This document shows, piece after piece, positions 1 to 64,000 of a stretch of 64,000 bases of DNA (the first letter of the stretch is position 1; every line of letters starts with the position of its first letter). The notes under the pieces were generated by a model, which worked only from the letters and a program-made list of their open reading frames with translations, was not told where the DNA came from and made no database searches. The position numbers were made by a program, and so were the translations under genes. The DNA lies in NCBI GenBank assembly GCA_963769935.1, contig CAVYNY010000010.1, forward strand, positions 544,001 to 608,000, written 5' to 3'. The stretch comes from an uncultured delta proteobacterium (GTDB lineage: Bacteria; Desulfobacterota; Desulfobacteria; Desulfobacterales; JAFDCJ01).

Positions 1-1040
1 TGTCTATTCCCGCAACCGCCTTTTCGCAAACCGACAGTGCGGCGCAGCGCAAACTATTGGTGGGAGTGGTGTCGGCCCCGCCGGCTTACATAAAAACGGC
101 TGATAATCGATGGGAGGGTTTCAGCGTTGAAATCTGGCAGGCGGTGGCGCAAGAATTGGGCCTTGCCTTCGAATTTCGGGAATTCAGCAATCTTGAATCT
201 TTGCTGTCGGCGCTCGAACAAAAGGAAATAGATGTCATCCCCGCCGTGGCCGTCGCGGATCGTTTTGAGACTACTATGGATTTCAGCCAATCCTATTTGA
301 AATCGGGGCTATCCATTGCGGTGCCGGCCGAGGGGGTTGATTACCGCTGGATTAACGTTATCAAAAGTATATTTTCACCGCATATCCTCAAAGCGATTGC
401 CTTGTTGCTTTTGATGTCCCTGATAGTCGGAATCATCGTCTGGTCATTCGAGAAGCGGCGGAACAGTGAAATGTTCGGCGACGGTACGGTCAAAGGGATC
501 GGTCACGGCATCTGGTATGCCATGGTGACAATGACCACCGTGGGCTATGGCGACAAAGCGCCAAAAACCATGGGTGGGCGGATCGCTGCGATCATCTGGA
601 TGATTTTCTCAATTGTTTTTATCGCCGCCTTTACGGCGACCATCACGACGCAGCTGACCCTGACCGAACTGAGAGGCAAGGTTCACGGTTTTAATGATCT
701 CTACCATGCGCGGGTCGGAGGTATCGGCGGGTCTGAGGGTTTCGCCTTTTTAGCTAAAAAGGGAATCGCCACAATTCCATTTGAAAGTATAAAGGAAGGG
801 TTGACGGCGGTTGAAAACCGGAAAATCGATGCGTTTGTGCAGGACGAAAAAATTTTGCAGTATCTTATAAAAACAGAGTTTCCCGGCCGGGTACAGGTCG
901 TGGGCGGCACTTTCGATGAATATTTCGTGAGCATCGCCTTGCAGCAAAACAGCGGGCTTCGCAAAACGATCAACCAGGCCTTGCTGAAATTTATGAATTC
1001 GGATACTTGGACGGAGCTGCTGAATCGCTATATCAGGTAA
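1..1040 (+). CDS. GluR0-like ligand-gated K+ channel (split periplasmic binding domain around a 2-TM K+ pore); 5' end outside the window
   Basis: Frame is open from base 3. PBP motif WEGFSVEIWQAVA, TM1, pore WYAMVTMTTVGYGDKAP (TVGYG filter), TM2, then second PBP half (IDAFVQD...INQALL). Confidence 0.85.
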   Translation, partial: SIPATAFSQTDSAAQRKLLVGVVSAPPAYIKTADNRWEGFSVEIWQAVAQELGLAFEFREFSNLESLLSALEQKEIDVIPAVAVADRFETTMDFSQSYLKSGLSIAVPAEGVDYRWINVIKSIFSPHILKAIALLLLMSLIVGIIVWSFEKRRNSEMFGDGTVKGIGHGIWYAMVTMTTVGYGDKAPKTMGGRIAAIIWMIFSIVFIAAFTATITTQLTLTELRGKVHGFNDLYHARVGGIGGSEGFAFLAKKGIATIPFESIKEGLTAVENRKIDAFVQDEKILQYLIKTEFPGRVQVVGGTFDEYFVSIALQQNSGLRKTINQALLKFMNSDTWTELLNRYIR

Positions 1041-1169
1041 AGCATCCTGGATTAAAGGGCCACGCAGACATCCGCAGATTACGCAGATTAAAATATCAAT
1101 AATTTTTGATGAATTAATTGTTGAGATGAAGGCTAGGTTGAACGATTTATCCGATATTCAAGACCTTCC

Positions 1170-1190
1170 GGGCGGGGATAAACCCCGCCC
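1170..1190. repeat. GC-rich REP-like hairpin between convergent genes (possible terminator)
   Basis: GGGCGGGG-ATAAA-CCCCGCCC, perfect 8-bp stem. Confidence 0.5.
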
Positions 1191-1388
1191 ACACGGGACG
1201 TGTTGTTGTTCCAGCCTTCCTGTTGGAATCACTCAATTTAGGTAGACTATAGATATGCTGCGGCAGGCTGCCGAATCCGCCCGGTCAGCCAGCCATAGCC
1301 ATAGCGGGAAAAACGCGAGGCCCGACACCGGGACATGGGTGTCCGCCTGGATTCCGGGCCGGAGCCGTCATTTTGCACCTTCTTCAAA

Positions 1389-1988
1389 TTAACTTTTACC
1401 AACTTTACTGCGCAGGATTTCCAGCAATTTTTCCGGTGAATCTTTGGCCAATATCTCTCTGAACTGGCTGCGGTAGTTGTTCACCATGCTGACCCCTTCA
1501 ATGATCACGTCGTAAACCTTCCAGGAACCGCTTTTGTCCGTGAGCCGGTAAAAAAGCGGGATCTTCTTGCCGTCTGCCGTCTGCAGATAACTCTGCACCT
1601 CGGCGGTTCCCTTTTTAAGCGTGTCTTCCTTGTCAAATATAATTTTCTGATCCGAGTACGCCAGCAGCCGGTCCGCATAAACTCCCTGCAGCAGTTCCGT
1701 GAACAACTGCACAAATTCTTTTTGCTGCGCGTCGTTCATATTTTTCCACCCCTTGCCCAGGGTTCTTTTTGACAGTTCATCAAAGTCGAATATCGTATTG
1801 ATGGCATCCGTCAATTGGGTGACCTGCTGATCTTTGGGTTTGGCCTTGAAGGCCGGATCGGTCAGCGTCGCCAGCACTTTGTCGACGCCCGTCTTCACGG
1901 TTTCCATCGGCGTTGCAGCATTTCCGGCCAACGGAATTACCAATACCACTGTCAGTATCAATATAACTGCGGTAAATAGTTTGTTCAT
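1389..1988 (-). CDS. mlaC: MlaC/Ttg2D-family periplasmic lipid-binding protein
   Basis: Signal peptide MNKLFTAVIL..., FDFDELSKRTLG, WKVYDVIIEGVSMVNNYRSQF; ATG at 1988 follows a GGAGG RBS. Confidence 0.85.
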   Translation of the reverse strand: MNKLFTAVILILTVVLVIPLAGNAATPMETVKTGVDKVLATLTDPAFKAKPKDQQVTQLTDAINTIFDFDELSKRTLGKGWKNMNDAQQKEFVQLFTELLQGVYADRLLAYSDQKIIFDKEDTLKKGTAEVQSYLQTADGKKIPLFYRLTDKSGSWKVYDVIIEGVSMVNNYRSQFREILAKDSPEKLLEILRSKVGKS

Positions 1989-2028
1989 ACCTGCCTCCCT
2001 CCGGGATTCGTTGAGATCGTTGTGATCA

Positions 2029-2090
2029 TCCCAGTTAAACAAAAGACAAAAAGGTTTAACGGGATAAATTTGCATCGTTGGGATCGTTAT
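2029..2090. repeat. ~60-bp dispersed repeat, copy 1 (copy 2 at 5081-5140), with a CCCAGTTAAAC...GTTTAACGGG palindrome
   Basis: Direct visual alignment of the two copies. Confidence 0.8.
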
Positions 2091-2132
2091 GTCCGTTTAG
2101 ATCCTAAGCGCTTTTACTCCCTTCTTCATATA

Positions 2133-2230
2133 TGAAACTACACTATAAAAGTTTCTTCCTCGATCAGACTGGACGCTGGCGGCCAGAGGCGGTGCTCGTA
2201 TGAAACTTCATGAAATTCGATGTCATTTTT
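2133..2230 (+). repeat. ~95-bp dispersed intergenic repeat (TGAAACTACA...GATCAGACTGGACGCT..GGCCAGAGGCGG..TATGAAACTT), second copy at 50461-50553
   Basis: Near-identical copy at 50461-50553; shorter relatives near 2400, 50410, 50690 and 55290. Confidence 0.8.
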
Positions 2231-2508
2231 AGTCTGAAGTTAATTCCTGGCGGGAGTGGTTTTTAACCACGATTACAGATATCGGCCCGGCAGAGTGAAT
2301 CGCGATTGCCTCCAGCCCGTAAGGCTTGCGCCCCGGAGGGAAAACCGCTCCCACAGCATCTTTAAACTGTTTTCAGGTTCCCACAAAGTATCATCTTCAA
2401 TCAAACTGGTCGCCTTCGCGGCCAACGGCGCCGCTGCCACCTGAAACCAGCTTGACCCGCATATTTCCACCTTCCCCATTCCGCATTCCGAATTCAATTC
2501 TATTCTGT

Positions 2509-3015
2509 CTATTCTTCCTTGCCGGCTTCCTGCTTGCCTGTTCCGTCTTCTTTCTTGCCGGCTCCTCCGCCGACATCACCGAACGCGTACTTGCTGACCA
2601 GATCCATGATATCGGTGGGGGCGTTGGTATCGGTGATGGTATCGGCGTCGGCCAGCAGATCCCCGCCGCCGCCCGGATCGATCGAAACGTATTTATCCCC
2701 GATCAGACCTTCGGTCTTAATCGAAGCGATGGCATCGTCATAGACCTCGATGCCCTTGTTGATTCTAAACTGCACCCTGACCACCTGCTTCTCCTGATCC
2801 ATCTTAAAGCTCTCTACCCTACCGATTTCCAGCCCCAGCATGTCCACCGGGTTTCCCACCCGCAGCCCGGTCACCGTGGTAAAATCGCCGTACAACGAGT
2901 ACGTGTTATCACCGAAAAACCCCACGTTGCCCAGTTTAACGGTCATATAGCCAATACACGCCAGCCCGATCACTACAAAAAGGCCTACTACGGTCTCCTT
3001 GGAATATTTCTTCAT
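2509..3015 (-). CDS. mlaD: MlaD (single MCE domain) lipid asymmetry protein
   Basis: ETVVGLFVVIG TM, GLRVGNPV..G..IGRV, ASIKTEGLIGDKYVSIDPGG. Confidence 0.9.
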   Translation of the reverse strand: MKKYSKETVVGLFVVIGLACIGYMTVKLGNVGFFGDNTYSLYGDFTTVTGLRVGNPVDMLGLEIGRVESFKMDQEKQVVRVQFRINKGIEVYDDAIASIKTEGLIGDKYVSIDPGGGGDLLADADTITDTNAPTDIMDLVSKYAFGDVGGGAGKKEDGTGKQEAGKEE

Positions 3016-3128
3016 CCTGATTTTCCTCTTATGAAATAAGTTACCACGTAATCTGAAATCAGCAGTCCCTTTTTGGGACTCGGGGCCTGGCCGCCAGCGG
3101 TATCTTCAACCGTTGCATTGTCTGCCAT
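3012..3128 (-). pseudogene. 38-aa chimeric remnant whose C-terminal part resembles the end of an MlaE permease
   Basis: RBS + MADNATVEDTAGGQAPSPKKGLLISDYVVTYFIRGKSG*; the stop overlaps the mlaD ATG. Confidence 0.4.
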
Positions 3129-3340
3129 TTTGTGGCTTCTCCTAAAATCGAATCAAACCATCATCCGCTTTTAGTCCCAATATCCCATTTTCACACCCCT
3201 CCAAAGGCGGATCATCGACATCCCACTATTCCATGGGTTATCCGACGGCAACGACCACCCCTCTCTCCGAGCTGTAGGCTCTACGAGCCGGCAGCTGGGG
3301 TTAAGTCAGATCCTGGCCCTCTGGGGTAAAAATCATGACT

Positions 3341-3979
3341 TTATTGCCCGCCGGCCGTCGGCCGCGCCAGAGCCTTGATTGCCTCTGCAATCTGCCGGCT
3401 GAGTGCCTCCACGGCGAGGCTTTGGGTCCGCACCACAGCGGCGATATCGTCGCCGGCGACAGGTTCGGAGAAATTGGCATATCTTTTCAATAGCTCGGTC
3501 CGGCCGTTTTCCCCGAAAATGGTCCACCAGGCGCGCAGCAGGACATTGCCTCCGGGCGTTCCTATGAGATCGATGACATCCACCGTTACCTGGTAATCCG
3601 TTTGGTTCGCTTGCAGCCAGGGGAAAATGGCGACGTTTTCAGTGTTCAGCAAGCAGGATAAGTTTTCAGCCAGAACCCGGGCAAAGCCGCCCCCCAAGGG
3701 ATCCCCCCACTCGGCAAATTCACTCAGCCGGATTTCATTTCCGCCGGTGCCGGTCACGATCTGAGGCCGATCCAGCTTGCCGGAAATCCTTACCGGGCCC
3801 ACACCGATGGCGACATTCTTCAGGTCGGCGATGGGTGCCGGCCGGGTTTTCGCACTATACACAGAAGTCAGCACATAAAACCGGGTGGATCTGGAATTGG
3901 CCGGTCCCAGGCATCCGAGCAGAAGAAACAGCAAAGCACCCGGCACTAAGATAATTAAATTTAACCGGTTATGTCGCAT
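3341..3979 (-). CDS. PqiC-family ABC transport auxiliary lipoprotein
   Basis: Lipobox LLGC, TRFYVL, IGVGPV..LDRPQIV, EWGDPL..VLAENLS. Confidence 0.85.
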   Translation of the reverse strand: MRHNRLNLIILVPGALLFLLLGCLGPANSRSTRFYVLTSVYSAKTRPAPIADLKNVAIGVGPVRISGKLDRPQIVTGTGGNEIRLSEFAEWGDPLGGGFARVLAENLSCLLNTENVAIFPWLQANQTDYQVTVDVIDLIGTPGGNVLLRAWWTIFGENGRTELLKRYANFSEPVAGDDIAAVVRTQSLAVEALSRQIAEAIKALARPTAGGQ

Positions 3980-5049
3980 CAGAACTCTCCTTTCTGAGGT
4001 TTGCCCCGCAGCAGGGCATCCGGATTTCGTTGGAGATAATCTGCCAGAACTCGAATCGAGCGGGCGGCCTGGGACAATTCGGCAACGGCTGTTTCAACCT
4101 GGATCCGCAGGGGTGAGCCCTCTCCAATAGCACCATTTACGCTTGCCAGGGTTTCTTGAGACTTTTGAAAGGTCTTGGCGAGATCGTCGGCAAGCGTTTT
4201 TACCTGGCCGTTGATATTTTCCGTCAGCCGGCCGACATCTTTTATCGTATTGCCCGCCGAATCTGATGTACTTTTAAAGCTGTTTGCCAGCGGCCCCACC
4301 TGGCTGTTCAGATTTGCGATCAGATTTTGGGCGTCCTTCAGGGTTTGGTTGAGATCGGCGGACATCAGTTCAATTTTTTTATCCAGATGCTGGGCAATGC
4401 TGCGGAAGTCCCCCATCGTTTGTTTGAAATAATGCAGGCTTTTGGTGAGTTCTTCGGACGTCACAATACGTTCAATGCCCTGCAGAGACTTGTTTATGCT
4501 GTTTACGATCTCGCCGATTGGAATTTCTTCCAGGGTCTTTTCAATTTTTTGCAGCGGTGTCTGGACCGTCGGGATTTCAATCACACCCGCAGGGAGTTTT
4601 ATATTTTCGCTGCTGATCATTCTAACCGGCGTGTCCGGATAAAAATCGATGTTGATCATCAGCTGACCCGTAACCATACTCTGCGTTTGCAGCTGGGCTT
4701 TTAATCCTTTTTTAATGAGATCCTGGATATATTGTTTTCGATTTTCGACAACCGCCCCGAGCGCTTGAAAATTTTCAGGATCTATTTCCATGAAAACCGG
4801 GATTTCAAACGAGTGACTGCTTTGATCGGCATAAATCATTATTTTGGTGACCTGTCCAATCTTGACGCCCCTGAACACCACCGGCGCTCCGACACTGAGG
4901 CCTTTGACCGAGCCCTGGAAATAGGCCACATATTCCGACGTTTTGACAAAAAATTTGCCGGAGCCGAAAATGATGATGGCCGCCACCCCCAGCGCCAATG
5001 CCGCCAAGACAAAGGCGCCGATAGCTTTTTTGTTTGCTTGTTTGCTCAT
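3979..5049 (-). CDS. MCE/MlaD-family protein with long helical C-terminus (PqiB-like)
   Basis: YFQGSVKGLSVGAPVVFRGVKIGQV; ends SIRVLADYLQRNPDALLRGK. Confidence 0.85.
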   Translation of the reverse strand: MSKQANKKAIGAFVLAALALGVAAIIIFGSGKFFVKTSEYVAYFQGSVKGLSVGAPVVFRGVKIGQVTKIMIYADQSSHSFEIPVFMEIDPENFQALGAVVENRKQYIQDLIKKGLKAQLQTQSMVTGQLMINIDFYPDTPVRMISSENIKLPAGVIEIPTVQTPLQKIEKTLEEIPIGEIVNSINKSLQGIERIVTSEELTKSLHYFKQTMGDFRSIAQHLDKKIELMSADLNQTLKDAQNLIANLNSQVGPLANSFKSTSDSAGNTIKDVGRLTENINGQVKTLADDLAKTFQKSQETLASVNGAIGEGSPLRIQVETAVAELSQAARSIRVLADYLQRNPDALLRGKPQKGEF

Positions 5050-5080
5050 GGATTATTGATCCTCTTGACGGTTGAGAGCG

Positions 5081-5418
5081 TCCCAGTTAAACAAACGACA
5101 AAAAGGTTTAACGGGAAGAATTTGCATCGTTGAGATCGTTTAGTTCGTTAAGATGGTTTTGATCGTTTGGATCGTTTATGGGTTGAATAGGTTGATTGGG
5201 TTGATTGAGTTGAATAAGCTGATAGGTTTAAATGGATATACCTTACCAGCTTAATCAACCAATCAACTTAATCAACTCTTCTCGCTATCAACTATGAACT
5301 ATCAACCGGCACTGAAAGTGCCTCAACCCGCACCTCGCAACCCGCACCCCGTAGCCCGCAACTCGCAACACACAATATGTATTATTCCGCAATCCGCAAT
5401 CCCAAATCCGCAATCGTT
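5081..5418. repeat. Composite array of short tandem repeats and inverted arms (GATCGTTT, TTGATTG/TCAACT, CCCGCAC/CTCGCAA, TCCGCAA units)
   Basis: Visible 7- to 9-nt periodicity; begins with copy 2 of the 2029-2090 repeat. Confidence 0.75.
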
Positions 5419-6192
5419 TTACTTCTCTCCCCGCGTCAAAAACCGGTGCACCGTGGGGTCCTTGGAGTCCGCCAGCAGTTTCTTGGGATCGCCCTGGGCG
5501 ATCATGGTCTTTTTCTCAGGGTCCAGAAACACCGAGTTGTTCCCGATGGCAAAAATGCTGGCCAGCTCGTGGGTGACCACCACCACCGTCGCTCCCAGGC
5601 TTTCGCGCAGCTCCAGAATCAGGTCATCCAGCAGCCGGGCGCTGATCGGGTCCAGGCCGGCCGAAGGTTCATCAAAAAACAGGATTTCCGGATCCAGGGC
5701 CATGGCCCGAGCCAGGCCGGCCCGCTTCTGCATGCCGCCGCTGATCTCCGACGGGTAGTACTCCTCAAAGCCGGCCAGGCCGACCAGCGCCAGTTTCAAG
5801 GATACGAGCTTCTGAATTTGTCCTGCTTTCAAATCCGTGTATTCCTGCAGGGGCAGCGCAATGTTTTCGGCCAGGGTCATGGAACTGAACAGGGCGCCGC
5901 TCTGATACAGGACGCCGAACTGCCGCATAATCCGGTCGCGCTCGGCCGGTTCTGCATCCCAGAAGCTGACGGCGCCATAAATCACCTTGCCTTTGGCCGG
6001 CTTCCTCAACCCGATCATATGCCTTAACAGGGTACTCTTGCCGCACCCGCTGCCGCCCATGATGATGAAAATATCGCCGCGGTTGACCGTAAAGGTCAGG
6101 TTCTGTTGAACCACAAAAGAACCGTAGGCCATGGTCAGATCTTTGACCGTGATGTGTGCCTCATGATTGTTATGTGCTTCCGATGCTGTCAT
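5419..6192 (-). CDS. mlaF: MlaF-type ABC ATPase
   Basis: GGSGCGKS, YQSGALFSSMT, ISGGMQKRAGLARA, FFDEPSAGLDP, VTHEL. Confidence 0.9.
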   Translation of the reverse strand: MTASEAHNNHEAHITVKDLTMAYGSFVVQQNLTFTVNRGDIFIIMGGSGCGKSTLLRHMIGLRKPAKGKVIYGAVSFWDAEPAERDRIMRQFGVLYQSGALFSSMTLAENIALPLQEYTDLKAGQIQKLVSLKLALVGLAGFEEYYPSEISGGMQKRAGLARAMALDPEILFFDEPSAGLDPISARLLDDLILELRESLGATVVVVTHELASIFAIGNNSVFLDPEKKTMIAQGDPKKLLADSKDPTVHRFLTRGEK

Positions 6193-6209
6193 GGATTTAT
6201 CTTTGGTAA

Positions 6210-6272
6210 GAAATGCCTAAAATTCAAAATGCCTAAATTGCCTAAAATTGAGGATTCGCTTCGCTCTGTCTA
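6210..6272. repeat. TGCCTAAA tandem array plus ATTCGCTTCGCTCT; an inverted-orientation relative lies at 34900-34960
   Basis: The reverse complement of 34900-34960 aligns to this stretch. Confidence 0.7.
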
Positions 6273-6418
6273 AACAGAAAGGCGATGAGCGCTGTGACCA
6301 GAAGACTGAGCATTTGGTTCCATGCATGATGCGAATTCTTTTTAACTCTGTCCCCAGTCCTCGTCCCTTAGTCCTAATACGCCTTTTGCCTTTAGCCTTG
6401 AGCCTTTAACCTTAAGCC

Positions 6419-7591
6419 TTATATTCCCAACACATTACACAGCACGGTAATGATCGCCGTTGCCACGGTGATGGCGATGATCGACGTCACAACGGCCGAT
6501 GTGGTTGCGTCGCCGACGGCCGAGGCACTGCGTCCGCAGGCCATTCCTTTGAGGCACCCGGCCAGGGCCACCAACATGCCGAAAACAGCGGCCTGAAAAA
6601 TTCCGATAAAAAAATCGTTTAAATTCAGGGAGGCCTTCGTCTGATTCACATACTGGATGAGGCCGATGTCGAGCAGGCCCACGCCGACGATCAGGCCGCC
6701 GAGCACCCCCATCAGGTCCGCAAAGACGCACAACAGCGGCATCATCAGGACCAGGGCCAGCATCCGCGGCAGCACCAGAAACTCCATGGGAGACACCCCC
6801 ATGGTCTTCAAGGCATCAATCTCTTCGTTGACCTGCATCGTCCCCAGCTGAGCGGCAAAAGCCGCACCGGTGCGGCCCGCCATGACAATCCCGGCCATGA
6901 CGGCCCCCAGGACCCGCACCATGGCAATGGCCACCAGGTTGGCCACAAAGATCTGGGCCCCGAACATCATCAGCTGAACAGCGCCCACGAAGGCCAGGAT
7001 CATGCCGACCAGAAAACTGATCAAAGCCACGATCGGCAGGGCATCGACGCCGCAGTCTTGGATGAGCAGCGTCAAATCGACGCGGCGAAAGCTGGCCTGA
7101 CCCACCGGAAATTTCAAAAGTGCAACTACCGCCTCGCCGATGAACGCCAGCAGTCCCGAAGCGGCTTGCCACAGCGCAATGGCGGATGTGCCGACGCGCA
7201 CCAAAAATGGATCGCGCGTGGTTGCCTTTCGCGCCCCTTTTCTTTCCGCAACGGCCGTCGCCAGACCTATCAGTTTTTTGACGCCGACCGGCAGCCCGTC
7301 CTTTTCCACAACAATATTATTCGCTGAACAGTATTGGTAGAGATCCATTAAAAACGTCACCAGGCTGCTGTCCCAGCCGGTAAGCTGGTCGGTTTCGAAC
7401 ACCAGACGCCGGATGCCTTTAGACGGTTGGATGTGCGGGTAGGCTTCTGCGCTGGCAGGACGATGCGCATCGATTTTCCACCGGCCCTTAAGTTTGACAA
7501 GCAGGGTGTCGTTATCCTGCGGGCTGAAACTGAGGTCACCGCCTTCAGAATGCTTTTCTTTTTCTGATGACTGTTGTTTGTCTTTTGCCAT
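6419..7591 (-). CDS. mlaE: MlaE-family permease with N-terminal STAS-like domain
   Basis: AGRTGAAFAAQLGTMQVNEEIDALKTMGVSPMEFLVLPR; VGDATTSAVV; N-terminal WDSSLV. Confidence 0.9.
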   Translation of the reverse strand: MAKDKQQSSEKEKHSEGGDLSFSPQDNDTLLVKLKGRWKIDAHRPASAEAYPHIQPSKGIRRLVFETDQLTGWDSSLVTFLMDLYQYCSANNIVVEKDGLPVGVKKLIGLATAVAERKGARKATTRDPFLVRVGTSAIALWQAASGLLAFIGEAVVALLKFPVGQASFRRVDLTLLIQDCGVDALPIVALISFLVGMILAFVGAVQLMMFGAQIFVANLVAIAMVRVLGAVMAGIVMAGRTGAAFAAQLGTMQVNEEIDALKTMGVSPMEFLVLPRMLALVLMMPLLCVFADLMGVLGGLIVGVGLLDIGLIQYVNQTKASLNLNDFFIGIFQAAVFGMLVALAGCLKGMACGRSASAVGDATTSAVVTSIIAITVATAIITVLCNVLGI

Positions 7592-7632
7592 ATGAGGCGC
7601 GCCTTTTTTGTTGGAACAGGCTGTTCAGCCTT

Positions 7633-8902
7633 TCAGAACCGGTAGACAAAGTTAACGTTGAAGGCGTGAATAAAATTGGTGTCATACTCGCCCTTGAGGT
7701 CCCCAATGAGCTGACTGCGGCTCTGGTTGATCTCGGCTTCCCCCGCATAAATCAGGGTATAGGCCGCCCCGATCGAAAAATTTTTGTTCCAGTCGTACTG
7801 TACCCCGGTAGCGTAGCGATAGGCCTCGTCCAACGGCAGCAAGGGTGAGCGATCCTTGCTCCCGGATATGGGCGAGCTGTCGTAGCCGAAGCCGGCCATC
7901 AGCAGCCAGGGGTCGGCCACGCGATAGTAGACACCTACGCCGACATGAAAGGTATCCTGATAGTCCAGGTCCTTCGTGGTCGTGTTGCCATCGGCAACTG
8001 AAATTTCGGGCTCGCCGAATTTGCTCCAGTCCTGCCAGTTGACCGTGCCCACCAGCGCGAGTTTGTCGGTGAAGGCGTGATAGGCCCCGATCGACACCTG
8101 CATCGGAATCGTCGTGTCGATTTTGAATCGAGCGTCCATCAGACCGGATGCTTCCAGGGCAGCCCCCAGCACCGTGCCCTCGAGGTTTTTAAAGCGCAGA
8201 TCGTCCTTAAAATTCAGGTCGACCTGGGAGACGTAGGTAACGCCTATGCGGGTCTGCGGGCTCAATTCGAACAGCGCTCCGAGGTTAAATCCGTAGCCCA
8301 CATCAGTGGCATCGTACTTGAGGCGTCCGTCCCCCGGCTCCAGCAGAGTGTTGACGGCCACCCGCTCGCTCAACGCACCCCTGACGATGCTGGCGCCGCC
8401 GCCGACGGACAGCCACGGAGCGATCCGGTAGCCGATGGTCGGGTTGACCGCCACCGTCGTGAAGCTGGCGCTTTGAACGTAGTATTTGCCGGCCCAGTCA
8501 TTTGAGTAGTTGACTCCTAAACCGAAATAAGAGCCCACCCCAAGTCCCAGTTTTAAATCCGGGTTCAGGCTGTGCACGTAGTACAGCGGTGGGGACCGGA
8601 CTGAAATAGCCGGCATTGCCGCCCCCGTTGTCGCCGTATGTGGCGCTGTGGACATCAAACTTAGTGTCGGGATAGATGCCCAGGATGCCGCCTTCCATCT
8701 GGGAGCGGTCCAGCCGGGTCATCGCGGCCGGGTTGCCGCTGGCCGTAGAGGCATCCAGCCCCGCGGCCTGCCGGCCGGCGCCGCCTACCCCCATGTCGGG
8801 GGTCGCCTCCTCGTACAGCCAGAGCCCGCCGGCCTGGGCCGAAGAAGCCATCACAATCGCCAACAATACTGAAATGACCACGCTGAAACCATACTTCTTC
8901 AT
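7633..8902 (-). CDS. FadL/OmpP1-family outer-membrane transporter (one frameshift near 8590-8600)
   Basis: Signal peptide + GGLWLYE..GVGGAG..AGLDAST..NPAAMTRL in one frame; LGLGVGSYFGLG...VNFVYRF in the next; terminal Phe. Confidence 0.85.
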
Positions 8903-8981
8903 AGTATCCTCCTTGGACTTAACACAGTAGTTGCACAACGCTAAATATAAACATAAAACCGCATATATAAATCGGAATAAA

Positions 8982-11492
8982 TTACTTCTCCTTCTGCATC
9001 GCCTCCGTTTTGTCGCCTTGCTGGAGGCCGGCCGCCTTCGGCGCAGTTGCATTCCCCAAAACGCGCACCTCGCGCTGGGGGAAGGGAAACGACATCCCCG
9101 CCGCATACACGGCATCGTAAACAGCCGCGGCCAGCTCGCTGCGAATCACCGCCCAGTTGACGGACGTAGCCGTCCAGGCCCGCAGCTCGAAGTTGATGGA
9201 GCTGTCGCCATAACCCATGAAGAGCCCCCGGGGCGGTGGATTTTCTAAAACGGCCGTATGGGCCTGCGCCGTCTTCTCCAGCAGATCGATCACCGCCTGC
9301 GGCGCGGCGCCGTAGTTTACGCCCACCGGCAGGTCGATGCGGCGCAGCTGGTCGCTGAAGGTCCAGTTGGTCACGCTGGCAGTTATGAACTGGGCATTGG
9401 GCACGATAATGTCGGCCCCCTGCAGTGTGCGCACGGTGCTTGCGCGGATGCCGATGCGGCGCACTTCCCCCTGCAAGTCTCCCACCTCGATAATGTCCCC
9501 CATGTGCACCGGCCGTTCGAAAAGCAGGATCAGCCCGCAGACGAAATTATTCACCACGTTCTGCAGCCCGAAGCCGATGCCCACTCCGAAGGCCCCCGCC
9601 ATGACGGTCACCCGGGTCAGGTCCATCCCCAGCACCCCCAGCCCCACCAGGAACCCGATAGCCAGGATAACGTAGTGGATCAGGCGCGAGTAAGCATAGG
9701 ACAATCCGCGCGGCACGCCCCTGCGGGGATACACTTCTTCCCGCAGTACGAACCGGATGAGAGCCGACAGCAGGAAGGCTGCCAGCACCGTGAGCCCGAA
9801 GGCGAGGATGTCCTCGATGGAAATGCTGATAGAACCGCGTGCCAGCCTCACGCCTAATATGGTGCTGCCCGCCGACAGCACGGGGTCCAGCATCCCGATG
9901 TATTCGAGCGAACGGCTAATCCAAAAGAAAACCGCTGTCCACACCAGCAGACGGTAAATCCAACTTTGAATGCGATCGCCATGGTTGCGCACCATCTGCA
10001 GGTGTTGCAAAAGCGTCGATCGCAGCGCAATGACGGCCGCGCCGCCGGCCACCCGGACATAGGCATACAGCGCCAGCGCCGAAACGCCTCCGGCGAGGGT
10101 AGCGGGCGTGATCAGGCGCGCCAATCTCGTAAACCCCAGGGCAGCTGCTAAACAACCGCCTGCGAAGCTGAACATGAGCATTTTGGCAACCAGCGGCAGC
10201 CAGTGCGCGCGCAACCCCGGCGGTTTCTGTTCGGGCTCATACTGCAGACGTCCGGTCTGCAGCAACCATCCCAGCACGATGATTGCCGCCAGACCTTCAA
10301 ATATGAGAAGCGCTTGCTCCACCAGCAGCGCCCCGCCGAAAGTCTGGCGAACAAGGTCGACCGCATACAGGATCGCCGCCGTGAAGACTGCGGGGGTCAT
10401 GCGGTGTTTGATCACCGGGCGCACCAACCTGATCATCGGCGCGAGTGCCAGGACTGCAAGTATGCCTTTCACAAGAGTGGGAGCCGGTGAATTGACCGCC
10501 GTGGATAGAAGCAGGACGATAATCAAAGCGGCGGAATAAGGGCGGTCAAAAACATTCACGACCGGAGACACACCCACGCCGCCGTCCTTCCATTGGCGTT
10601 TTTTGCGCCGCGCCGCGCACGTCGCCATGGTCAGCACCAACAAGAGTGCCGCGTGCAGCGGCATTCCACGCGAGGGGTCCCGCACGTATTCCCGGACGTT
10701 GGTCTGCAAGTCGCGGGCGATGTTCCGCAGGTTGTCAGGCAGAACGGTCCGCATACGGGCCCAAACCTCATGGCTCCAGACAGGCAGACTTTCCCGCACC
10801 AGAATGCCCTGGACGGCCGATTTTCGGGCCTTGAGAATCTGCGCCAGCATATCATCGCAGCGGGCCTGTTTTGCGGCCAGGTCGGCCTGCAGCCCAAGCA
10901 TCGTCTCCTCCCAGGTCTTCAGGGGCGGCTGCGCGACCTTGATGGAATCCAGCGTCGCTTCAATCTGCCGCAGAACCACTCCCGGCACCTGGCCGGCTTT
11001 GGCGGCAGCAAGGGTCTGGGCCCAGGTCGCTCTCATTTGCGACAGGCGGTCCAGGGCTACCTGCAGCGCGACAGCCTGTTGGGTCAGCAGGGTCAGCCAG
11101 GTGCTCACCTTAAGGTGCCTGCGCTGCCACAGCGCCCGCTGTACCTCCAAAATCGACAGCGGGGGCTGTGCCATGAGAGTGGCGGCAGATTCAACAGCAT
11201 CCAGGTCGATCTGCCGGCTGATTGCGGGAAGCGCCTTTTGGATCTTTTCGATCTCAGGGTTGAAGGCTAATTTTTCGGAGAAGCTTATCAGAAGATTGGC
11301 GACCTCCTCGGATCTGGCCGCGACCTCCTCCGGCGCAATGGCGGCTGCGGGCGGCGGCACGGCAGAATGCGGCGATCCGGCGGGTGCCTGTCCGAACGAT
11401 CTCCCGGGGGTTGCCGCCAGCATAAAGACGACCGCCAATCCGATGGCTTGCAGGCTTATCGCTATGCTCCGCGCTTTGTCGCCAATCATCAT
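8982..11492 (-). CDS. Large MscS-family mechanosensitive channel (MscK-like, periplasmic helical domain)
   Basis: GAFGVGIGFGLQNVVNNFVCGLILLFERPVHMGD..GEVRRIGIRAST..IIVPN..NWT; FPFPQREV. Confidence 0.9.
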   Translation of the reverse strand: MMIGDKARSIAISLQAIGLAVVFMLAATPGRSFGQAPAGSPHSAVPPPAAAIAPEEVAARSEEVANLLISFSEKLAFNPEIEKIQKALPAISRQIDLDAVESAATLMAQPPLSILEVQRALWQRRHLKVSTWLTLLTQQAVALQVALDRLSQMRATWAQTLAAAKAGQVPGVVLRQIEATLDSIKVAQPPLKTWEETMLGLQADLAAKQARCDDMLAQILKARKSAVQGILVRESLPVWSHEVWARMRTVLPDNLRNIARDLQTNVREYVRDPSRGMPLHAALLLVLTMATCAARRKKRQWKDGGVGVSPVVNVFDRPYSAALIIVLLLSTAVNSPAPTLVKGILAVLALAPMIRLVRPVIKHRMTPAVFTAAILYAVDLVRQTFGGALLVEQALLIFEGLAAIIVLGWLLQTGRLQYEPEQKPPGLRAHWLPLVAKMLMFSFAGGCLAAALGFTRLARLITPATLAGGVSALALYAYVRVAGGAAVIALRSTLLQHLQMVRNHGDRIQSWIYRLLVWTAVFFWISRSLEYIGMLDPVLSAGSTILGVRLARGSISISIEDILAFGLTVLAAFLLSALIRFVLREEVYPRRGVPRGLSYAYSRLIHYVILAIGFLVGLGVLGMDLTRVTVMAGAFGVGIGFGLQNVVNNFVCGLILLFERPVHMGDIIEVGDLQGEVRRIGIRASTVRTLQGADIIVPNAQFITASVTNWTFSDQLRRIDLPVGVNYGAAPQAVIDLLEKTAQAHTAVLENPPPRGLFMGYGDSSINFELRAWTATSVNWAVIRSELAAAVYDAVYAAGMSFPFPQREVRVLGNATAPKAAGLQQGDKTEAMQKEK

Positions 11493-11688
11493 TGCCTTGC
11501 TCCGTTGTCTTCACCCCTTAGTTGCAACATTGGGGTTCAGCAAAACGCCGTGTACGCAGGCACAATGATTTTTGCTGTTATTTATAGCACCTGAAGGAAA
11601 ACAGCTCAAGCAATTGGTGCAACAGACATTTACTGATATCCCATTCCGGTTCAGCTTTCAACGGGAGCCTCGCCCTATGCGCACGACC

Positions 11689-12393
11689 TTATTGCTTCAT
11701 GCCGTGGGCCTGGTCCAGGAACAGTTTGATTCGCTCTCCCCAGAACTTGAAGGCGTCTTCGGTGGATCCCCACTTGCTGAACCGCTCCGTGAATCCCGCG
11801 CTCTTCTCATCCTGAGCTACTGCGATCACATCGTTGGTCATAGAGTCCAGGGCCATCAACTCTGCGGTTGTCGCGCCCGAACCGCTCCAGGAGCCCGAGG
11901 CGCCTTTCTTTACGAGGCTGATGCCCAATCCGATGGGGACCACCGAGGTAATGGCGCTCAAGACCGGCCGGCTCTGTTTAAGATCCGTAATCGCAAAGCG
12001 CAGCCGCAAAACGTCGGGACCCGGTTCCGCCACTATCGGGTAGGAATCTTTAAGGACGTCGACAATCTGCTTGTCGCAAGCATCTGCCAGCTCCTTCATG
12101 TCATTGGCATCGATGCCTTTGTTTTCCGAATCATCGGCAAAATAAAAAATTACGCTGTCCAGCATGATCTTGCTGTATTTGCCGAAATCAACCCCCGGTT
12201 TCAACCAGCGCATCTTGGCGCCGCCTTCCGGTCCGGGCTGCAAATCTTTATAATAGCCGTCCAGGAAGCCCTCTGTCTGCGCAGCTGTTTCGGCATTTTT
12301 CGTTTGAGTGCCCGTCGATGCGCATGATATAACAAGGCTCACCATGGCAATTCCCATAACCGCTATCATAAGGTTTCTAACTGATGTTTTCAT
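11689..12393 (-). CDS. DUF3313-family lipoprotein
   Basis: Lipobox ISC, GFLDGYYKDL, PGPDVLRLRFAITD, ELMALDSMT. Confidence 0.75.
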   Translation of the reverse strand: MKTSVRNLMIAVMGIAMVSLVISCASTGTQTKNAETAAQTEGFLDGYYKDLQPGPEGGAKMRWLKPGVDFGKYSKIMLDSVIFYFADDSENKGIDANDMKELADACDKQIVDVLKDSYPIVAEPGPDVLRLRFAITDLKQSRPVLSAITSVVPIGLGISLVKKGASGSWSGSGATTAELMALDSMTNDVIAVAQDEKSAGFTERFSKWGSTEDAFKFWGERIKLFLDQAHGMKQ

Positions 12394-12486
12394 AGGTATC
12401 TCCTTAAATAATCTTCAATTGATCGCTCTTTAAATTTGAAAGGTTCAATTCTGGTCATATGAAGGCAGAAAATTCCATTTACCCGT

Positions 12487-13197
12487 TCAACTTATCCAGC
12501 CCTGTTCCTGGAATCGTTTTTTGAGCACATCGGCAATTTCCTTCGCGGTCTGCTTGGCCCGGCCCTCAATCGTGCTTTTGCCGCTCTCTTGGCCATAGAT
12601 TTTCATTCCGCTGCTGATGATGAGCCCCGCCGGGTTGTGAGTGGCAATTAAACCGAGAACCCCCAGGTCCGCCCCCGGCGTTTCGCCGCTGGTTGAACTC
12701 GTTGTGCCGGATCCAAGTTTGCGCAATCCCTGGGCCGTCATCTGAAATCCTTCGACCGCTACTTTAAGGTCGGACGCGCCGGAACCGAATCCGATCATGA
12801 TGCGCTTAGCGGCGCTGCCCGCGTTGTATGAAATGAGATAACCCCGGATGACAATGTCGTTGATCTGCGGCGTCGTTCCTGCCATCGCCCGTGCTGCGGG
12901 CATTCCCATGGCGCGGATCTGCTCCACCAACTGCGCCGCAATTTCAACGCCCAGCTTCCGCCCGGTGGCGATCTCTTCGTCGGTTTGGGGTGTGCTGTGC
13001 TCGGAATACTGCCCCGCGAACGCGGATTCGTCCGGGACATCTTCGGGAGTAGCGGCGAAGTCGTACACCCAGATGGTATTGGGCCGCGGGAGTGGTCCGT
13101 ACACCAGTTCGCTGCGGTTGGAGACCTTAGTCGAGGCGCACCCGGCAGTCATCAGCAGGGCGACCAGACATATTACGATATGGTTGCGAAAATTCAT
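12487..13197 (-). CDS. DUF4410-family lipoprotein
   Basis: Lipobox TAGC, RPNTIWVYDF, GSAAKRIMIGFGSG; paralogous to 21148-21903. Confidence 0.75.
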   Translation of the reverse strand: MNFRNHIVICLVALLMTAGCASTKVSNRSELVYGPLPRPNTIWVYDFAATPEDVPDESAFAGQYSEHSTPQTDEEIATGRKLGVEIAAQLVEQIRAMGMPAARAMAGTTPQINDIVIRGYLISYNAGSAAKRIMIGFGSGASDLKVAVEGFQMTAQGLRKLGSGTTSSTSGETPGADLGVLGLIATHNPAGLIISSGMKIYGQESGKSTIEGRAKQTAKEIADVLKKRFQEQGWIS

Positions 13198-13292
13198 TCG
13201 ACACCTCCTTTTGCATTTATGTGGTGAATATTATCTCTGTCGGCCGACGTATAGGCCCGCCGATCAGCGGCGAAAAAACGGGGCTTATTCCA

Positions 13293-14150
13293 TCACAGAC
13301 CTTGAAGAATCTGGGCCTTCTTGGCATCGTAGTCGTTTTGCGTGATCAGGCCCTGATCGAAGAGCGCTTTCAGGTCTCTCAGCTCGCGTTCCACGGTCTG
13401 AAGGGAGGTCGACGCCGCGGTCGAGGGCTGCTTGTGCTGCACAATCTGCGGCAAAGGCGGCGGCATGGTCCGATCGTAGTTGAAATTTTGCACCTGGACG
13501 CTCATGTTCTTGACAGGAACAAGCACTTCGGCATAGTCGACGTGGGTCAGCCCCCTGCGCAGGGTCTTGAACGTGGCCGTGAGATTCACCGCATCGCCCT
13601 GAAAGAAGGTGTCGACCTGTATCTTGCGCGTCTGCCGGGTGGACGCATCCGTCCACACGGAGAGACTGTCTCCCGGGACAACCACGCTTGAGCCGTTCAT
13701 CAGGATCATTCTACCATCGTCCGCCAGGGTTGTGCTCGCCTTGTCCATGAAGTCGAGAACTTTGCCGGCCGTGGGCAGGGTGTATTGATCGAGAAGACTA
13801 CGCAGCCCTTTGAGATACGTTTCCATCTCCTTCCGCTTTTTTTCGGCAATGGCCCGGCGGATGAAACCAAAAGGCAGGGAGGCTCCCTGCTCGTTTTGCA
13901 CAATGCGCTGCAGCCGGCCGTCCGGACCGTATTGGACCAGCTCCAAACGCATGTCTTTTACTTGACCGTCCACGATCAATTCGGTGCGGGAGTGCCAGGA
14001 ATATTGATGCATCAGCTTGGCGTTGGCTTTGCGGGCTTCGGTTATTTTGACGGCCGTCTCGGCCCTGGCGGCCAGCTGATCCTGCGCCAGGATAAAATGC
14101 GGCGTGGCAAGAACGATCAGGCCTGCCGCCAGAATGCTTAGAATATTCAT
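13293..14150 (-). CDS. Secreted hypothetical protein with C-terminal SHOCT domain
   Basis: Signal peptide; C-terminal ELRDLKALFDQGLITQNDYDAKKAQIL. Confidence 0.65.
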   Translation of the reverse strand: MNILSILAAGLIVLATPHFILAQDQLAARAETAVKITEARKANAKLMHQYSWHSRTELIVDGQVKDMRLELVQYGPDGRLQRIVQNEQGASLPFGFIRRAIAEKKRKEMETYLKGLRSLLDQYTLPTAGKVLDFMDKASTTLADDGRMILMNGSSVVVPGDSLSVWTDASTRQTRKIQVDTFFQGDAVNLTATFKTLRRGLTHVDYAEVLVPVKNMSVQVQNFNYDRTMPPPLPQIVQHKQPSTAASTSLQTVERELRDLKALFDQGLITQNDYDAKKAQILQGL

Positions 14151-14255
14151 AACGGATTTCCTTTCTGCTTCTGTGGTGAGATACAATAAAAATTAGAACG
14201 AACCAACAATCCTTAATACGCCTGACCGAAAGGTTCAAGGGCCACGGCCCTGCTG

Positions 14256-14654
14256 TTAATTTTTCTGGGCCTGCCAGGTGCCGTGGTCGAAGGGTGGTAT
14301 GGTGAATTTATACGTTCCGTTCAACGATACGCCGTCAGCGGATAATTTTCCCGAAATGGTCCCCTGAAGGGGAAGGAGGATTTGCCCCTGCAATTCGTCT
14401 GCCTTCATTTCACCCCTGAAATTCAGGTATGAGCCCTCCTCATCGAAATTGCCGAAAAACGATTTGCCGCCGTCGGGCGACCGATACAATTTGACCTCGA
14501 CAGAACCTTCATTAGCGGTTCCATTAAAGGTGCCTTCGTACACCGCGACCAATACGGAGCCCTGGGGCACGCCTGTTATCGTCGCGGAGGCACAGCCAAA
14601 CGCCGCGCAGGCGGTACTTACTACAATCATCAACAGCCAAAGGTATTTTTTCAT
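14256..14654 (-). CDS. Hypothetical lipoprotein
   Basis: Signal peptide ending AFGC; beta-rich, Gly-rich body. Confidence 0.55.
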   Translation of the reverse strand: MKKYLWLLMIVVSTACAAFGCASATITGVPQGSVLVAVYEGTFNGTANEGSVEVKLYRSPDGGKSFFGNFDEEGSYLNFRGEMKADELQGQILLPLQGTISGKLSADGVSLNGTYKFTIPPFDHGTWQAQKN

Positions 14655-14814
14655 GATATTCGGTCCCTTTATCCGCAGCTACTGTCTGCCGCCGGCTTTC
14701 GCCCCGGCTTCCATGAGTTGCGGTGGCGAAGTCGCGGACCGCCCCGGACAATGCCGGAGCGGCCCGCGCGGTTGGCAACCCAAACGGTGTCAGTGTTCGC
14801 GCGCCTGTGCAGGC

Positions 14815-17366
14815 CTACTGCGGCCCGGCCTGGATGTGACGCAGCGGCGTGCCATCGAGCGCTTCGGCCTCTGCCTTCTCGAGCGTCTTGATGTCCTCGG
14901 GCGTCAGCTTGGGACGATCGACCCTGATCGTCAGCTTGTCGAGTTTGGCCGTCAGCGGGAACGGCGGTGTGTAGTCCTCGTCATTCACGCCGGTAAGCGT
15001 GTCGGAGCCGATGTCGAAGCTCTCGTCCCATTGCAGGATCATGGGCAGCGTACGCTTCACCTCGATGGTCTGCGCTGCCTGGCCGTCCACCTTGAGCGTG
15101 CCGGTACCGGAACGGCCGAGGCCGCTCAAGTTGTTGAAGGCAAGCGTGCCCACACCTAGGCCGTCATACTTGAAGTCAAACTCCAGCGTGTGCTTGCCGG
15201 GCGTGAGGGCCTCCGGGCCTTCCCACTTGATGCGCTTGAGGTCGACCAGGTTCCACAGGAACACCGGCTTGCCCTTGAGCAGGTAGAAGCCATAGCCGGC
15301 GAAGCGCCCGCCCGAGGTCAGGATCATGCCCTCGGCGCCGCCTTCGGGGACCGTGATGTCCGCCGTGATGGTGTACGAGGCTATCCAGCAGGAAGGGCGA
15401 GTCGCCCTGCGGGAGTCCCACCATCGGCCGGGTATAGACGAACTCCGTGCGGCCGGCGGTGATGTTCGGGCGCGGCGCTACGATGCGGGCCGCCACCGAG
15501 GCATCCAGCGGGAAGACCTGGTACTTCTTCGCTTCCGCGACGAACTTTTCGCGCAGCTCCGCCACTTTCTCCGGATGCTGCGCGGCGATGTCGTTGGCCT
15601 GGCTGAAGTCCTTGGTCAGGTCGTAGAGCTGGAACACCTGGTTGTTCAGGGGGTCGGGGTTCGCCATACCGAAGGCCTGCCAGGGCGCGCGGTTGACCTT
15701 GGTGCTCAGCAGCCAGCCGTCGTCATAGAGCGCCCACTGGCCCATCATCTCGAAGTACTGGGTCTTGTGGCGCGACGGCACCTTGGCGTTGGCGGCGTCG
15801 AAGGTGTAGAGGAAGCTGGTGCCCTCGATGGGCGCCTGTTTGATGCCGTCGACCTCCTCAGGCGCGGGGATGCCGGCGGCCTCGAGGATAGTCGGCACGA
15901 CGTCGATCACGTGGATGAACTGCTCACGCAAAGCTCCCTTGTCCTTGATACGCGCCGGCCAGGACACCACCATGTTCTGGTTGATGCCGCCGAGCCTGGA
16001 CGCATTCTGCTTGAACCAGTCGAACGGCGTGTCGAAGGCCCACGACCATCCCGCCGACATGTGGTTGTAAGTCTGCTCCGTGCCCCAGACGTCATACCAC
16101 TTCATCTGCACGTCGACAGGCAACTCGCTCAGGCCATTGAAGAACGCCACTTCATTGGGCGTGCCCAGCGGCCCGCCCTCGGCGCTGGTGCCGTTGTCGC
16201 CGTTGATGTAGATGATCAGCGTGTTGTCGAGCCTGCCCAGGTCCTCGAAAGCCTGGATCACGCGGCCGATCTCGTGGTCGTTGTAGGCGGCATAGGCGGC
16301 GAAGACCTCCACCTGGCGGATGAAGAGCTTCTTCGCCTCGGCGCTGAGCTGGTCCCACGGCTTCAGGAGGTCTATCGGGCCAGGGCGTCAGCTTCGAATC
16401 CTTGTCGATCACGCCGAGGCGCATCTGGTTCTCGAAGATGCGCTCGCGCAGCTTGTTGTAGCCATCGTCGAAGAGATGCATCGCGTGGATCTTGTCCACC
16501 CACTCCTTGGTCGGGTGATGCGGCGCGTGCGTGGCGCCGGGCGCGTACTTGATGAAGATCGGCTTGCTGGGGTCCGTCTGGTGGATGCGCGTAATGTAGT
16601 CGATCGCGTCGTCCGCCATGCCGGTGATAAGGTTCCAGCCCGGCTTGCCCTCGAACGGATAGATCTGGGTGGTGTTGCGGAACAGGTTCGGCTGCCACTG
16701 GTTGGAGTCGCCGCCGACAAAGCCGTAGAAATACTCGAAGCCCATCCCGGTCGGCCATTGGTCAAACGGCCCGACCTGGCTGGCGGCAAACGCCGGCGTG
16801 TTGTGGTCCTTGCCGAACCACGCCGTGGAATAGCCGTTGTCGAGCAGAATCCGCCCGATGGTGGCCTTGTCCTTGGCGATGATGCTGTTGTAGCCCGGGA
16901 AGCCCGTGGACTGCTCGGAGATCACGCCGAAGCCGGCCGAGTGGTGGTTGCGCCCGGTGATGAGCGCCGCCCGCGTCGGCGAGCACAGCGCGGTGGAGAA
17001 CACGCGGTTGTAGCGCAGACCCTCGTTCGCGATGCGGTCCATGGTCGGCGTCGGAATCACCCCGCCGAAGGTGCTCGGCACCCCGAAGCCGGCATCGTCG
17101 GTGATGATCAGCAGTACGTTGGGCGCCTCCTTGGGCGGCACCATGCGCGGCGCCCACCAGGGCTTCGATTCCAGGGCATCGTCCTTGATCACGCCGCCGA
17201 ATTTCGGGTCGGGCGGCGGGAGTTGCTTGCCGCTGATGGTGGTGGTGGCGCTGGGCGAACCCAACTCACCGGTAATTTCCTGCGCCATGGCCGGCAAGGC
17301 GGCCAATAAAACCGCGATCAGAATAACGGCGAGCGCCATTGTTTTTGATCGGCTACGATTTTTCAT
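14815..17366 (-). CDS. Secreted Cys-type arylsulfatase A (frameshifts near 16375 and 15385)
   Basis: PNVLLIITDD, LCSPTRAALITGR, FGKDH, HAPH, GDNG, QLYDL and a LamG-like C-terminus, spread over three consecutive ORFs. Confidence 0.9.
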
Positions 17367-17515
17367 GTCATGCTCCTTTCGGTTTACTTTTCCGGTTACG
17401 GGGACCTCAGGCTATTCGAAAGCGAAAGTGCCTGAAATCCCAAGTTATTTGAAATGGTCGATCCAAGTTCTCGACCTGCTCGAGGGATCTGCGCATCATC
17501 GTCCCAAACGCCTTC

Positions 17516-17899
17516 TCAATCATTGTGCGCTTTCGCTCCCTTAACTTGCCTGTCTTTGAACCATGCGGTGGCAAGAAGAACGGTCAATACAGCGTGGAAT
17601 GCCGCCGCCGGCCACAATAGGCTCCCGACCCACTCACCGCCGAGTCCAAGGTAAACAAGATACAGCATGACCAGCACGCTGTAAATCAGCATGCCGGAAA
17701 GCCCCCGGGCAGCTCCTCCGCCTGAGAAGCAGGCCACGCCCAGCGCAACCAGAGCGATGCCGGCCACGCGAGCGACCGCAACCGTGACGCCGGAAAATAC
17801 CGTTCCTAACAATAGCCGCCCCACAATTGAAGGCGCTGCCATCAGCGCTGCTCCCGTTAAGGCTTCGGCAACGGCTGCCAAGGATAACAGTCGGTTCAT
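17516..17899 (-). CDS. Small multi-pass membrane protein
   Basis: MNRLLSLAAVAEALTG... about 4 hydrophobic segments, LWPAAAFH. Confidence 0.6.
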   Translation of the reverse strand: MNRLLSLAAVAEALTGAALMAAPSIVGRLLLGTVFSGVTVAVARVAGIALVALGVACFSGGGAARGLSGMLIYSVLVMLYLVYLGLGGEWVGSLLWPAAAFHAVLTVLLATAWFKDRQVKGAKAHND

Positions 17900-18023
17900 C
17901 TTAATTTGTCCTCGCGGCGAGCGGAGATTCCGGCGCGCTCGCCGGGCTAAAAAAAGTCCTCTACTCTCTCGCCAACGCAACCCGTTTGGCAATGGCCGAG
18001 AGCTGCCTGCGATCTGTTTCCGC

Positions 18024-20496
18024 TTACTGCATCGTCCCAAGCTTGAAGGTCAGCTTGTCGATCGTGCCGGTGAACTTGAACGGCACATCGTAGCGATACT
18101 CGAGAGCGCCAGCGGGGTGCGGGTATCCTCGCCGATGTCGAAGGTTTCGTCCTCCGGGAACGTGATCGGGGTGGAGTGTTCCATGGAATTTTTGGCCACT
18201 TCCTGGCCGTCCACAGAGAGCACGCCCGTCCCTCCCTTGCCCAGGCCCGGTTCAGCAGGCTTGTAGTCGAAGACGATGGTGTGCTTGCCGGCGCCCAACT
18301 CAGGCCCTTCCCACGCCGTGCGCTTGAGGTCGAGCAGGTTGTAGAGGAACACGACCTTGCCCCGGCCGAATCCAAACTCGCCCTTGCTCAGGAACAGGCC
18401 ATAGCCGCCGAAGCGCCCGCCCTGGGTGACGATCATGCCTTCCGCGCCGCCTGCGGGGATCGTCGACCTCGGCGGTGATGGTGTAGGCCTTGTTCAGGAT
18501 GTCCGGTGCAGTGCTGCCCGGCACACCGGTCAGTCCTCCCGAATAGGTGAACTCCGTTCGTCCCGCCGTGAGGCTCGGCTTCGGCGAGTTCCAGCGCGCG
18601 AGCGTCGTGTTGTCGAGCGGCAGCACGTTATACTTCGCCGCCTCGAGGTAGAAGAGGTTCTGCATCTGCTTGAGCTTGTCCGGCATCTTGGCGGCCAGAT
18701 CGTTGTTCTCGGTGGGATCCTCCATGACGTTGTAGAGCTCCCACTTGTACCCGCTGATCACATCGGGCGGCGGCTTGGTGCTCAGCTCCCACGGGAGCGT
18801 CACCGGCGTCGTGGCCGCCACCCACCCGTCGTGATAGATGGCGCGGTTGCCGAGCATCTCGAAATATTGCGTCGTGTGCCGGGTCGGGGCGTTGGCATTG
18901 GCCTTGTCCCAGGTGTACACCATGCTCATGCCTTCGATGGGACGCTGCTTGATGCCGTTGATGGTGTCGGGGGCCGGGATGCCGGTCGCTTCGAGGATGG
19001 TCGGCACGATGTCGATGACGTGGTGGAACTGGCGGCGGATGCCGCCAGGGTCCTTGATGTGGCCGGGCCAGGACATGGCCATGCCCTGGGCCGTCCCGCC
19101 GAAATGCGACGGCACCTGCTTCATCCACTTAAAGGGCGTGTCGAACGCCCACGCCCAGGGCGCCGCAAAGTGCGGGTAGGTCCGAGCGGACCCCCAGAAC
19201 TCGTACCAGAGAAACTGGTCCTTGACCGGCACTTCGACGCCATTGAAGGTGGTGAACTCGTTCGGCGTGCCGTTGAGCATGCCTTCCGCGCTCGCGCCGT
19301 TGTCGCCGCTGATGTAGATGATCAACGTATTGTTGAACTCGCCGAGGTCTTCGACGGCCTGGATGACGCGGCCGATCTCATGATCGGTGTAGGCCTGGTA
19401 CGCCCCATAGACTTCCGCCTGCTTGATGAAGAGCTTCTTTTGCTCCCAGTCGAGCGAGTCCCACCGGGGCAGCTTCGCGCCGCCGTAAATATCCTGTCCG
19501 TCCGGCCACGGGGTCAGTTGCGCGTTCTCGGGCATGATGCCGAGCCGCTTCTGGTTGGCGAAGATGGTCTCCCGCAATTTTTCCCAGCCGTCGTCGAAGA
19601 GATGCATGGCGCTGATCTTGTCGATCCATTCCTTCGTCGGATGATGCGGGGCGTGCGTGCCGCCCGGCACGTAATAGACAAAGAACGGTTTGTCGGGCGC
19701 GAGCTCCTTGAGCTGCTTCATGTACTGGATCGCCTCGTCGGCCATGGCCGTGGTCAGGTTCCAGCCGGGGTTGCCCTGGAAGGGGTAGATGGCCGTGGTA
19801 TTGCGGAACAGGTTCGGCTCCCACTGGCTGGCGTCGCCGCCGACGAAGCCGTAGAAATAATCGAAGCCCATGCCGGTCGGCCATTGATTGAACGGCCCGG
19901 CCTGGCTGTTCTCGAAGAACGGCGTGTTGTGATCCTTGCCGAACCACGAGGTCCCGTAGCCGTTGTCCTTCAGGATCGTGCCAATGGTGCCCTTCTCGAT
20001 CGGGATGATCGAGTCGTAGCCCGGGAACCCCGTCGCGATTTCGCCCACCACCCCGAAGCCCGCCGAGTGATGGTTGCGCCCGGTGATGATCGCCGCCCGC
20101 GTGGGCGAGCAGAGCGACGTGGAGTGGAAGTTTGTATAGCGCAGCCCGCTTTGCGCGATGCGATCCAGGGCCGGGGTCGGGATGACGCCGCCGAAGGTGC
20201 CCGGCGCGCCGAAGCCGTCGTCGTCGGTCATGATGAGCAGCACGTTGGGCGCGCCCTTGGGCGGCACGACGCGCGGCGGCCACCAGGCTTTCGACTCCGA
20301 GGCCTTGTCTTTGATCACCCCGCCGAATTTCGGATCGGGCGGCAGGAAGTTGTTTGCCGTTGATGGTGGTGGTGGCGCTGGGCGAACCCAACTCACCGGT
20401 AACTTGCTGCGCCATGGCCGGCAAGGCGGTCATATACACAATAGCAATCAGCATAACGGCGATTGCCGCCGCTAATGATCGATTTTCTTTTTTCAT
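18024..20496 (-). CDS. Secreted Cys-type arylsulfatase B (frameshifts near 20345, 18465 and 18100)
   Basis: PNVLLIMTDD, LCSPTRAAIITGR, SGDNG, WELYN; rebuilt end YDVPFKFTGTIDKLTFKLGTMQ*. Confidence 0.9.
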
Positions 20497-20584
20497 ATAA
20501 TGCTCCTTTATAAGTTTCAATTCGAAACTTATACCCGGTGAACCGCGGCCATAACAATTTGGCCGGCGGTGCACTTTCGATCAC

Positions 20585-20990
20585 TTACTCCAGCCCTTCC
20601 AGGCTCCGCTGAACCATCTGCATGTACTGCTCTTGCTGCTGCGGGGTTAGCACATGGAAAATCTGGTTGCGCAGCTCCAGCCGGTTCACCATGCGCTTGG
20701 CTGCGATTGCGGAAATCTGCCGGGACACCTCCTGCGCTTTGGACGAATTGAAAGGGGCGCCGGTGACGACCTCGCGGATGGCCCCCCGGTGCTGCAGGGC
20801 CTCATTCACCGCCGTCGGCAGGTTGCTTTGTTTTTGGGCAAACTGATTGAAGAACCAGCGAACCTGATCAATCTGGTTCTGGCTGAGGTTCAGTTCGAAG
20901 ATCAGGGCGCCGATGTGAATCCTGCGCCATCGCGCCCGCCGGGGCAAGGATGAAAATGCCGATCAATGCCAATTTAAGGTAGCGCTTCAT
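20585..20990 (-). CDS. Spy/CpxP-family periplasmic chaperone (frameshift near 20930)
   Basis: Signal MKRYLKLALIGIF; LNLSQNQ and VLTPQQQ (LTxxQ) motifs. Confidence 0.7.
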
Positions 20991-21147
20991 GTTCACACCT
21001 CCTGTTGCTATATCTGGTCGTAAAATTTACTGGAATGATTTCCTGTTGCTCCGTTGAATCCCTGGTGAAAACCAGTGAAACCGGCAAATTACCGGGATAA
21101 ACCGGCCCTGGTAAGCTCAATGCTCGATATTCGCTCATTAAATAGTT

Positions 21148-21903
21148 CTAAAGAAACGACTTCTTCTTCACTGCATCCGGCGGAATCCAGCCCTGGTCCA
21201 CGAAGAAGTTTCCCAGATCCACCGCGATCTTGTCCGCCAGGCGTTTGGCGTCCGACTCCACCGTGGCGGAGGTCATTTCGGTGGCCCCGGACAAAGTGCC
21301 GCTCACCAGGGTCGAGGCCAGCAAATGGCCGGCGATGGCCCCGACCCCCATCATCTCGCCCATGCCCGGCTTGTCGCCGCTCTTGGCAGTGCCTTGCAGG
21401 GTATCTACCTCCTTCTTACCCTCGGGCGTTATCTCGTACACCTGCACATTGGCCTGGACGCTGGTCCGGCCGGCGCCCAGCCCGATGGCGACGCGCTCGG
21501 TGCGGTTGCCCTCGTCGATGGACAGCAGCTGGCCCTTAACCATGAGATCTTTTTCATTGCCGTGCGGATAGCCAAAGCCCCGCTCGGCCCAAAGCCCGTA
21601 GCTGCGGATCTTTTTGACCAGCTCCTCCGCCAGGGCGTCGGCCACCTTATGGCCCACCTTGATCTCTTCGGCGGTGCGCGACATGCCTTTGTGCTCCTCG
21701 TATTTCTGCATAAGGTCCGCGCTGAGCCCGGTATCCAGCTCGACCTCCTCGGGCGAGACGGCGAAGTCATAGACCAGGATAAGGCTGGGTCTCGCCAGCT
21801 GAGCGACAGCCATGTTCTCTTGCTGTACGTTTGTCGGCGCGCAGCCTGCGGCAAGGGCCAGCACCAATAAAATTAAGAGTCCGAATTTGATTCTGCTTTT
21901 CAT
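21148..21903 (-). CDS. DUF4410-family lipoprotein
   Basis: Lipobox AAGC, RPSLILVYDF, DEGNRTERVAIGLGAG. Confidence 0.75.
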   Translation of the reverse strand: MKSRIKFGLLILLVLALAAGCAPTNVQQENMAVAQLARPSLILVYDFAVSPEEVELDTGLSADLMQKYEEHKGMSRTAEEIKVGHKVADALAEELVKKIRSYGLWAERGFGYPHGNEKDLMVKGQLLSIDEGNRTERVAIGLGAGRTSVQANVQVYEITPEGKKEVDTLQGTAKSGDKPGMGEMMGVGAIAGHLLASTLVSGTLSGATEMTSATVESDAKRLADKIAVDLGNFFVDQGWIPPDAVKKKSFL

Positions 21904-21948
21904 AGTTTTTCTCCTTTGCTTGAAACGGTTCAACGGATTCGTTTGATG

Positions 21949-22554
21949 TTAGAATAACGTGTCCTTGATCAAAGCCGGCAGCACCGGTATCATTTGGAAA
22001 CGGATGTCCCAATGCTGCCCGAAATCGTCCGGGTGCACCACCATGTAATCCGCCTCGACGGTGAACTTCACCGGCAGGCGGCCGATCCTGACCATCTTGC
22101 CGATGCCCAGGCCGACGGGCACGGTAAAGCGATTATCCTGGTCGGCCTTCCAGTCGATGAGGATATTCGGCGCCATGCCGATCTGCCAGTTGTCCCCGAA
22201 AAAATACTGAATGAAATACTGGATATTGGCCTGGCTGGTGGCTTCGCGGTCCCCGTCGCCGGCAAACGACCACCACTGCTGGGCCAGGGAGCCGAAAACC
22301 CACTCCTTCCCCATGTAAAGCCCCACCGCGGCCGGGCCCGCCTGGTACTGGCCCTGCCCCAAAGCGTCGTTGGTGGCCGTGGGAAAAATGAAAGTCGGCC
22401 CCACCCCCCATATGAAGCCGCTGGACAGCTTGGCCGGCGAAAGGAGCGACACCAGCGCGATGTCGCCGAGGCCGGACTTGTCGTCCCAGCCCTCTCCCGG
22501 CTCAAAATCAGGGGAGCTGAATAGGTAGGGGAAGACCGGGCGGGTGATGAGGTT
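21949..22554 (-). CDS. 3' exon of a putative outer-membrane beta-barrel protein interrupted by a group II intron
   Basis: NLITRPVFP..SGLGDI..WGVGPTFIFPTAT..LGQGQYQAGP..TVPVGLGIGK; joins in frame to the 5' exon. Confidence 0.8.
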   Translation of the reverse strand, partial: NLITRPVFPYLFSSPDFEPGEGWDDKSGLGDIALVSLLSPAKLSSGFIWGVGPTFIFPTATNDALGQGQYQAGPAAVGLYMGKEWVFGSLAQQWWSFAGDGDREATSQANIQYFIQYFFGDNWQIGMAPNILIDWKADQDNRFTVPVGLGIGKMVRIGRLPVKFTVEADYMVVHPDDFGQHWDIRFQMIPVLPALIKDTLF

Positions 22555-24799
22555 TCCGGGTAAAGGCACTGCTTGCGCAGCGCCCTCCCCACAGACCCGT
22601 ACTTGAAGATTTCCCTCATACGGTTCCTCGGTTCCAATCCTTTTTACCGAATTGGAAACCAAACAGGCGACACCCCGATTGGCGCATAACTTTGCTGCCC
22701 TTTAGGCTTATCAGATATTGTGGACTATCCTGGGTATAGGCAATGGAAAGCTGGCTCGGATTTTCTCGAACTTTTCCCAGCTGATGCCGCCCTTGTGGCT
22801 GCGGCGGCTTAGCCAGAACCGCCAAGCCTTCTCGGCGTACTCAAATACAACCTCAAGGGCCTTGTAGTTGCCACGTACTCCAAAGTACAGGTAGTAGCCC
22901 CGCAACTTCGTACATAGCATCTGATGTTGCTCCTTGATCGGCTCATGCCGATTTTCACGACACCACTGCCACAGCCGCTTCATAAAACGCGACAGCCGCT
23001 TGCCTATTGTTTTCTTCTTTATCACCCAGTAGCCTCGAAGCGATTTTGACCAGTAAAAGGTAAAGCCCAGAAAATCAAACGTACCTTTTCCTTTGCCTTT
23101 TTCCTTTAACGGCGGCCTTCTGAAGTCGATGACCGCGGTCTTGTCCGCATGAAGGGCCAAGCCATACTCATTGAACCGTTTTGGCAGTACATTCATTATC
23201 CGCTTTGCGTCTGACTCGAACTCACAACCGATGATAAAGTCATCCGCATAGCGAATGATGAAACATTTGCCCTTCATTCGAGGCAATGCTTGCTTTACAA
23301 ACCATTCGTCCAGCACATAGTGCAGGAATATGTTCGAAAGCACGGTGAAATTACTCCGCCTTGAGGCACTCCTTTGCCAGGATAGGAAAGAATCCCTTCT
23401 TCCATCACCCCGGCGTTCAACCATTTGCCGATCAGACGCAGCATCCCACCGTCATTGACCCTTCGCTTAATAAACTTGCGAAGCAGATTATGATCAATGT
23501 TGTCAAATAGTCCTTCGATATCTGCGCTCACTATCCAGCCTATGTTCAGCTTCCGGCAATCCTCACGTATCTGGTGGATTGCCTTGTGCTGGCTGTGGCC
23601 CTTGCGAAAGGCGTGGGAAAAATCATAGAAGTTCACGTCATAGATGACGTTTAAGATGGTAGACGCTGCCCTTTGGACGATTTTGTCCTCCAGAGCCGGT
23701 ATACCGATCGGCCTATTTTTCCCCCTTCCTTGTCGATCCAGATCCGTCTTACCGGTGTGGCAACGTACTGACCTCTGCGCAGCCGTTGATATAGATTATA
23801 GAGGTTTTCATCAAGATCCTTGGCGTACTCCTTGGCCGTGATCTTGTCCACACCGGCTGACTTACTCTTACGAACCTGACGAAAGGATTTCTTCAACAGG
23901 TACAAATCAATCCTGTGGACCACAGAGGTGAATACCAGCTCCGGCTCACTCTCTGCCAGCATTCTGATCCGTAAAAGCGATGATTCGCCCTCAAACAGCG
24001 GCGGGCCTCCTCCTGACGGATCTGCCACACCCTGACCGGAATCGCCAGCAGCCTTTGCCGCAATTCCCTGGGTTTCCGTGGATATGGTTGGTGACCTCTG
24101 AGTATCTCCCATAGTTCCTTCCAGAGAAACGTTATACCCGGCTTCTCCTTCCCTGCAGTGGGTCGCTTGGGCCTCACTTCCCCACCTTACCGGTCCAGCA
24201 TTTACGTTCCTGACCATCGGTACTATGATCCGCTAAGACTTCCAGAAAGTCCATCTCGGGTTTGTTCGCTTTTCGCTATCCTCCCCCGATACCTTGTATT
24301 GCTCCTTTGCTTTCGTCTCGCTGGTCAGGTTAGAGCGCCCCTTCACAGCGCCTGGATTCTCGCCTCGTTGCGCTGGCCGGCACCCTCCAACCGGTTATTG
24401 TACACAAGGAAAACATCTGGATCTCCCGAGTTCCCAAGTTACCCCTATGAGCACATGCCCTGGTCTCAGACCCCGGTGGTGTCCCGAATGCTTGCCATAG
24501 CGCATGTGGGACTGCTGCCTTCCGGCCAGATGAACGCCGTCGGCTTTCTCTCATACAAGCGGAACTTATCCCAAGGTCCACAACTATACATTTTTCGGGG
24601 CTCAATACACAGCCTGCATCCTTGATCCATCCGGCTTCGGACTCCCGTCTCCGGGTTGGCCCGCGGATTCACTACTGACCTGGTGGCTAACCTTTAGTCA
24701 GGTGGGACTTGAACCTAGGTGATCCTCACCCACTGGGTAACAATATCGAATTTCACCTCCTTGGAAGGTTCCCAACGATTCGGGCTTAGCTGGGCACGA
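22555..24799 (-). mobile_element. Group II intron (~2245 nt), sense orientation within the host gene
   Basis: Domain V GAACCGTATGAGGGAAATCTTCAAGTACGGGTC at 22594-22626, domain VI hairpin after it, GTGCC near the 5' end and an internal RT ORF; removal restores ...LTKEW|NLITRP... Confidence 0.92.
22711..24112 (-). CDS. ltrA: Intron-encoded reverse transcriptase/maturase, no endonuclease domain (frameshifts near 23715 and 23345)
   Basis: KSAGVD, PVRRIWI, SHAFRKG, ADIEGLFDNIDH, GVPQGGVISP, RYADDF, FDFLGF, domain X (LRGYYLYF). Confidence 0.9.
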
Positions 24800-25065
24800 C
24801 CACTCCTTTGTCAGGTGAATCGGCAGAACAGGCTGGAAGTTCATCACATCCTGCTCGCGGGTCTTGTCCGTCGCTTCCCCCTGCAAGTAGTAGCGGTTGA
24901 ACTGAAAGTTCAGTGCCCAGATGTCCGCTACCGGGTTGTTGAGCTGCTTGGCCACATCGGCCATGGACTTGTGATCCGGCGCGGCGGGTTCGCCCGTCTG
25001 GGCACCTGCGCCGCCGGGCAGGCAAAAAACAATACACAGAAAACTAAAAGCCATCGAATTTTCAT
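24800..25065 (-). CDS. 5' exon of the intron-split outer-membrane protein
   Basis: Signal peptide, AKQLNNPVADI, NFQPVLPIHLTKEW; start is either 25054 or 25065 (the latter has the RBS but needs a T-run indel). Confidence 0.75.
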
Positions 25066-25272
25066 AATTTATTCCCTTTCATGGTCTATCGGAGCTAAAA
25101 CCGCATTGCCTGTTTTAAACTCGGCTGGCCTTATTCCTCCTGACAGTCGGGTATGAGGAGCAGCTGAGGGTCGAGCGGCTGAACAGCCGCCGATCGCGCT
25201 GTCCGCCCCAACCTGTGTGCTGTCCATAAAGGCCGCTCTCCGACAAGCTTAACAGTAGATCGGAACGCAAAA

Positions 25273-26812
25273 TCACGGTTGAAGTTCGATTTCTCCCGGC
25301 CGCCAGGTCTTGTCGAACCACGGCTCAAGCGGGCCGTACAGGCGCAGGATCATGAACCAGCCTTTGCCGGGAATCGTCTGCACCCAGTTGTTTTCCTTTC
25401 CTGCCGGAGCTTTGGGGCCGAAATAGACATCGACCGAGCCGTCCTTGTTGACGAGCAGATCCTTGTTCTGGCTGCTGACGCTGGGGAACTGCTGATCGGT
25501 TTGGACCATCGAGCGCGTCTGGTTGTCATAGACGATGACCGACCAGAAGTCTTTGACCGGAATGTTTGGCGGCAGGTGCAGCTTATAGTTGTTTCCGCCC
25601 TCAAACGGGTTGCCGTCCGCGTCCTGTGCGCGACCAGGGATACTGCGAACCTTTGCCGACCATTTTCTCCGCCATGGCCGGCGTCACGCCGGTGGCGAAA
25701 TAGTAAAAGAAATGGCCCCGTCCAGATTGGCCACGCCGGTGCAGCTCTCGAACTTGTAGCCGCCGAAGAAGGGCAGACGCCAAGGGCTGTCTGGATAGAA
25801 GAAGGCGTCTTTGTCACGAATCCTGAAGGCGATCGCTCGCGCGGTCACGCTGCCAATCTTCGCGGCGTCCGTCAGGATCTTCTTCATCCGATCATCGGGA
25901 TTGAAGGGCTTGCCCTTCTCGATGCCGATCGAGGCAAACAGACCCAGCGTGGTGGGGTCGCTTCCCTCGCTTGGCTCTTCCTGAATGGCTTCGTTCAGGA
26001 GACTCCAGAAGGTGTAGTCGCTGGGCGGGACAAAGGTCGAGGGAATGCCCGGAGGCATTGACGAACTTCATCTCGGGAGGATTGGCCGCATCGGAGAGCT
26101 GATAGATCTTCAGATGTTTCTTGACCGCCTCGACGCCGGGCTTGGTCGAGCCATCGACGAGAAAGGAGCGAAAGGGCATCCAGTTGCCATAGGTGCTCGG
26201 CCGCACGACGAAATAGCCCTCGGGCACTTCGCCTTTGTAGCCCGGAGGCAGGATCAGATACTTGCCGCCTTTGCCATGGTCTGCACCTGTAATACCGATG
26301 TCGGCAACCCATTGATACCAGAAGTCATCGATGAGACCCAGAACCATGGGTGGAACCTCTACGACCAGCGGCCCCTTTTTCGTGTCAAGCCAAATGAAGC
26401 TATATATGGTGTTGTCGTTCGCCGTCAGTTCCACGGTTTTCGAATCCACAAGGTCTTCCCAGATCACATCTGTCTGGTTTACCGGTCCGAACTCGCGGAG
26501 CGTGGCGCGCATGCCGACCTGGTTGACTATCGGGATGGCAAGCAGGTAGGCCTGCAGCGCTCGCGAGGCATCCAGGTTGTCGTAGACTTTCTGCGTGGTC
26601 GCGTCATCGGGATAGCCGTAGTTCAGGTTCAGGGTGCCGATGGATGTTTCGACCTTGTCAGGTACCGCTATGCCCTGCGGTAAGGAAGTTGAATACTTGT
26701 ACTCCGGTGCCGCCGGCGCACCTGAGAGCTGCGGTACGGTGCCGGCACATGAGGCGACCGTGATCAAGGCAGCCAATGCTGTGCAGATCGATAGTTGGTT
26801 GCGTGTTGTCAT
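25273..26812 (-). CDS. DUF1254/DUF1214-domain lipoprotein (several frameshifts, 25640-26050)
   Basis: LTANDNTIY, GPLVVEVP, GKGGKYLILPPGY, NKDGSVDVYFGP, NWVQTIPGKGWFMILRLYGP. Confidence 0.85.
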
Positions 26813-27027
26813 TCGTCTTTCCTCCTTTTACTGTAAGCGGTTCACTGAAATCAACTAATCCATCCGGCTTTTGGTAACAAAATCCTCCGAAGCCGTCCGC
26901 ATTGAACCGATCTGCCGAACCCGCCGCTGCTCCGACCTCGGTATTGATTTCCCACACCTAATCCGGACAAGCCGGAATTGAAAATTGAAGATTTGTGCAC
27001 AAAATGCACGAATTTAACTTCTAAGAT

Positions 27028-27359
27028 CTATTCGCGGGTTTGGATTCTGGCCTGTTCTATGGTTTCCACGCCGGTCGAGTGCGCGATTTGTCGAAACGGA
27101 TCTCCGGGGGTTCGGCGGCCATCTCGACCACCAGAAGAACTTTGCGGTATTTCTCGGATCGCAGATGACACTGCACGTCCTCGTCACTCATCCAGAGTTC
27201 CTCGAGCAGGATAGCGCGCCCATCCTCCACACCCCCATAAAGCCAGCGGCCGATACAACCCGGCTCGAATTGGGTCTGCTCGGTCGTCGAACCCAGAATT
27301 TCCAAGGCCTCGCTCTGCTTTTCAAGTGGTATGAGCATCCTGATGGTGGATCGTACCAT
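27028..27359 (-). CDS. Antibiotic-biosynthesis-monooxygenase (ABM) fold protein (frameshift near 27090)
   Basis: EPGCIG..LLEELW..HLRSEKYRKVL; the alternative frame gives the end IAHSTGVETIEQARIQTRE*. Confidence 0.7.
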
Positions 27360-27516
27360 TCTCGTCCCTTTAAGAGTCTTCAGGTCGACGGTTTGTAAAC
27401 CGTCCGCCGGGGATCCGAACCCGTCCGGAGGTTCACAGAAATTATTGATACTATCTGATGAAACAGCGCAGGCATCTCTGTAGATCTATAAAATTTTCCT
27501 GCTTCCCAACTATGTG

Positions 27517-27533
27517 AGCGAAATCTATGCCAG
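27517..27533 (-). promoter_or_regulatory. Sigma-54 (-24/-12) promoter
   Basis: Minus strand CTGGCATAGATTTCGCT, GG-N10-GC spacing. Confidence 0.75.
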
Positions 27534-27631
27534 ATGGATGAGAACAGGCTGCCTGTCGGATAAGACCCTTTATATATTAGATTTTTGCTAATTGGCGCCG
27601 GGTGAACGCAAGGGGAATAAAATCGGCTTTC

Positions 27632-27666
27632 TGCCGATATTTCGGCACACTGCTCTTATTTCGGCA
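27632..27666. promoter_or_regulatory. Tandem palindromic upstream activator sites
   Basis: TGCCGATATTTCGGCA (27632-27647) and TGCTCTTATTTCGGCA (27651-27666). Confidence 0.7.
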
Positions 27667-27925
27667 TGCTTTTAAGGCCCTCACAAAAATTTTTGAACTC
27701 TCAATCGGGAATTTGCCTTCTCCCGCGAAGCGACAGGATGCTATCAAATGCTTCCATCCAAGATCCTTCATAGCAGGGCTCCTTTAAAACTAAAATGAGA
27801 CGTTCAAACTAAGACGGGGCGTTCGTGCGAGCTTTTACAAATCGATAATCGCTGGTACTTCAAAATGCATCATCCGTCAAAAAATCTTAAATTCCCGGTC
27901 GAGGCAGGGCGCATTCGTATGGCCC

Positions 27926-28709
27926 TCAGGGCTGCAGGCCGACATTCGCGAGAGCGGTCCGGGCTGCTTCGGCGCTCAGCCGCTCGACGTGGGGCCTGAC
28001 CTGCCGGATCACCTCCGGACTGAGAAACCGAAGATCGCTTTTCCAGGGAAAATCCGGCAAGGATGATTGGCTGCAGGGCGCCTGCGCGTAGCTTGCCAGG
28101 GTCGCCGGCCGAGTCTGGAAAATCGCGACAACGATGTTGGCATAGGGAGTTGCCGTGTTTTGGAAGGGCGAAAAAAATTGGGAGAGTCCCGAAAGAGCCT
28201 TGGTCCGGGTGTAGATTCCATAGCCTTTGGTGGCCACCGGATCATTAGCGATCTTAAAGCAGGCAACCTGCGGCCACCGGCCGGAGTCGTAGCTGCTTAC
28301 GGAGATGATCAGATCCAGGCGGTTTTCTTCGGCGGTTTGGTTTATAAAGGCCTTGAGATCATCCCCCATCCACCCCGTAACGGCGTTGAGGATACTGTTT
28401 GACATCGACTGCTTCCAGTCTTGCGGGGCATTGCCCGCGATGGGGATAAACGTATAGCTGCCGCGGGCCCGCAAGTCACTTTCGATTGTCCGGGTGAGGT
28501 AACCCGGAATGTTCCAATCCACATTGTAATCTTTGGTAAAGCTGTCGAAGCGCAGCGATCCAACATCCACGTGGGTCATATCAGTCTCCAGCAGATTGAG
28601 GATGCCGATTCGGGCTTCCGGCGGCAACTGCAGCCGTACCGGTTGCGAACCCGCGCAACCCAGTTACGCTCATCATAATCAGAAACAAAGCAGGACGAAA
28701 GATGTGCAT
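27926..28709 (-). CDS. Hypothetical lipoprotein (frameshift near 28665 in the signal peptide)
   Basis: MHIFRPALFLIMMSV, then LGCAGSQPVRLQLPPEARIG in the shifted frame. Confidence 0.55.
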
Positions 28710-28787
28710 GTGACAGGGCTCCTTTATTTTAGCAGCTAATTGACTGATTTTACGAAAAATGCCTGCTTAATTGTAATGGAAATTATG

Positions 28788-29005
28788 AAAATCCCAAGCA
28801 CCAAAAACCAAATCCCAAACAAATATCAATGATTCAAATTCAAAATTCCAAACAATTGAACCGTCCACAGTTGTGCCAACGGCATCATCACCGGCAGACG
28901 AGGGGTTGAGAAGCGATGCGATACAACTATTTTGAATGTTTGGGTTATTGAATATTCAAAAATTTGCTATTTATTTGTAATTTGGTGCTTGAGATTTGGG
29001 ATTTT
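28788..29005. repeat. Long imperfect inverted repeat made of CCAAAT-like heptamers
   Basis: Arms at about 28788-28855 and 28937-29005. Confidence 0.7.
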
Positions 29006-29172
29006 ATTTTCTCACATCTTCTGGTCAAACTGGCTTAGAAGGCACTTTGGCGTGACCCTGGTGCATGTGATGACTCCTAACGAATCACTAATAGCTTCGA
29101 CCTAAATTGAGCAATTAAATTGAGAAGATTGCTACAATCGCATGTGCAGGCAGGGACGTCCTCTGAGCTTTC

Positions 29173-32100
29173 CTAGCTTTTCAATTCGTTTGCCAATTTC
29201 AGGATGCCATCCACGTCAAAATCTTCAGACAGTTGAATGATTTTGTCACAAAAAGGTATCAGAACATTGTCTTCAGACTTCAATTCTTCGGCGATGGCCG
29301 CGGCTTGCATCACATCCCCCATTTCAGCCGCCGCTTTGATGCGATCGGCCGCTTTCTGAGCCAGATTATGCGGTACAACCAGCGTCCCGCCGCCGATCCT
29401 CTCGTTGGTTTTCTTTTCAGCCGTGGGCGCTATGATTTTAACCGCGTCCAGAGCCTGCTCGAGCGCACTTTCCAGTTCTGTTAATTTCCGGTTCAATTCC
29501 TTCTCGGAGGCAGACTTCGCAGTCTGCCCCTTAACAAGTTTTTCCATTGCCACGGCCGCCGCCTGAAGGTCGACGGCGGCCAGATTCCCGGCCAGCCCCT
29601 TCAGGTTGTGGATTAGGCTGTGGGTATGATTAAAATCATTGGCCGCCAAGGCTTCCCGAATTTCGGCGGCGGCGCTGCCGTAGTTGGCGCCGAAATCAAG
29701 CAGCAGCTTGCGGTAAAGGTGTTTGTTGCCCATCAGGCGCGCCAGACCGGCTGCCAGATCGAAGCCCGGCAATGATTCCGGCAGATGATCTTCATCCGGC
29801 TCCGCCTGAACAGCTCCCGCGGATGCATCACTTGCCGGCGGCCCTACTGAGGCGGTTAAACTTTTTTGAACCACGATTCGCCCCGAAACCGGCTTGATCC
29901 ACTTTTGCAGGGCAGCAAACAGCTGGTCCGGATCAATCGGCTTGGTTACGTGATCGTTCATTCCGGCTGCAAGACTCTTTTGTTCGTCACCGGACATGGC
30001 ATGCGCCGTCATGGCGATAATTGGAAGGCCAAAGGCTAAAGGTGAAAGGCTAAAGGTTTCATCGCGGTATTCTGTCTTGTTTCCGCTATCTCCGACTCGC
30101 TGTCCTATGTCCTCTGTCTTCTGACCTATGTCTTCTGCTTGCCGCGCCATAGCCCGGAGGGCGACGGCGGGTCCTCTGTCTTCCGCATTTACACTATGCG
30201 CTATGCTCTTTGCGCTAGGCTTTAAATTTTCAGCTTCCCACATCCGGATTTGCCTTGTGGCCGTGTATCCATCCATCACCGGCATCTGAACATCCATGAG
30301 GACGGCCTCGAATTCCGCTGACTTTACCAGATCGACGGCTTCCTGGCCGTTATTGGCGATGGTGACTGTCAGCCCCGCCCCTTCCAGGATCTCTTTGGCC
30401 ACCTGCTGGTTGATTTCATTATCTTCCACCAGAAGCACCCGGGCTCCATAAATAGCCTTTAGCTGCCCGGCACTCGGTTCATTTGGCCGGCCGGCCGGAG
30501 ATATGTCGTGAAGCTCTTTTCCCAGGGCCTGCATGACGGCATCGAACAGCATCGATGAGCTCACCGGCTTGATCAGAAAACCATCCAATCCGATTTGATC
30601 GGCCTGCCGCATAATGTCTTCCCGACCGTAGGCCGTCACCAGGACGATGGCTGGGATTTTACTCAATTGTTTATGGGTCTTGATGCGCCCGGCGGCTTCG
30701 ATGCCGTCCATGCCCGGCATCTTCCAGTCCATGATGACAAGCTCAAACGGTTTATCCCGGTCCACCCGTTCGATTTCCGCCAGGGCCGCTTGTCCGGAGG
30801 CTGCCAGAAAAACTTCGAATGAAAAAGATTCCAGAATTTCCTGCAGAATTTGGCGGGACGTGGCATTGTCATCCACCACCAGCACCTTCAAGCCTCGGAT
30901 ATCGGGCGACGGCACAAAACGCTTTTTGACCGCATCTTTTCCCAGACCGAAGACGGCCGTAAAATTAAAGGTCGTGCCTTTCCCGGACGCGCTTTCCACC
31001 CAGATCTCGCCGCCCATCAGATTGACCAGGCGCTTGCTGATGGTCAGCCCCAACCCGGTACCGCCGTACTTGCGCGTAGTCGAAGTGTCGGCCTGGGAGA
31101 AGGCCTGGAACAGCTTGGCCTGCTGTTCCGCCGTCATGCCGATGCCCGTATCCCGCACCGAAAACTGAAGGGTAACTTTATCCTCCGACCTCATTTTTAT
31201 CCGGGTGGTCAGCACAATCTCGCCTTGCTCGGTGAATTTTACCGCATTGTTTCCCAGGTTGACCAGGATTTGATTGAGTCTTAACGGATCTCCGACCAGG
31301 AAGTTGGGCACCCGCGAATCGAGGTAGAACAAAACTTCCAGATTCTTTTTTTCCTGCGCTTTGATGGTGATCACATTGGCGACGTTATCCACGGTCTCCG
31401 ATAGATCGAACTCCACGACTTCCATTTCCAGCTTGCCGGCTTCGATTTTTGAGAAATCCAAAATGTCGTTGATGATCCCCAGCAGAGAATTGGCCGAAGA
31501 TTGAATTTTGTTCAAATAATCCTGCTGCTTGGGCGTCAGCTCGGTTTTCAGCGCCAGGTGGGCCATACCGATTACGGCATTCATCGGGGTGCGGATCTCA
31601 TGGCTCATGTTGGCCAGAAAATCGCTTTTGGCCCTGGTGGCGGCTTCGGCCTTAACCTTTTCTTCGTCGAGCTTCTCCATTATGTTAAGCATGGCCGATT
31701 GGGCCTCATCCAGTTCTTTAATGCGTTCATGCAGATCGTTCTCCATTTGTTTGCGCTCGGTAATATCCAGAAATGAGGCCAGGACATCAAGGACATCACC
31801 CTTTTCATCGCGCGTGCAGGCAACGGTTATATTGGTATATACGATTGCGCCGTCCTTGCGGATAAAGCGCTTGTCAAGGGTGTAGTTGTCGATTTGACCG
31901 GTCAGCATCCGTTCGAACTGTTTTACATCGGCAGTGAGATCGTCGGGATGGGTAAGCTCGGCCCAAGTCATCTGGCGCAGCTCATCCAGCGTATAGCCAA
32001 ACATTCGCTGCAATTGATCATTGGCCTCCACCCATCCTTTGACCGGCGAGGTGATCGCCATTCCGGTCTGGCTATGCTCAAAATAACTGCGAAACCGGGC

Positions 32101-34485
32101 CTCTTTTTCCCGCATGCGCTCCCCCATCAGCTTACCTGCGGTAATGTCACGCAGTGATTCGATGGCACCCGCAACTTCACCGGCCGTATTATAAAGCAGG
32201 CTGGCGGTCCCGCTGACATACATGCCGTTCTCGCCCAGCGCCGGGTGAAAGGATTCACTGATCAGGATTTCGCCGTCCTTTCTAACCGACAGGTATTTCT
32301 TTTCATAGGTTGCATCCCAATCTTTTACCAGGTCGATTAAGACGGGGCGTCTTTCGCCGTAAAACGGCAAAGCATATTCATAATTACCCTTGCCGATCAT
32401 ATCCTCGGCGGGGATATTCAGAAGGTTTTCCATGGCCTTGTTCCAGGCGATCACGATGCCGTCGCAATCGATCACCCAGGTGGGGTCCGGTAAAAAATCG
32501 ATAATCTGGGCCAGACGCCGCTGGGATTCCTTGGATGCTTTTTCAGTCCGCTGGCGCTCTTTCACTTCCCTGGCCAAAGTCCTGTTCCAGCGAAGAATGA
32601 TAAGCAGAATAATTGCCGAGATCCCCACAGCGGCTGCCGCCACCCGGATGACCAAGCCCCAATCCACCTGTTGCTCAAAGCGGACATTGATCCAGCGGTT
32701 TTGAATGTCTGTTTTTTCCGAATCCGGGACGGTGCCCAAGCTGATATTCAGGATGTTGACCAGGTCGGGCCAGTCTTTGCGCACCGCAAAGCGAAGATCA
32801 TAGGTATCGGGGGTGGTCGTGACAATCTTGAGGTTGCTCAAACCCAATTTCTGCGTGGTATAGGTAATGGAGGCGAGATCGCCCACGAAGGCGTCTATGT
32901 GTTTCCTTGACAGGGCTCGCAGCGCATCCTCGATGTTGTCTGCCAGGTAAAACCTGCGGTTCGGATATTTCTCTAGGAGATATTCCTGATTCGCACGATC
33001 TCGGACGAGGCCCACGCGACCGTCCTTAAAATCCTTGACAGTATTGCCGAATGGGACATTGTCCCGGGTGAGAATAACTTTGGGAGAACTCAGGTAGGGA
33101 TTTGTGAACAGAAAAACCTGCGACAGCTCCGGGGTCTTCGCCACACAGGGCAAAACGTCAATTTTTCCTGCTCGGGCAGCGTTCATGACTTGAGTCCGGC
33201 TAAGCCCTTCAACCGGTTGCATGTTTATCTTCAACTGCCGGTTTAAGCGGCGGACATAATCTGCGGCGATTCCCGCAAAGATATGGGCGGCATCGAAATA
33301 TTCAAACGGCGGCCGGTCCGGGTCCACACCGAGGCGGATATTTTTGTGCGCTGCCAGCCATGCCTTTTCGTCCACCGTCAGTTCGATGCTTCTTTGCCGG
33401 GGGGCGAGACGGGCCGCAATTTCATTCAGATCAAACTGGTACAGCTTGAGGGTTGGATTTTGGGCTTTGGAGAATTGACGAAAATCCAGCGATCGCACGG
33501 CCTGGGAGGTAAACGGAGCCAGGCTTTGGGCGTTGGCCCGCGTCAGGGCGACCATGGCCGATCCGAACTGCAGCTGTTCATTGGCGAAATCGACGCCGTT
33601 GAGGTAGTCGAACAACAAGACGACGGCCCAGGCTCCATCCAAAAAGTGTCCTCCCACACTCACCTGCATATGGTCCTGCTGAATGGCTTCGAGGGCGTCT
33701 TTATCCCAATCGACCCCGCCGATGAGGATTTTCCGCTTTAGATGCAGCTCTTGAACAGCCTTCACCACACCCATCGCCATATTGTCGTTGGCGCACCACA
33801 CAATGTTCACATTCGAATGCGAGCTGTAATAATCTTTAAATTGGTCATAGGCGGTTTGGCGGTTCCATTTGCCCGCGACAATTTTGAAGGCATCCAGCCC
33901 CTTTAAGTGTTTCAGATATTGGCTAAGGCCTCTCACCCGGTCGATGGAAGACTCATCTTTGGGATTGCCCTCGATGGCAAGCACATCAAAACGCTCGATG
34001 CCTTTTGATCTGGCCTCATTGATCAGTTGCTGAATGAGAAGGGTCCCGGCCTTGACATCATCCGGCAGCACACTGCTGATCCAGTATTCATATTTGGTGC
34101 GCGGCAGAAGATCCTTTTCCGGCAGTTGGGAATTAATGAGTATGGCGGGCGTTTTATGATCTTCGGCAATCTGCAGGATCCGTTCGCCGGTGTTTTGGTA
34201 CGCCAGAAAAATAATGCCGTCAATTCCTCCCCGGACGGCTTCTCTAACCTGCGCCACCATTTTCTCCGGATCGTCGTCGGCGTTAAAGGCCTGAAGTGTC
34301 ACTCCCAGATCCGCGGCGGCTTCTTTAGTGAAAAAGACGGCTTTCGTCCAGAAAGGATCGTCGCGAGGGTAAAAAATGGCAACCTTGAAGTTTTTGGCGT
34401 ATAGCGGCGGCGGCGCTGCGAGGCCTAAAAGAAGCAAGCATGTAATAAGAATTGAAAAAATGCATGGGGGAGTGAAACGTGCCAT
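29173..34485 (-). CDS. Hybrid sensor kinase: type I PBP + type II PBP + TM + 2 PAS + HisKA + HATPase + 2 REC + Hpt
   Basis: [58 protein letters not shown]. Confidence 0.92.
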
Positions 34486-35033
34486 TGCCGCCTCTTGCTA
34501 AGTGCATGTATTCGTAAATACGCTAACGTATAAGAATAAAGCCGAACTATTGACAAAATACTGTTTTCCTGTGAATACGTTACTGTAATTACGAAATAGA
34601 GTACTACTTCTTTAGGTATAAGGTTTGTCCTCCGGTCCTTGGGCAACTGTTATCAAATGGGATCGGAGGAACCTTTTCGGGGACGCCGCTCGAAGCGGTT
34701 GGTTTAGATTAAACTAAACACGAAACGCCAAAAACCAAATATCAAGCACCAGAAATTCTTGCCAAAAGATTCGTTTTTAACTTTTTACATCGCCATCATT
34801 TTAGCTAATCAATCTGCCCTGACTGCCCTGAAAAATAACGAAAATTCAGACAATGGCTCATTATTTTCATTTGGGTAGTCTGTCAATTTTATAAAGATCG
34901 ATAGAGCGAAGCGATTCAATAATTTTAGGCACTTTAGGCACTTTAGATCATTTTAGGCACTTTTTTACAATACAATATCAGTATGTTATAAAAGCTGCCG
35001 GAAGTTAAAATAAATAGGACACAGCAGAATTGA

Positions 35034-38003
35034 TTATCTTCTCAATTCATCCGCCAATTCCAGGATACCACTCAGGTCAAAATCCTCAGACAGTTGAATT
35101 ATTTTGTCACAAAAAGGTGTGAGACCATTATTTTCAGACTTCAACGTTTTGGCAATCGATGCTATTTGCACCACATCTCCCATTTCAGCCGCCGCTTTGA
35201 TGCGATCGGCCAGGTCTCGAGCTATTTCGGGGGCTATACAGGCCATTTCGGATTCGGTGCACGCGACGGTTTTCTTTTCAGACATGGGAACCAGGGTTTG
35301 AACCGCGTCCAGCGCCTGCCCGAGAGCTTCTTGCAGGTCTGTTAATTTCCGGTTCAATTCTGTATCGGAGGCCGCCTCCCCTGCCCACCCTTTAACGAGT
35401 TTTTCCATTGCCACCGCTGCTGCCTGGAGGTCGACGGCGGCCAGATTTCCGGCCAGCCCCTTCAAGTTGTGAACCAGGCCGTGGGCACGATTAAAATCTT
35501 TGGCCGCCAATGCCTCACGGATGTCAGCGGCGGCGCCGCAGCAGCTGGCGCCGAAATCAAGCAACAGCTTGCGGTAAAGGCGCTTGTTGTCCATCAGACG
35601 CGCCAGACCCGCCGCCAGATCAAAGCCCGGCAAAGATTCAGGCAGTTCATCTTCATCCGTCTTCGCCTGAACAGCCTGCGCTGGTGCATCAGGTACCGGT
35701 GACCCTCCTGAGGCGGGCAAACTTTTTGGGTCGACGATCCGCTCTGCAGCCGGTTTGATCCACTTCTGCAGGGCGGCAAACAGCTGGTCCGGATCAATGG
35801 GTTTGGTCACATGATCGTTCATCCCGGCCGCCAAACTCCTCTCCCGATCGCCGGCCATGGCATGGGCCGTCATCGCGATGATAGGAATGGGATGCTGGAT
35901 GCTGGATACTGGATACTGGATACTGGTTGGCGGCAGTTCAGAGGACTGAGGACCCGTCTTCGTCGGGGTAAGTGAGGGAATACGCCGCGGCGAGCTGAGG
36001 ACCGAGGGTTGGCCCTCGATTTCGGATTTTAAATCAGAATCCTCTCCGACAGTCTTCCTTGTTTTCAATACATCAGTATCCGCGTTAGCGGAGACTGATT
36101 CCCACTTCCGGATCTCCCGTGTGGCTTCAAAACCGTTCATCTCAGGCATCTGTATATCCATGAGCACCACATCGTAGATCCGCTCCTTGACCATCGCCGC
36201 TGCTTCTTTGCCGTTGTTGGCAATGCTCACCACCAATCCTGCGTTCTCCAGAATCTCCTGCGCCACCTGCTGATTGATCGCATTGTCCTCCGCCAGCAGC
36301 ACTTTTGCCCCGCGAATCTTATCAAGCTCCTGCGCCGCATCGGTCCCCGCCCGGGCTTCGCGCTCAAGCTCAGGAACTTCCTTGCCGAAAGCGGCCATGA
36401 TCGCGTCAAAAAGCATGGACTGGCTCACGGGTTTGAGGAGAAAACCATCCAAGCCTATTTTCTCGGATATCCGCATGAGCTCTTCACGGCCATAGGCCGT
36501 CACGATGATAATCTTGGGCTTGCGGGGGATGTCGGAATGCCTGTTGATAATTTCGGAAGCCTCAATGCCATCCATCCCCGGCATTTTCCAGTCCATCACC
36601 ACCAGCTGATACGGCCGGAGCTTCGCTTCCCTCGCCAGTTCTGCGATGCCCTCCTCCGCCGAGGCTGCCACTGAAACCTCAAAACTCATGCTCGCAAGCA
36701 GCGTCTGTAGAATCTCACGGGAGGATGCATTGTCGTCCACGACTAAAACCCGCATCCCCTTCAGATCCAGCGACGGCTCCAGGTATCTCTCCGTCACTCT
36801 CCCCGTTAAACCGAATTTTGCGGTGAATATGAAATTGCTGCTCTTGCCGGGTTCGCTCTCAACCCAGATTTCCCCTTTCATCATGTTCACCAGGTGCTTG
36901 GAGATGGTCAGCCCGAGCCCCGTTCCCCCGAACTTGCGCGTCGTGGACGAATCCGCCTGGGTAAAGGCCTCAAACAGCTTCTGCCTCTGCTCGGGGGTCA
37001 CTCCGATCCCCGTGTCGCGAACGGAAAATCGAAGCATCACCCATTGTTCCTCTTTTTCCACCATTTCGGTGGCAAGCACGATCTCTCCGGCCTCTGTAAA
37101 CTTCACCGCATTGTTGCACAGGTTGGTCAGCACCTGGCCCAGCCGCAATGGATCCCCCACCAGCGCCATGGGCACCTCCGGCGCCGTATCCATCAGGAAC
37201 TCCAGCTTTTTGTCCTGAGCCTTCACACCGGCAATCGTCGCTACGTTATCCAGGACTTCATCCAAGCCGAAATCCACAGACTCCATGTGCAGCTTCCCCG
37301 CTTCAATCTTGGAAAAATCCAAAATGTCGTTGATGATTCCCAGCAGGGAATTGGCGGAACGCTGGATCTTGTTCAAATAATCCTCTTGCTTGGGGGTCAA
37401 GGCCGTCCGAAGCGCCAAATGAGCCATTCCGATCACGGCATTCATGGGGGTCCGGATCTCATGACTCATGTTGGCCAGAAAATCGCTCTTGGCTTTTGTG
37501 GCGGCCTCGGCCGCCTGCTTGGCGAGGTGCAGTTCCTCAGCTCTGGTTTTTAATTCTTCGTTTTTGGCCTTCAGGTCGTTCAAAAGTTCCAGCCTGGAGG
37601 GACGTGCCAGACTTTGTCTTTGCATTTCGACAAACTCATCCGACAGGTGACCGGCGCTATCCGGCAGATAGCTGAATGTCCTGATTCTGACCGTCTTCTG
37701 CTCAGTGCGGTCGATTTCAAATGTGTCAAAAAAAAATTTTAAATTCGGCATTGAGATCAATTGCTCAGGGCACTGAAAGGTCATCCATAGTCCGCTCCGG
37801 CCCTCACGCCGGTCAATGCCGACAGAAATTTTTGTGCCCTTGCCGCCCTTTCTTCCCAAGCCGGTGATTTCAGAAACAATCGTTTCCAGCCGGGTGGCAT
37901 GAATCGGTTCGCAGCCTAAATCTTCGGCCAGCAAGCGAATCTTTTTCCGCGCCGCAACTCTGGTATTTTCGTTCTTTACCGATAAATTACCGAGTTTGAT
38001 CAT
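35034..38003 (-). CDS. Cytoplasmic hybrid kinase with degenerate RsbT-like N-terminal domain + HisKA + HATPase + 2 REC + Hpt
   Basis: N-terminal [25 protein letters not shown]; same kinase motifs as the paralog; no TM. Confidence 0.88.
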
Positions 38004-38598
38004 GCTTCCTACCTCCCAGATACTTCAGCACAATACAGGATGCGTCATCATTTTCCTTCCAAAATTGCTTGAGCAGCGCGCTGGCGATGGATTCCGCGGT
38101 ACCTTTCAGTATTTCCGGACACTCGGAGAGTTCGAAATGCTCCTTAATGCCGTCTGAATGCATAACGAGAACATCTCCAGCCAATAGTTTCAGGGCTTGC
38201 TTTTTGACGGTGGACATCATGTAGCCGACGATTCCATCTCTGGAAACGAATCGAACGGCCCTCGGACCGAGCACCCTTACCACGATGTTGCCCATACCGA
38301 CGTAAATCAGCTCGCCTGTCGCGGTGTCCAAACGGCAAATGGCCGCCACGGCGCCCCGCGTGCCCTTGAGACACGTATGCAGACCCTGCATAACTTCGAC
38401 CGGCTCTTTGCGGCAATTCTGTTCCAGATACGTTTGGGCTGTAAGCGCAACATCATGCGCTTCGCGCCCGTGGCCCAGCACATCAACCAGTGCCAGAAAA
38501 CACCGGCCGTCAAACTCTTTTATGACCCCCGTGTCGCCGCATTCAGCTTCTCTTCGGGTAAGCGCTCGCTTTACCAGATGGCAGTCCACTCTTGACAT
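37987..38598 (-). CDS. rsbX: RsbX-like PP2C/SpoIIE phosphatase
   Basis: [34 protein letters not shown]. Confidence 0.85.
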
Positions 38599-39031
38599 AA
38601 TCGCCCCACTTCCGTGTTGAAACAACGGTGCCGCGCCCCGGCTGAGACTCGATCCTGAACTCGTCCATAATCCGTTTAACGCTCGGCAATCCCAGCCCCA
38701 GGCTGCCTTTAGTCGTGCTGAAATTATCCTGCAGCGCCTGTTCGATGTCTCTGATTCCCGGCCCGTCGTCACGGGCAATAATTTCGATGCCCAAGCGGTT
38801 GTTGCGTTGGACAATTCGCAAGGTAAGTTCGCCTTTTTGGGCATAGTTGACGATGTTGGTCGCGAGCTCTGAAGCCGCTGTGGCAATCAAAAACTGATTG
38901 ACTTCATCGAAACCGGCCGCAGCAGCCAGGTGTCTCGCCGCTGTAATCACCTGCTCCTTGTCGTTCTGATCGGACAGCAGGATTCGTCTTTCATTATATT
39001 TCGGCGGGGCGGCCCGTTCATTGTTCACCAT
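38543..39031 (-). CDS. rsbT: RsbT anti-sigma-type Ser/Thr kinase
   Basis: IATAASELATNI, DDGPGIRDI, SLGLGLPSVKRIMDEF, GTVVSTRKW. Confidence 0.9.
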   Translation of the reverse strand: MVNNERAAPPKYNERRILLSDQNDKEQVITAARHLAAAAGFDEVNQFLIATAASELATNIVNYAQKGELTLRIVQRNNRLGIEIIARDDGPGIRDIEQALQDNFSTTKGSLGLGLPSVKRIMDEFRIESQPGRGTVVSTRKWGDYVKSGLPSGKASAYPKRS

Positions 39032-39473
39032 CGCTGTCCCCTTCACCGTTTTCTATTACGATGCTATCCGGGTCCTCAGCGTCCTGAACCCCCTCCTGAA
39101 TCGATAAAACGTTTTGGATCTGCTCGAACCCGTCTTCCATGGTCAGGGCCGCACGGATACCATCGATTTCGACCTCCAGATCGATCAGCGACGATACGAC
39201 GCCGGGCTGCAGGCCGACGAATACGTTCGCCACCCCCAGCAGCGACGTCATCCGCGCGGTGTCGGCCAGGAATTTGAACGCATGCGAATCCAGGGCGCGC
39301 ACCGTACTAAGGTCCAGTATCATCCCCCGTACTTTCGCTGCTTGAATTTTCTGCAAAATGGCCGTTCGAATTTTCATCAGCGTGTCATCGTAAAGCTCAC
39401 CCTGCAAGGTAACCACAAGACAGCCGCGGATGGTGCTCATTGCGGTTTCGCTATCGATCAGCAGGCCTTTCAT
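39018..39473 (-). CDS. rsbS: RsbS STAS protein
   Basis: LVVTLQGEL, GMILDLS..LDS, VGLQPGV. Confidence 0.85.
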   Translation of the reverse strand: MKGLLIDSETAMSTIRGCLVVTLQGELYDDTLMKIRTAILQKIQAAKVRGMILDLSTVRALDSHAFKFLADTARMTSLLGVANVFVGLQPGVVSSLIDLEVEIDGIRAALTMEDGFEQIQNVLSIQEGVQDAEDPDSIVIENGEGDSDGEQ

Positions 39474-39475
39474 TA

Positions 39476-40300
39476 TCAGGATTTCCTCCCCAGGGGCTTG
39501 ATTTCGCGCACCTCAAAATTCATCATCTTGAACGAATCCTCCAAGGCGTCTCTTAAAGTAGAGTTGGTCTTGACCTCACCCATCTCGATTCCCAACTGGA
39601 CGATCGTACTCGCCACAGCCGGCGAAATCCCGGAAATAATACACTGGCAGCCCATCAGCCGCGTGGCCTTGGTGATCTTGATCAGGTGATTGGCCACGGC
39701 GGTGTCGACCGCTGCCACGCCCTGGATGTCAAGGATGATTACCTTGGCCGACGTCTCCTTTATTTTGGTCAGCATGGTGTTGGTCATCTGCTGAGCCCGC
39801 ATGGAGTCGATCACACCCACCACCGGAAGGACCAGCACCCGGTCCCAGAGTTCGATGGTCGGCGTCGATATCTCCCGGATCGTGCGGCTTTGTTCTTCCA
39901 ACCTTTGTTCATCGCGGACCTTCTCGCTGATGTCGAGCATAAATTCCAGACCTCCGATGACATTTCCTTCCGGGTCTTTGAGTGGGACGGCATAGTATTC
40001 AATGTACACGGTTTGATCGCCCATTGGAATCTCATTCCGACCGGACCGAACCTCATAATTCTCTATGGCCTGAAGCATTCGGCAGTCCATGGTCTGGCAA
40101 TGGGCTGAACCAAATAGATCGTAACAGTGCTGTGTTGCGACCTCCTCCCATGACTTGCCGAGGAATTTGCGACCGGCGGCATTCATGTAAATGATTTCCA
40201 AGTCTTTATTCACCGCCATTACCGGGGTAGGAATTTGTTCCAGAATCTGCTCCTGAATTCCAGAATATGCCTGATTTTCTGTTTTGATCTTTTCGTTCAT
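39476..40300 (-). CDS. rsbR: RsbR stressosome sensor (PAS + STAS)
   Basis: IREISTPTI..VLPVVGVIDSMRAQ..DIQGVAAVDTAVANHL..SGISP. Confidence 0.9.
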   Translation of the reverse strand: MNEKIKTENQAYSGIQEQILEQIPTPVMAVNKDLEIIYMNAAGRKFLGKSWEEVATQHCYDLFGSAHCQTMDCRMLQAIENYEVRSGRNEIPMGDQTVYIEYYAVPLKDPEGNVIGGLEFMLDISEKVRDEQRLEEQSRTIREISTPTIELWDRVLVLPVVGVIDSMRAQQMTNTMLTKIKETSAKVIILDIQGVAAVDTAVANHLIKITKATRLMGCQCIISGISPAVASTIVQLGIEMGEVKTNSTLRDALEDSFKMMNFEVREIKPLGRKS

Positions 40301-40369
40301 TTTTTTCTCCTTTTTTATAAGGACAATACAGTCTTAACTTTGATTTCGTTGAATATTTTTAATTTTTTT

Positions 40370-40452
40370 TATCACGAAAATACGAAATATAGAAAGCACG
40401 AAATTTATCTTATCTTTTTCGTGTTTTCGTCCTTTCGTGCTTTCGTGATTAT
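40370..40452. repeat. Inverted repeat of ACGAAA/TTTCGT units
   Basis: ATCACGAAAATACGAAA...GCACGAAA paired with TTTCGTG..TTTCGT..TTTCGTGCTTTCGTGAT. Confidence 0.7.
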
Positions 40453-40506
40453 TTTTTTGGTTTTCGCGGACCCGGGTTAGGGTTTTAAACCGATATTCAA
40501 CCGAGT

Positions 40507-43500
40507 CTATTGCCCGATGCTGTGGATGTTGCACGGATGGGCTTTATAAGCGCCGAGGTTGACAAAGGGCGCCAACAGTCCGAGCGGGCCGATCACCAGC
40601 GCACTGAGGGCCTTGGCGCCTTTCGATAATAGAGAAAACATATCCGGCCGCACCTTGGGGTCCGTGATCGGGCCGCTGACGCGCAGCTTGGTCCAAAAGT
40701 CCATGAGGCTCGGAAATCTGGGCTCCGGAACGAGCAAAAAATCAACCTGTTCCGTGCCCAGATTGATGTCGCCTTCGCCGGTCAGCACACCCGCCTCGGT
40801 GTCGAACACGAACGCTTGGCTGGCTGCTATTCCGCTGCTGATATCAAATTGAACGACGGCGCACTTGATTTCTCCGCCTTCGTGGTGGCTGCCCCAGAAA
40901 TGAATGACCTTTCTGGTAAGACCCAGCGAAATCAGGTCCAGGTAGTGGGTCAGGTAGCCTTTGCCCATGACGGCCCCCACGCTGCCGTCCAGACCGGCCA
41001 TCAGATCATGCAGGGAGCCGCCCCGGCTATTGACATCGACGGCGATATCGAGGTGGGAACGGACCTGCTGGCTGATCCGCAGTCCCCGCAGAAGTCCGCC
41101 GAGGTCAAAGTCCTGGACGAGGAATTTGGCGGCGACCCGGGCCGGCGATTCGGGATAGAGATGGAAGTTGCCGGAAATTCGGGTCTGCTGGTAAGTCGCC
41201 TGAAGCGTTTCGACGTTGAGATCACCGTTCTCGACGGTGAGCATCAGGCGGCCGAACTCAAAGTTTGCATCGCGGGCGCGGACGTTTTTAGCATTCAGGC
41301 TGATGTCTGCGTCCACTTGCTTGAGAATATTTAAAGGCAGCGGATCATCGCTGAATAATCGGCCTTCCAACCTGCCGGGCTCCCTACCGGGCTCTTTTTC
41401 GTCCTGCCTCAGATTTTTCAGCAGCGCCGTCATATCCAGCAGCGAAGATTCCAGTCTCAATGTGATCTTCGGGCGTTCGCGAAACTCAACTTTTGCCAGG
41501 CCGTTGAAGTCGCTTTTATCGACGACCGCCGTCAAATCGGCCAGGGAAAAAGACCGGGCCGACCCGCTGAGATGTCCGCTGAAATCAAAGGGGCCCAGTT
41601 CGGGGAGGTTGGCGCCGACCAGGGGACCGATCTCGGCCAATTCCTTTCCCCCGGCTTTCAGCCTCAGGTCCATGCCTTCGAGCGCCGGCAGGTCTTTGAT
41701 TGTCCCGGTTGCCTCCAGGCTTAAGCTGCCGCGCCGGGCCTCGCCCCGGACCTCCTGCAGGGACAACGCCCCGGCTGAGCCCGCCAGGCGACCCTGCAGT
41801 GAAAACGCATCGGTCGGGGGCAGCTTCTGTCCGACAATTGTCTCAGCCTGGGCCAAGTCCTTGCCGGCCCCTTTCAGTCGCAGATCCACATGCCGAAAGG
41901 CGCGCAGGTCCCCAATCTTGCCGGTTACCGTCAGGTTCAGGTCGCCGCGTAGGGCCTGGCCCATAATGTCATGCAAGGACAGCGCCCTGCCGGAGCCCGT
42001 CAGACGGCCCTCCAGAACAAATTCATCCGTCGACGGCAGCTTCTGTGCTATGATCGACTCCGCCTGTGCCAGGTCTTTACCCGTACCCCTCAGCCACAAA
42101 TCCACGTAGCGGAAGGCCGGCAGGTCCTCGATCGCACCCTCGACCGTCAGGTTCAGGCTGCCGCGCCGGGCCCGGCCCCGGATATCATGCAGGGCCAGCG
42201 CTCTGCCGGAGCCCGTCAGGCGACCCGCCAATTCAAATTCATCGGTCGAAAGCAGCTTCTGCCCGATGATCGACTCCGCCTGTGCCAAGTCATGGCCCGT
42301 GCCCTTAAGCCGCAGATCCACTTGCCGAAAGGCAGCCAGGTCCCCAATAGCACCTTCGGCCGTCAGGTTCAGGCTGCCGCGATGGGCCCGGCCCTGAAAA
42401 TTCTGCAGGGACAGGGCTTTGGCTGAGCCAGTCAGACGACCCTGCAGGGCAAACTCATCGGTCGGCGGCAGCTTTTGACCGACAATCTCTCCCACCTGCG
42501 CCAAGTCCTTGCCCGTACCCTTGAGCTGCAGGTCCACGCCCTGGAAAACAAGCAGGTCCCCGATTGCACCCTCGGCCGCCAGGTTCAGGCTGCTGCGCCG
42601 GGCCTGTCCCCGAACGTCCTGCAGGGACAAGGCCTTGGCCGAACCCGTCAGACGGCCCTCCAGGGAAAACTCATCGGTCGGCGGCAGCTTCTGACCGACC
42701 ATCGCTCCCACCTGCGCCAGGTCCTTGCCCGAACCCTTTAGCTGCAGGTCCATGTCCTGCAGCGCCATCAGATTGCCGACTCGACCGCTGACGGCCAACG
42801 CAGCCTCGCCGGCCGACACAGTGCCGCTGATGTTTTCCAGCATAGGAAACCGGCCGGAACCTGCCAAATGTCCGCTGAGATCGAAAGCGTCCGTCTGCGG
42901 CAGCTCTGCACCGATACCACGCCCTAACTCCTGGAGGCTCTTCCCAGCGACGCGAAACTTCAGATCAAGCCCTTGCAAAGCGCGGACCTCACCGATCGAT
43001 CCGGCGAGGTTGACGGTTGCGCTCAAAAACCGTCCTGCCAGCTCAAGCGGAAACTGTTCGCCTGATACGATCCGCTGCAGCCGGCCGATCCGGCCGGAAA
43101 GCGCAACGGGCTGCCCGTTGTAGTCGGCCTGGAGCTTGAGCGCCAGAAAATCAGGATCTGCCCGCCGGGCTATTTCAAGGCCGGCCAGATTGAACCGGGT
43201 CGTATGGGCCGCTTTCTCATCGCGATAGGTGAGCTTAAGGTTTTCGACCCGGATATCCTCCACCGCGATATGCAGGCGGGTGGGCGGGCCGGATGGCGAT
43301 GCAGAGCCGGCAGAGGCTGTAAATTGCCAGTTGCGTTGCCCGGCTGCATTCATCACCAGGACCACATCGACGCCGGATAGCGTAAGATACTTCAACTCGA
43401 CATCACCGAACAACAGCGGCAGGAGCCGGACCTTGGCCTCTATTCGCCGGGCGGTTATCATCTGCGGGTCGGAAGCCCAGGGGGCGTTGGCCAAAGCCAC

Positions 43501-43707
43501 TTCCGTGACCATAAGGGCCGGTGATAAACCGAATTTAAGACCCACCTCGCCGCCCAGCGTCAATTCCCGGCCGGTGCGTTCTGCGACCATCCGCTCGATC
43601 CGCGGCTTGAGCTTGGCGTAGTCGTAGGTGCTCAAAACCAGATAGGCCGCTGCCGCCAAAGCGACAATTAAAGCGGCCCCGACCAATGCAATCCATTTCC
43701 AACGCAT
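40507..43707 (-). CDS. AsmA-family protein with internal 72-aa tandem repeats
   Basis: N-terminal TM + KPRIERMVAERTGRELTLGG..LANAPWA..LLPLL; C-terminal CAVVQFDI..GEGDINLGTE..VSGPITDP. Confidence 0.88.
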   Translation of the reverse strand: MRWKWIALVGAALIVALAAAAYLVLSTYDYAKLKPRIERMVAERTGRELTLGGEVGLKFGLSPALMVTEVALANAPWASDPQMITARRIEAKVRLLPLLFGDVELKYLTLSGVDVVLVMNAAGQRNWQFTASAGSASPSGPPTRLHIAVEDIRVENLKLTYRDEKAAHTTRFNLAGLEIARRADPDFLALKLQADYNGQPVALSGRIGRLQRIVSGEQFPLELAGRFLSATVNLAGSIGEVRALQGLDLKFRVAGKSLQELGRGIGAELPQTDAFDLSGHLAGSGRFPMLENISGTVSAGEAALAVSGRVGNLMALQDMDLQLKGSGKDLAQVGAMVGQKLPPTDEFSLEGRLTGSAKALSLQDVRGQARRSSLNLAAEGAIGDLLVFQGVDLQLKGTGKDLAQVGEIVGQKLPPTDEFALQGRLTGSAKALSLQNFQGRAHRGSLNLTAEGAIGDLAAFRQVDLRLKGTGHDLAQAESIIGQKLLSTDEFELAGRLTGSGRALALHDIRGRARRGSLNLTVEGAIEDLPAFRYVDLWLRGTGKDLAQAESIIAQKLPSTDEFVLEGRLTGSGRALSLHDIMGQALRGDLNLTVTGKIGDLRAFRHVDLRLKGAGKDLAQAETIVGQKLPPTDAFSLQGRLAGSAGALSLQEVRGEARRGSLSLEATGTIKDLPALEGMDLRLKAGGKELAEIGPLVGANLPELGPFDFSGHLSGSARSFSLADLTAVVDKSDFNGLAKVEFRERPKITLRLESSLLDMTALLKNLRQDEKEPGREPGRLEGRLFSDDPLPLNILKQVDADISLNAKNVRARDANFEFGRLMLTVENGDLNVETLQATYQQTRISGNFHLYPESPARVAAKFLVQDFDLGGLLRGLRISQQVRSHLDIAVDVNSRGGSLHDLMAGLDGSVGAVMGKGYLTHYLDLISLGLTRKVIHFWGSHHEGGEIKCAVVQFDISSGIAASQAFVFDTEAGVLTGEGDINLGTEQVDFLLVPEPRFPSLMDFWTKLRVSGPITDPKVRPDMFSLLSKGAKALSALVIGPLGLLAPFVNLGAYKAHPCNIHSIGQ
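41680..42770 (-). repeat. Five closely similar 216-bp coding tandem repeats, with a diverged unit on each side
   Basis: GCAGCTT(C/T)TG anchors at about 41820, 42036, 42252, 42468 and 42684. Confidence 0.9.
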
Positions 43708-43876
43708 GGCACACTTTACCTTTGCCGGCAGTTTTTTTGCTGCGGCGTTTCTTAATGTAAGGGTCTAATCTTCCTCAATAAACGGAAATTGGAAAAAGTA
43801 ACCGCTGTGGCTCAGCAAATTTATCACAAAAACCGCAAAAATTTACCCCCCAACGATACCAAGACGAGTAAACCAT

Positions 43877-43893
43877 AGCGAAATATGTGCCAA
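43877..43893 (-). promoter_or_regulatory. Sigma-54 (-24/-12) promoter upstream of asmA
   Basis: Minus strand TTGGCACATATTTCGCT, GG-N10-GC. Confidence 0.8.
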
Positions 43894-43990
43894 TCTGGCA
43901 ACAACTGATTGAAGGCGACATAAGGTGCCTTGGTAGCTGGGTTTATTCTCAGATGGAATGGGAAAAGCCGGCTTAAGAAATGCGGTGATA

Positions 43991-44025
43991 TGCCGATATT
44001 TCGGCAGAACGCCCGTATTACAGCA
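43991..44025. promoter_or_regulatory. Tandem upstream activator sites
   Basis: TGCCGATATTTCGGCA (43991-44006; identical to 27632-27647) and degenerate CGCCCGTATTACAGCA (44010-44025). Confidence 0.7.
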
Positions 44026-46704
44026 TCACTTGGCGGGGCGCCGGATGCCCAGTTTTTTTATCTTCGACTGCAGGGTGGTGCGCTTGAGACCCAGAATCTC
44101 CGCGGCACCGCCCTGTCCTGTAAGGCGCCAGCCGCTTTTCTCCAGAACGCCCAGGATGTGCCGGCGTTCGGCATCCGCCAGGCTGAGATTCGCGGGGATA
44201 TCGGAAGACGCCGTCCGGGGTGCGCTGACGTCCAGGGATTTGCCGCTGCTCACAATCATGGCGTGCTCGACGACATTTCGCAGCTCCCGGGCGTTGCCCG
44301 GCCAGAGGTAATGCTGCAGGTCTTCCATGCTTTTGCGCGGGATGTGGTCGATGCGCTTGCCCATCTTTTTTTCATACTGCCTGACAAAGGCCCAGACCAG
44401 CAGGGGAATATCCTCCGGCCGTTCCCGCAGCGGCGGCACGGCTATGGGAAACACATTCAACCGGTAATACAGGTCCTTTCTGAATTTTGCTTCGGCCACA
44501 TCGCGGGCCAGATCCCGGTTGGTGGCCGCGATGATGCGCACGTTCACCTGCAGCGGCTTGGTGGATCCCAGACGCTCGAACCGGCCTTGTTCCAGCACCC
44601 GCAGCAGCTTGGCCTGCACATCCTGCGGCAGATCCCCGATCTCGTCCAGAAACAGCGTGGCCCCGTCGGCCACCTCGAAACGGCCCGTCATCCGGGTCAG
44701 CGCACCGGTATAAGCACCTTTTTCACGGCCGAAAAGCTCGCTTTCGATCAGCGTGGGCGGCAGCGAGGCACAGTTGACGGTCACCAGGGACCGGTCCTTG
44801 CGGGCGCTCAGTCGATGCACGGCCCGGGCCAGAAGCTCCTTGCCGGTGCCCGTTTCCCCCTCGATCAGGACGGTGGTATCCGTCCGGGCCACCTGCTCGA
44901 CCTGGGCCAGAATCGCCTTCAGGGCACGGCTGCGGCCGACAATCTCCTCGTGCACATTCTGCAGCTCGATCTCTTCCCGCAGGTAGATGTTCTCCTTTTC
45001 CAGCTGCCGCTTGAGGCCTTCGATCTCCTCGAGTCTCACCTGCAGCTGTTCTTCCATCTGCTTGCGCTCGGAGATATCAATGGATACACCCATCAGGCGT
45101 TCCGACTCCCCTGACGGACTAAAATAGGGACGGCCGCGACCGGCCATCCACCTGATAGTACCGTCGGGGCGGATGATGCGGTATTCCTCTCGAAAATCAG
45201 CCCGCGTCCGTTTGCACTCTTCTACGCTCCTGCGAATCCGAGCGCGGTCTTCCGGATCGACGATTTGCATGAAACCCTCGAAATTCAGCTCCTGCCCCGG
45301 GGCAAATCCATATAATTCCCTGGTTTTTTCGGTGCCCCAAATACGTCCGTTGGAAGTTTCTAAATTCCACAGGCCGGCTTCCGCAGAAGTGGCGGCCAGA
45401 TTTAGGCGCGCCTCGCTTTCGCGCAACGCTTCCTCCGAGCGCTTGCGATCGAGCGCGGCGGCAAATACGGCCACGATGAGACTCATCCGCTGTACCAAAT
45501 CCACCGGCCAGATCCGCTCCGCACGCACCGCCACTAGTGCGCAGGATCCCAGCGTCCTGCCTCCACTTAACATGGGAATTGAAAGCAACGATTTCATGCC
45601 CTTGACCCGACAAAGGCGCCGCTCCCCTTCGGCTTCAGCCGGCAGGTCTTCCAGCCGATCGACCACCACCAAATTACCTTGCCGTAATTGCGCGATGTAC
45701 CATGGCAATTGATGCTGCGAAAGGAAAACAGGCGCGGGCTCGATCCCTTCCAGATGATATTCAAATGCGCTTTGCAACCGAGCCCCGTCTTCGGTAAATA
45801 TTCCTATGGAACACCGGTCCGCATCGAAAAATTCGGTGATGCGCTGGAGCCACTTATTGATTTCGCCTTCGACTTTATCGGTCGAAATGTTCACAAATCC
45901 GGCCGAAAGATCGGATATTAACTCCTCAAACCGCAGTCGATCCGCCGACTGCTGCCGTGTCTGGGCAAGCTGCAGGGTGTTTACAAGGATCTCTCCCAGC
46001 AGGCGCAGCCGCGGAATATAATCTTCAGGCCAGGCACATTCTTTACGGACCGCATTTATGGAAATGATGTAATCCAATGAGGCACCGACGGTGATCGGGA
46101 TGTTCAGAGCGGATCGAATTTCCAATCTCTCGTATGTTTGCCGGTCGACCGCGGCCTCGCCCGGCAGCTCATCGCGTGTGGTGAAGGAGACGACTTCATG
46201 CCGCTGAATAATTTTCTCGTAGACCCAGGGAAACAACATGAGGGAAAGGTCGGCATTTTCCGGTACGGGGGAAACCTCAGAGGCATACGCGACATGGGTG
46301 ATCCGAAATGAAGTATCGATCGGTGAAATCCGGACCAGGCCGCAGCGGTCCACCTGGAAAAAATCGAGTATCTGCGTCAGGGCACTTCGAATTTGGTGAT
46401 CGACCTGGTCAGGAGCCAAGTTGATAAATCGGGCCGAAAGGTCTGACAACAGCCGCTCAAATTGCAGGCGTTCTTTGAGGCCCACCTCGGCCAGTTTGCG
46501 CTGTTCGATTTCCCGATTCAGGCGTTCGCGGACGGCAGCCAATTGCTCTTTTGCTCCGGCCGAATCCACCGCCAGTGCTTTTACGGGCCGGGCCGGGCCC
46601 GCGTGCGACCGCAGCAGAGCTTCCCCGGCCCGCCGGCTGTCTGCATTTTTCTGCGCATATTGCCGGCGATTGGTTTTTGCATTTTCCAGTCGGTCGTTGA
46701 CCAT
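44026..46704 (-). CDS. Sigma-54-dependent enhancer-binding protein (GAF-GAF-PAS-AAA+-HTH, FhlA-like)
   Basis: [65 protein letters not shown]. Confidence 0.92.
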
Positions 46705-46931
46705 CCGAAGCCTCCTTGAGCTTCTGCCGCTGCCCCCGTCAGCTTGTCAAATTCCCGCATACGTGAAATTGATCGCCGACTTCGGTTCAGGTTTTCTCGA
46801 ATCCAATCTATATGTGGATTCAAAACCTCAGATCAGGGGTTTTGAAACCACTTCCAGCCAATAACGACCATTAACTACACCCAAAGTTGATCTATTGTCA
46901 AAGCCAATTTATTGTCAATTCCATGCGTTAC

Positions 46932-47576
46932 CTATTCGGGTGATGACGTTTTGTAAGGCCAGGAGCAAAATTTATTTAAAGGACATGCCGGGCATTTTGG
47001 TTTGCGGGCCGTACAGGTTTCGCGTCCGAAAAAAATAAGCCTCAACGAAAAATCACGCCACTCCCGTTTCGGTATGATTTTCATCAAATCGAACTCGATT
47101 TTCACCGGATCTTTGTTGTCTGTCAGGCCCAACCGCTGCGCAATTCGACCGACGTGAGTATCCACCACGATTCCAGGGGTCTCGAAAACTGCTCCCAGAA
47201 CAACATTGGCGGTCTTGCGCCCGACCCCGGGGAGATTGGTCAGTTCCTCCAAAGTGCCCGGCACCATGCCTTTATGGACAGCCAATAACGCTTGGCTGCA
47301 ATTTTTGATATTTTTGGCTTTGTTGTGAAAGAAACCCGTCGGACGGATTAGCTGCTCGATGGCATTCAACGGCGCTCCGGCAAAATCAGAAGGCGTTTTC
47401 AGGTGCTTAAACAGTTCGCCGGTAACCCGATTGACCTGATTGTCGGTACACTGCGCCGACAGGATGACGGCCACCAGCAGCTGAAAGGGCGTTTCGTAAT
47501 TCAGCGGGGTTTTGACTTCCGGGTAGCGTTCTCTAAGAATTTTGCGGATTCGATCAACGCGGTTTTTAAAGTTCAT
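46932..47576 (-). CDS. nth: Endonuclease III
   Basis: LSAQCTD, LPGVGRKTANVV, VDTHV, CTARKPKCPACPLNKFC. Confidence 0.95.
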   Translation of the reverse strand: MNFKNRVDRIRKILRERYPEVKTPLNYETPFQLLVAVILSAQCTDNQVNRVTGELFKHLKTPSDFAGAPLNAIEQLIRPTGFFHNKAKNIKNCSQALLAVHKGMVPGTLEELTNLPGVGRKTANVVLGAVFETPGIVVDTHVGRIAQRLGLTDNKDPVKIEFDLMKIIPKREWRDFSLRLIFFGRETCTARKPKCPACPLNKFCSWPYKTSSPE

Positions 47577-47830
47577 GCTTCTGTCCGTTGTCGGTTGTCA
47601 GTTGCAAAAGTAAGATCGCTGGTCTATTTTATGAATCATGATTCTACGAATTGCAAATTGACGATGCATCAGTAGTTTTTTAATTTAGGAACACAGCATA
47701 TAGGACGCAATTCCGTTGATCGTCAAGGTTTAATGATTTTTCCCACAAGTTACTGACAACGGACAACAAACAACAGACAGCGCGTGAACAGCACCTTTAA
47801 ACATAACATCAAAAAGGCAAAAGACGACGT

Positions 47831-48829
47831 ATGAATACCAATAAACAAAAAGCACGCGCTTTAGGCCTAAGCTCCGGCGGCCTGGATAGTATGTTGGCGG
47901 GGCTGGTACTGCGCGAGCAGGGAATTGAAGTCGAATGGGTGACGTTTGAAACCCCATTTTTCAATGCCGCCAAAGCCCGCAAGGCATCCCGGATGACGGG
48001 CATCCCCTTGACCGTCAAACCCATATATCCCGTGTATATCGAAATGCTGAAAAATCCGCCGGCCGGATACGGCAAATACATGAACCCCTGCATGGACTGC
48101 CACGCCCTGATGTTCAAGCTGGCCGGAGAAATCATGCGCGCCAGAGAATTTGATTTTCTCTTCAGCGGCGAGGTGCTCGGCCAGCGGCCGATGTCCCAGA
48201 ATAAAACATCGCTGCGCTATGTGGAAAAACATTCCGGTTTTGACGGCTACATCCTGCGCCCGCTGACTGCGAAAAATTTGCCGGAAACCATTCCGGAAAA
48301 AGGGGGGCTGGTAGATCGGGAACTGCTCCTGGACATCGCCGGCCGCAGTCGCAAAGCTCAGATCAAACTGGCCGAAAAATTCGGAATCAAGGATTATCCC
48401 GCCCCCGCCGGGGGCTGTCTGCTCACCGACGTCGGTTATACCAAACGCTTAAGGGACCTGTTCGATCACCAGGACAATTGCACCGAAGAAGAGCTGCATC
48501 TTTTAAAATACGGCCGGCACTACCGCTTGAATCCGCAGACCAAATTGATCGTGGGCCGCACTGAGAAAGACAACGAGAATATCCTCAAATACCACGACCC
48601 GCAGATCGATACGGTGATCGATGTCAAGGATTATCCCGGTCCGATAGGCCTGGTGCCGCATGGCGCCGGCAAGGAATCCACTCTTCTGGCCGCCTCCATC
48701 TGCACCGGCTACAGCAAAGCGCCGAAGCTGGCGCCAGTGGAAGTGCTGGTAAACACCGCCAAAAAACAGGAAACCATCAAGGTTATCGCCCTCCAGCCGG
48801 AGGATGTCCGCAAGTTGATGATCCAATAG
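47831..48829 (+). CDS. PP-loop tRNA sulfurtransferase-like protein (ThiI/MnmA-related, DUF814-type C-terminus)
   Basis: SSGGLDS, NPCMDC, GEVLGQRPMSQ, PAGGCLLTD, LIVGR..DN. Confidence 0.8.
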   Translation: MNTNKQKARALGLSSGGLDSMLAGLVLREQGIEVEWVTFETPFFNAAKARKASRMTGIPLTVKPIYPVYIEMLKNPPAGYGKYMNPCMDCHALMFKLAGEIMRAREFDFLFSGEVLGQRPMSQNKTSLRYVEKHSGFDGYILRPLTAKNLPETIPEKGGLVDRELLLDIAGRSRKAQIKLAEKFGIKDYPAPAGGCLLTDVGYTKRLRDLFDHQDNCTEEELHLLKYGRHYRLNPQTKLIVGRTEKDNENILKYHDPQIDTVIDVKDYPGPIGLVPHGAGKESTLLAASICTGYSKAPKLAPVEVLVNTAKKQETIKVIALQPEDVRKLMIQ

Positions 48830-49093
48830 GAACAGAGGACGCAAGGCTGAGGGCAAATGCTGAGAAGCTGAGAAGATCAGAAAATCAGAAGAGCAGAAGT
48901 TGGGATGACGGAAAGTTGGCAAGACGGTAAGTGGGAAATACGGTAACCCAATCCGGCTAGCCACATCAAGCAGCCGGCACCCGGCAACAGTGCTGACACC
49001 TGAGACCTTTGGTTTCCGCCTTTACGCTTTGCCCTATGGGTTGTTCTTCTGCCTCTGAAAGTCTTTCCTCTGTTTTCTGCTCTCTGACTTCTG

Positions 49094-50212
49094 TCATCTG
49101 TCTTCCGTCCTCTGTTTCGGCAGCAGGCGGCAGTGAACGGGATCTACCTGAATCGCAACTGCTTCTCCGCGCTGGAAGGATTGGGATACGACCAGATTTA
49201 TCACATGCATCATGGTGCCGTTTTCCAGTTCCACAAAGTAGCTGATCTCCCCGCCCATGTAACTTCGATTTTTAACGGTGCCGCAAAAGTGGTTGATACC
49301 TGAATTGAGCGCCGCTTGGGCCCGGGGCTTAATTTTAAATTTTTGCGCCCGCACCACAACCTCCACGCGGTCTCCCGGAGACCAGTCGCCGGTGGATGGA
49401 TTGGCCAAAAACTCATGTCCATCGTCGAGTTTGACTCTGACCCAATCCCCTTCCCGGCCCATCACCGTGCCTTCGGCGAAATTGGAATGCCCCAGAAAGT
49501 CGGCCACAAAATGACTGGAGGAGTTGTTGTACACTTCCTCGGGAGTTCCCTCCTGCAGTTTCTGACCGGCCTTCATCACCACAACCTTATCCGACATAGA
49601 CAGGGCTTCGCGCTGATCATGGGTTACAAAGATGGTCGTCACCCCTATCAGCTGCTGCAGATTGCCGACTTCAACCCGCATCTCTTCCCGCAGATTTTCA
49701 TCAAGGGCGGAAAGGGGTTCATCCATAAGCAGAACATCCGGTTCAATGACGATGGCCCGCGCCATAGCAATGCGCTGCTGCTGCCCGCCCGAGAGCTGAG
49801 AGGGGAAACGATTCCCCACACCCGGCAGGCGAACCATTTCAAGGGCCTTTTCGACCTTTTGCCGGATCCGGGCTTTGGGAACATGGCGGTATTTAAGACC
49901 GAAAGCGACATTGTCGAAAATGCTTTTATGCGGGAAAAGGGCATAATTTTGAAAAATCATCCCCAGGTTGCGCTGGTGGATCGGCACATCGTTCACCCGT
50001 TTGCCCTTGATGAAAATTTGTCCCTCCGTTGGCTCTTCCAGGCCCGCCACGATGCGCAAAAGGGTTGTCTTGCCGCAACCGGAAGGCCCCAGAAGGGTCA
50101 CCAGCGACCCCTCCTCGATTTCCAGATCCATTTTCTCAACCGCGACTACCTTGTCGAAGCGCTTGACCACCCCCTCTAATTGTACCGCCGGTCGAGCCGC
50201 ATCTTTTTCCAT
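49094..50212 (-). CDS. PotA-family ABC ATPase
   Basis: GPSGCGKT, FQNYALFPH, LSGGQQQR, MDEPLSALD, TOBE-like C-terminus. Confidence 0.9.
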   Translation of the reverse strand: MEKDAARPAVQLEGVVKRFDKVVAVEKMDLEIEEGSLVTLLGPSGCGKTTLLRIVAGLEEPTEGQIFIKGKRVNDVPIHQRNLGMIFQNYALFPHKSIFDNVAFGLKYRHVPKARIRQKVEKALEMVRLPGVGNRFPSQLSGGQQQRIAMARAIVIEPDVLLMDEPLSALDENLREEMRVEVGNLQQLIGVTTIFVTHDQREALSMSDKVVVMKAGQKLQEGTPEEVYNNSSSHFVADFLGHSNFAEGTVMGREGDWVRVKLDDGHEFLANPSTGDWSPGDRVEVVVRAQKFKIKPRAQAALNSGINHFCGTVKNRSYMGGEISYFVELENGTMMHVINLVVSQSFQRGEAVAIQVDPVHCRLLPKQRTEDR

Positions 50213-50319
50213 TGGGATATCCTCGTTTACGTATTGGGTTGCAAGCCGGGCGCCGCTATGGTTTCAGGTGTCAGTGTTCAGGTTTCAGCAAGAAATCATC
50301 CTGGTGACAACTCAACTTA

Positions 50320-50750
50320 CCGCAAAGATCGCGGAGATTAAGAAAAATTGAATGAGAGTCCCCTCAGCGTTCCTTTGCGAACTCGGCGGTGAAATATTAA
50401 GTTTTATCTTTCGATCAAACCGGCCGTTGTTTTAGCCGGCGGCTGTGCTGACACCTCGTGTGAAACTACATTTAGTTTCTTCCACGATCAGACTGGACGC
50501 TCGCGGCCAGAGGCGGCGCTCATATGAAACTTCCTTAAATTCGATGCCATTTTTACAAAGGGCCTCACCGCTGAGAGCGCAGAGATCGCGGAGATTAATT
50601 ATAATTTTCTTTCTCGGCGTTCTCCCACCGGGGCGTAGGCCCTATGGGCCAGAGGCTGCGAGCTCTGCGGTGAACTATTATGTTTCTTTTTCGATCAGAC
50701 CGGCCGCTTTCAGGCCGGCGGTCCGCCTGGGCAAAACACCTGAAACCCGA
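50320..50750. repeat. Cluster of palindromic/REP-like intergenic repeats with nested insertions
   Basis: Two CACCGC..CGCGGAG / CTC(T/G)GCGGTGAA inverted pairs, three GATCA(G/A)AC-family copies and a 32-bp insert at 50624-50655. Confidence 0.75.
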
Positions 50751-50814
50751 ACAAATGGCTTTATAGCATATCGGAATCTCCGTTACGCTAAGGCCGGATT
50801 GTCCGAATCAGGCA

Positions 50815-51975
50815 TCAACCGCCGGCCCTGAGGCGATCCCATTGTTCAGCCCATTCCACTTCGTGGGAGTTCCAATATTGCGGATTGGCAAACAGGAAAC
50901 CCTCTAGCTTGCCGCTTGGATCAAAAGCAGGCAGTTTTTGAACCGCCTCCGGCATCGGCACTTTCGTCGGATCGAGGCTGGATGGATATTTCTGCCCTTC
51001 AGCAACGGCAATGGCGGCTGCGGGGGCCAGCATAAAATTCAGCAGCTGCTCAGCCACATCAAGATCAGTGCCCTTGATTACGAAAATACACTCCTGCCAC
51101 GAGTAGCAGTTGTGCGGTGACAGAAACCCGATCGGATGCCCCTGGGCCTGCAGGGCAGCCACCCGGCCCGACCAGGCGGTCGTGGCATAAATCTCTTCGT
51201 TGGCCAGCAGGCTCATGAGCTCCGCACCGGAGCCCCAGTATTTTTTCATCAGGTCCCGCTGTACTCTAAGGGCTTGCCACACGGCCTTCAAGTCTGAAAT
51301 CTCGTTCGGGTTCTGGCCGGTATGCAGGGCGGCGTACCAGATATTGGTCCGCCAATCATTGAAACTGCCCAGCTTGCCCTTGAGATCTTTGTCCCACAGC
51401 AGGGAAGCACCTGACTTTTCAGCCTTGTCCTTGGTTACGTGCTTGGTGTTGTAAGCGATGCCGGTCTGGCCGTAGTCATAAGGAACCGCCGAGAGTTTGC
51501 CGTTGGTAATGGCGCGATAAGGCTCCATCATGGCCGACATCACATTGTCGAGGTTCGGGATTTTGCTTTCGTCAAGGTCGACGTTATAACCCAAGCCGAC
51601 GTAGCGTGCGTAGTCAAACACACCACTCAGGTGGGCGAGGTTGAACTCGCCGCCCGGTGGAAATGACGCCTTGACCCGGGTCAGGTAAGTGTCCATATCG
51701 CCGAATTCGCCTTCAACAACCTGGATGCCGGTGGCTTTGGTAAACGGCTCGAAAGCATATTTTCGAAAAGCTTCCGAAACGACACCTCCCCAACCGTCAA
51801 AGCGGATCGACTTGGCCGCCCATGCGCGTTTGGCCAGCATACCAAAGGGACCGCCCACCAGCCCGGCAGCAGCGCCGGCCATACTCAGATATTTGATGAA
51901 ATCCCGACGGCTCAGGTCCCCCTTCATGTAACGTTCATTTACTGCCTTTAGATTTTTTTCCAGATTCTTTTTCAC
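50815..51975 (-). CDS. PotD/PotF-family substrate-binding protein with Tat signal
   Basis: SRRDFIK, GWGG, VPYDYGQTGIAYN, AWSGR, LNFML. Confidence 0.85.
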   Translation of the reverse strand: MKKNLEKNLKAVNERYMKGDLSRRDFIKYLSMAGAAAGLVGGPFGMLAKRAWAAKSIRFDGWGGVVSEAFRKYAFEPFTKATGIQVVEGEFGDMDTYLTRVKASFPPGGEFNLAHLSGVFDYARYVGLGYNVDLDESKIPNLDNVMSAMMEPYRAITNGKLSAVPYDYGQTGIAYNTKHVTKDKAEKSGASLLWDKDLKGKLGSFNDWRTNIWYAALHTGQNPNEISDLKAVWQALRVQRDLMKKYWGSGAELMSLLANEEIYATTAWSGRVAALQAQGHPIGFLSPHNCYSWQECIFVIKGTDLDVAEQLLNFMLAPAAAIAVAEGQKYPSSLDPTKVPMPEAVQKLPAFDPSGKLEGFLFANPQYWNSHEVEWAEQWDRLRAGG

Positions 51976-52357
51976 TTGCGACCTCCTTTTTTTTTAAAGG
52001 GTTAAGTGTTATTGTGGCTTCTGCGTTTCCCAATGCTCCGGTCTTCGAGTAATTAGTAGTTAAAAGAAAACCCACCCATAAGGTTATGTTGGGTTTCGCC
52101 CTTGGGAATCCATATCGGCCCAAGACGGCGATATGCGTAAGTTGGGTTGATCCGACGAAGGCGGACAACATAATCGGTCGGGCTCAACCCAACCTACCCG
52201 AGAACAGGATATTTCGTTCAGCACGAATTATACATCCCCTTCTGAATTACTTCCAAAGCTCCAACACTCCAATACTCCATTACTCCAACACTATGTTGGC
52301 ACCCTGTTGTCGCTGCCCCCACCGATCGTGATCTTCGACGGTCCCAGAAGACAAAAC

Positions 52358-53149
52358 TCAGGACCCCCTGGAAAACCTGCGGGCCAAGTACCCGGCCAGC
52401 AGAGGGATTGAAATCGTCAGAACGATCATTACGGTGCCCAAAGCGTTTATTTCAGGGCTGACGGAATTGCGCAGCATGCCGAAAATCTTGACCGGAACCG
52501 TCTGCATCGAGGCCGTGGCCCAGAACAGGGTGGCGGTAACATCATCAAAGGAAATTGTAAAAGAAAAGAGCATGCCCGCCAGTATCGCCGGCGTCAAAAG
52601 CGGCAGCGTTATTTCTTTGAAGGTCTGCAGCGGGCCGGCGCCGAGCGACAGGGCCGCCTCTTCATATTCTCTTTTGATACCCACCAATCTTGCCTGAACC
52701 ACCAGAAGGACATAGGGCAGGGTGATGACCACATGTCCGATCAGGAGCAGTACAAAGCTCTTGGGCAGCTGCATCCAGCGGATAAACAGCAGCAGAGCCA
52801 CCCCCAGGATAACTTCCGGGATCATGATCGGCGCCAGCAGCAGGGTGTTCAGTGTATTTTTTCCCGGAAACTCATACCGGATAAAGGCCATGGCCGCCGG
52901 AATCCCAATCGCCGTGACCAGAATTGACGTGATGGATCCCAGTATCAGCGAATTTTTGAATGCCAGCAGAATCGGTTCATTCCGGGCCAGCTTTAAATAC
53001 CATTTGAAACTGAAGCCTTTCATCGGAAAAGAGCCGAATTGTTCCGGGTTGAAAGAAAGAATAACCACCGCCACGATGGGGGCGAACATGAAAACATAAA
53101 CCAGGATCGTATACAGGCGAATTAAAGACCAGCCGGATATTTTTGGCAT
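52358..53149 (-). CDS. PotC-family ABC permease
   Basis: GFSFKWY, PIMIPEVI, EEAALSLGA, FTISFDD, PEINA. Confidence 0.9.
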   Translation of the reverse strand: MPKISGWSLIRLYTILVYVFMFAPIVAVVILSFNPEQFGSFPMKGFSFKWYLKLARNEPILLAFKNSLILGSITSILVTAIGIPAAMAFIRYEFPGKNTLNTLLLAPIMIPEVILGVALLLFIRWMQLPKSFVLLLIGHVVITLPYVLLVVQARLVGIKREYEEAALSLGAGPLQTFKEITLPLLTPAILAGMLFSFTISFDDVTATLFWATASMQTVPVKIFGMLRNSVSPEINALGTVMIVLTISIPLLAGYLARRFSRGS

Positions 53150-53159
53150 GCAAATAAGC

Positions 53160-54020
53160 TCACTGGAAACTTTTAAATATCTGGGTTATGCCCAGATATC
53201 GATTATAGACATAGACGATGATACCCAGCAGACCCAGGAGGACGACGCTGATGGCCGAACCGAACGGCCAGTCCAGCGTGCCGATAATCCGCTTGAAGAT
53301 CAGGTTGGCGATCATGTCGTTTCCCGGGCCGCCTAAAATCATGGGGGACAGGTAGGTCCCGGCCGTCAAGACAAATACCAGCAGACAGCCGGCACTCACC
53401 CCCGGCAGGCTGAGCGGAAGGGTGACCTCCCGGAATGCCTGCCATTCGGTGCAGCCCAGGCTTTTCGCGGCTTCGAGCAGACTTTTGTCGATTCCCTCCA
53501 GGCTCACATAAATATTCAGGATCATGAAAGGCAGCAGGTACTGGACCAGTCCCAAAATAACCGAACCCTCGTTGTAGAGCATAGCGAGGGGACTGGACAG
53601 AATACCGAATTTGATCATCAGGTAGTTGAACAGGCCCGTGTCGCCCAGGATATTGACCCAGCTCATGGTCCGGATGATGAAACTGATCCAAAAAGGCAGC
53701 ATGATGAGCAAAAGCAGAAAAGATTTGTGTCTGGTACTGCTGCGGTAGAAAAAATAGGCCGGAATGTAGCCCATTAGCAGGCATATCATCACCGTTTCCA
53801 GCGAAACGCGGATCGTTCGGATAAGAATGGAGGGATAGAAAAAATCCGCGAAGAACTTGGCGTAGTTGCCGAACTGAAACGCCGGAATATCCGCCCCCGT
53901 GGGCGCCCGCAGCCAGAAGCTGTAAACCACGATAAAACACACCGGAATCACCAGCAGGAAAATGACGGCGCTCAATGCGGGCGACAGCAGGCCCCACGGT
54001 TTCCAGATTTTATGCTGCAT
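53160..54020 (-). CDS. PotB-family ABC permease
   Basis: LPFWISFIIR, YLLPFMIL, LLEAAKSLG, LPLSLPG, DWPFGSA. Confidence 0.9.
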   Translation of the reverse strand: MQHKIWKPWGLLSPALSAVIFLLVIPVCFIVVYSFWLRAPTGADIPAFQFGNYAKFFADFFYPSILIRTIRVSLETVMICLLMGYIPAYFFYRSSTRHKSFLLLLIMLPFWISFIIRTMSWVNILGDTGLFNYLMIKFGILSSPLAMLYNEGSVILGLVQYLLPFMILNIYVSLEGIDKSLLEAAKSLGCTEWQAFREVTLPLSLPGVSAGCLLVFVLTAGTYLSPMILGGPGNDMIANLIFKRIIGTLDWPFGSAISVVLLGLLGIIVYVYNRYLGITQIFKSFQ

Positions 54021-54143
54021 AAGAATTCCCTTGGATTGGACAAATTAACATCAGCAATCGGACAAATACTTTATAAGGGCGGGATTATCCTTATGGGTAA
54101 TTTATTACCCTTAGAAAATGTCGGGTTTAATGTCAAGGGTTAT

Positions 54144-54857
54144 TCAGCTCAGCAGCCCTCCCCCATCGACATCGATGACCGCACCCGTGATAAAGCTGTT
54201 GGCCATAAGTTCAACTGCGACGGTGGCAATATCGGAAGGATGCCCCACCCGTTTCAGCGGCAGGCTCCGGGCCACATTGGCGAACATATCTTCGCGGGCC
54301 TGTTGGGGCATGCCGAGATAGGCGCCGGTATCGCGTGTCATGCCCGGAGAAATAACGTTGACCCGGACGGGGGCGAGTTCGACCGCCAGGGCTTTGCCCA
54401 AGGTTTCCACCGCGGAATTAATGCCAGCCAGAATGGGCGAGCCTTTGTCGGGCCGTCGACTCAGGATGCCGGAAAACAAAATAATTGATCCAGCGGGATT
54501 TATTTCAGCTTCTTTGACGGCGAGGTAGGGACCGAAGAATTTGCTGTCCATCGACGACTTCGCCTCTGAGAGAGCAAGCTCTTTTAGCGGGCCTGTCCTT
54601 ACGGAACTGCCCGGAATGGCCAGGTGATCAATGGGTCCCACCGAAGCAAACAGATCTTTGACGGAGGACTCATCGGTAAAATCCACCACTTGCCGCTGGA
54701 CATCCGCCCCGATTTTATCACAGGCCGCCTTGAGTTTAGACTCCGAGCGGCTTGCGATAATCACCCGGGCACCCTCATGGTGCGCCGCATCAGCAATCGC
54801 CAGCCCCATACCGGAGCTGCCGCCAATGACGAGTACTTTTTTATCTCTTAACCGCAT
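54144..54857 (-). CDS. Short-chain dehydrogenase/reductase (atypical: lacks the YxxxK Tyr)
   Basis: IGGSSGMG, LAVELAPVRVNVISPG, FITGAVIDVDGG. Confidence 0.85.
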   Translation of the reverse strand: MRLRDKKVLVIGGSSGMGLAIADAAHHEGARVIIASRSESKLKAACDKIGADVQRQVVDFTDESSVKDLFASVGPIDHLAIPGSSVRTGPLKELALSEAKSSMDSKFFGPYLAVKEAEINPAGSIILFSGILSRRPDKGSPILAGINSAVETLGKALAVELAPVRVNVISPGMTRDTGAYLGMPQQAREDMFANVARSLPLKRVGHPSDIATVAVELMANSFITGAVIDVDGGGLLS

Positions 54858-55209
54858 GATTTTCTCCTTTTTATTTTAGTTGATCGAGCTTGACATCCTG
54901 TCCCTGTTTTGCCATATTCACAAACAATCAGCTTAATGAGAAAAGGTTTCAGGTTTCAGCATAGCCGCAGGCTATCGAAGTTAACCTGCCTTGCACGGTA
55001 GGGCGGCCAGTTTGATTTGAGAAGCAATTCGCGTCTTTCATTTCCGCCAGGGAAGGATCCTGCGGGTCACTGATCCGACCGGGCAGAGTTTCATACGAAG
55101 TTTGAATCTTTCTCTGCCATCCGAACTCACGGTGCTGACATCTGTCATCTGTCTTCTGTTTTCTTTCCCCAGAGATCTCATATGAAAATTCATTTATAGC
55201 GACCGATTT

Positions 55210-55264
55210 CGTAGGGCGGGCCTCCGTGCCCGCCGAAATGGGTCGGCACGGAGGCCGACCCTGC
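55210..55264. repeat. GTAG-type REP-like palindrome pair
   Basis: GTAGGGCGGGCCTCCGTGCCCGCC...GGTCGGCACGGAGGCCGACCCTGC. Confidence 0.65.
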
Positions 55265-55422
55265 GCCAGCGTCAAACCAAAGTTTCTTTTATGATCAGAC
55301 CGGCATTTGGTTTAGCCGGCGGCGGCGCTGACATCTGAAACCACAAATATCAAGCATCCAACAATATCGACCACAAATCGTCGGCACCGCACAGCTGGCT
55401 GACGTGAGAAAGGACCAAAGCA

Positions 55423-57129
55423 ATGTACCACGAATCATCAGCCGCAACTGTTGCCGAAGCCTACCTTGAACTGCTGGCCTCCCGCGGCATAAAATATTTT
55501 TTCGGCAACAGCGGCACCGATTTTGCACCCATTATTGAGGCCTTTGCCAAACGCATAGCAGAGGGCAATCAGGCAATTATTCCCATTACCGTGCCGCACG
55601 AGATCACCGCCGTTGCCATGGCGCATGGGTACACGATGATAACCGGCCAACCGCAGGTGGTCATGGTGCATGTGATTGTGGGAACGGCCAACGCGCTGGG
55701 CGGCATCATCAATGCCGCCAGGGTCCACGTACCGATTTTTTTCACCGCCGGCCGAACGCCGTTGACCGAACAGGGGCCTGTCGGCACCCGCGACCTGGGA
55801 ATCCACTGGGCCCAGGAGTCCTTCGACCAGGGCGCGATGGTACGGGAGTTCGTAAAATGGGACTACGAGCTGCGGCTGGCATCGCAACTGGAAACCGTGG
55901 TGGATCGCGGGCTGGCCATCGCCCAGAGCGAACCGTCCGGCCCCGTCTATCTCACCCTGCCGCGGGAAGTGCTGGCAGAAAGCCTAGCGGGCTTTCAATA
56001 CGCCCAGCCTTCACGGATAAAAAGCGCTTCAGCAACCGTGCCGGATGCCGCTGCCGTCCGACAAGCCGCTGAAGCTCTTGCTGCCGCCCGCAACCCGCTG
56101 GCTGTGGTTCAATCCCTCGGCCGCAGGCCGCAGGCCGTCGCAGCGCTGGTCGATCTGGCGGAAACAATAGGGCTGCCGATTGTTGAACAATGGCACACTC
56201 ATGTAAACTTTCCCCAGGACCATTTCCTGCATGCCGGCTACGATCCGATGCCGTACCTGCAGGAAGCCGACCTGATCCTGGTAATCGAGTCAGATGCGCC
56301 GTGGTTCCCCCACTATTCAGCACCGCCGCCCGAGACAACCGTTATCCAGATCGGACTGGACCCGCTGTTTTCAGACTATCCGCTGCGCGGCTTTGCTTCG
56401 GATATCACACTGGCCGGAATACCGCACCATACGCTGCGCGCCCTGAAAGAAGCGCTGCTGTCGATCGGTCTGGATGCCGCAACGGTCAATGCCAGGTGCG
56501 AACGCTGGCGGGAGCGGAATTCAGCGCAGCGCAGATCCTGGCAGGATAAAACCGAATCGATCCAAAACAGCGACCCCATCGATATGGGCTGGGTTTCCGC
56601 CTGTATCGGCCGGCGGCTGGACGATCGAACCATTGTCGTCAATGAATACGATCTGGATCCCACCCAGACCTGTTTCACGCGTCCCGGCACGTATTTTCGG
56701 CATTCACCCTCCGCCTCCCTGGGATGGGGGTTGGGTGCCGCACTGGGAGCAAAGCTTGCGAAACCGGATCATAAGGTCATCTGCTGCGTCGGCGACGGCG
56801 CCTACATCTTCGGCGTGCCGGCAGCCGTCCATCACGTCGCCCGGGCCAACCGCCTGCCGGTCCTGTTCATCGTCTTTAACAACGGCTACTGGAATGCCTC
56901 CCGTCAAACCGCCTTTAATTTTGCTCCCGACGGCTATGCAGCCAGAGCGCAATCCGTGCCCCTGTGTGAAATCAAACCCTCGCTGGAATATGAAAAAATC
57001 TGCCAGGCCGCCGGAGGCTACGGCGAGCGCGTCACCAAGGCTGCCGACCTGCCGGCGGCCATCGACCGGGCCCTGGCGGCCATCGAATCCGAAAACCGCC
57101 AGGCCTTGTTAAACGTCATCTGTAAGTAG
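55423..57129 (+). CDS. Thiamine diphosphate-dependent enzyme (acetolactate synthase/decarboxylase superfamily)
   Basis: FFGNSGTDF, PHEITAVAMAHGY, GPVYLTLPRE, LGWGLGAALGAKLA, VGDGAY...FNN. Confidence 0.9.
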   Translation: MYHESSAATVAEAYLELLASRGIKYFFGNSGTDFAPIIEAFAKRIAEGNQAIIPITVPHEITAVAMAHGYTMITGQPQVVMVHVIVGTANALGGIINAARVHVPIFFTAGRTPLTEQGPVGTRDLGIHWAQESFDQGAMVREFVKWDYELRLASQLETVVDRGLAIAQSEPSGPVYLTLPREVLAESLAGFQYAQPSRIKSASATVPDAAAVRQAAEALAAARNPLAVVQSLGRRPQAVAALVDLAETIGLPIVEQWHTHVNFPQDHFLHAGYDPMPYLQEADLILVIESDAPWFPHYSAPPPETTVIQIGLDPLFSDYPLRGFASDITLAGIPHHTLRALKEALLSIGLDAATVNARCERWRERNSAQRRSWQDKTESIQNSDPIDMGWVSACIGRRLDDRTIVVNEYDLDPTQTCFTRPGTYFRHSPSASLGWGLGAALGAKLAKPDHKVICCVGDGAYIFGVPAAVHHVARANRLPVLFIVFNNGYWNASRQTAFNFAPDGYAARAQSVPLCEIKPSLEYEKICQAAGGYGERVTKAADLPAAIDRALAAIESENRQALLNVICK

Positions 57130-57216
57130 TTAATTAATCCTGACATTGCTTTTTGGTCTATACACAAACATAATTATCCCATAGCTGTTTTCAACCTGAA
57201 TAACAGGAGGATTGCC

Positions 57217-57530
57217 GTGATTCATGGATATGCAACCCCAAGAGCGACCGAAGCACTTATGCAGAAGCTTCCGATGGCGTGCAGCCGCCTGGGTATGACG
57301 CAGCTGACCGTGGGCCAGGCTGGTTTCGGGTGTTATCGAGTGAGTGTGGGAGTGGCCCATGGGATGCCCGGGTGAGAGCCGGCAAGAGCGCACTTCCTCA
57401 GCCGCTGCCCTTAATTCTCGGATCGGATTTGGCAGGGGTTGTCGAAGAGGTCGGTCCGGGTGTTTCCGGCGTTCGCTCGGGTGATGAAATATTCGGCGTC
57501 ACGAATTCACAGTTTACCGGCGGCTACTGC
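57217..57530 (+). pseudogene. Aldo/keto reductase 5' fragment joined to an internal fragment of an MDR/NADPH:quinone oxidoreductase
   Basis: AGGAGG + GTG..LGMTQLTVGQAGFGCYRV, then GPWDARVRAGKSALPQPLPLILGSDLAGVVEEVGPGV..GDEIFG in another frame. Confidence 0.6.
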
Positions 57531-58394
57531 TTGGTCGAGTGCAGGGATCTTACGCTAAAGCGATGCGCATTCCGACACTGCCCATGGGCGGCTTGATTGA
57601 GGTGTGGCCTGTTGAGCATGTATCCTGAGATTCAAAACTCGAAAATCTATGGTAAGGTGATAGGTAAGGATTCCTCCCAGGTTGAGACCAAGTCACAAAA
57701 TCTATATTCGTTTCAAAAATTCTGAGATTATGAATACCACAACCGGAAAGCTGTGATACCGAGGCGGCCCAGCGGTATATGGGATGCGGCTTCCGTTTTC
57801 TGCTCGTCGCTCCTCCTGACTGTTAGCTGGCAAAAGCCGTAAACGGAGAAAATATTGCTGTCTTAAATATTTTAGATGCATATGCTCATCCCAATTTTTA
57901 AATGGGGTGCATCATGTATATTTACAGAAAACAGATAGTACCAGCTAAATGCCCTAAAAGCAGCCTCAAATATTTTGATGTTCGCCATCAGATTTATCGG
58001 CCTTCCGACACATGCCCGGACGATTAGCGCATGACGTTGCTCTCACTCTCAAAATAGTGGCTGGGAAGAGCCTTTTTTATTCACCGTCCTGGTGGTCACG
58101 GCTTTTGCAGTTGCGATCTATTTCCGTGACTTGGCCGATTCCGGCGATCGCTCCTTTACCGGATAGTCTATCTGCCGCCAACACATCTTTACGAAAGGTA
58201 CAGTCCGTTATGGGGTAAAATACAGGATCTTACCTATTTACCCGCTCGTCCCTATTTCGTAATATATAGAGACAAAGCATGGTATTAAACATTCACGGGA
58301 GCCAACCGATTGGGGGCCCCCCTTAGTCTCCTGCACCACATCCGGGTGCCTGGTTTTCGGGGAGAAGAGATATGAGGACCAGGCGGGAGGGAAA

Positions 58395-58712
58395 ATCCTG
58401 AAGCTCTTGGCCAAAGATATCGGCGTCAGCAGGACATAGCTGGGTCTGTATGCCTCCAAGAGCGGTGTCCGCCAACCCATCGCCCAGGCGGAGTTCTATA
58501 GTGCCAACTCATTAGGCCTGGATGAGATGGTGCGCGAATTTCTGAAGCAAACCACCCACCCAGCGGATCTCCATACCATCAACCCCGGTCGACCTGTCCC
58601 CCCAGGGCGCCGCCGCGGTGGCCGCTCCGGGAAGCGGTCTGGGTGAAGCGTTGTCCATGTGGATTACAACGGAACCGAGAGTAGCGCCTGCTCCTCGGAG
58701 GACGGTTCGGCG
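58395..58712 (+). pseudogene. glk: Degenerate glucokinase remnant
   Basis: LLAKDIGVSRT*LGLY..EF.SA..LDEMVREFL, then [27 protein letters not shown] (cf. LLAGDIGGT, APGTGLGEA, SEGGH). Confidence 0.6.
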
Positions 58713-58743
58713 TGGAATCAACAAATCTGTGGAGGAGGAAAAA

Positions 58744-59240
58744 ATGGCACGTCATCTCGATATGGATCAGCGGGCGATCAACACTATCCGCACCCTGGCC
58801 ATCGACGCCATCCAGAAGGCGAATTCCGGCCACCCGGGCACACCCATAGACGCGGCGCCTACCGCCTACACCCTGTGGCAGCGGTTCCTGCGCTACGACC
58901 CTGACAACCCCAAATGGATCAACCGCGACCGCTTTGTGCTGAGCGGCGGCCATGCGTCCATGCTGCTCTTCAGCCTGATCTACCTGGCGGGGATCAAGGC
59001 CGCCGATCCATCTTACGAGCAAGTCGGTCGGGAAGCCGTCACGCTGGACGACATAAAAAATTTTCGGCAGGGGGGCCGCCGTTGCCCGGGCCACCCGGAG
59101 TACGGCTGGACGTCGGGCGTGGAGACCACCACCGGCCCGCCGCGTTGATCTGCACCCGGCAAGCCCTTCCCGTTATCGACCGCAGCAAGTTCGCTGCAGC
59201 CGGCGGTTTGGCCAAGGGAGCCTATGTGCTGGCCGACTGT
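58744..59240 (+). pseudogene. tkt: Transketolase with large internal and 3' deletions
   Basis: [45 protein letters not shown] jumps to [26 protein letters not shown], then ends. Confidence 0.85.
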
Positions 59241-59272
59241 TGGAGAATCTATATTTTCAAAGGAGGACAACC

Positions 59273-60305
59273 ATGCAATTGGGAATGATTGGCGCGGGGC
59301 GCATGGGTGGCAACATGGCAATCCGTTTGATGAAGGCCGGCCACACCTGTGTTGTTTATGCCCGCCGTGAAGAAACCATAAAGGAGTTAGTGAAACAAGG
59401 CGCCAAAGGCACAACCGACCTGAAGGAGTTCGCCGCGAATGCTGGCCAAGCCGCGGGCCGTATGGCTGATGGTGCCGGCCGCCGCGGTGGACAAGGTTTT
59501 GGATGATTTGGCTTCGTTGCTGGAACCGGGCGACCTCGTGGTAGATGGCGGAAACTCTTACTATCACGACGACATTCGCCGGGCTGTCGCTTTGAAGGAA
59601 AAACGCATCCAATATGTGGACGTAGGCGTCAGCGGCGGTGTTTGGGGGCTGGAACGGGGCTACTGCATGATGATCGGCGGCGAGATCGAAGCCGTCCAGC
59701 GTCTAGACCCCATATTTAAGGCACTGGCGCCCGGCGTGGCAGAAGCCCCGCGCACCCCCGGCCGCACCGGGGAGCCGACTCCCGCTGAAAACGGCTATCT
59801 GCATTGCGGCCCCAGCGGCGGCGGGCACTTTGTCAAAATGGTCCACAATGGCATCGAATACGGGATCATGGCAGCCTTCGCCGAAGGCCTGAATATTATC
59901 AAGAGTGCCGACATCGGAAGCCGTCGGCAGGAGGTGGATGCGGAAACCACACCGCTGCGTCATCCCGAGTTGTACCAATACGAATTCAATCTGCCGGATG
60001 TGGCCGAAGTATGGCGGCGCGGCAGCGTTATCGGCGCCTGGCTGCTGGATTTGACGGCCGGCGCCCTCTACAAAAATCCGGACCTGGCCAAGTTCGCCGG
60101 CCGGGTATCCGATTCGGGCGAAGGGCGCTGGACCTTGCAGGCCGCGGTTGACGAAGGTGTTCCCGCCCCCGTCATCAGCTCGGCGCTCTTCAGCCGCTTC
60201 AGTTCCCGGGGCATGAATGATTTTGCCGACAAAATCCTCTCGGCCATGCGCTACGAATTCGGCGGCCACCTGGAAAAGACCCGGGAAAAAACAGGAGGCG
60301 GCTGA
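59273..60305 (+). CDS. gnd: 6-phosphogluconate dehydrogenase, short type (frameshift near 59438)
   Basis: [60 protein letters not shown]. Confidence 0.92.
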
Positions 60306-61688
60306 TGGCGGTTTCAAGTTCAGATACACTGGTCTTTTTCGGCGCTACGGGCGACCTGGCCTACAAGCAGATCTTCCCGTCTCTTCAGGGGTTGATTCGA
60401 GACGGTCTAAATGTGCCCATCATTGGGGTGTCCCGATCCGGGTCCCTTGACAAACTCAAGGAGCGCGCCAGGGATAGCCTGCAGCACCATGGCAGCCTGG
60501 ATCAGGAGGCTTTCCAGAAACTGACGGAACTGTTGCGCGCCGTTCAGGGCGACTATAATGACCCGGCGACATATCAAAAACTGCGCCAGGAATTGGGAAA
60601 GGCAGAAAGGCCGTTGTATTACCTGGCCATCCACCCGACTATGTTCGCCGAGGTGGTTGAGGGGCTGGCCAAATCGGGCTGCGACGCCAGCGCCAGGGTG
60701 GTGCTTGAAAAACCCTTCGGTCGGGACCTGGCCTCCGCGCAGGAGTTGAACAAAATCCTCCACCGCTGCTTCCCGGAAGAGGCCATCTACCGTATCGACC
60801 ACTATCTGGGCAAAGAGCCGGTCCAGAATATCCTCTACACTCGCTTTGCCAATCCTGTTTTTGAGCCGATCTGGAATCGCCACCACGTGCGCAGTATTCA
60901 GATCACCATGGCGGAGGCCTTTGGCGTGGAGGACCGCGGCAAATTCTATGAGGAGGCCGGCGCTATCCGGGATGTCCTGCAAAACCATATGCTGCAAGTG
61001 CTTGCCAGCTTAACCGTGGACCCACATACCAGCAGGGAACATGAATCGGTCCGGGATGAAAAAGCCCGGTTGCTAAAAGCTATTTCTCCCCTGAAGCCTG
61101 AGGATGTTGTGCGCGGCCAGTATAATGGTTACCTTTCCGTGCCCGGGGTTAGCTCCGGTTCCACGGTGGAGACCTTCGTGGCTGTAAAGGTGGCCATCGA
61201 CAACTGGCGGTGGGCCGGAGTCCCCATCTTCATCCGCTGCGGTAAAAAGTTGGCCTTGACCTGCACAGAGATGATGGTTGAGTTCAAACGCCCGCCCCGT
61301 GAGACCTTCGGGGAAATCGTGCCGGTCCTCTCCAGTCATATGCGCATGCGCATCAGTCCGGACATCACCATCTCCATGGGACTGCGGGTAAAAAAACCGG
61401 GAGAACGGATGGCGGGCCAGGATGTGGAATTGACCTTCGTCCGCCAGGCTGCCGAATACAAGCCGCCGTATCAGCGTATGCTGGGTGATGCCATGCGCGG
61501 CTTCCGCCGAGCTTTTTACCCGGCAGGACAGCATCGAGGCCCAATGGCGGGTGGTGGACGGAATACTGGACAACGAGACGCCCTTGTATACCTACGAGCC
61601 GGGAACCTGGGGACCGGCAGAGGCCTACCAGCTCATCGGCAAACACGGGCCTTGGCTCAACCCACGGCCGCCGGAAAGCAAGCCATGA
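60305..61688 (+). CDS. zwf: Glucose-6-phosphate 1-dehydrogenase (frameshift near 61500)
   Basis: GATGDLA, EKPFG, RIDHYLGKE, RWAGVP; true end YEPGTWGP is in ORF 61485-61688. Confidence 0.92.
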
Positions 61689-62359
61689 CTGAAAAATATG
61701 AAAATGTATTCCTGTTCGACGTCGACAATACGCTGCTGAACAACGACCACGTGGTGCGGGATCTGAGCCAGCATCTCAGCAGTTACTTGGGCATCCAGGC
61801 CCACGACCGGTTTTTCCAGATTTTTGAAGAGCTGCGCCGGGAGCTCGGCTATGCCGACTACCTGGGGGCCCTCGAACGGTACCGGCTCGAGGCCTTGCAT
61901 GATCCAAGGGTGCTCAGGATATCCTGCTGGCTGGTGGACTATCCTTTTGCGCAGCGTCTCTACCCCAATGCGCTGGACGTCGTTGAGCACGTGCGCAGCT
62001 GGGGGGTGCCGGTAATCCTGTCGGACGGCGACGCGGTCTTCCAGCCCCGCAAAATCGATCGTTCCGGGCTGTGGGAGGAATTTAACGACAATGTGCTCAT
62101 CTATGTCCACAAAGAGAACATGTTGCCAAACGTGGAGACGCACTATCCTGCTCAACATTACGTGATGGTGGACGACAAGCTGCGCCTCCTGGCGGCCATC
62201 AAAAAGATCTGGGGAAACCGCGTGACCACCGTGTTTGTCAAGCAGGGCCACTACGCCAACGAACCCGGGGTTCTGGACCGCTATCCACCCGCCGACATCC
62301 ACCTGGACCGTATCGACAAACTGCTGGACTGCGATCAGGCGGCGTTCTCGAAAGCATAA
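61685..62359 (+). CDS. HAD-superfamily hydrolase
   Basis: FDVDNTL, ILSDGD, QPRK, MVDDK; ATGA overlap with the zwf stop. Confidence 0.85.
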   Translation: MTEKYENVFLFDVDNTLLNNDHVVRDLSQHLSSYLGIQAHDRFFQIFEELRRELGYADYLGALERYRLEALHDPRVLRISCWLVDYPFAQRLYPNALDVVEHVRSWGVPVILSDGDAVFQPRKIDRSGLWEEFNDNVLIYVHKENMLPNVETHYPAQHYVMVDDKLRLLAAIKKIWGNRVTTVFVKQGHYANEPGVLDRYPPADIHLDRIDKLLDCDQAAFSKA

Positions 62360-62375
62360 ATATAGGAGACAGTAC

Positions 62376-63458
62376 ATGAAAGCAACCAAACAATTACACG
62401 ATCTGGGACAAAGTCTCTGGCTCGACAACATCACCCGCGAACTGCTCACCAGCGGCACGTTGAAGCGCTATATCGATGAGCTGTCGGTTACCGGCTTAAC
62501 CTCCAACCCCACTATCTTCGATCACGCCATTACCCACAGCTCAGCCTATGACGAAGAGGTTCGCCGTCTGGCGAGGCTCGGCCATTCGGGTGAGGCCCTA
62601 TTTTTCGAGCTGGCCCTGGAGGATCTGACGCAGGCCGCGGATATGTTTGCGCCTGTTTACGAGCTAACCGCCGGCATTGACGGCTGGGTATCCCTGGAAG
62701 TATCGCCCCTGCTGGCCCACGATGCCAAAAGCACGGTAGTCGAGGCCAAAGCGCTTCACCGAAAAGCCGGGCGGCCCAACCTGTTCATCAAAATTCCCGG
62801 CACCAAAGAAGGCGCGGCGGCCATCGAGGAAGCCATCTTCTGTGGTGTGCCCGTCAACGTGACGCTGCTCTTTTCAAGGGAACACTACCTGAATGCGGCG
62901 GAGGCCTACATGCGAGGCTTGGAGCGGCGCATCGCAGCCGGTCTGTGCCCTGATGTGCATTCGGTGGCCTCGCTCTTTATCAGCCGTTGGGACAAGGCCA
63001 CCGAGGAGAGGGCGCCCGACGGCATGCGCAATGCGCTGGGCATCGCCATCGGTCTGCAGACATACAAAGCCTACCGGGACCTGCTGGACTCCGACCGGTG
63101 GCAGCGATTGGCGCATCGGGGCGCCCGATCCCAGCGTCTCCTCTTCGCCAGCACCGGCACCAAGGACCCCGCAGCGTCCGACGTGCTCTATATCGGCGCC
63201 CTGGCTGCTCCCAATACGGTGAACACCATGCCCGAGAAGACTCTTTTGGCCTTTGGCGATCATGGGCAGGTGAACGGAGCTCTGCCGCGCGATGGCGGCG
63301 ATGCCGAGCAGGTGCTGGAAAGGTTCGCCAAGGCAGGGGTCGATATAGTCAAGCTGGCCGCCGATCTGCAAGAGGAGGGGGCCAAGTCCTTTGAAGCGTC
63401 GTGGCAGAACCTTCTGAACACCATTGAGACGAAGACCAAGAGCTTAAAATCAGCCTAA
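62376..63458 (+). CDS. tal: Transaldolase
   Basis: GQSLWLDNI, GLTSNPTIF, VSLEVSP, FIKIPGT, NVTLLFS, ASTGTK, NTMP; AGGAG RBS. Confidence 0.93.
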   Translation: MKATKQLHDLGQSLWLDNITRELLTSGTLKRYIDELSVTGLTSNPTIFDHAITHSSAYDEEVRRLARLGHSGEALFFELALEDLTQAADMFAPVYELTAGIDGWVSLEVSPLLAHDAKSTVVEAKALHRKAGRPNLFIKIPGTKEGAAAIEEAIFCGVPVNVTLLFSREHYLNAAEAYMRGLERRIAAGLCPDVHSVASLFISRWDKATEERAPDGMRNALGIAIGLQTYKAYRDLLDSDRWQRLAHRGARSQRLLFASTGTKDPAASDVLYIGALAAPNTVNTMPEKTLLAFGDHGQVNGALPRDGGDAEQVLERFAKAGVDIVKLAADLQEEGAKSFEASWQNLLNTIETKTKSLKSA

Positions 63459-63592
63459 GTGCTTCGATGCGCAATTACAGTGACGTATTTTTCAGCTGAG
63501 AATCGTCAGCAATGCTCACTCAGCACTTAGTCCTGAGTGAGCAAATACGTTATTGCATTTATGAATCGAAGGACTAAGGGAAAGGAATAACA

Positions 63593-64000
63593 ATGAGCGA
63601 TACGCCAAGACCCACAGAAACCAAGGCCTGGCAGGCCCTTAAGACGCATTACGAGGAGATCAAGGGTGCGCATCTGCGGCAGCTCTTTGCCGACGACCCC
63701 GCCCGGGCCGAAAGTTTCACTGCCGAAGGTGCCGGTCTCCACCTGGATTATTCCAAGAATCGCATCACGGCCAAGACCATTCAGCTGCTCCTGCAACTTG
63801 CCGGGGAGCGCGGCCTGGAAGTCAGGCGGGACGCCATGTTCCGGGGTGAAAAGATCAACCTCACCGAAAAGCGGGCCGTGCTGCACGCGGCCTTGCGCGC
63901 CCCCAAGGGCTCGACTATCCAGGTGGACGGCCATGACGTGGTGCCTGATGTCCATACCGTGCTGGACAAGATGTCGGGTTTTGCCAACCGGGTTCGCAGC
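63593..64000 (+). CDS. pgi: Glucose-6-phosphate isomerase (runs off the window)
   Basis: Manual translation: [50 protein letters not shown]. Confidence 0.9.

Follow-up and report, generated by a model that had tools for sequence, protein, structure and literature searches.

The closest described systems, in terms of regulation, are the FhlA/NtrC-family regulons and, among them, the OrpR-orp operons of Desulfovibrio vulgaris, which are described as a sigma-54 regulon with the bEBP OrpR (PMC8359166). The locus considered here resembles these in combining a bEBP (sensory N-terminus, AAA+ domain, HTH) with two binding sites, a -24/-12 promoter, and a small regulon located near the activator gene. 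It differs, however, in having a TG(C/T)CG-N6-CG(G/A)CA enhancer, an ABM-fold first gene, and what may be described as envelope ‘cargo’. OrpR, moreover, possesses an Fe-S PAS sensor whereas the predicted activator here is GAF-GAF-PAS. The main text of a study of the D. vulgaris sigma-54 regulome (PMC4641369) contains neither TGCCG nor TGTCG, and mentions neither monooxygenase nor sulfatase. The locus itself, here termed the array, is a run of minus-strand genes within the window, that is, within the whole 64,000-nucleotide stretch of DNA that was analysed.

In terms of likely substrates, comparison may be made with the ats locus of Pseudomonas aeruginosa, which serves sulfate-ester uptake by means of an AtsRBC-type ABC importer under sulfur-starvation LysR/CysB control. 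AtsA of that bacterium (1HDH) shares its subfamily with the array sulfatases, being a formylglycine enzyme with CxPxR, and likewise is found beside transport genes. The array sulfatases, however, are ~810-850 aa in length, with a signal peptide and a C-terminal extension. The array also is without an AtsRBC-type importer or maturase, its sole ABC parts being MlaE/MlaF-like, and it is under sigma-54/bEBP rather than LysR control. With Mla and Pqi systems the array shares a PqiC-like lipoprotein but differs in its absence of MlaA or PqiA, in the sulfatases found alongside, and in its sigma-54 promoter. Its extended MlaE, its MlaF, and its MCE protein with helical C-domain resemble VP1361-VP1364 of Vibrio parahaemolyticus, which are described as horizontally acquired and MlaEFD-like, with an alternate lipid substrate suggested; the gene for VPA0735 (DUF1254/1214) there closes another candidate mobile cluster (PMC10734457). 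COG4313 channels have been implicated in hydrophobic-molecule uptake (PMC4493636), and the array possesses both a FadL scoring above its Pfam cut-off and a barrel for which the nearest Atlas cluster with a Pfam family carries PF13557 (in 11% of its members; score 0.97). That barrel, though, has no Pfam match of its own and is interrupted by an intron, its fold being a candidate (single-sequence model, pLDDT 32). Rhizobial plasmid clusters draw on a shared pool of uncharacterised secreted proteins (barrel ‘transporter’, DUF2092, DUF1254, MscS), beside which the DUF3300-DUF2950 pair (PMC4653623) may be set. In three such regions the barrel occurs with DUF1254, DUF2092, or MscS beside genes for AraC, Crp, or adenylate cyclase. 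Such clusters differ from the array in their neighbours (AraC, Crp/Fnr, or two-component), and a search for ABM homologues among the collected plasmids (E 1e-6) gave none.

An earlier note on this DNA had described about 20 consecutive minus-strand genes, nearly all for secreted, lipidated, or membrane proteins, located behind one sigma-54 promoter. Indeed there are 20 co-oriented host genes, from ABM (27359) to MlaC (1389), with signal peptides, lipoboxes, or membrane helices in nearly all products (N-termini by inspection), and the families then listed stand, i.e., as follows. First in order is the ABM/YgiN-fold protein (PF03992; 27028..27359), missing one base near 27091, whose close homologues are 109-112 aa. 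Then come a VPA0735-like DUF1254/DUF1214 lipoprotein (25273..26812; ~3 frameshifts; a paralogue was compared with 2P3Y/3VB9) and an outer-membrane barrel in two exons (24800..25065, with one frameshift, and 21949..22554), of a family auto-named ‘neuromedin U’ or ‘transporter’ and with a PF13557 (COG4313)-like lead. These are followed by an intact DUF4410 lipoprotein (21148..21903), a Spy/CpxP-like periplasmic protein (20585..20990; frameshift near 20915), secreted, Cys-type, AtsA-like sulfatase 1 (18024..20496; ~3 frameshifts, at 20344, ~18455, and ~18100), a 127-aa membrane protein (17516..17899; no Pfam match), the similarly secreted, Cys-type, AtsA-like sulfatase 2 (14815..17366; two extra bases, ~16372 and ~15380), and a 132-aa lipoprotein (14256..14654; no Pfam match), the latter matched in 17/79 DUF4410 loci.

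The array continues with a periplasmic protein having a C-terminal SHOCT and an N-domain with a LolA/RseB-like lead (13293..14150), a second DUF4410 lipoprotein (12487..13197), a DUF3313 lipoprotein (11689..12393), an 836-aa MscS-family, MscK-like channel scoring below the equivalog cut-off (8982..11492), and a FadL/TodX-family outer-membrane channel (7633..8902; one extra base near 8588). It ends with an MlaE-family permease with a ~170-aa N-terminal extension (6419..7591), an MlaF-like ABC ATPase (5419..6192), an MCE protein with a PqiB-like helical C-terminal part (3979..5049), a PqiC-like lipoprotein (PF03886; 3341..3979), MlaD (2509..3015), and MlaC (1389..1988, the true start probably being 1988). 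Not found in the earlier note, its inventory otherwise holding, are a group II intron, frameshifts, and a tandem enhancer at 27666-27632. AsmA, which that note had named, lies outside of the array (40507-43707), yet has the same promoter as the array.

Both sulfatases carry CSPTR, that is, the CxPxR signature, and the TDD, GKDH, HAPH, and GDNG motifs visible in their translations presumably correspond to those of AtsA. The nearest solved structures are arylsulfatases, including 1HDH (E 3e-49). A sulfatase-maturing enzyme was not found in this genome (96.7% complete): the best anSME match was 55.5 bits versus a cut-off of 349, and none of six FGE-sulfatase-domain matches had the canonical FGE core motif. 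The DUF4410 model (pLDDT 54) resembles, with low confidence, lipoproteins of TolB-N/PqiC/CsgG/PelC type, giving Z of 5-7 (best 7.2) to an LPHT-ring chain, HpaA, TraT, TolB, PelC, the curli complex, and PqiC, with Foldseek E>0.1. The array's MlaC/D/E/F, PqiB, and PqiC-like proteins all fall below equivalog cut-offs. These are not canonical MlaFEDCB-A, there being no MlaA and scores of MlaC/D/E/F being too low, nor PqiABC, as the 356-aa protein has a single MCE, no PqiA is present, and the PqiB score is 123 vs 525 bits. A separate mlaE-F-D-C-A operon exists elsewhere on the same contig (C10:669-673k).

The barrel gene is interrupted by a 2,245-bp group II intron (22555..24799, minus strand) having a frameshifted RT/maturase ORF (~24112-22711). 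Ribozyme domains are seen as Rfam matches RF02005 (24711-24461, 105 bits) and RF00029 (22628-22554, 40.6 bits), and the RT as TIGR04416 fragments. Relative to the intact barrel gene of a congener (G013), 24799-22555 is an exact insertion, and the intron is a real one. Its ends by that empty-site comparison are UCGUG...CCGGA, as they are in related copies in the same genome. These are not the canonical 5'GUGYG...AY3' (PMC4424553), and the intron may or may not splice out.

The sigma-54 promoter is present ahead of the array, its -24/-12 box, TGGCATAGATTTCGCT, being located at 27532-27517 (minus strand; GG-N10-GC type), 115 bp after the enhancer start. The predicted enhancer is tandem, that is, a proximal palindrome, TGCCGAAATATCGGCA (27632..27647, minus; TGCCGA-N4-TCGGCA), kept in a metagenome contig (L164) and others, plus a distal, imperfect site, TGCCGAAATAAGAGCA (27651..27666, minus), 19 bp further upstream. 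These sites lie ~115 and ~134 bp upstream, versus ~-112..-116 and -130..-135 in relatives. A second enhancer and sigma-54 promoter copy, driving asmA, is found on the same strand at 43877..44006, directly after the activator stop codon. The exact TGCCGA-N4-TCGGCA occurs three times in 8 Mb, with two of the matches being those ahead of the array and of asmA. Similarly, all three genomic matches to the strict enhancer-plus-box pattern are on contig C10 (window 27647, window 44006, and C10:622316), with zero matches to the reversed pattern. The third promoter is followed by the gene of a secreted protein of 829 aa and, farther along, by that of a Na+/H+ antiporter. Among 22 congeners the pattern is found in four (G008, G010, G012, G013), in each with one match directly behind an activator orthologue (76-90% identity); G008 possesses a second copy ahead of barrel-pqiA-pqiA-pqiB-like genes, and the ABM-headed cluster of G013 is without a match. 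Across 58 scanned ABM loci, a TGGC..GC box was seen in 33 and the box plus an enhancer-like site in 31, against 3.8% and 0.4%, respectively, of 1,160 shuffles. Sigma-70-like promoters, at 14 vs 8.3+-2.9 and 11 vs 7.1+-3.3 shuffled on the two strands, and terminators, at 22 vs 16.6 and 18 vs 16.8, were both near background; a single promoter for all 26 kb is at most a proposal.

The predicted cognate activator is encoded at 44026..46704 (minus), 17 kb from the array, and is a GAF-GAF-PAS-AAA+(GAYTGA)-HTH bEBP (PF00158, PF02954) with recognition helix LKRTTLQSK. It is predicted, from sequence, to switch on the array's sigma-54 promoter. The genome has 61 AAA+ matches and, among nine HTH matches, the RTTL helix is found only in this activator and in one on contig C35, the latter with its own, TGTCG-type sites. 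FlhA/FhlA is its best NCBIfam match, though it is not an FhlA orthologue by score (NF011958, 387.5 bits, cut-off 830). In a sample of 62 ABM loci from other GTDB genomes, 54 have an activator match, in 51 on the same strand and ending at most 1.3 kb upstream (counted from table), these linked activators being FhlA-like, of GAF/PAS type. One recognition-helix residue, furthermore, appears to track enhancer base 3, with Q going with C in all 42 half-sites (from the 21 scorable rows among 26 with Q) and Y/L/I going with T in 16/20 (from 10 scorable rows among 13); this represents, however, only three independent switches, all in the same direction (sign test p=0.25). Activator, enhancer, sigma-54 promoter, and ABM head very probably are the conserved regulatory core of the array, and the ABM gene belongs with this head rather than with the cargo.

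What follows the head varies. The co-occurrence in other genomes that the earlier note had proposed checking is seen for parts of the array, in G013 and in metagenome contigs L164 and L165, whereas no set composition recurs. In G013, most of these families make up a ~30-kb cluster, though one with its order shuffled; L164/L165 keep array order (DUF4410-sulfatase-lipoprotein-SHOCT-DUF4410-(MscS)-FadL-(MlaE-MlaF)) with blocks missing. The array thus is variable cargo rather than a fixed machine, because relatives shuffle and swap genes; by such comparison of sequences, it is in blocks that cargo is acquired, lost, or rearranged, and the precise make-up of the 26 kb is particular to this strain. 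The tightest pair is that of barrel and AtsA-type sulfatase: the long sulfatase and barrel are found together in 8/250 sampled genomes of the phylum (~1.2 expected), in six within 15 kb. DUF4410 occurs in only 3/250, none with an array-type ABM, and, where the long sulfatase is present (20 sampled genomes), 15 have no match to that ABM. Sulfatase is matched in 18 of 28 DUF4410 loci of at least 5 kb and is downstream in 13/46 ABM operons, among the commonest cargo. Cytoplasmic redox enzymes are seen in 18/46, and same-head operons also carry SulP (5/46), a DszB-like protein (7/46; E 2e-10 to 2DE2), a CoA-disulfide-reductase-like protein (14/46), and rhodanese (2/46). MscS, Spy, AI-2E, small K+ channels, HlyD/RND, and an MGH1-like hydrolase recur in such arrays, in which DUF2092, described as LolA-like (PMC4520260), also is common. 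The glycyl-radical enzyme of sister operons was considered as a known C-S lyase and rejected (nearest HypD, 495 bits, cut-off 1100).

The earlier note had offered two functions, sulfate-ester uptake and remodelling under stress, with uptake now having somewhat more support. Our reading, tentative and held at a little less than even confidence, is that the array consists of accessory envelope genes which likely import and hydrolyse lipophilic sulfate esters. A small ligand would bind the activator's GAF domain(s), and the activator would bind the tandem TGCCGA palindromes ~115 and ~134 bp upstream, opening the sigma-54 promoter. FadL and the COG4313-like barrel would then pass amphipathic molecules through the outer membrane; PqiC-fold lipoproteins (PqiC, the two DUF4410), a LolA-like carrier, MlaC, and MCE/MlaEF would shuttle substrates across the periplasm; and the two secreted AtsA-type sulfatases would split a sulfate ester into carbon skeleton and sulfate. 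MscS and Spy may buffer envelope stress caused by these detergent-like substrates. Counting for this role are arylsulfatases as nearest structures, sulfatase being common near DUF4410 and ABM, the barrel-sulfatase pairing, and the SulP, DszB-like, CoA-disulfide-reductase-like, and rhodanese genes of same-head operons. Counting against are the glycyl-radical enzyme being nearest HypD, the G013 ABM cluster without the promoter pattern, the long sulfatases without this ABM, and the barrel's company on rhizobial plasmids, as well as the sulfatase maturase not found in the genome and the other two promoters, since asmA and the 829-aa protein or Na+/H+ antiporter fit envelope upkeep better. These last two points favour instead the main rival, a general envelope-stress regulon, as do the G008 promoter copy ahead of pqi-like genes and the recurrence of MscS, Spy, and associated cargo. 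There the activator would sense envelope, osmotic, pH, or redox trouble, inducing lipid trafficking (Mla/Pqi, AsmA, FadL), Spy, MscS, K+ channels, and Na+/H+ antiporter, with sulfatases remodelling the cell's own surface or riding as passengers. We consider this to be somewhat unlikely: Sulfatase is among the commonest cargo and has a physical link with the barrel, sister operons carry sulfur genes (SulP, DszB-like, disulfide reductase), GAF sensors usually bind small ligands, and the array is patchy (DUF3313 in 3/22 congeners), unlike core stress systems.

The array might also not be one unit but an accretion zone, that is, independent blocks (DUF1254-barrel; DUF4410-sulfatase; MscS-FadL; MlaEF-MCE-PqiC; duplicated mlaDC) behind a promoter driving the first few genes only. 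Shuffling in G013 and missing blocks in L164/L165 would fit, as would several intergenic gaps of 200-500 bp, an 84-nt repeat 5' of both the MCE gene and mlaC (23 blastn matches genome-wide), and the 90% (mlaD) and 93% (mlaC) DNA identity with copies in the separate mla operon (C10:671k). That all 20 genes are co-oriented without terminator excess, that L164/L165 preserve order from DUF4410 through FadL-(MlaE-MlaF), and that in G013 these families stay clustered, over 30 kb, make this improbable. A separate issue, compatible with either functional reading, is whether the array's 5' half is decaying in this strain, which would make the system a relic in it even were relatives to have it in working form. 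About 14 one-base frameshifts affect eight reading frames (ABM, DUF1254/1214, barrel 5' part, RT, Spy, both sulfatases, FadL), so that, in the assembly, the RT and 7/20 host genes lack an open frame. About 13 of the 14 lie within 14.8-27.4 kb, giving this half the highest frameshift density among 347 13-kb bins on eight contigs (six calls, mean 0.44), and the barrel intron with its shifted RT points the same way. All located lesions are one-base indels, however, with no nonsense substitutions or large deletions seen among them, and stops within homologue alignments, by our own reading, are confined to shifted segments. Sulfatase 2 has no excess of nonsynonymous change (35 synonymous, 9 nonsynonymous, 0 stops, versus 38/12 in its sister), the promoter is intact, and 4/47 orthologues elsewhere are shifted too. 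Shifted genes there, which we take to be those of ClpB, RNase Y, and FabD, partly lie together in a patch on contig C18. Most frameshifts probably are assembly errors, with recent, genuine decay of the 5' half rather unlikely.

Parts and regulatory logic here are conventional; it is the arrangement which is new. More speculatively, and doubtful as a whole, this could be an undescribed, widespread sigma-54 module which sediment anaerobes share, Desulfobacterota being joined by MAGs of Acidobacteriota and Aminicenantes. In it, GAF-type activator and ABM-fold protein would be a dedicated pair, with ABM binding the activator or turning over an organosulfur inducer, the enhancer would be retuned by one helix residue (Q reading C; Y/L/I reading T), and the promoter would be a landing pad for swappable organosulfur cargo (sulfatase-barrel arrays, DszB-like, SulP, CoA-disulfide reductase, an unassigned glycyl-radical enzyme). 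As DUF4410, DUF3313, DUF1254/1214, DUF2092, and the ‘neuromedin U’ barrel are tied to one promoter type and activator family, one reporter plus a ligand screen could supply all of them with a trigger. Were that trigger an organic sulfate ester, it would point to how relatives of sediment sulfate reducers make use of sulfated organic matter. The rule linking one helix residue to one base, in turn, represents a cheap, testable prediction for the regulons of the ~60 sigma-54 activators per such genome.

The 20 minus-strand host genes running from ABM (window position 27359) to MlaC (1389) are as the earlier note had listed them, with Pfam and NCBIfam in agreement, and inspection of N-termini places a signal peptide, lipobox or membrane helix in almost all of their products. 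Not on that list were two features, a group II intron within the third gene (a predicted outer-membrane beta-barrel, hereafter ‘barrel’) and approximately 14 one-base frameshifts. The host assembly amounts to 8.0 Mb in 41 contigs (completeness 96.7%, contamination 5.4%), and Desulfobacterales MAGs supply the closest named homologues, so the host is taken to be related to that order.

ABM is preceded, in this order, by a pair of enhancer sites (27666-27651 and 27647-27632), an AT-rich stretch and a sigma-54 box, TGGCATAGATTTCGCT (27532-27517). The enhancer palindrome, TGCCGA-N4-TCGGCA, has three exact matches genome-wide, and palindrome plus box at 98-99 bp spacing is seen at window 27647, at window 44006, and at position 622316 of the same contig. 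The site at 44006 lies directly behind the stop of the predicted cognate activator (a GAF-GAF-PAS-AAA+-HTH bEBP, 44026-46704) and before asmA (40507-43707); that at 622316 precedes the gene for an 829-aa secreted protein. Among 41 genomes the strict enhancer-plus-box pattern is found in five, i.e., the host and four of 22 congeners, with none in the 18 others and none in reversed controls. In those four congeners (G008, G010, G012 and G013) the pattern follows an orthologue of the window’s activator, 76-90% identical. A loose enhancer pattern run on five further genomes matched about as often as its controls.

With the ABM gene serving as marker, 62 GTDB loci were retrieved, of which 54 have an activator match; by hand count, that match is on the same strand and no more than 1.3 kb upstream in 51. 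Four loci with partial ABM matches were excluded from promoter scanning. The remaining 58 display a TGGC..GC box in 33 cases, versus 3.8% of 1,160 mononucleotide shuffles, and an enhancer-like site 75-150 bp before the box in 31, versus 0.4% of shuffles. A distant ABM clade (six loci, L041 and L043-L047) has a different, CCTCAATATATTGAGG-like tandem palindrome, at about the same distance from its sigma-54 box as in the main clade. In the window, two hybrid histidine kinases along with STAS/SpoIIE genes (29173-40300) intervene between asmA and the array, and it is these that part the activator from the ABM promoter. As ABM keeps with the activator under any cargo, that is, whatever genes follow it, the role of ABM is probably regulatory, with LsrG and PspA as analogies.

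The third promoter of this type (contig positions 619-622k; L006:11416-14316) drives the 829-aa protein, which has no Pfam match and a Ser/Gly-rich tail, and homologues of which recur next to DUF4410 at six of 79 loci. Its gene is followed by a DUF3302-sulfatase-fragment ORF and then by a Na+/H+ antiporter. Upstream of the array is also a gene without Pfam match (27926-28714), frameshifted near 28664 relative to its homologue in the related locus L164, where that homologue likewise sits before the same promoter.

The sensor part of the activator ranges from one GAF to several GAF/PAS domains over 24 proteins scanned. Its recognition helix exists in 55 distinct rows, 34 of them with a scorable site. 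Glutamine after (T/S)TL goes with C at enhancer base 3 in 42/42 half-sites, and Y, L or I at that position goes with T in 16/20. On a 31-row activator tree, built with the helix omitted, the helix state switches at least six times, three of these forced by starred branches. Independent clade pairs are concordant with the rule in three of three cases (p=0.25), so that covariation between helix residue and enhancer base 3 is suggestive, not significant. Among nine HTH matches in the host genome, a (T/S)TL helix is seen solely in the window activator (TTLQ) and in one on contig C35 (TTLY), the latter with TGTCG sites and an ABM of its own. This C35 module (L009:6774-16141), with its TGTCG-type enhancer, continues into a truncated sulfatase gene and then Lnb_N, MipA, PLD and MlaA genes.

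What stands downstream of ABM varies. In congener G013 a cluster of approximately 30 kb (contig C23), at which the enhancer-plus-box pattern has no match, reads ABM, barrel, sulfatase, Ysc84-like, DUF3313, DUF2092, MscS, FadL, MlaE, DUF2092, MlaF, MCE, PqiC, DUF4410, DUF3313, FadL, PqiAAB-C-like and MlaEFDCA. Locus L164, that is, promoter, ABM, DUF4410, sulfatase, lipoprotein, SHOCT, DUF4410, MscS and FadL, has the window’s order minus two blocks, and L165 runs on to MlaE-MlaF. Of 79 DUF4410 loci, 29 show a sulfatase match (18 of the 28 that are at least 5 kb), 14 ABM, and 13 the barrel; DUF3302 matches inside sulfatase genes, a query artefact owing to a sulfatase C-terminal piece in the query, were left uncounted. 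Of 46 ABM loci with at least 3 kb downstream, envelope cargo follows in 33, some family also present in the window in 21, and cytoplasmic cargo in 18, including CoA-disulfide-reductase-like (14), PFK-like (8) and glycyl-radical (7) enzymes. An even 250-genome sample of the phylum holds ABM in 19 genomes, long sulfatase in 20, barrel in 15 and DUF4410 in three. With single-protein queries, and with related genomes counted though kin are not independent, sulfatase and barrel occur together in eight versus 1.2 expected (six within 15 kb), ABM and sulfatase in five versus 1.5, and ABM and barrel in five versus 1.1. DUF3313 is present in 3/22 congeners. On plasmids the barrel appears in 137 records, mainly rhizobial, three such regions having DUF1254, DUF2092 or MscS adjoining plus AraC, Crp or adenylate-cyclase genes; ABM had no match in the plasmid collection. 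From these comparisons, the suggestion that the genes form one co-occurring system holds to the extent that parts travel together, and fails for a fixed 26-kb composition, which differs in G013, L164 and L165 and is one strain’s version.

Toward function, both sulfatases are secreted and Cys-type, nearest to arylsulfatases such as 1HDH. FadL channels take up hydrophobic molecules. COG4313-type channels do as well, per the accessible part of PMC4493636; the barrel’s tie to these is an Atlas lead alone, with an alignment-free structure model at pLDDT 32. The N-domain of the SHOCT protein gives a lead to the LolA/RseB group, to which DUF2092 is assigned in what is available of PMC4520260. As both point to that group, these may be interchangeable carriers. 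BLAST shows no similarity between the SHOCT N-domain and DUF2092. A low-confidence DUF4410 model resembles TolB-N/PqiC/CsgG/PelC-type lipoproteins (Z 5-7); DUF4410 and DUF3313 queries against PDB sequences gave nothing meaningful, and profile comparison of the two gave a probability of 2.5%. A likeness to VP1361-64, a proposed carrier of an alternate lipid (PMC10734457), is seen in the extended MlaE, in MlaF and in the helical MCE. Genes for SulP, for a DszB-like protein, for rhodanese and for CoA-disulfide-reductase-like enzymes occur in sister operons.

Based on these sulfatases, channels, lipid-carrier likenesses and sulfur genes, the favoured, though still tentative, reading is that the array is induced to take up lipophilic sulfate esters and remove their sulfate in the periplasm. 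Counting against this are that a genome search for sulfatase maturation found no anSME and no canonical FGE, that the glycyl-radical enzyme is nearest HypD, and that asmA and antiporter genes are predicted, from shared promoter type, to be co-regulated. A general envelope-stress response is a less likely alternative, and an accretion zone that forms no single unit is somewhat less likely again.

The glycyl-radical enzyme (L101:14995-17424; also L084, L092, L103, L110 and L112) has a GGCIET loop, scores best against HypD (495 versus a cut-off of 1100 bits), and accompanies an activase, PFK-like and CoA-disulfide-reductase-like enzymes in 7/46 operons behind the same head. Judged by family cut-offs, neither sulfo-EMP nor C-S lyase activity is supported for the PFK-like and glycyl-radical cargo. 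The DszB-like protein (E 2e-10 to 2DE2; L109:5514-6695 and L084:10431-11624), without Pfam or NCBIfam match, is in 7/46 ABM-headed operons.

Every component, as well as the sigma-54 logic, is already known. Searches of the open-access literature, supplements apart, found no description of the head, the array or the regulon. The motif might be listed in the supplements to PMC4641369 or PMC12316311; the main text of PMC12316311 lacks ‘sulfatase’ and ‘monooxygenase’. Several published leads were set aside: the BiofilmReg operon (PMC5192318) is unrelated, an R. baltica stress study (PMC2754498) has sulfatases induced as well as repressed and no comparable cluster, and mentions of DUF1254/1214 under NnrR (PMC6710368) and under LexA (PMC11840546) concern single genes, as does that of SMa1683 in cells mutated in tolC (PMC2912261).

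The intron matches Rfam RF02005 and RF00029 and has an RT match. Alignment with the intact G013 barrel gene stops at 24800 and restarts at 22554 with zero gap in G013, which sets the intron’s limits at exactly 24799-22555. Its ends, UCGUG...CCGGA, are shared by related copies in this genome (C38:121905-122447, C18:76637-76740 and C11:108668-108787) and differ from the canonical GUGYG...AY (as given in the accessible part of PMC4424553). The C18 and window copies have the exon end AGTGG in common, and CCGCTT at intron nucleotide 238 could pair with exon GAGTGG as a candidate EBS1.

The frameshifts, a hand count pooled from several separate analyses, fall in ABM (1), DUF1254/1214 (approximately 3), the barrel 5' part (1), the RT (2), Spy (1), sulfatase 1 (approximately 3), sulfatase 2 (2) and FadL (1); the remaining 13 host genes of the array are open frames. 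In a dicodon Viterbi scan of eight contigs, the bin over the array’s 5' half, with six calls, was top of 347 13-kb bins (mean 0.44), a peak which favours a local cause. Shifted frames are also seen elsewhere in the assembly, in 4/47 orthologues of G012 genes (tblastn finds six shifts in 56 kb; blastn, counted more loosely, finds 18 in 52 kb), these including what we take from N-termini to be ClpB, RNase Y and FabD. True decay with so many indels should add nonsense and excess missense changes. Sulfatase 2, 94.7% identical to its L164 sister with two extra bases, shows over 849 codons 35 synonymous and nine nonsynonymous changes and no stops, versus 38 and 12 in the sister lineage. Given this lack of stops or missense excess, along with the shifts elsewhere, assembly error is the preferred and quite probable explanation. 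A screen of sequencing runs for window words found no run containing more than 0.23 of them, and the four runs compared with the window proved to be contigs from other organisms, which bear on neither the indels nor co-transcription. The gnd, zwf and tal ORFs (59439-63458) look truncated or shifted, a further sign of assembly indels.

The window’s mlaD and mlaC (1389-3015) share 90-93% DNA identity with a separate mla operon (contig positions 670154-671491), which suggests recent duplication or exchange. Converging on the array’s 3' end is a plus-strand SBP_bac_3 plus Ion_trans_2 (GluR0-like) channel gene (3-1040). Intergenic repeats are of three kinds, at 2019-2102 and 5071-5154 (23 blastn matches genome-wide), at 26951-27030 (19), and at 28781-29000 (109), the last with 36-nt inverted arms.

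Follow-up and report, generated by a model that had tools for sequence, protein, structure and literature searches.

The 64-kb stretch of DNA analysed here (the window) carries two copies of a module in which the interrupted palindrome TGCCGA-N4-TCGGCA stands upstream of a σ54-type promoter. An adjacent gene encodes an enhancer-binding protein (EBP) that likely binds this motif and likely targets both promoters of the window. Judged from sequence, it is very probable that the EBP binds the modules, and hardly less so that the modules are inherited copies of a single enhancer plus σ54 promoter unit that the EBP activates. Together with a third copy elsewhere in the genome, this predicts the binding site and a regulon of three promoters for a one-component activator, so far unstudied, of an uncultured member of the Desulfobacterales, an order whose genomes hold dozens of EBPs.

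The activation mechanism is itself textbook and of a known kind. A pair of EBP dimers would occupy the tandem sites via the KRTTLQSK helix. The GAF and PAS domains would sense a signal, upon which the AAA+ ring would assemble, and the EBP would loop to the σ54 polymerase, possibly with the help of IHF. Transcription would then open at ∼43866 into asmA and at ∼27506 into an ABM gene and on into the envelope genes that follow; the third copy would also be served by the EBP. Dozens of relatives also have the module directly after this activator gene, so the activator likely switches on whichever envelope genes follow the module.

Architecture of the modules and of the activator

The identical 16-mer TGCCGATATTTCGGCA forms the strong site of both modules, as the preliminary description had claimed. 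It has 6-bp arms with 7/8 positions paired, and is therefore an interrupted rather than a perfect palindrome. The weaker second sites 19 bp further on were likewise found, as were the minus-strand GG-N10-GC motifs expected ∼100 bp away; their distance from the strong site is 100 bp in module 1 and 99 bp in module 2. Module 2 adjoins the 3′ end of the EBP gene: the last base of its weak site is the neighbour of the stop codon (44026–44028). The spacers, 98 bp long in both modules, are 46% alike versus 44 ± 3% for shuffles, and blastn of the modules against each other detected no likeness. A recent segmental duplication was rejected because long shared homology is absent.

Table 1. Features of the window and of the genes around the modules.
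Feature	Position	Strand	Remarks
Sigma-54-type promoter, module 1 (CTGGCATAGATTTCGCT)	27517..27533	-	C instead of T at -14
Predicted +1, module 1	~27506	-	inferred from -24/-12 register
Degenerate IHF-like 13-mer ending TTA, module 1	27561..27573	-	weak consensus match
Strong promoter-proximal predicted EBP site, module 1	27632..27647	.	27.9 bits
Weak distal predicted EBP site, module 1	27651..27666	.	18.9 bits; 19-bp step
Sigma-54-type promoter, module 2 (TTGGCACATATTTCGCT)	43877..43893	-	
Predicted +1, module 2	~43866	-	inferred from -24/-12 register
Degenerate IHF-like 13-mer ending TTA, module 2	43921..43933	-	
Strong predicted EBP site, module 2	43991..44006	.	27.9 bits
Weak predicted EBP site, module 2	44010..44025	.	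13.7 bits; adjoins EBP stop codon
ABM-fold (YgiN-like) protein, first gene behind module 1	27057..27359	-	frame departs from family C-terminus near 27088
Co-oriented envelope cluster, candidate targets	1389..26812	-	DUF1254, outer-membrane protein split by RT-bearing insertion, DUF4410 x2, two sulfatases, DUF3313, MscS, FadL, mlaE/F/D, PqiC-like, mlaC
AsmA-family protein, first gene behind module 2	40507..43707	-	
rsbR(PAS-STAS)-rsbS-rsbT-rsbX-like genes	37987..40300	-	possible read-through targets
Two hybrid histidine kinases between modules	29173..38003	-	
Enhancer-binding protein, (GAF)-GAF-PAS-AAA+(GAYTGA)-Fis-type HTH	44026..46704	-	recognition helix KRTTLQSK

Both modules combine GG-N10-GC with TGGCAY at −24, the features of a σ54 promoter. 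In place of the consensus TTGC at −15 to −12, TCGC is present in both modules and in 49/60 relatives; C at −14 occurs in 18/186 characterised σ54 promoters, a known minority (PMC7658346 Table 2). Between enhancer and promoter, the IHF consensus WATCARNNNNTTR was not clearly enriched in the KRTT-type class (best match 7.05 of 9 versus 6.62 in shuffles). The IHF-like 13-mer of module 1 occupies the register that near-perfect IHF sites have in a paralogous class; TTR stands in this register in 60/64 modules. The genome contains one copy of rpoN and 12 matches to IHF/HU-family proteins. Terminator and σ70 scans were uninformative; a weak terminator-like match was noted in the asmA leader (43818–43802).

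The EBP has the hallmarks of a bacterial enhancer-binding protein: a Sigma54_activat AAA+ domain (residues 588–754), a GAFTGA-type loop and a Fis-type HTH (HTH_8, 842–885). Its loop sequence, GAYTGA, is listed as a working, permissive GAFTGA variant (PMC6615313). The GAF-GAF-PAS architecture proposed earlier holds for the second GAF (286–417) and for PAS_3 (459–540); the first GAF (105–207) falls below the Pfam cut-off (E 0.006).

The motif in the genome

TGCCGA-N4-TCGGCA occurs at 3 places in the 7.99-Mb genome. Scanning the genome and its relatives, as had been proposed, yielded three promoter-linked modules and conserved tail motifs in the relatives. The exact 16-mer occurs only twice in the genome, both times in the window. 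The preliminary description had the two modules 16 kb apart right and missed the third, which lies outside the window, 34 kb further on (G000:C10:622187-622335, G000 being the source genome), behind the fragmented remnant of a further copy of the activator (EBP) gene.

A three-part matrix, trained on 43 modules from genomes other than G000 that were chosen with the window's own consensus, scored the three modules at 70.7, 66.9 and 55.6 bits, with module 1 the highest; the next place scored 6.3 bits and the best in the reversed genome −1.8 bits. This genome-wide scan found no further modules, and no predicted EBP sites upstream of the EBP gene itself. Two additional matches to a gapped pattern, in G017:C38 and G000:C31, were rejected, with strong-site scores of −19.0 and −9.6 bits. 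With two mismatches allowed, the motif had 5 matches in the window versus 4.7 expected, so that only the exact pair and its geometry exceed chance. Repeated identical 6-4-6 palindromes were present in 9/108 windows when the genome was tiled at 64 kb, a tiling that separates the window's own pair; 8 of the 9 represent one dispersed repeat.

Conservation of the module behind activator genes

EBPs bind tandem palindromic sites ∼100–150 bp upstream of −24/−12 promoters. The modules conform to this arrangement: like upstream activator sequences, their tandem dyad sites lie upstream of the promoter and are conserved with the EBP. In relatives, the module starts where the activator gene ends, at its stop codon. 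In five same-genus orthologs of the EBP (84–90% identical), the strong site lies 19–22 nt after the stop codon in every case, and the promoter is also kept in four, the contig of the fifth ending first. Among 86 KRTT-type loci, 62 carry TGCCGA-N4-TCGGCA within 300 nt of the stop codon versus 0.8 in shuffles, the other 24 failing the two-mismatch threshold; in 33 of the 62, the motif has an offset of exactly 22. By contrast, it was found in 0/16 NRSTLRAR, 0/33 KPTTLQ and 0/7 KPTTLE loci (0/56 together) and in 3/51 remaining loci, the helix classes having been defined after the tails were inspected and the distant KPTTLQ class having been pulled in by the seed TLQSKIKK. The NRSTLRAR loci have TGGTCA-N4-TGACCA instead (13/16). 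The distance from site to GG is 97–101 bp in 46/60 loci with a scored promoter, and most of the others were measured from the distal site.

An activator-module-ABM gene layout was found in 40/54 distant loci. In the close clade, the ABM gene directly follows the tail module in 0/26 loci, other cargo and a second module intervening. One contig each of L214, L217 and L218 carries the order EBP-module-small gene-module-ABM, the first module of L214 being degenerate. Module 1 groups with other ABM-side modules with weak support (80/83). The module is part of the 3′ end of the activator gene itself, and EBP-module-ABM-cargo is the likely older unit. A likely later step, confined here to the close clade, is duplication of the module and entry of new cargo between the copies, which differs from one genome to another.

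Association between recognition helix and site

Because the site stands at a fixed place behind the gene, some 100 natural protein–site pairs can be read without experiment. Palindromes were called blind to the motif, and 89/186 EBP tails gave no call. A helix Arg accompanied outer TG in 130/144 half-sites versus 0/50 without Arg, and a helix Gln accompanied C at base 3 in 93/96 versus 1/22 for other residues; these raw counts include doubtful calls and pool related loci, the loci being kin. On a tree of the AAA core, the two rules had only 3 and 4 independent pairs (p 0.25 and 0.125, not significant), in which the direction was never contrary to the rules; a third candidate rule gave p 1. The tree test took 73/97 called tails. 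L003, L012, L031, L085, L093, L116, L165 and L182 were left out by hand (doubtful calls or two EBPs), and the remaining omitted tails had no single AAA hit. A PDB search with the EBP HTH returned a single weak match (2m8g, E 0.065), leaving the residue–base contacts without structural support.

The association bears on whether module 1 or 3, though a real promoter, is driven by another EBP, alone or shared, candidates being the C35 paralog with the helix NRTTLYSK and the C14 protein with KRTTLVEK. Of the 68 EBP-like frames in the genome, 55 contain a GAFTGA-like motif, and no more than 22 of the 68 had a readable helix; module 1 is also 16 kb from the EBP gene, and the tail module of the C35 paralog, with a TTTCGC promoter, is of the related TGTCG type. 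We nevertheless consider control by another EBP improbable: the strong 16-mer of module 1 is that of the EBP's own tail module, base 3 is T or A in 21/22 half-sites of non-Gln helices, and the C35 module scored 6.3 bits versus 56–71. Within the genome, the EBP has no paralog closer than ∼58% in the C-terminal part.

From these pairs, residue-to-base rules can be proposed that fit two tested activators, PexR and FhlA, and that bear on how many EBPs share one σ54 without cross-talk. A broader reading, which we put forward as tentative and on balance doubtful, is that of an undescribed FhlA/PexR-like activator family in the Desulfobacterota, whose members would each carry their own tail enhancer and outward promoter and capture genes landing behind. 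Two helix residues, Arg reading the outer TG and Gln the third base, would act as a code that separates paralogs, together with −12 elements particular to each class (TCGC, TTGA). Members of the family would jointly govern σ54 regulons for general stress and for remodelling of the envelope, in which the constant ABM-fold protein would serve as a feedback element or a dedicated partner.

Genes behind the modules

The ABM gene behind module 1 is family-defining and asmA is replaceable cargo, two points that, like the minority −12 form, the preliminary description had missed; another first gene occupies the asmA position in 5/5 same-genus orthologs. In G013, the gene order behind the ABM module resembles that of the window's envelope cluster, and rsb-like genes also lie behind the tail module. 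Variable cargo behind a constant tail promoter provides a simple route for regulon gene gain. ABM fold and Atlas searches returned generic ABM relatives only.

In the source assembly, frameshifts interrupt DUF1254, both sulfatases and the ABM gene, an RT-bearing insertion splits one gene, and module 3 stands behind the EBP remnant, as would be expected if only the tail module worked and modules 1 and 3 were duplication relics before decaying genes. This is still less probable than control by another EBP. Sites and promoter were kept while the spacer diverged to the level of shuffles, module 1 has the top matrix score, and ABM-side modules persist upstream of the ABM orthologs in G010 and G013 and in L214 and L217/218. 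Moreover, short-read contigs of close relatives are without one base at 8 places in or beside the breaks, and the sulfatase frame is long and intact in G013 and G010. A contig joint (22362–25221) does not coincide with the ends of the RT insertion.

Comparison with characterized activators

PexR of Myxococcus xanthus, a GAF-type one-component bEBP, binds tandem CACCG-n6-CGGTG according to EMSA, ChIP and mutation, and its tandem 16-bp interrupted palindromes lie upstream of a validated σ54 promoter (PMC12754779). At the PexR-like locus L308, the site CACCGATATTTCGGTA recurs with a 19-bp step, its inner 12 bp being those of the window's site. PexR differs in its outer bases, CA versus TG, and in having a single metal-binding GAF, three sites, and peroxiredoxin and catalase targets that are usually divergent (PMC12754779). 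PexR-like proteins, among which M. xanthus PexR itself was not compared, have a helix Pro where the EBP has Arg. Of 13 PexR-like loci, nine have the helix [KP]P[ST]TLQS[KR], unread in the other four; 7/13 have CACCGA-type sites and 0/13 TGCCGA-type sites. The 16-bp tandem layout is the same, and the change in the outer bases tracks one helix residue. That the EBP is PexR was rejected on its outer TG and envelope-gene targets.

It had been inferred earlier that this EBP co-activates the two units of the window through this palindrome; the comparative evidence and the PexR precedent support the motif as its likely site and both promoters as its likely targets. Least probable is that the palindrome is an RNA hairpin (terminating the EBP transcript or stabilising its 3′ end) or a dispersed repeat, the promoter motif being incidental: it directly follows a stop codon, a terminator-like match (27638–27622) overlaps the strong site of module 1 and the genome has dispersed palindromic repeats, but there are just the two exact copies, terminator-like matches are fewer than in shuffles (18 versus 24), the GG distance is constrained, the palindrome changes with the protein's helix, and PexR provides a precedent. 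A dispersed repeat of the REP/MITE type was also rejected on copy number, the shuffle-level spacer and unlike flanks.

The best NCBIfam match of the EBP is FhlA (PRK15429), at 387.5 bits versus a cut-off of 830. Identity to E. coli FhlA/HyfR, for which 13-residue helix stretches were compared, is 51% over AAA+-HTH, and the FhlA half-site starts TG[TA]C, like the window's TG (PMC7658346 Table 2). However, the N-terminus is only 22% alike, the FhlA site is 14 bp rather than 16 bp, its E. coli target regions match the window motif at only 7–8 of 12 positions, fhlA has no module behind it, and the window has no formate or hydrogenase targets. Identity with FhlA was rejected on the sub-cut-off score, the site length and the other targets.

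Our search of openly available literature text found nothing on this regulator, motif or EBP-ABM pair. TGCCGA and TGGTCA are absent from five supplementary files of the Desulfovibrio vulgaris regulon paper, whose consulted passages yielded no description of a stop-codon-anchored module or ABM gene (PMC4641369). In that species, EBP genes similarly lie beside σ54 targets in regulons of one to four operons with envelope and transport functions, and both listed TTTCGC promoters belong to one EBP, DVUA0100 (PMC4641369). For Clostridiales EBPs, 'TGCC' is absent from the main text and a residue-to-base rule was not found in the consulted passages of PMC6615313; their regulons have multiple UAS 100–250 bp upstream of the promoter, and motif likeness follows the likeness of the DNA-binding domains (PMC6615313).

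Three putative promoter modules in the genome

The twin modules are real: the identical 16-mers, a weaker site 19 bp from each, and both GG-N10-GC motifs claimed in the preliminary description all lie where it placed them. The strong site is an interrupted palindrome, TGCCGA-N4-TCGGCA, whose exact 16-mer occurred twice in the 7.99-Mb genome; at two mismatches, the motif was not enriched in the window (5 vs 4.7). The strong site ended 100 bp (module 1) and 99 bp (module 2) upstream of the −24 GG, and the usual −24/−12 register predicts transcription starts at ~27506 and ~43866. No other strict sigma-54 motif was found in the window. Module 2 showed zero differences from short-read contigs of run X1, which may be the source sample, and module 1 was spanned by a contig of run X2 with 23 differences in 815 nt.

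A genome-wide scan for motif plus promoter, proposed in the preliminary description, was performed using a matrix of weak site, strong site and promoter derived from 43 modules of other genomes. Three copies scored 70.7, 66.9 and 55.6 bits; the runner-up, located in a paralog's tail on contig C35, scored 6.3 bits and the reversed genome reached −1.8 at most. As the training modules were selected with the window's own consensus, the scan shows the absence of further copies and is not proof of the motif. Module 3, outside the window, had the layout of modules 1 and 2. It followed scraps of a second, heavily deleted EBP gene (88% to residues 748–787) and preceded an ORF for a small membrane protein, a protein of 829 aa that matched nothing in Pfam, DUF3302 and a Na+/H+ exchanger.

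Coordinates of the features
Feature	Location	Description
Module 1	window 27517..27666	
Module 2	window 43877..44025	
EBP gene	window 44026..46704 (−)	
Module 3	G000:C10:622187-622335	in locus L001 (622187-622560)
Paralogous EBP locus L003	G000:C32:1335-11846	kaiC-kaiB-kaiB-PAS genes lead into EBP
Second three-promoter set (L003-L005)	G000, C32:12700-13170, C32:23700-24200, C38:22900-23200	tandem TGGTCA-N4-TGACCA (17-bp step), near-perfect IHF site, TTGA at −12
Hairpin-like repeated intergenic elements	window 40370-40460, 28790-29010	high summed contig depth, many loose ends
Frame breaks	window 15300-28700	sulfatase, DUF1254, ABM and lipoprotein genes densely interrupted by single-base breaks; frames across 29-47 kb long and intact
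Insertion	window 22690-24700	reverse-transcriptase fragments (group II intron-like); splits outer-membrane protein gene, contiguous in G013
Distant Fusibacter EBP (PRQTLQSK)	L104:4423-4620	TGCCG-N6-CGGCA palindrome past stop, then sigma-54-type motif
Planctomycetaceae EBP (KRTTLQSK)	L100:4441-4600	TGCCG-N6-CGGCA palindrome past stop, then sigma-54-type motif

The strict TTTCGC promoter form occurred four times in the genome, three of these being modules 1–3; TTGC forms numbered 48, vs 5 in the control. By analogy with nif promoters, C at −14 would weaken the promoter and limit cross-activation. In PMC7658346, 18 of 186 characterised promoters have C at −14. The modules share a conserved A-tract, and 60 of 64 carry TTR where the paralogs have their IHF site; together these may represent a degenerate IHF site. 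The best match to the IHF consensus scored 7.05 of 9, vs 6.62 in shuffles. The genome encodes one RpoN and 12 IHF/HU-family matches.

Elsewhere in the genome, the tail module of the L003 paralog has CCTCAA-type sites and is followed by genes for ABM, a receiver protein, CsbD, BON, AsmA, YtxH, DUF948 and an AI-2E transporter; we take the CsbD, BON and YtxH genes to be general-stress genes. The second promoter set is tied to [ND]RSTLRAR EBPs. The GAATATCCAGATATTC palindrome is a dispersed repeat on contigs C8, C13, C16, C18, C20, C22 and C38.

The activator and its neighbouring genes

The EBP comprises 892 aa with GAF, PAS, AAA+ and Fis-type HTH domains, and carries GAYTGA and the helix KRTTLQSK. 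Of the GAF-GAF-PAS architecture initially described, the second GAF and the PAS were upheld; the first GAF was a weak match only. In sigma-54 systems, EBP dimers at tandem sites nucleate an AAA+ ring that reaches the closed complex by looping. Dimers of this EBP on its probable tandem sites would likewise nucleate a ring and contact the closed complex through a loop.

Module 2 is followed by asmA, by genes resembling rsbR-S-T-X and by two hybrid kinases; after module 1 come an ABM-fold gene and an envelope cluster in the same orientation. The cargo is mostly envelope-related (lipid transport, AsmA, FadL, MscS, lipoproteins); that of a relative, G008, includes a phospholipase-D-family enzyme and pqi genes. 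The 206-nt asmA–rsbR gap contains a repeated hairpin element, and a scan of it yielded no terminator-like match. In another relative, G013, the tail module is likewise followed by rsbRSTX and a kinase, which come after two other genes; the gaps there, 81 and 22 nt, favour read-through in that genome. The order of the G013 cluster behind the ABM module resembles the window's. Several cluster genes are frameshifted in our genome, and short-read contigs of close relatives lack one base at 8 places in or beside the frame breaks. The breaks may therefore reflect either assembly error or strain-level decay.

The module as part of the activator's tail

Relatives examined carried the labels Desulfobacterales and other former Deltaproteobacteria. 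The EBP ortholog was present in 5 of 18 same-genus genomes scored (84–90%). The strong site lay 19–22 nt past the stop in all five, and a promoter was seen in four. Their first downstream gene was never asmA; DUF2845-type proteins, a membrane protein or a solute-binding protein occurred instead.

Genome, phylum and metagenome searches yielded 238 EBP ends, 197 without near-duplicates. Scanning relatives, as the preliminary description had proposed, showed that the motif recurred: at ≤2 mismatches it occurred in 62 of 86 KRTT-type tails with at least 150 nt downstream (shuffles, 0.8; 75 at ≤3) vs 0 of 56 in three other helix classes (NRSTLRAR, 0/16; KPTTLQ, 0/33; KPTTLE, 0/7) and 3 of 51 remaining tails, the loci being kin and the classes drawn after inspection. 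Its offset from the KRTT-type stop was 22 in 33 loci and 3 in 9. Among the 60 KRTT-type loci with a scored promoter, the gap to GG was 97–101 bp in 46, and −15 to −12 read TCGC in 49. NRSTLRAR loci carried TGGTCA-N4-TGACCA (13/16), mostly with TTGA at −12; where this promoter form was found (n = 12), an IHF match of 8–9 of 9 stood at a fixed place. Each of four paralogs in the source genome had its own tail palindromes.

Helix residues and site bases

Palindromes were called motif-blind in EBP tails, with calls obtained from 97 of 186. With Arg at the second helix position, 130 of 144 half-sites had TG; without it, none of 50 did. Base 3 was C in 93 of 96 cases with Gln at the sixth position and in 1 of 22 with other residues. 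On an AAA-core tree (73 rows), independent pairs agreed (3/3 and ~3.6/4, none opposite) and were too few for significance (p 0.25 and 0.125). A PDB search with the HTH found no structure supporting residue–base contacts. Site and helix data for PexR and FhlA provide two outside anchors that fit the association.

Comparison with known systems

PexR is the most similar known system. According to PMC12754779, it binds tandem CACCG-n6-CGGTG, as established by EMSA, ChIP-qPCR, mutation and 5'-RACE. Among 13 loci taken as PexR-like (Myxococcota proteins other than M. xanthus PexR, judged by size, divergent peroxiredoxin (4/13) and sites), the helix was [KP]P[ST]TLQS[KR] in nine and the sites were CACCGA-type in seven and TGCCGA-type in none. 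One such locus, L308, has CACCGATATTTCGGTA at a 19-bp step. Escherichia coli FhlA has the helix KRTTLLSR; its site matrix, given in PMC7658346, starts TG[TA]C and spans 14 bp vs 16 bp here. Tests of membership led us to reject identity with either PexR or FhlA.

No published account of the regulator, its motif or the EBP–ABM pairing was found in the literature searched; the proposed mode of working is that of standard small EBP regulons as described in PMC4641369 and PMC6615313. A bolder reading, in which tail cassettes form a family that uses a two-residue code and has ABM as its partner, we consider tentative and rather doubtful.

Five loci (L114, L118, L121, L129, L131) in Riflebacteria- or Erysipelotrichia-labelled genomes encode KPTTLQSK EBPs with PexR-type sites past their own stop and a peroxiredoxin gene in tandem, not divergent. 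Section 32 of the PexR paper (PMC12754779) does not list these groups with the phyla it names.

The ABM gene and the history of the module

Among 54 KRTT-type loci below 80% identity (one being this genome's C35 paralog), 40 had ABM as the first gene after the EBP. At ≥80%, none of 26 loci did, and two of them carried it behind a second module. Among the best 30 ABM loci of a 400-genome phylum sample, an EBP ended ≤1.5 kb upstream in 15 and ≤450 nt in 14. The order EBP–module–small gene–module–ABM occurred in L217/L218 and L214.

In an unrooted tree of 64 modules, module 2 fell inside the starred tail clade (98/97), and module 1 grouped weakly with other detached ABM-side modules (80/83). A detached G008 module nested among tail modules and retains a stop-codon-like TGA. 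The spacers of modules 1 and 2 have diverged to shuffle level while the strong site (16/16) and promoter (14/17) are alike, a pattern suggesting that the module was duplicated long ago and that selection has acted on the copies; the sequence of these events is inferred. Proteins of the EBP-linked ABM subfamily (alignment A2; 2178 protein matches at E ≤ 1e-25) share an additional C-terminal helix and invariant Trp and Ser residues, and they often carry CxxC.
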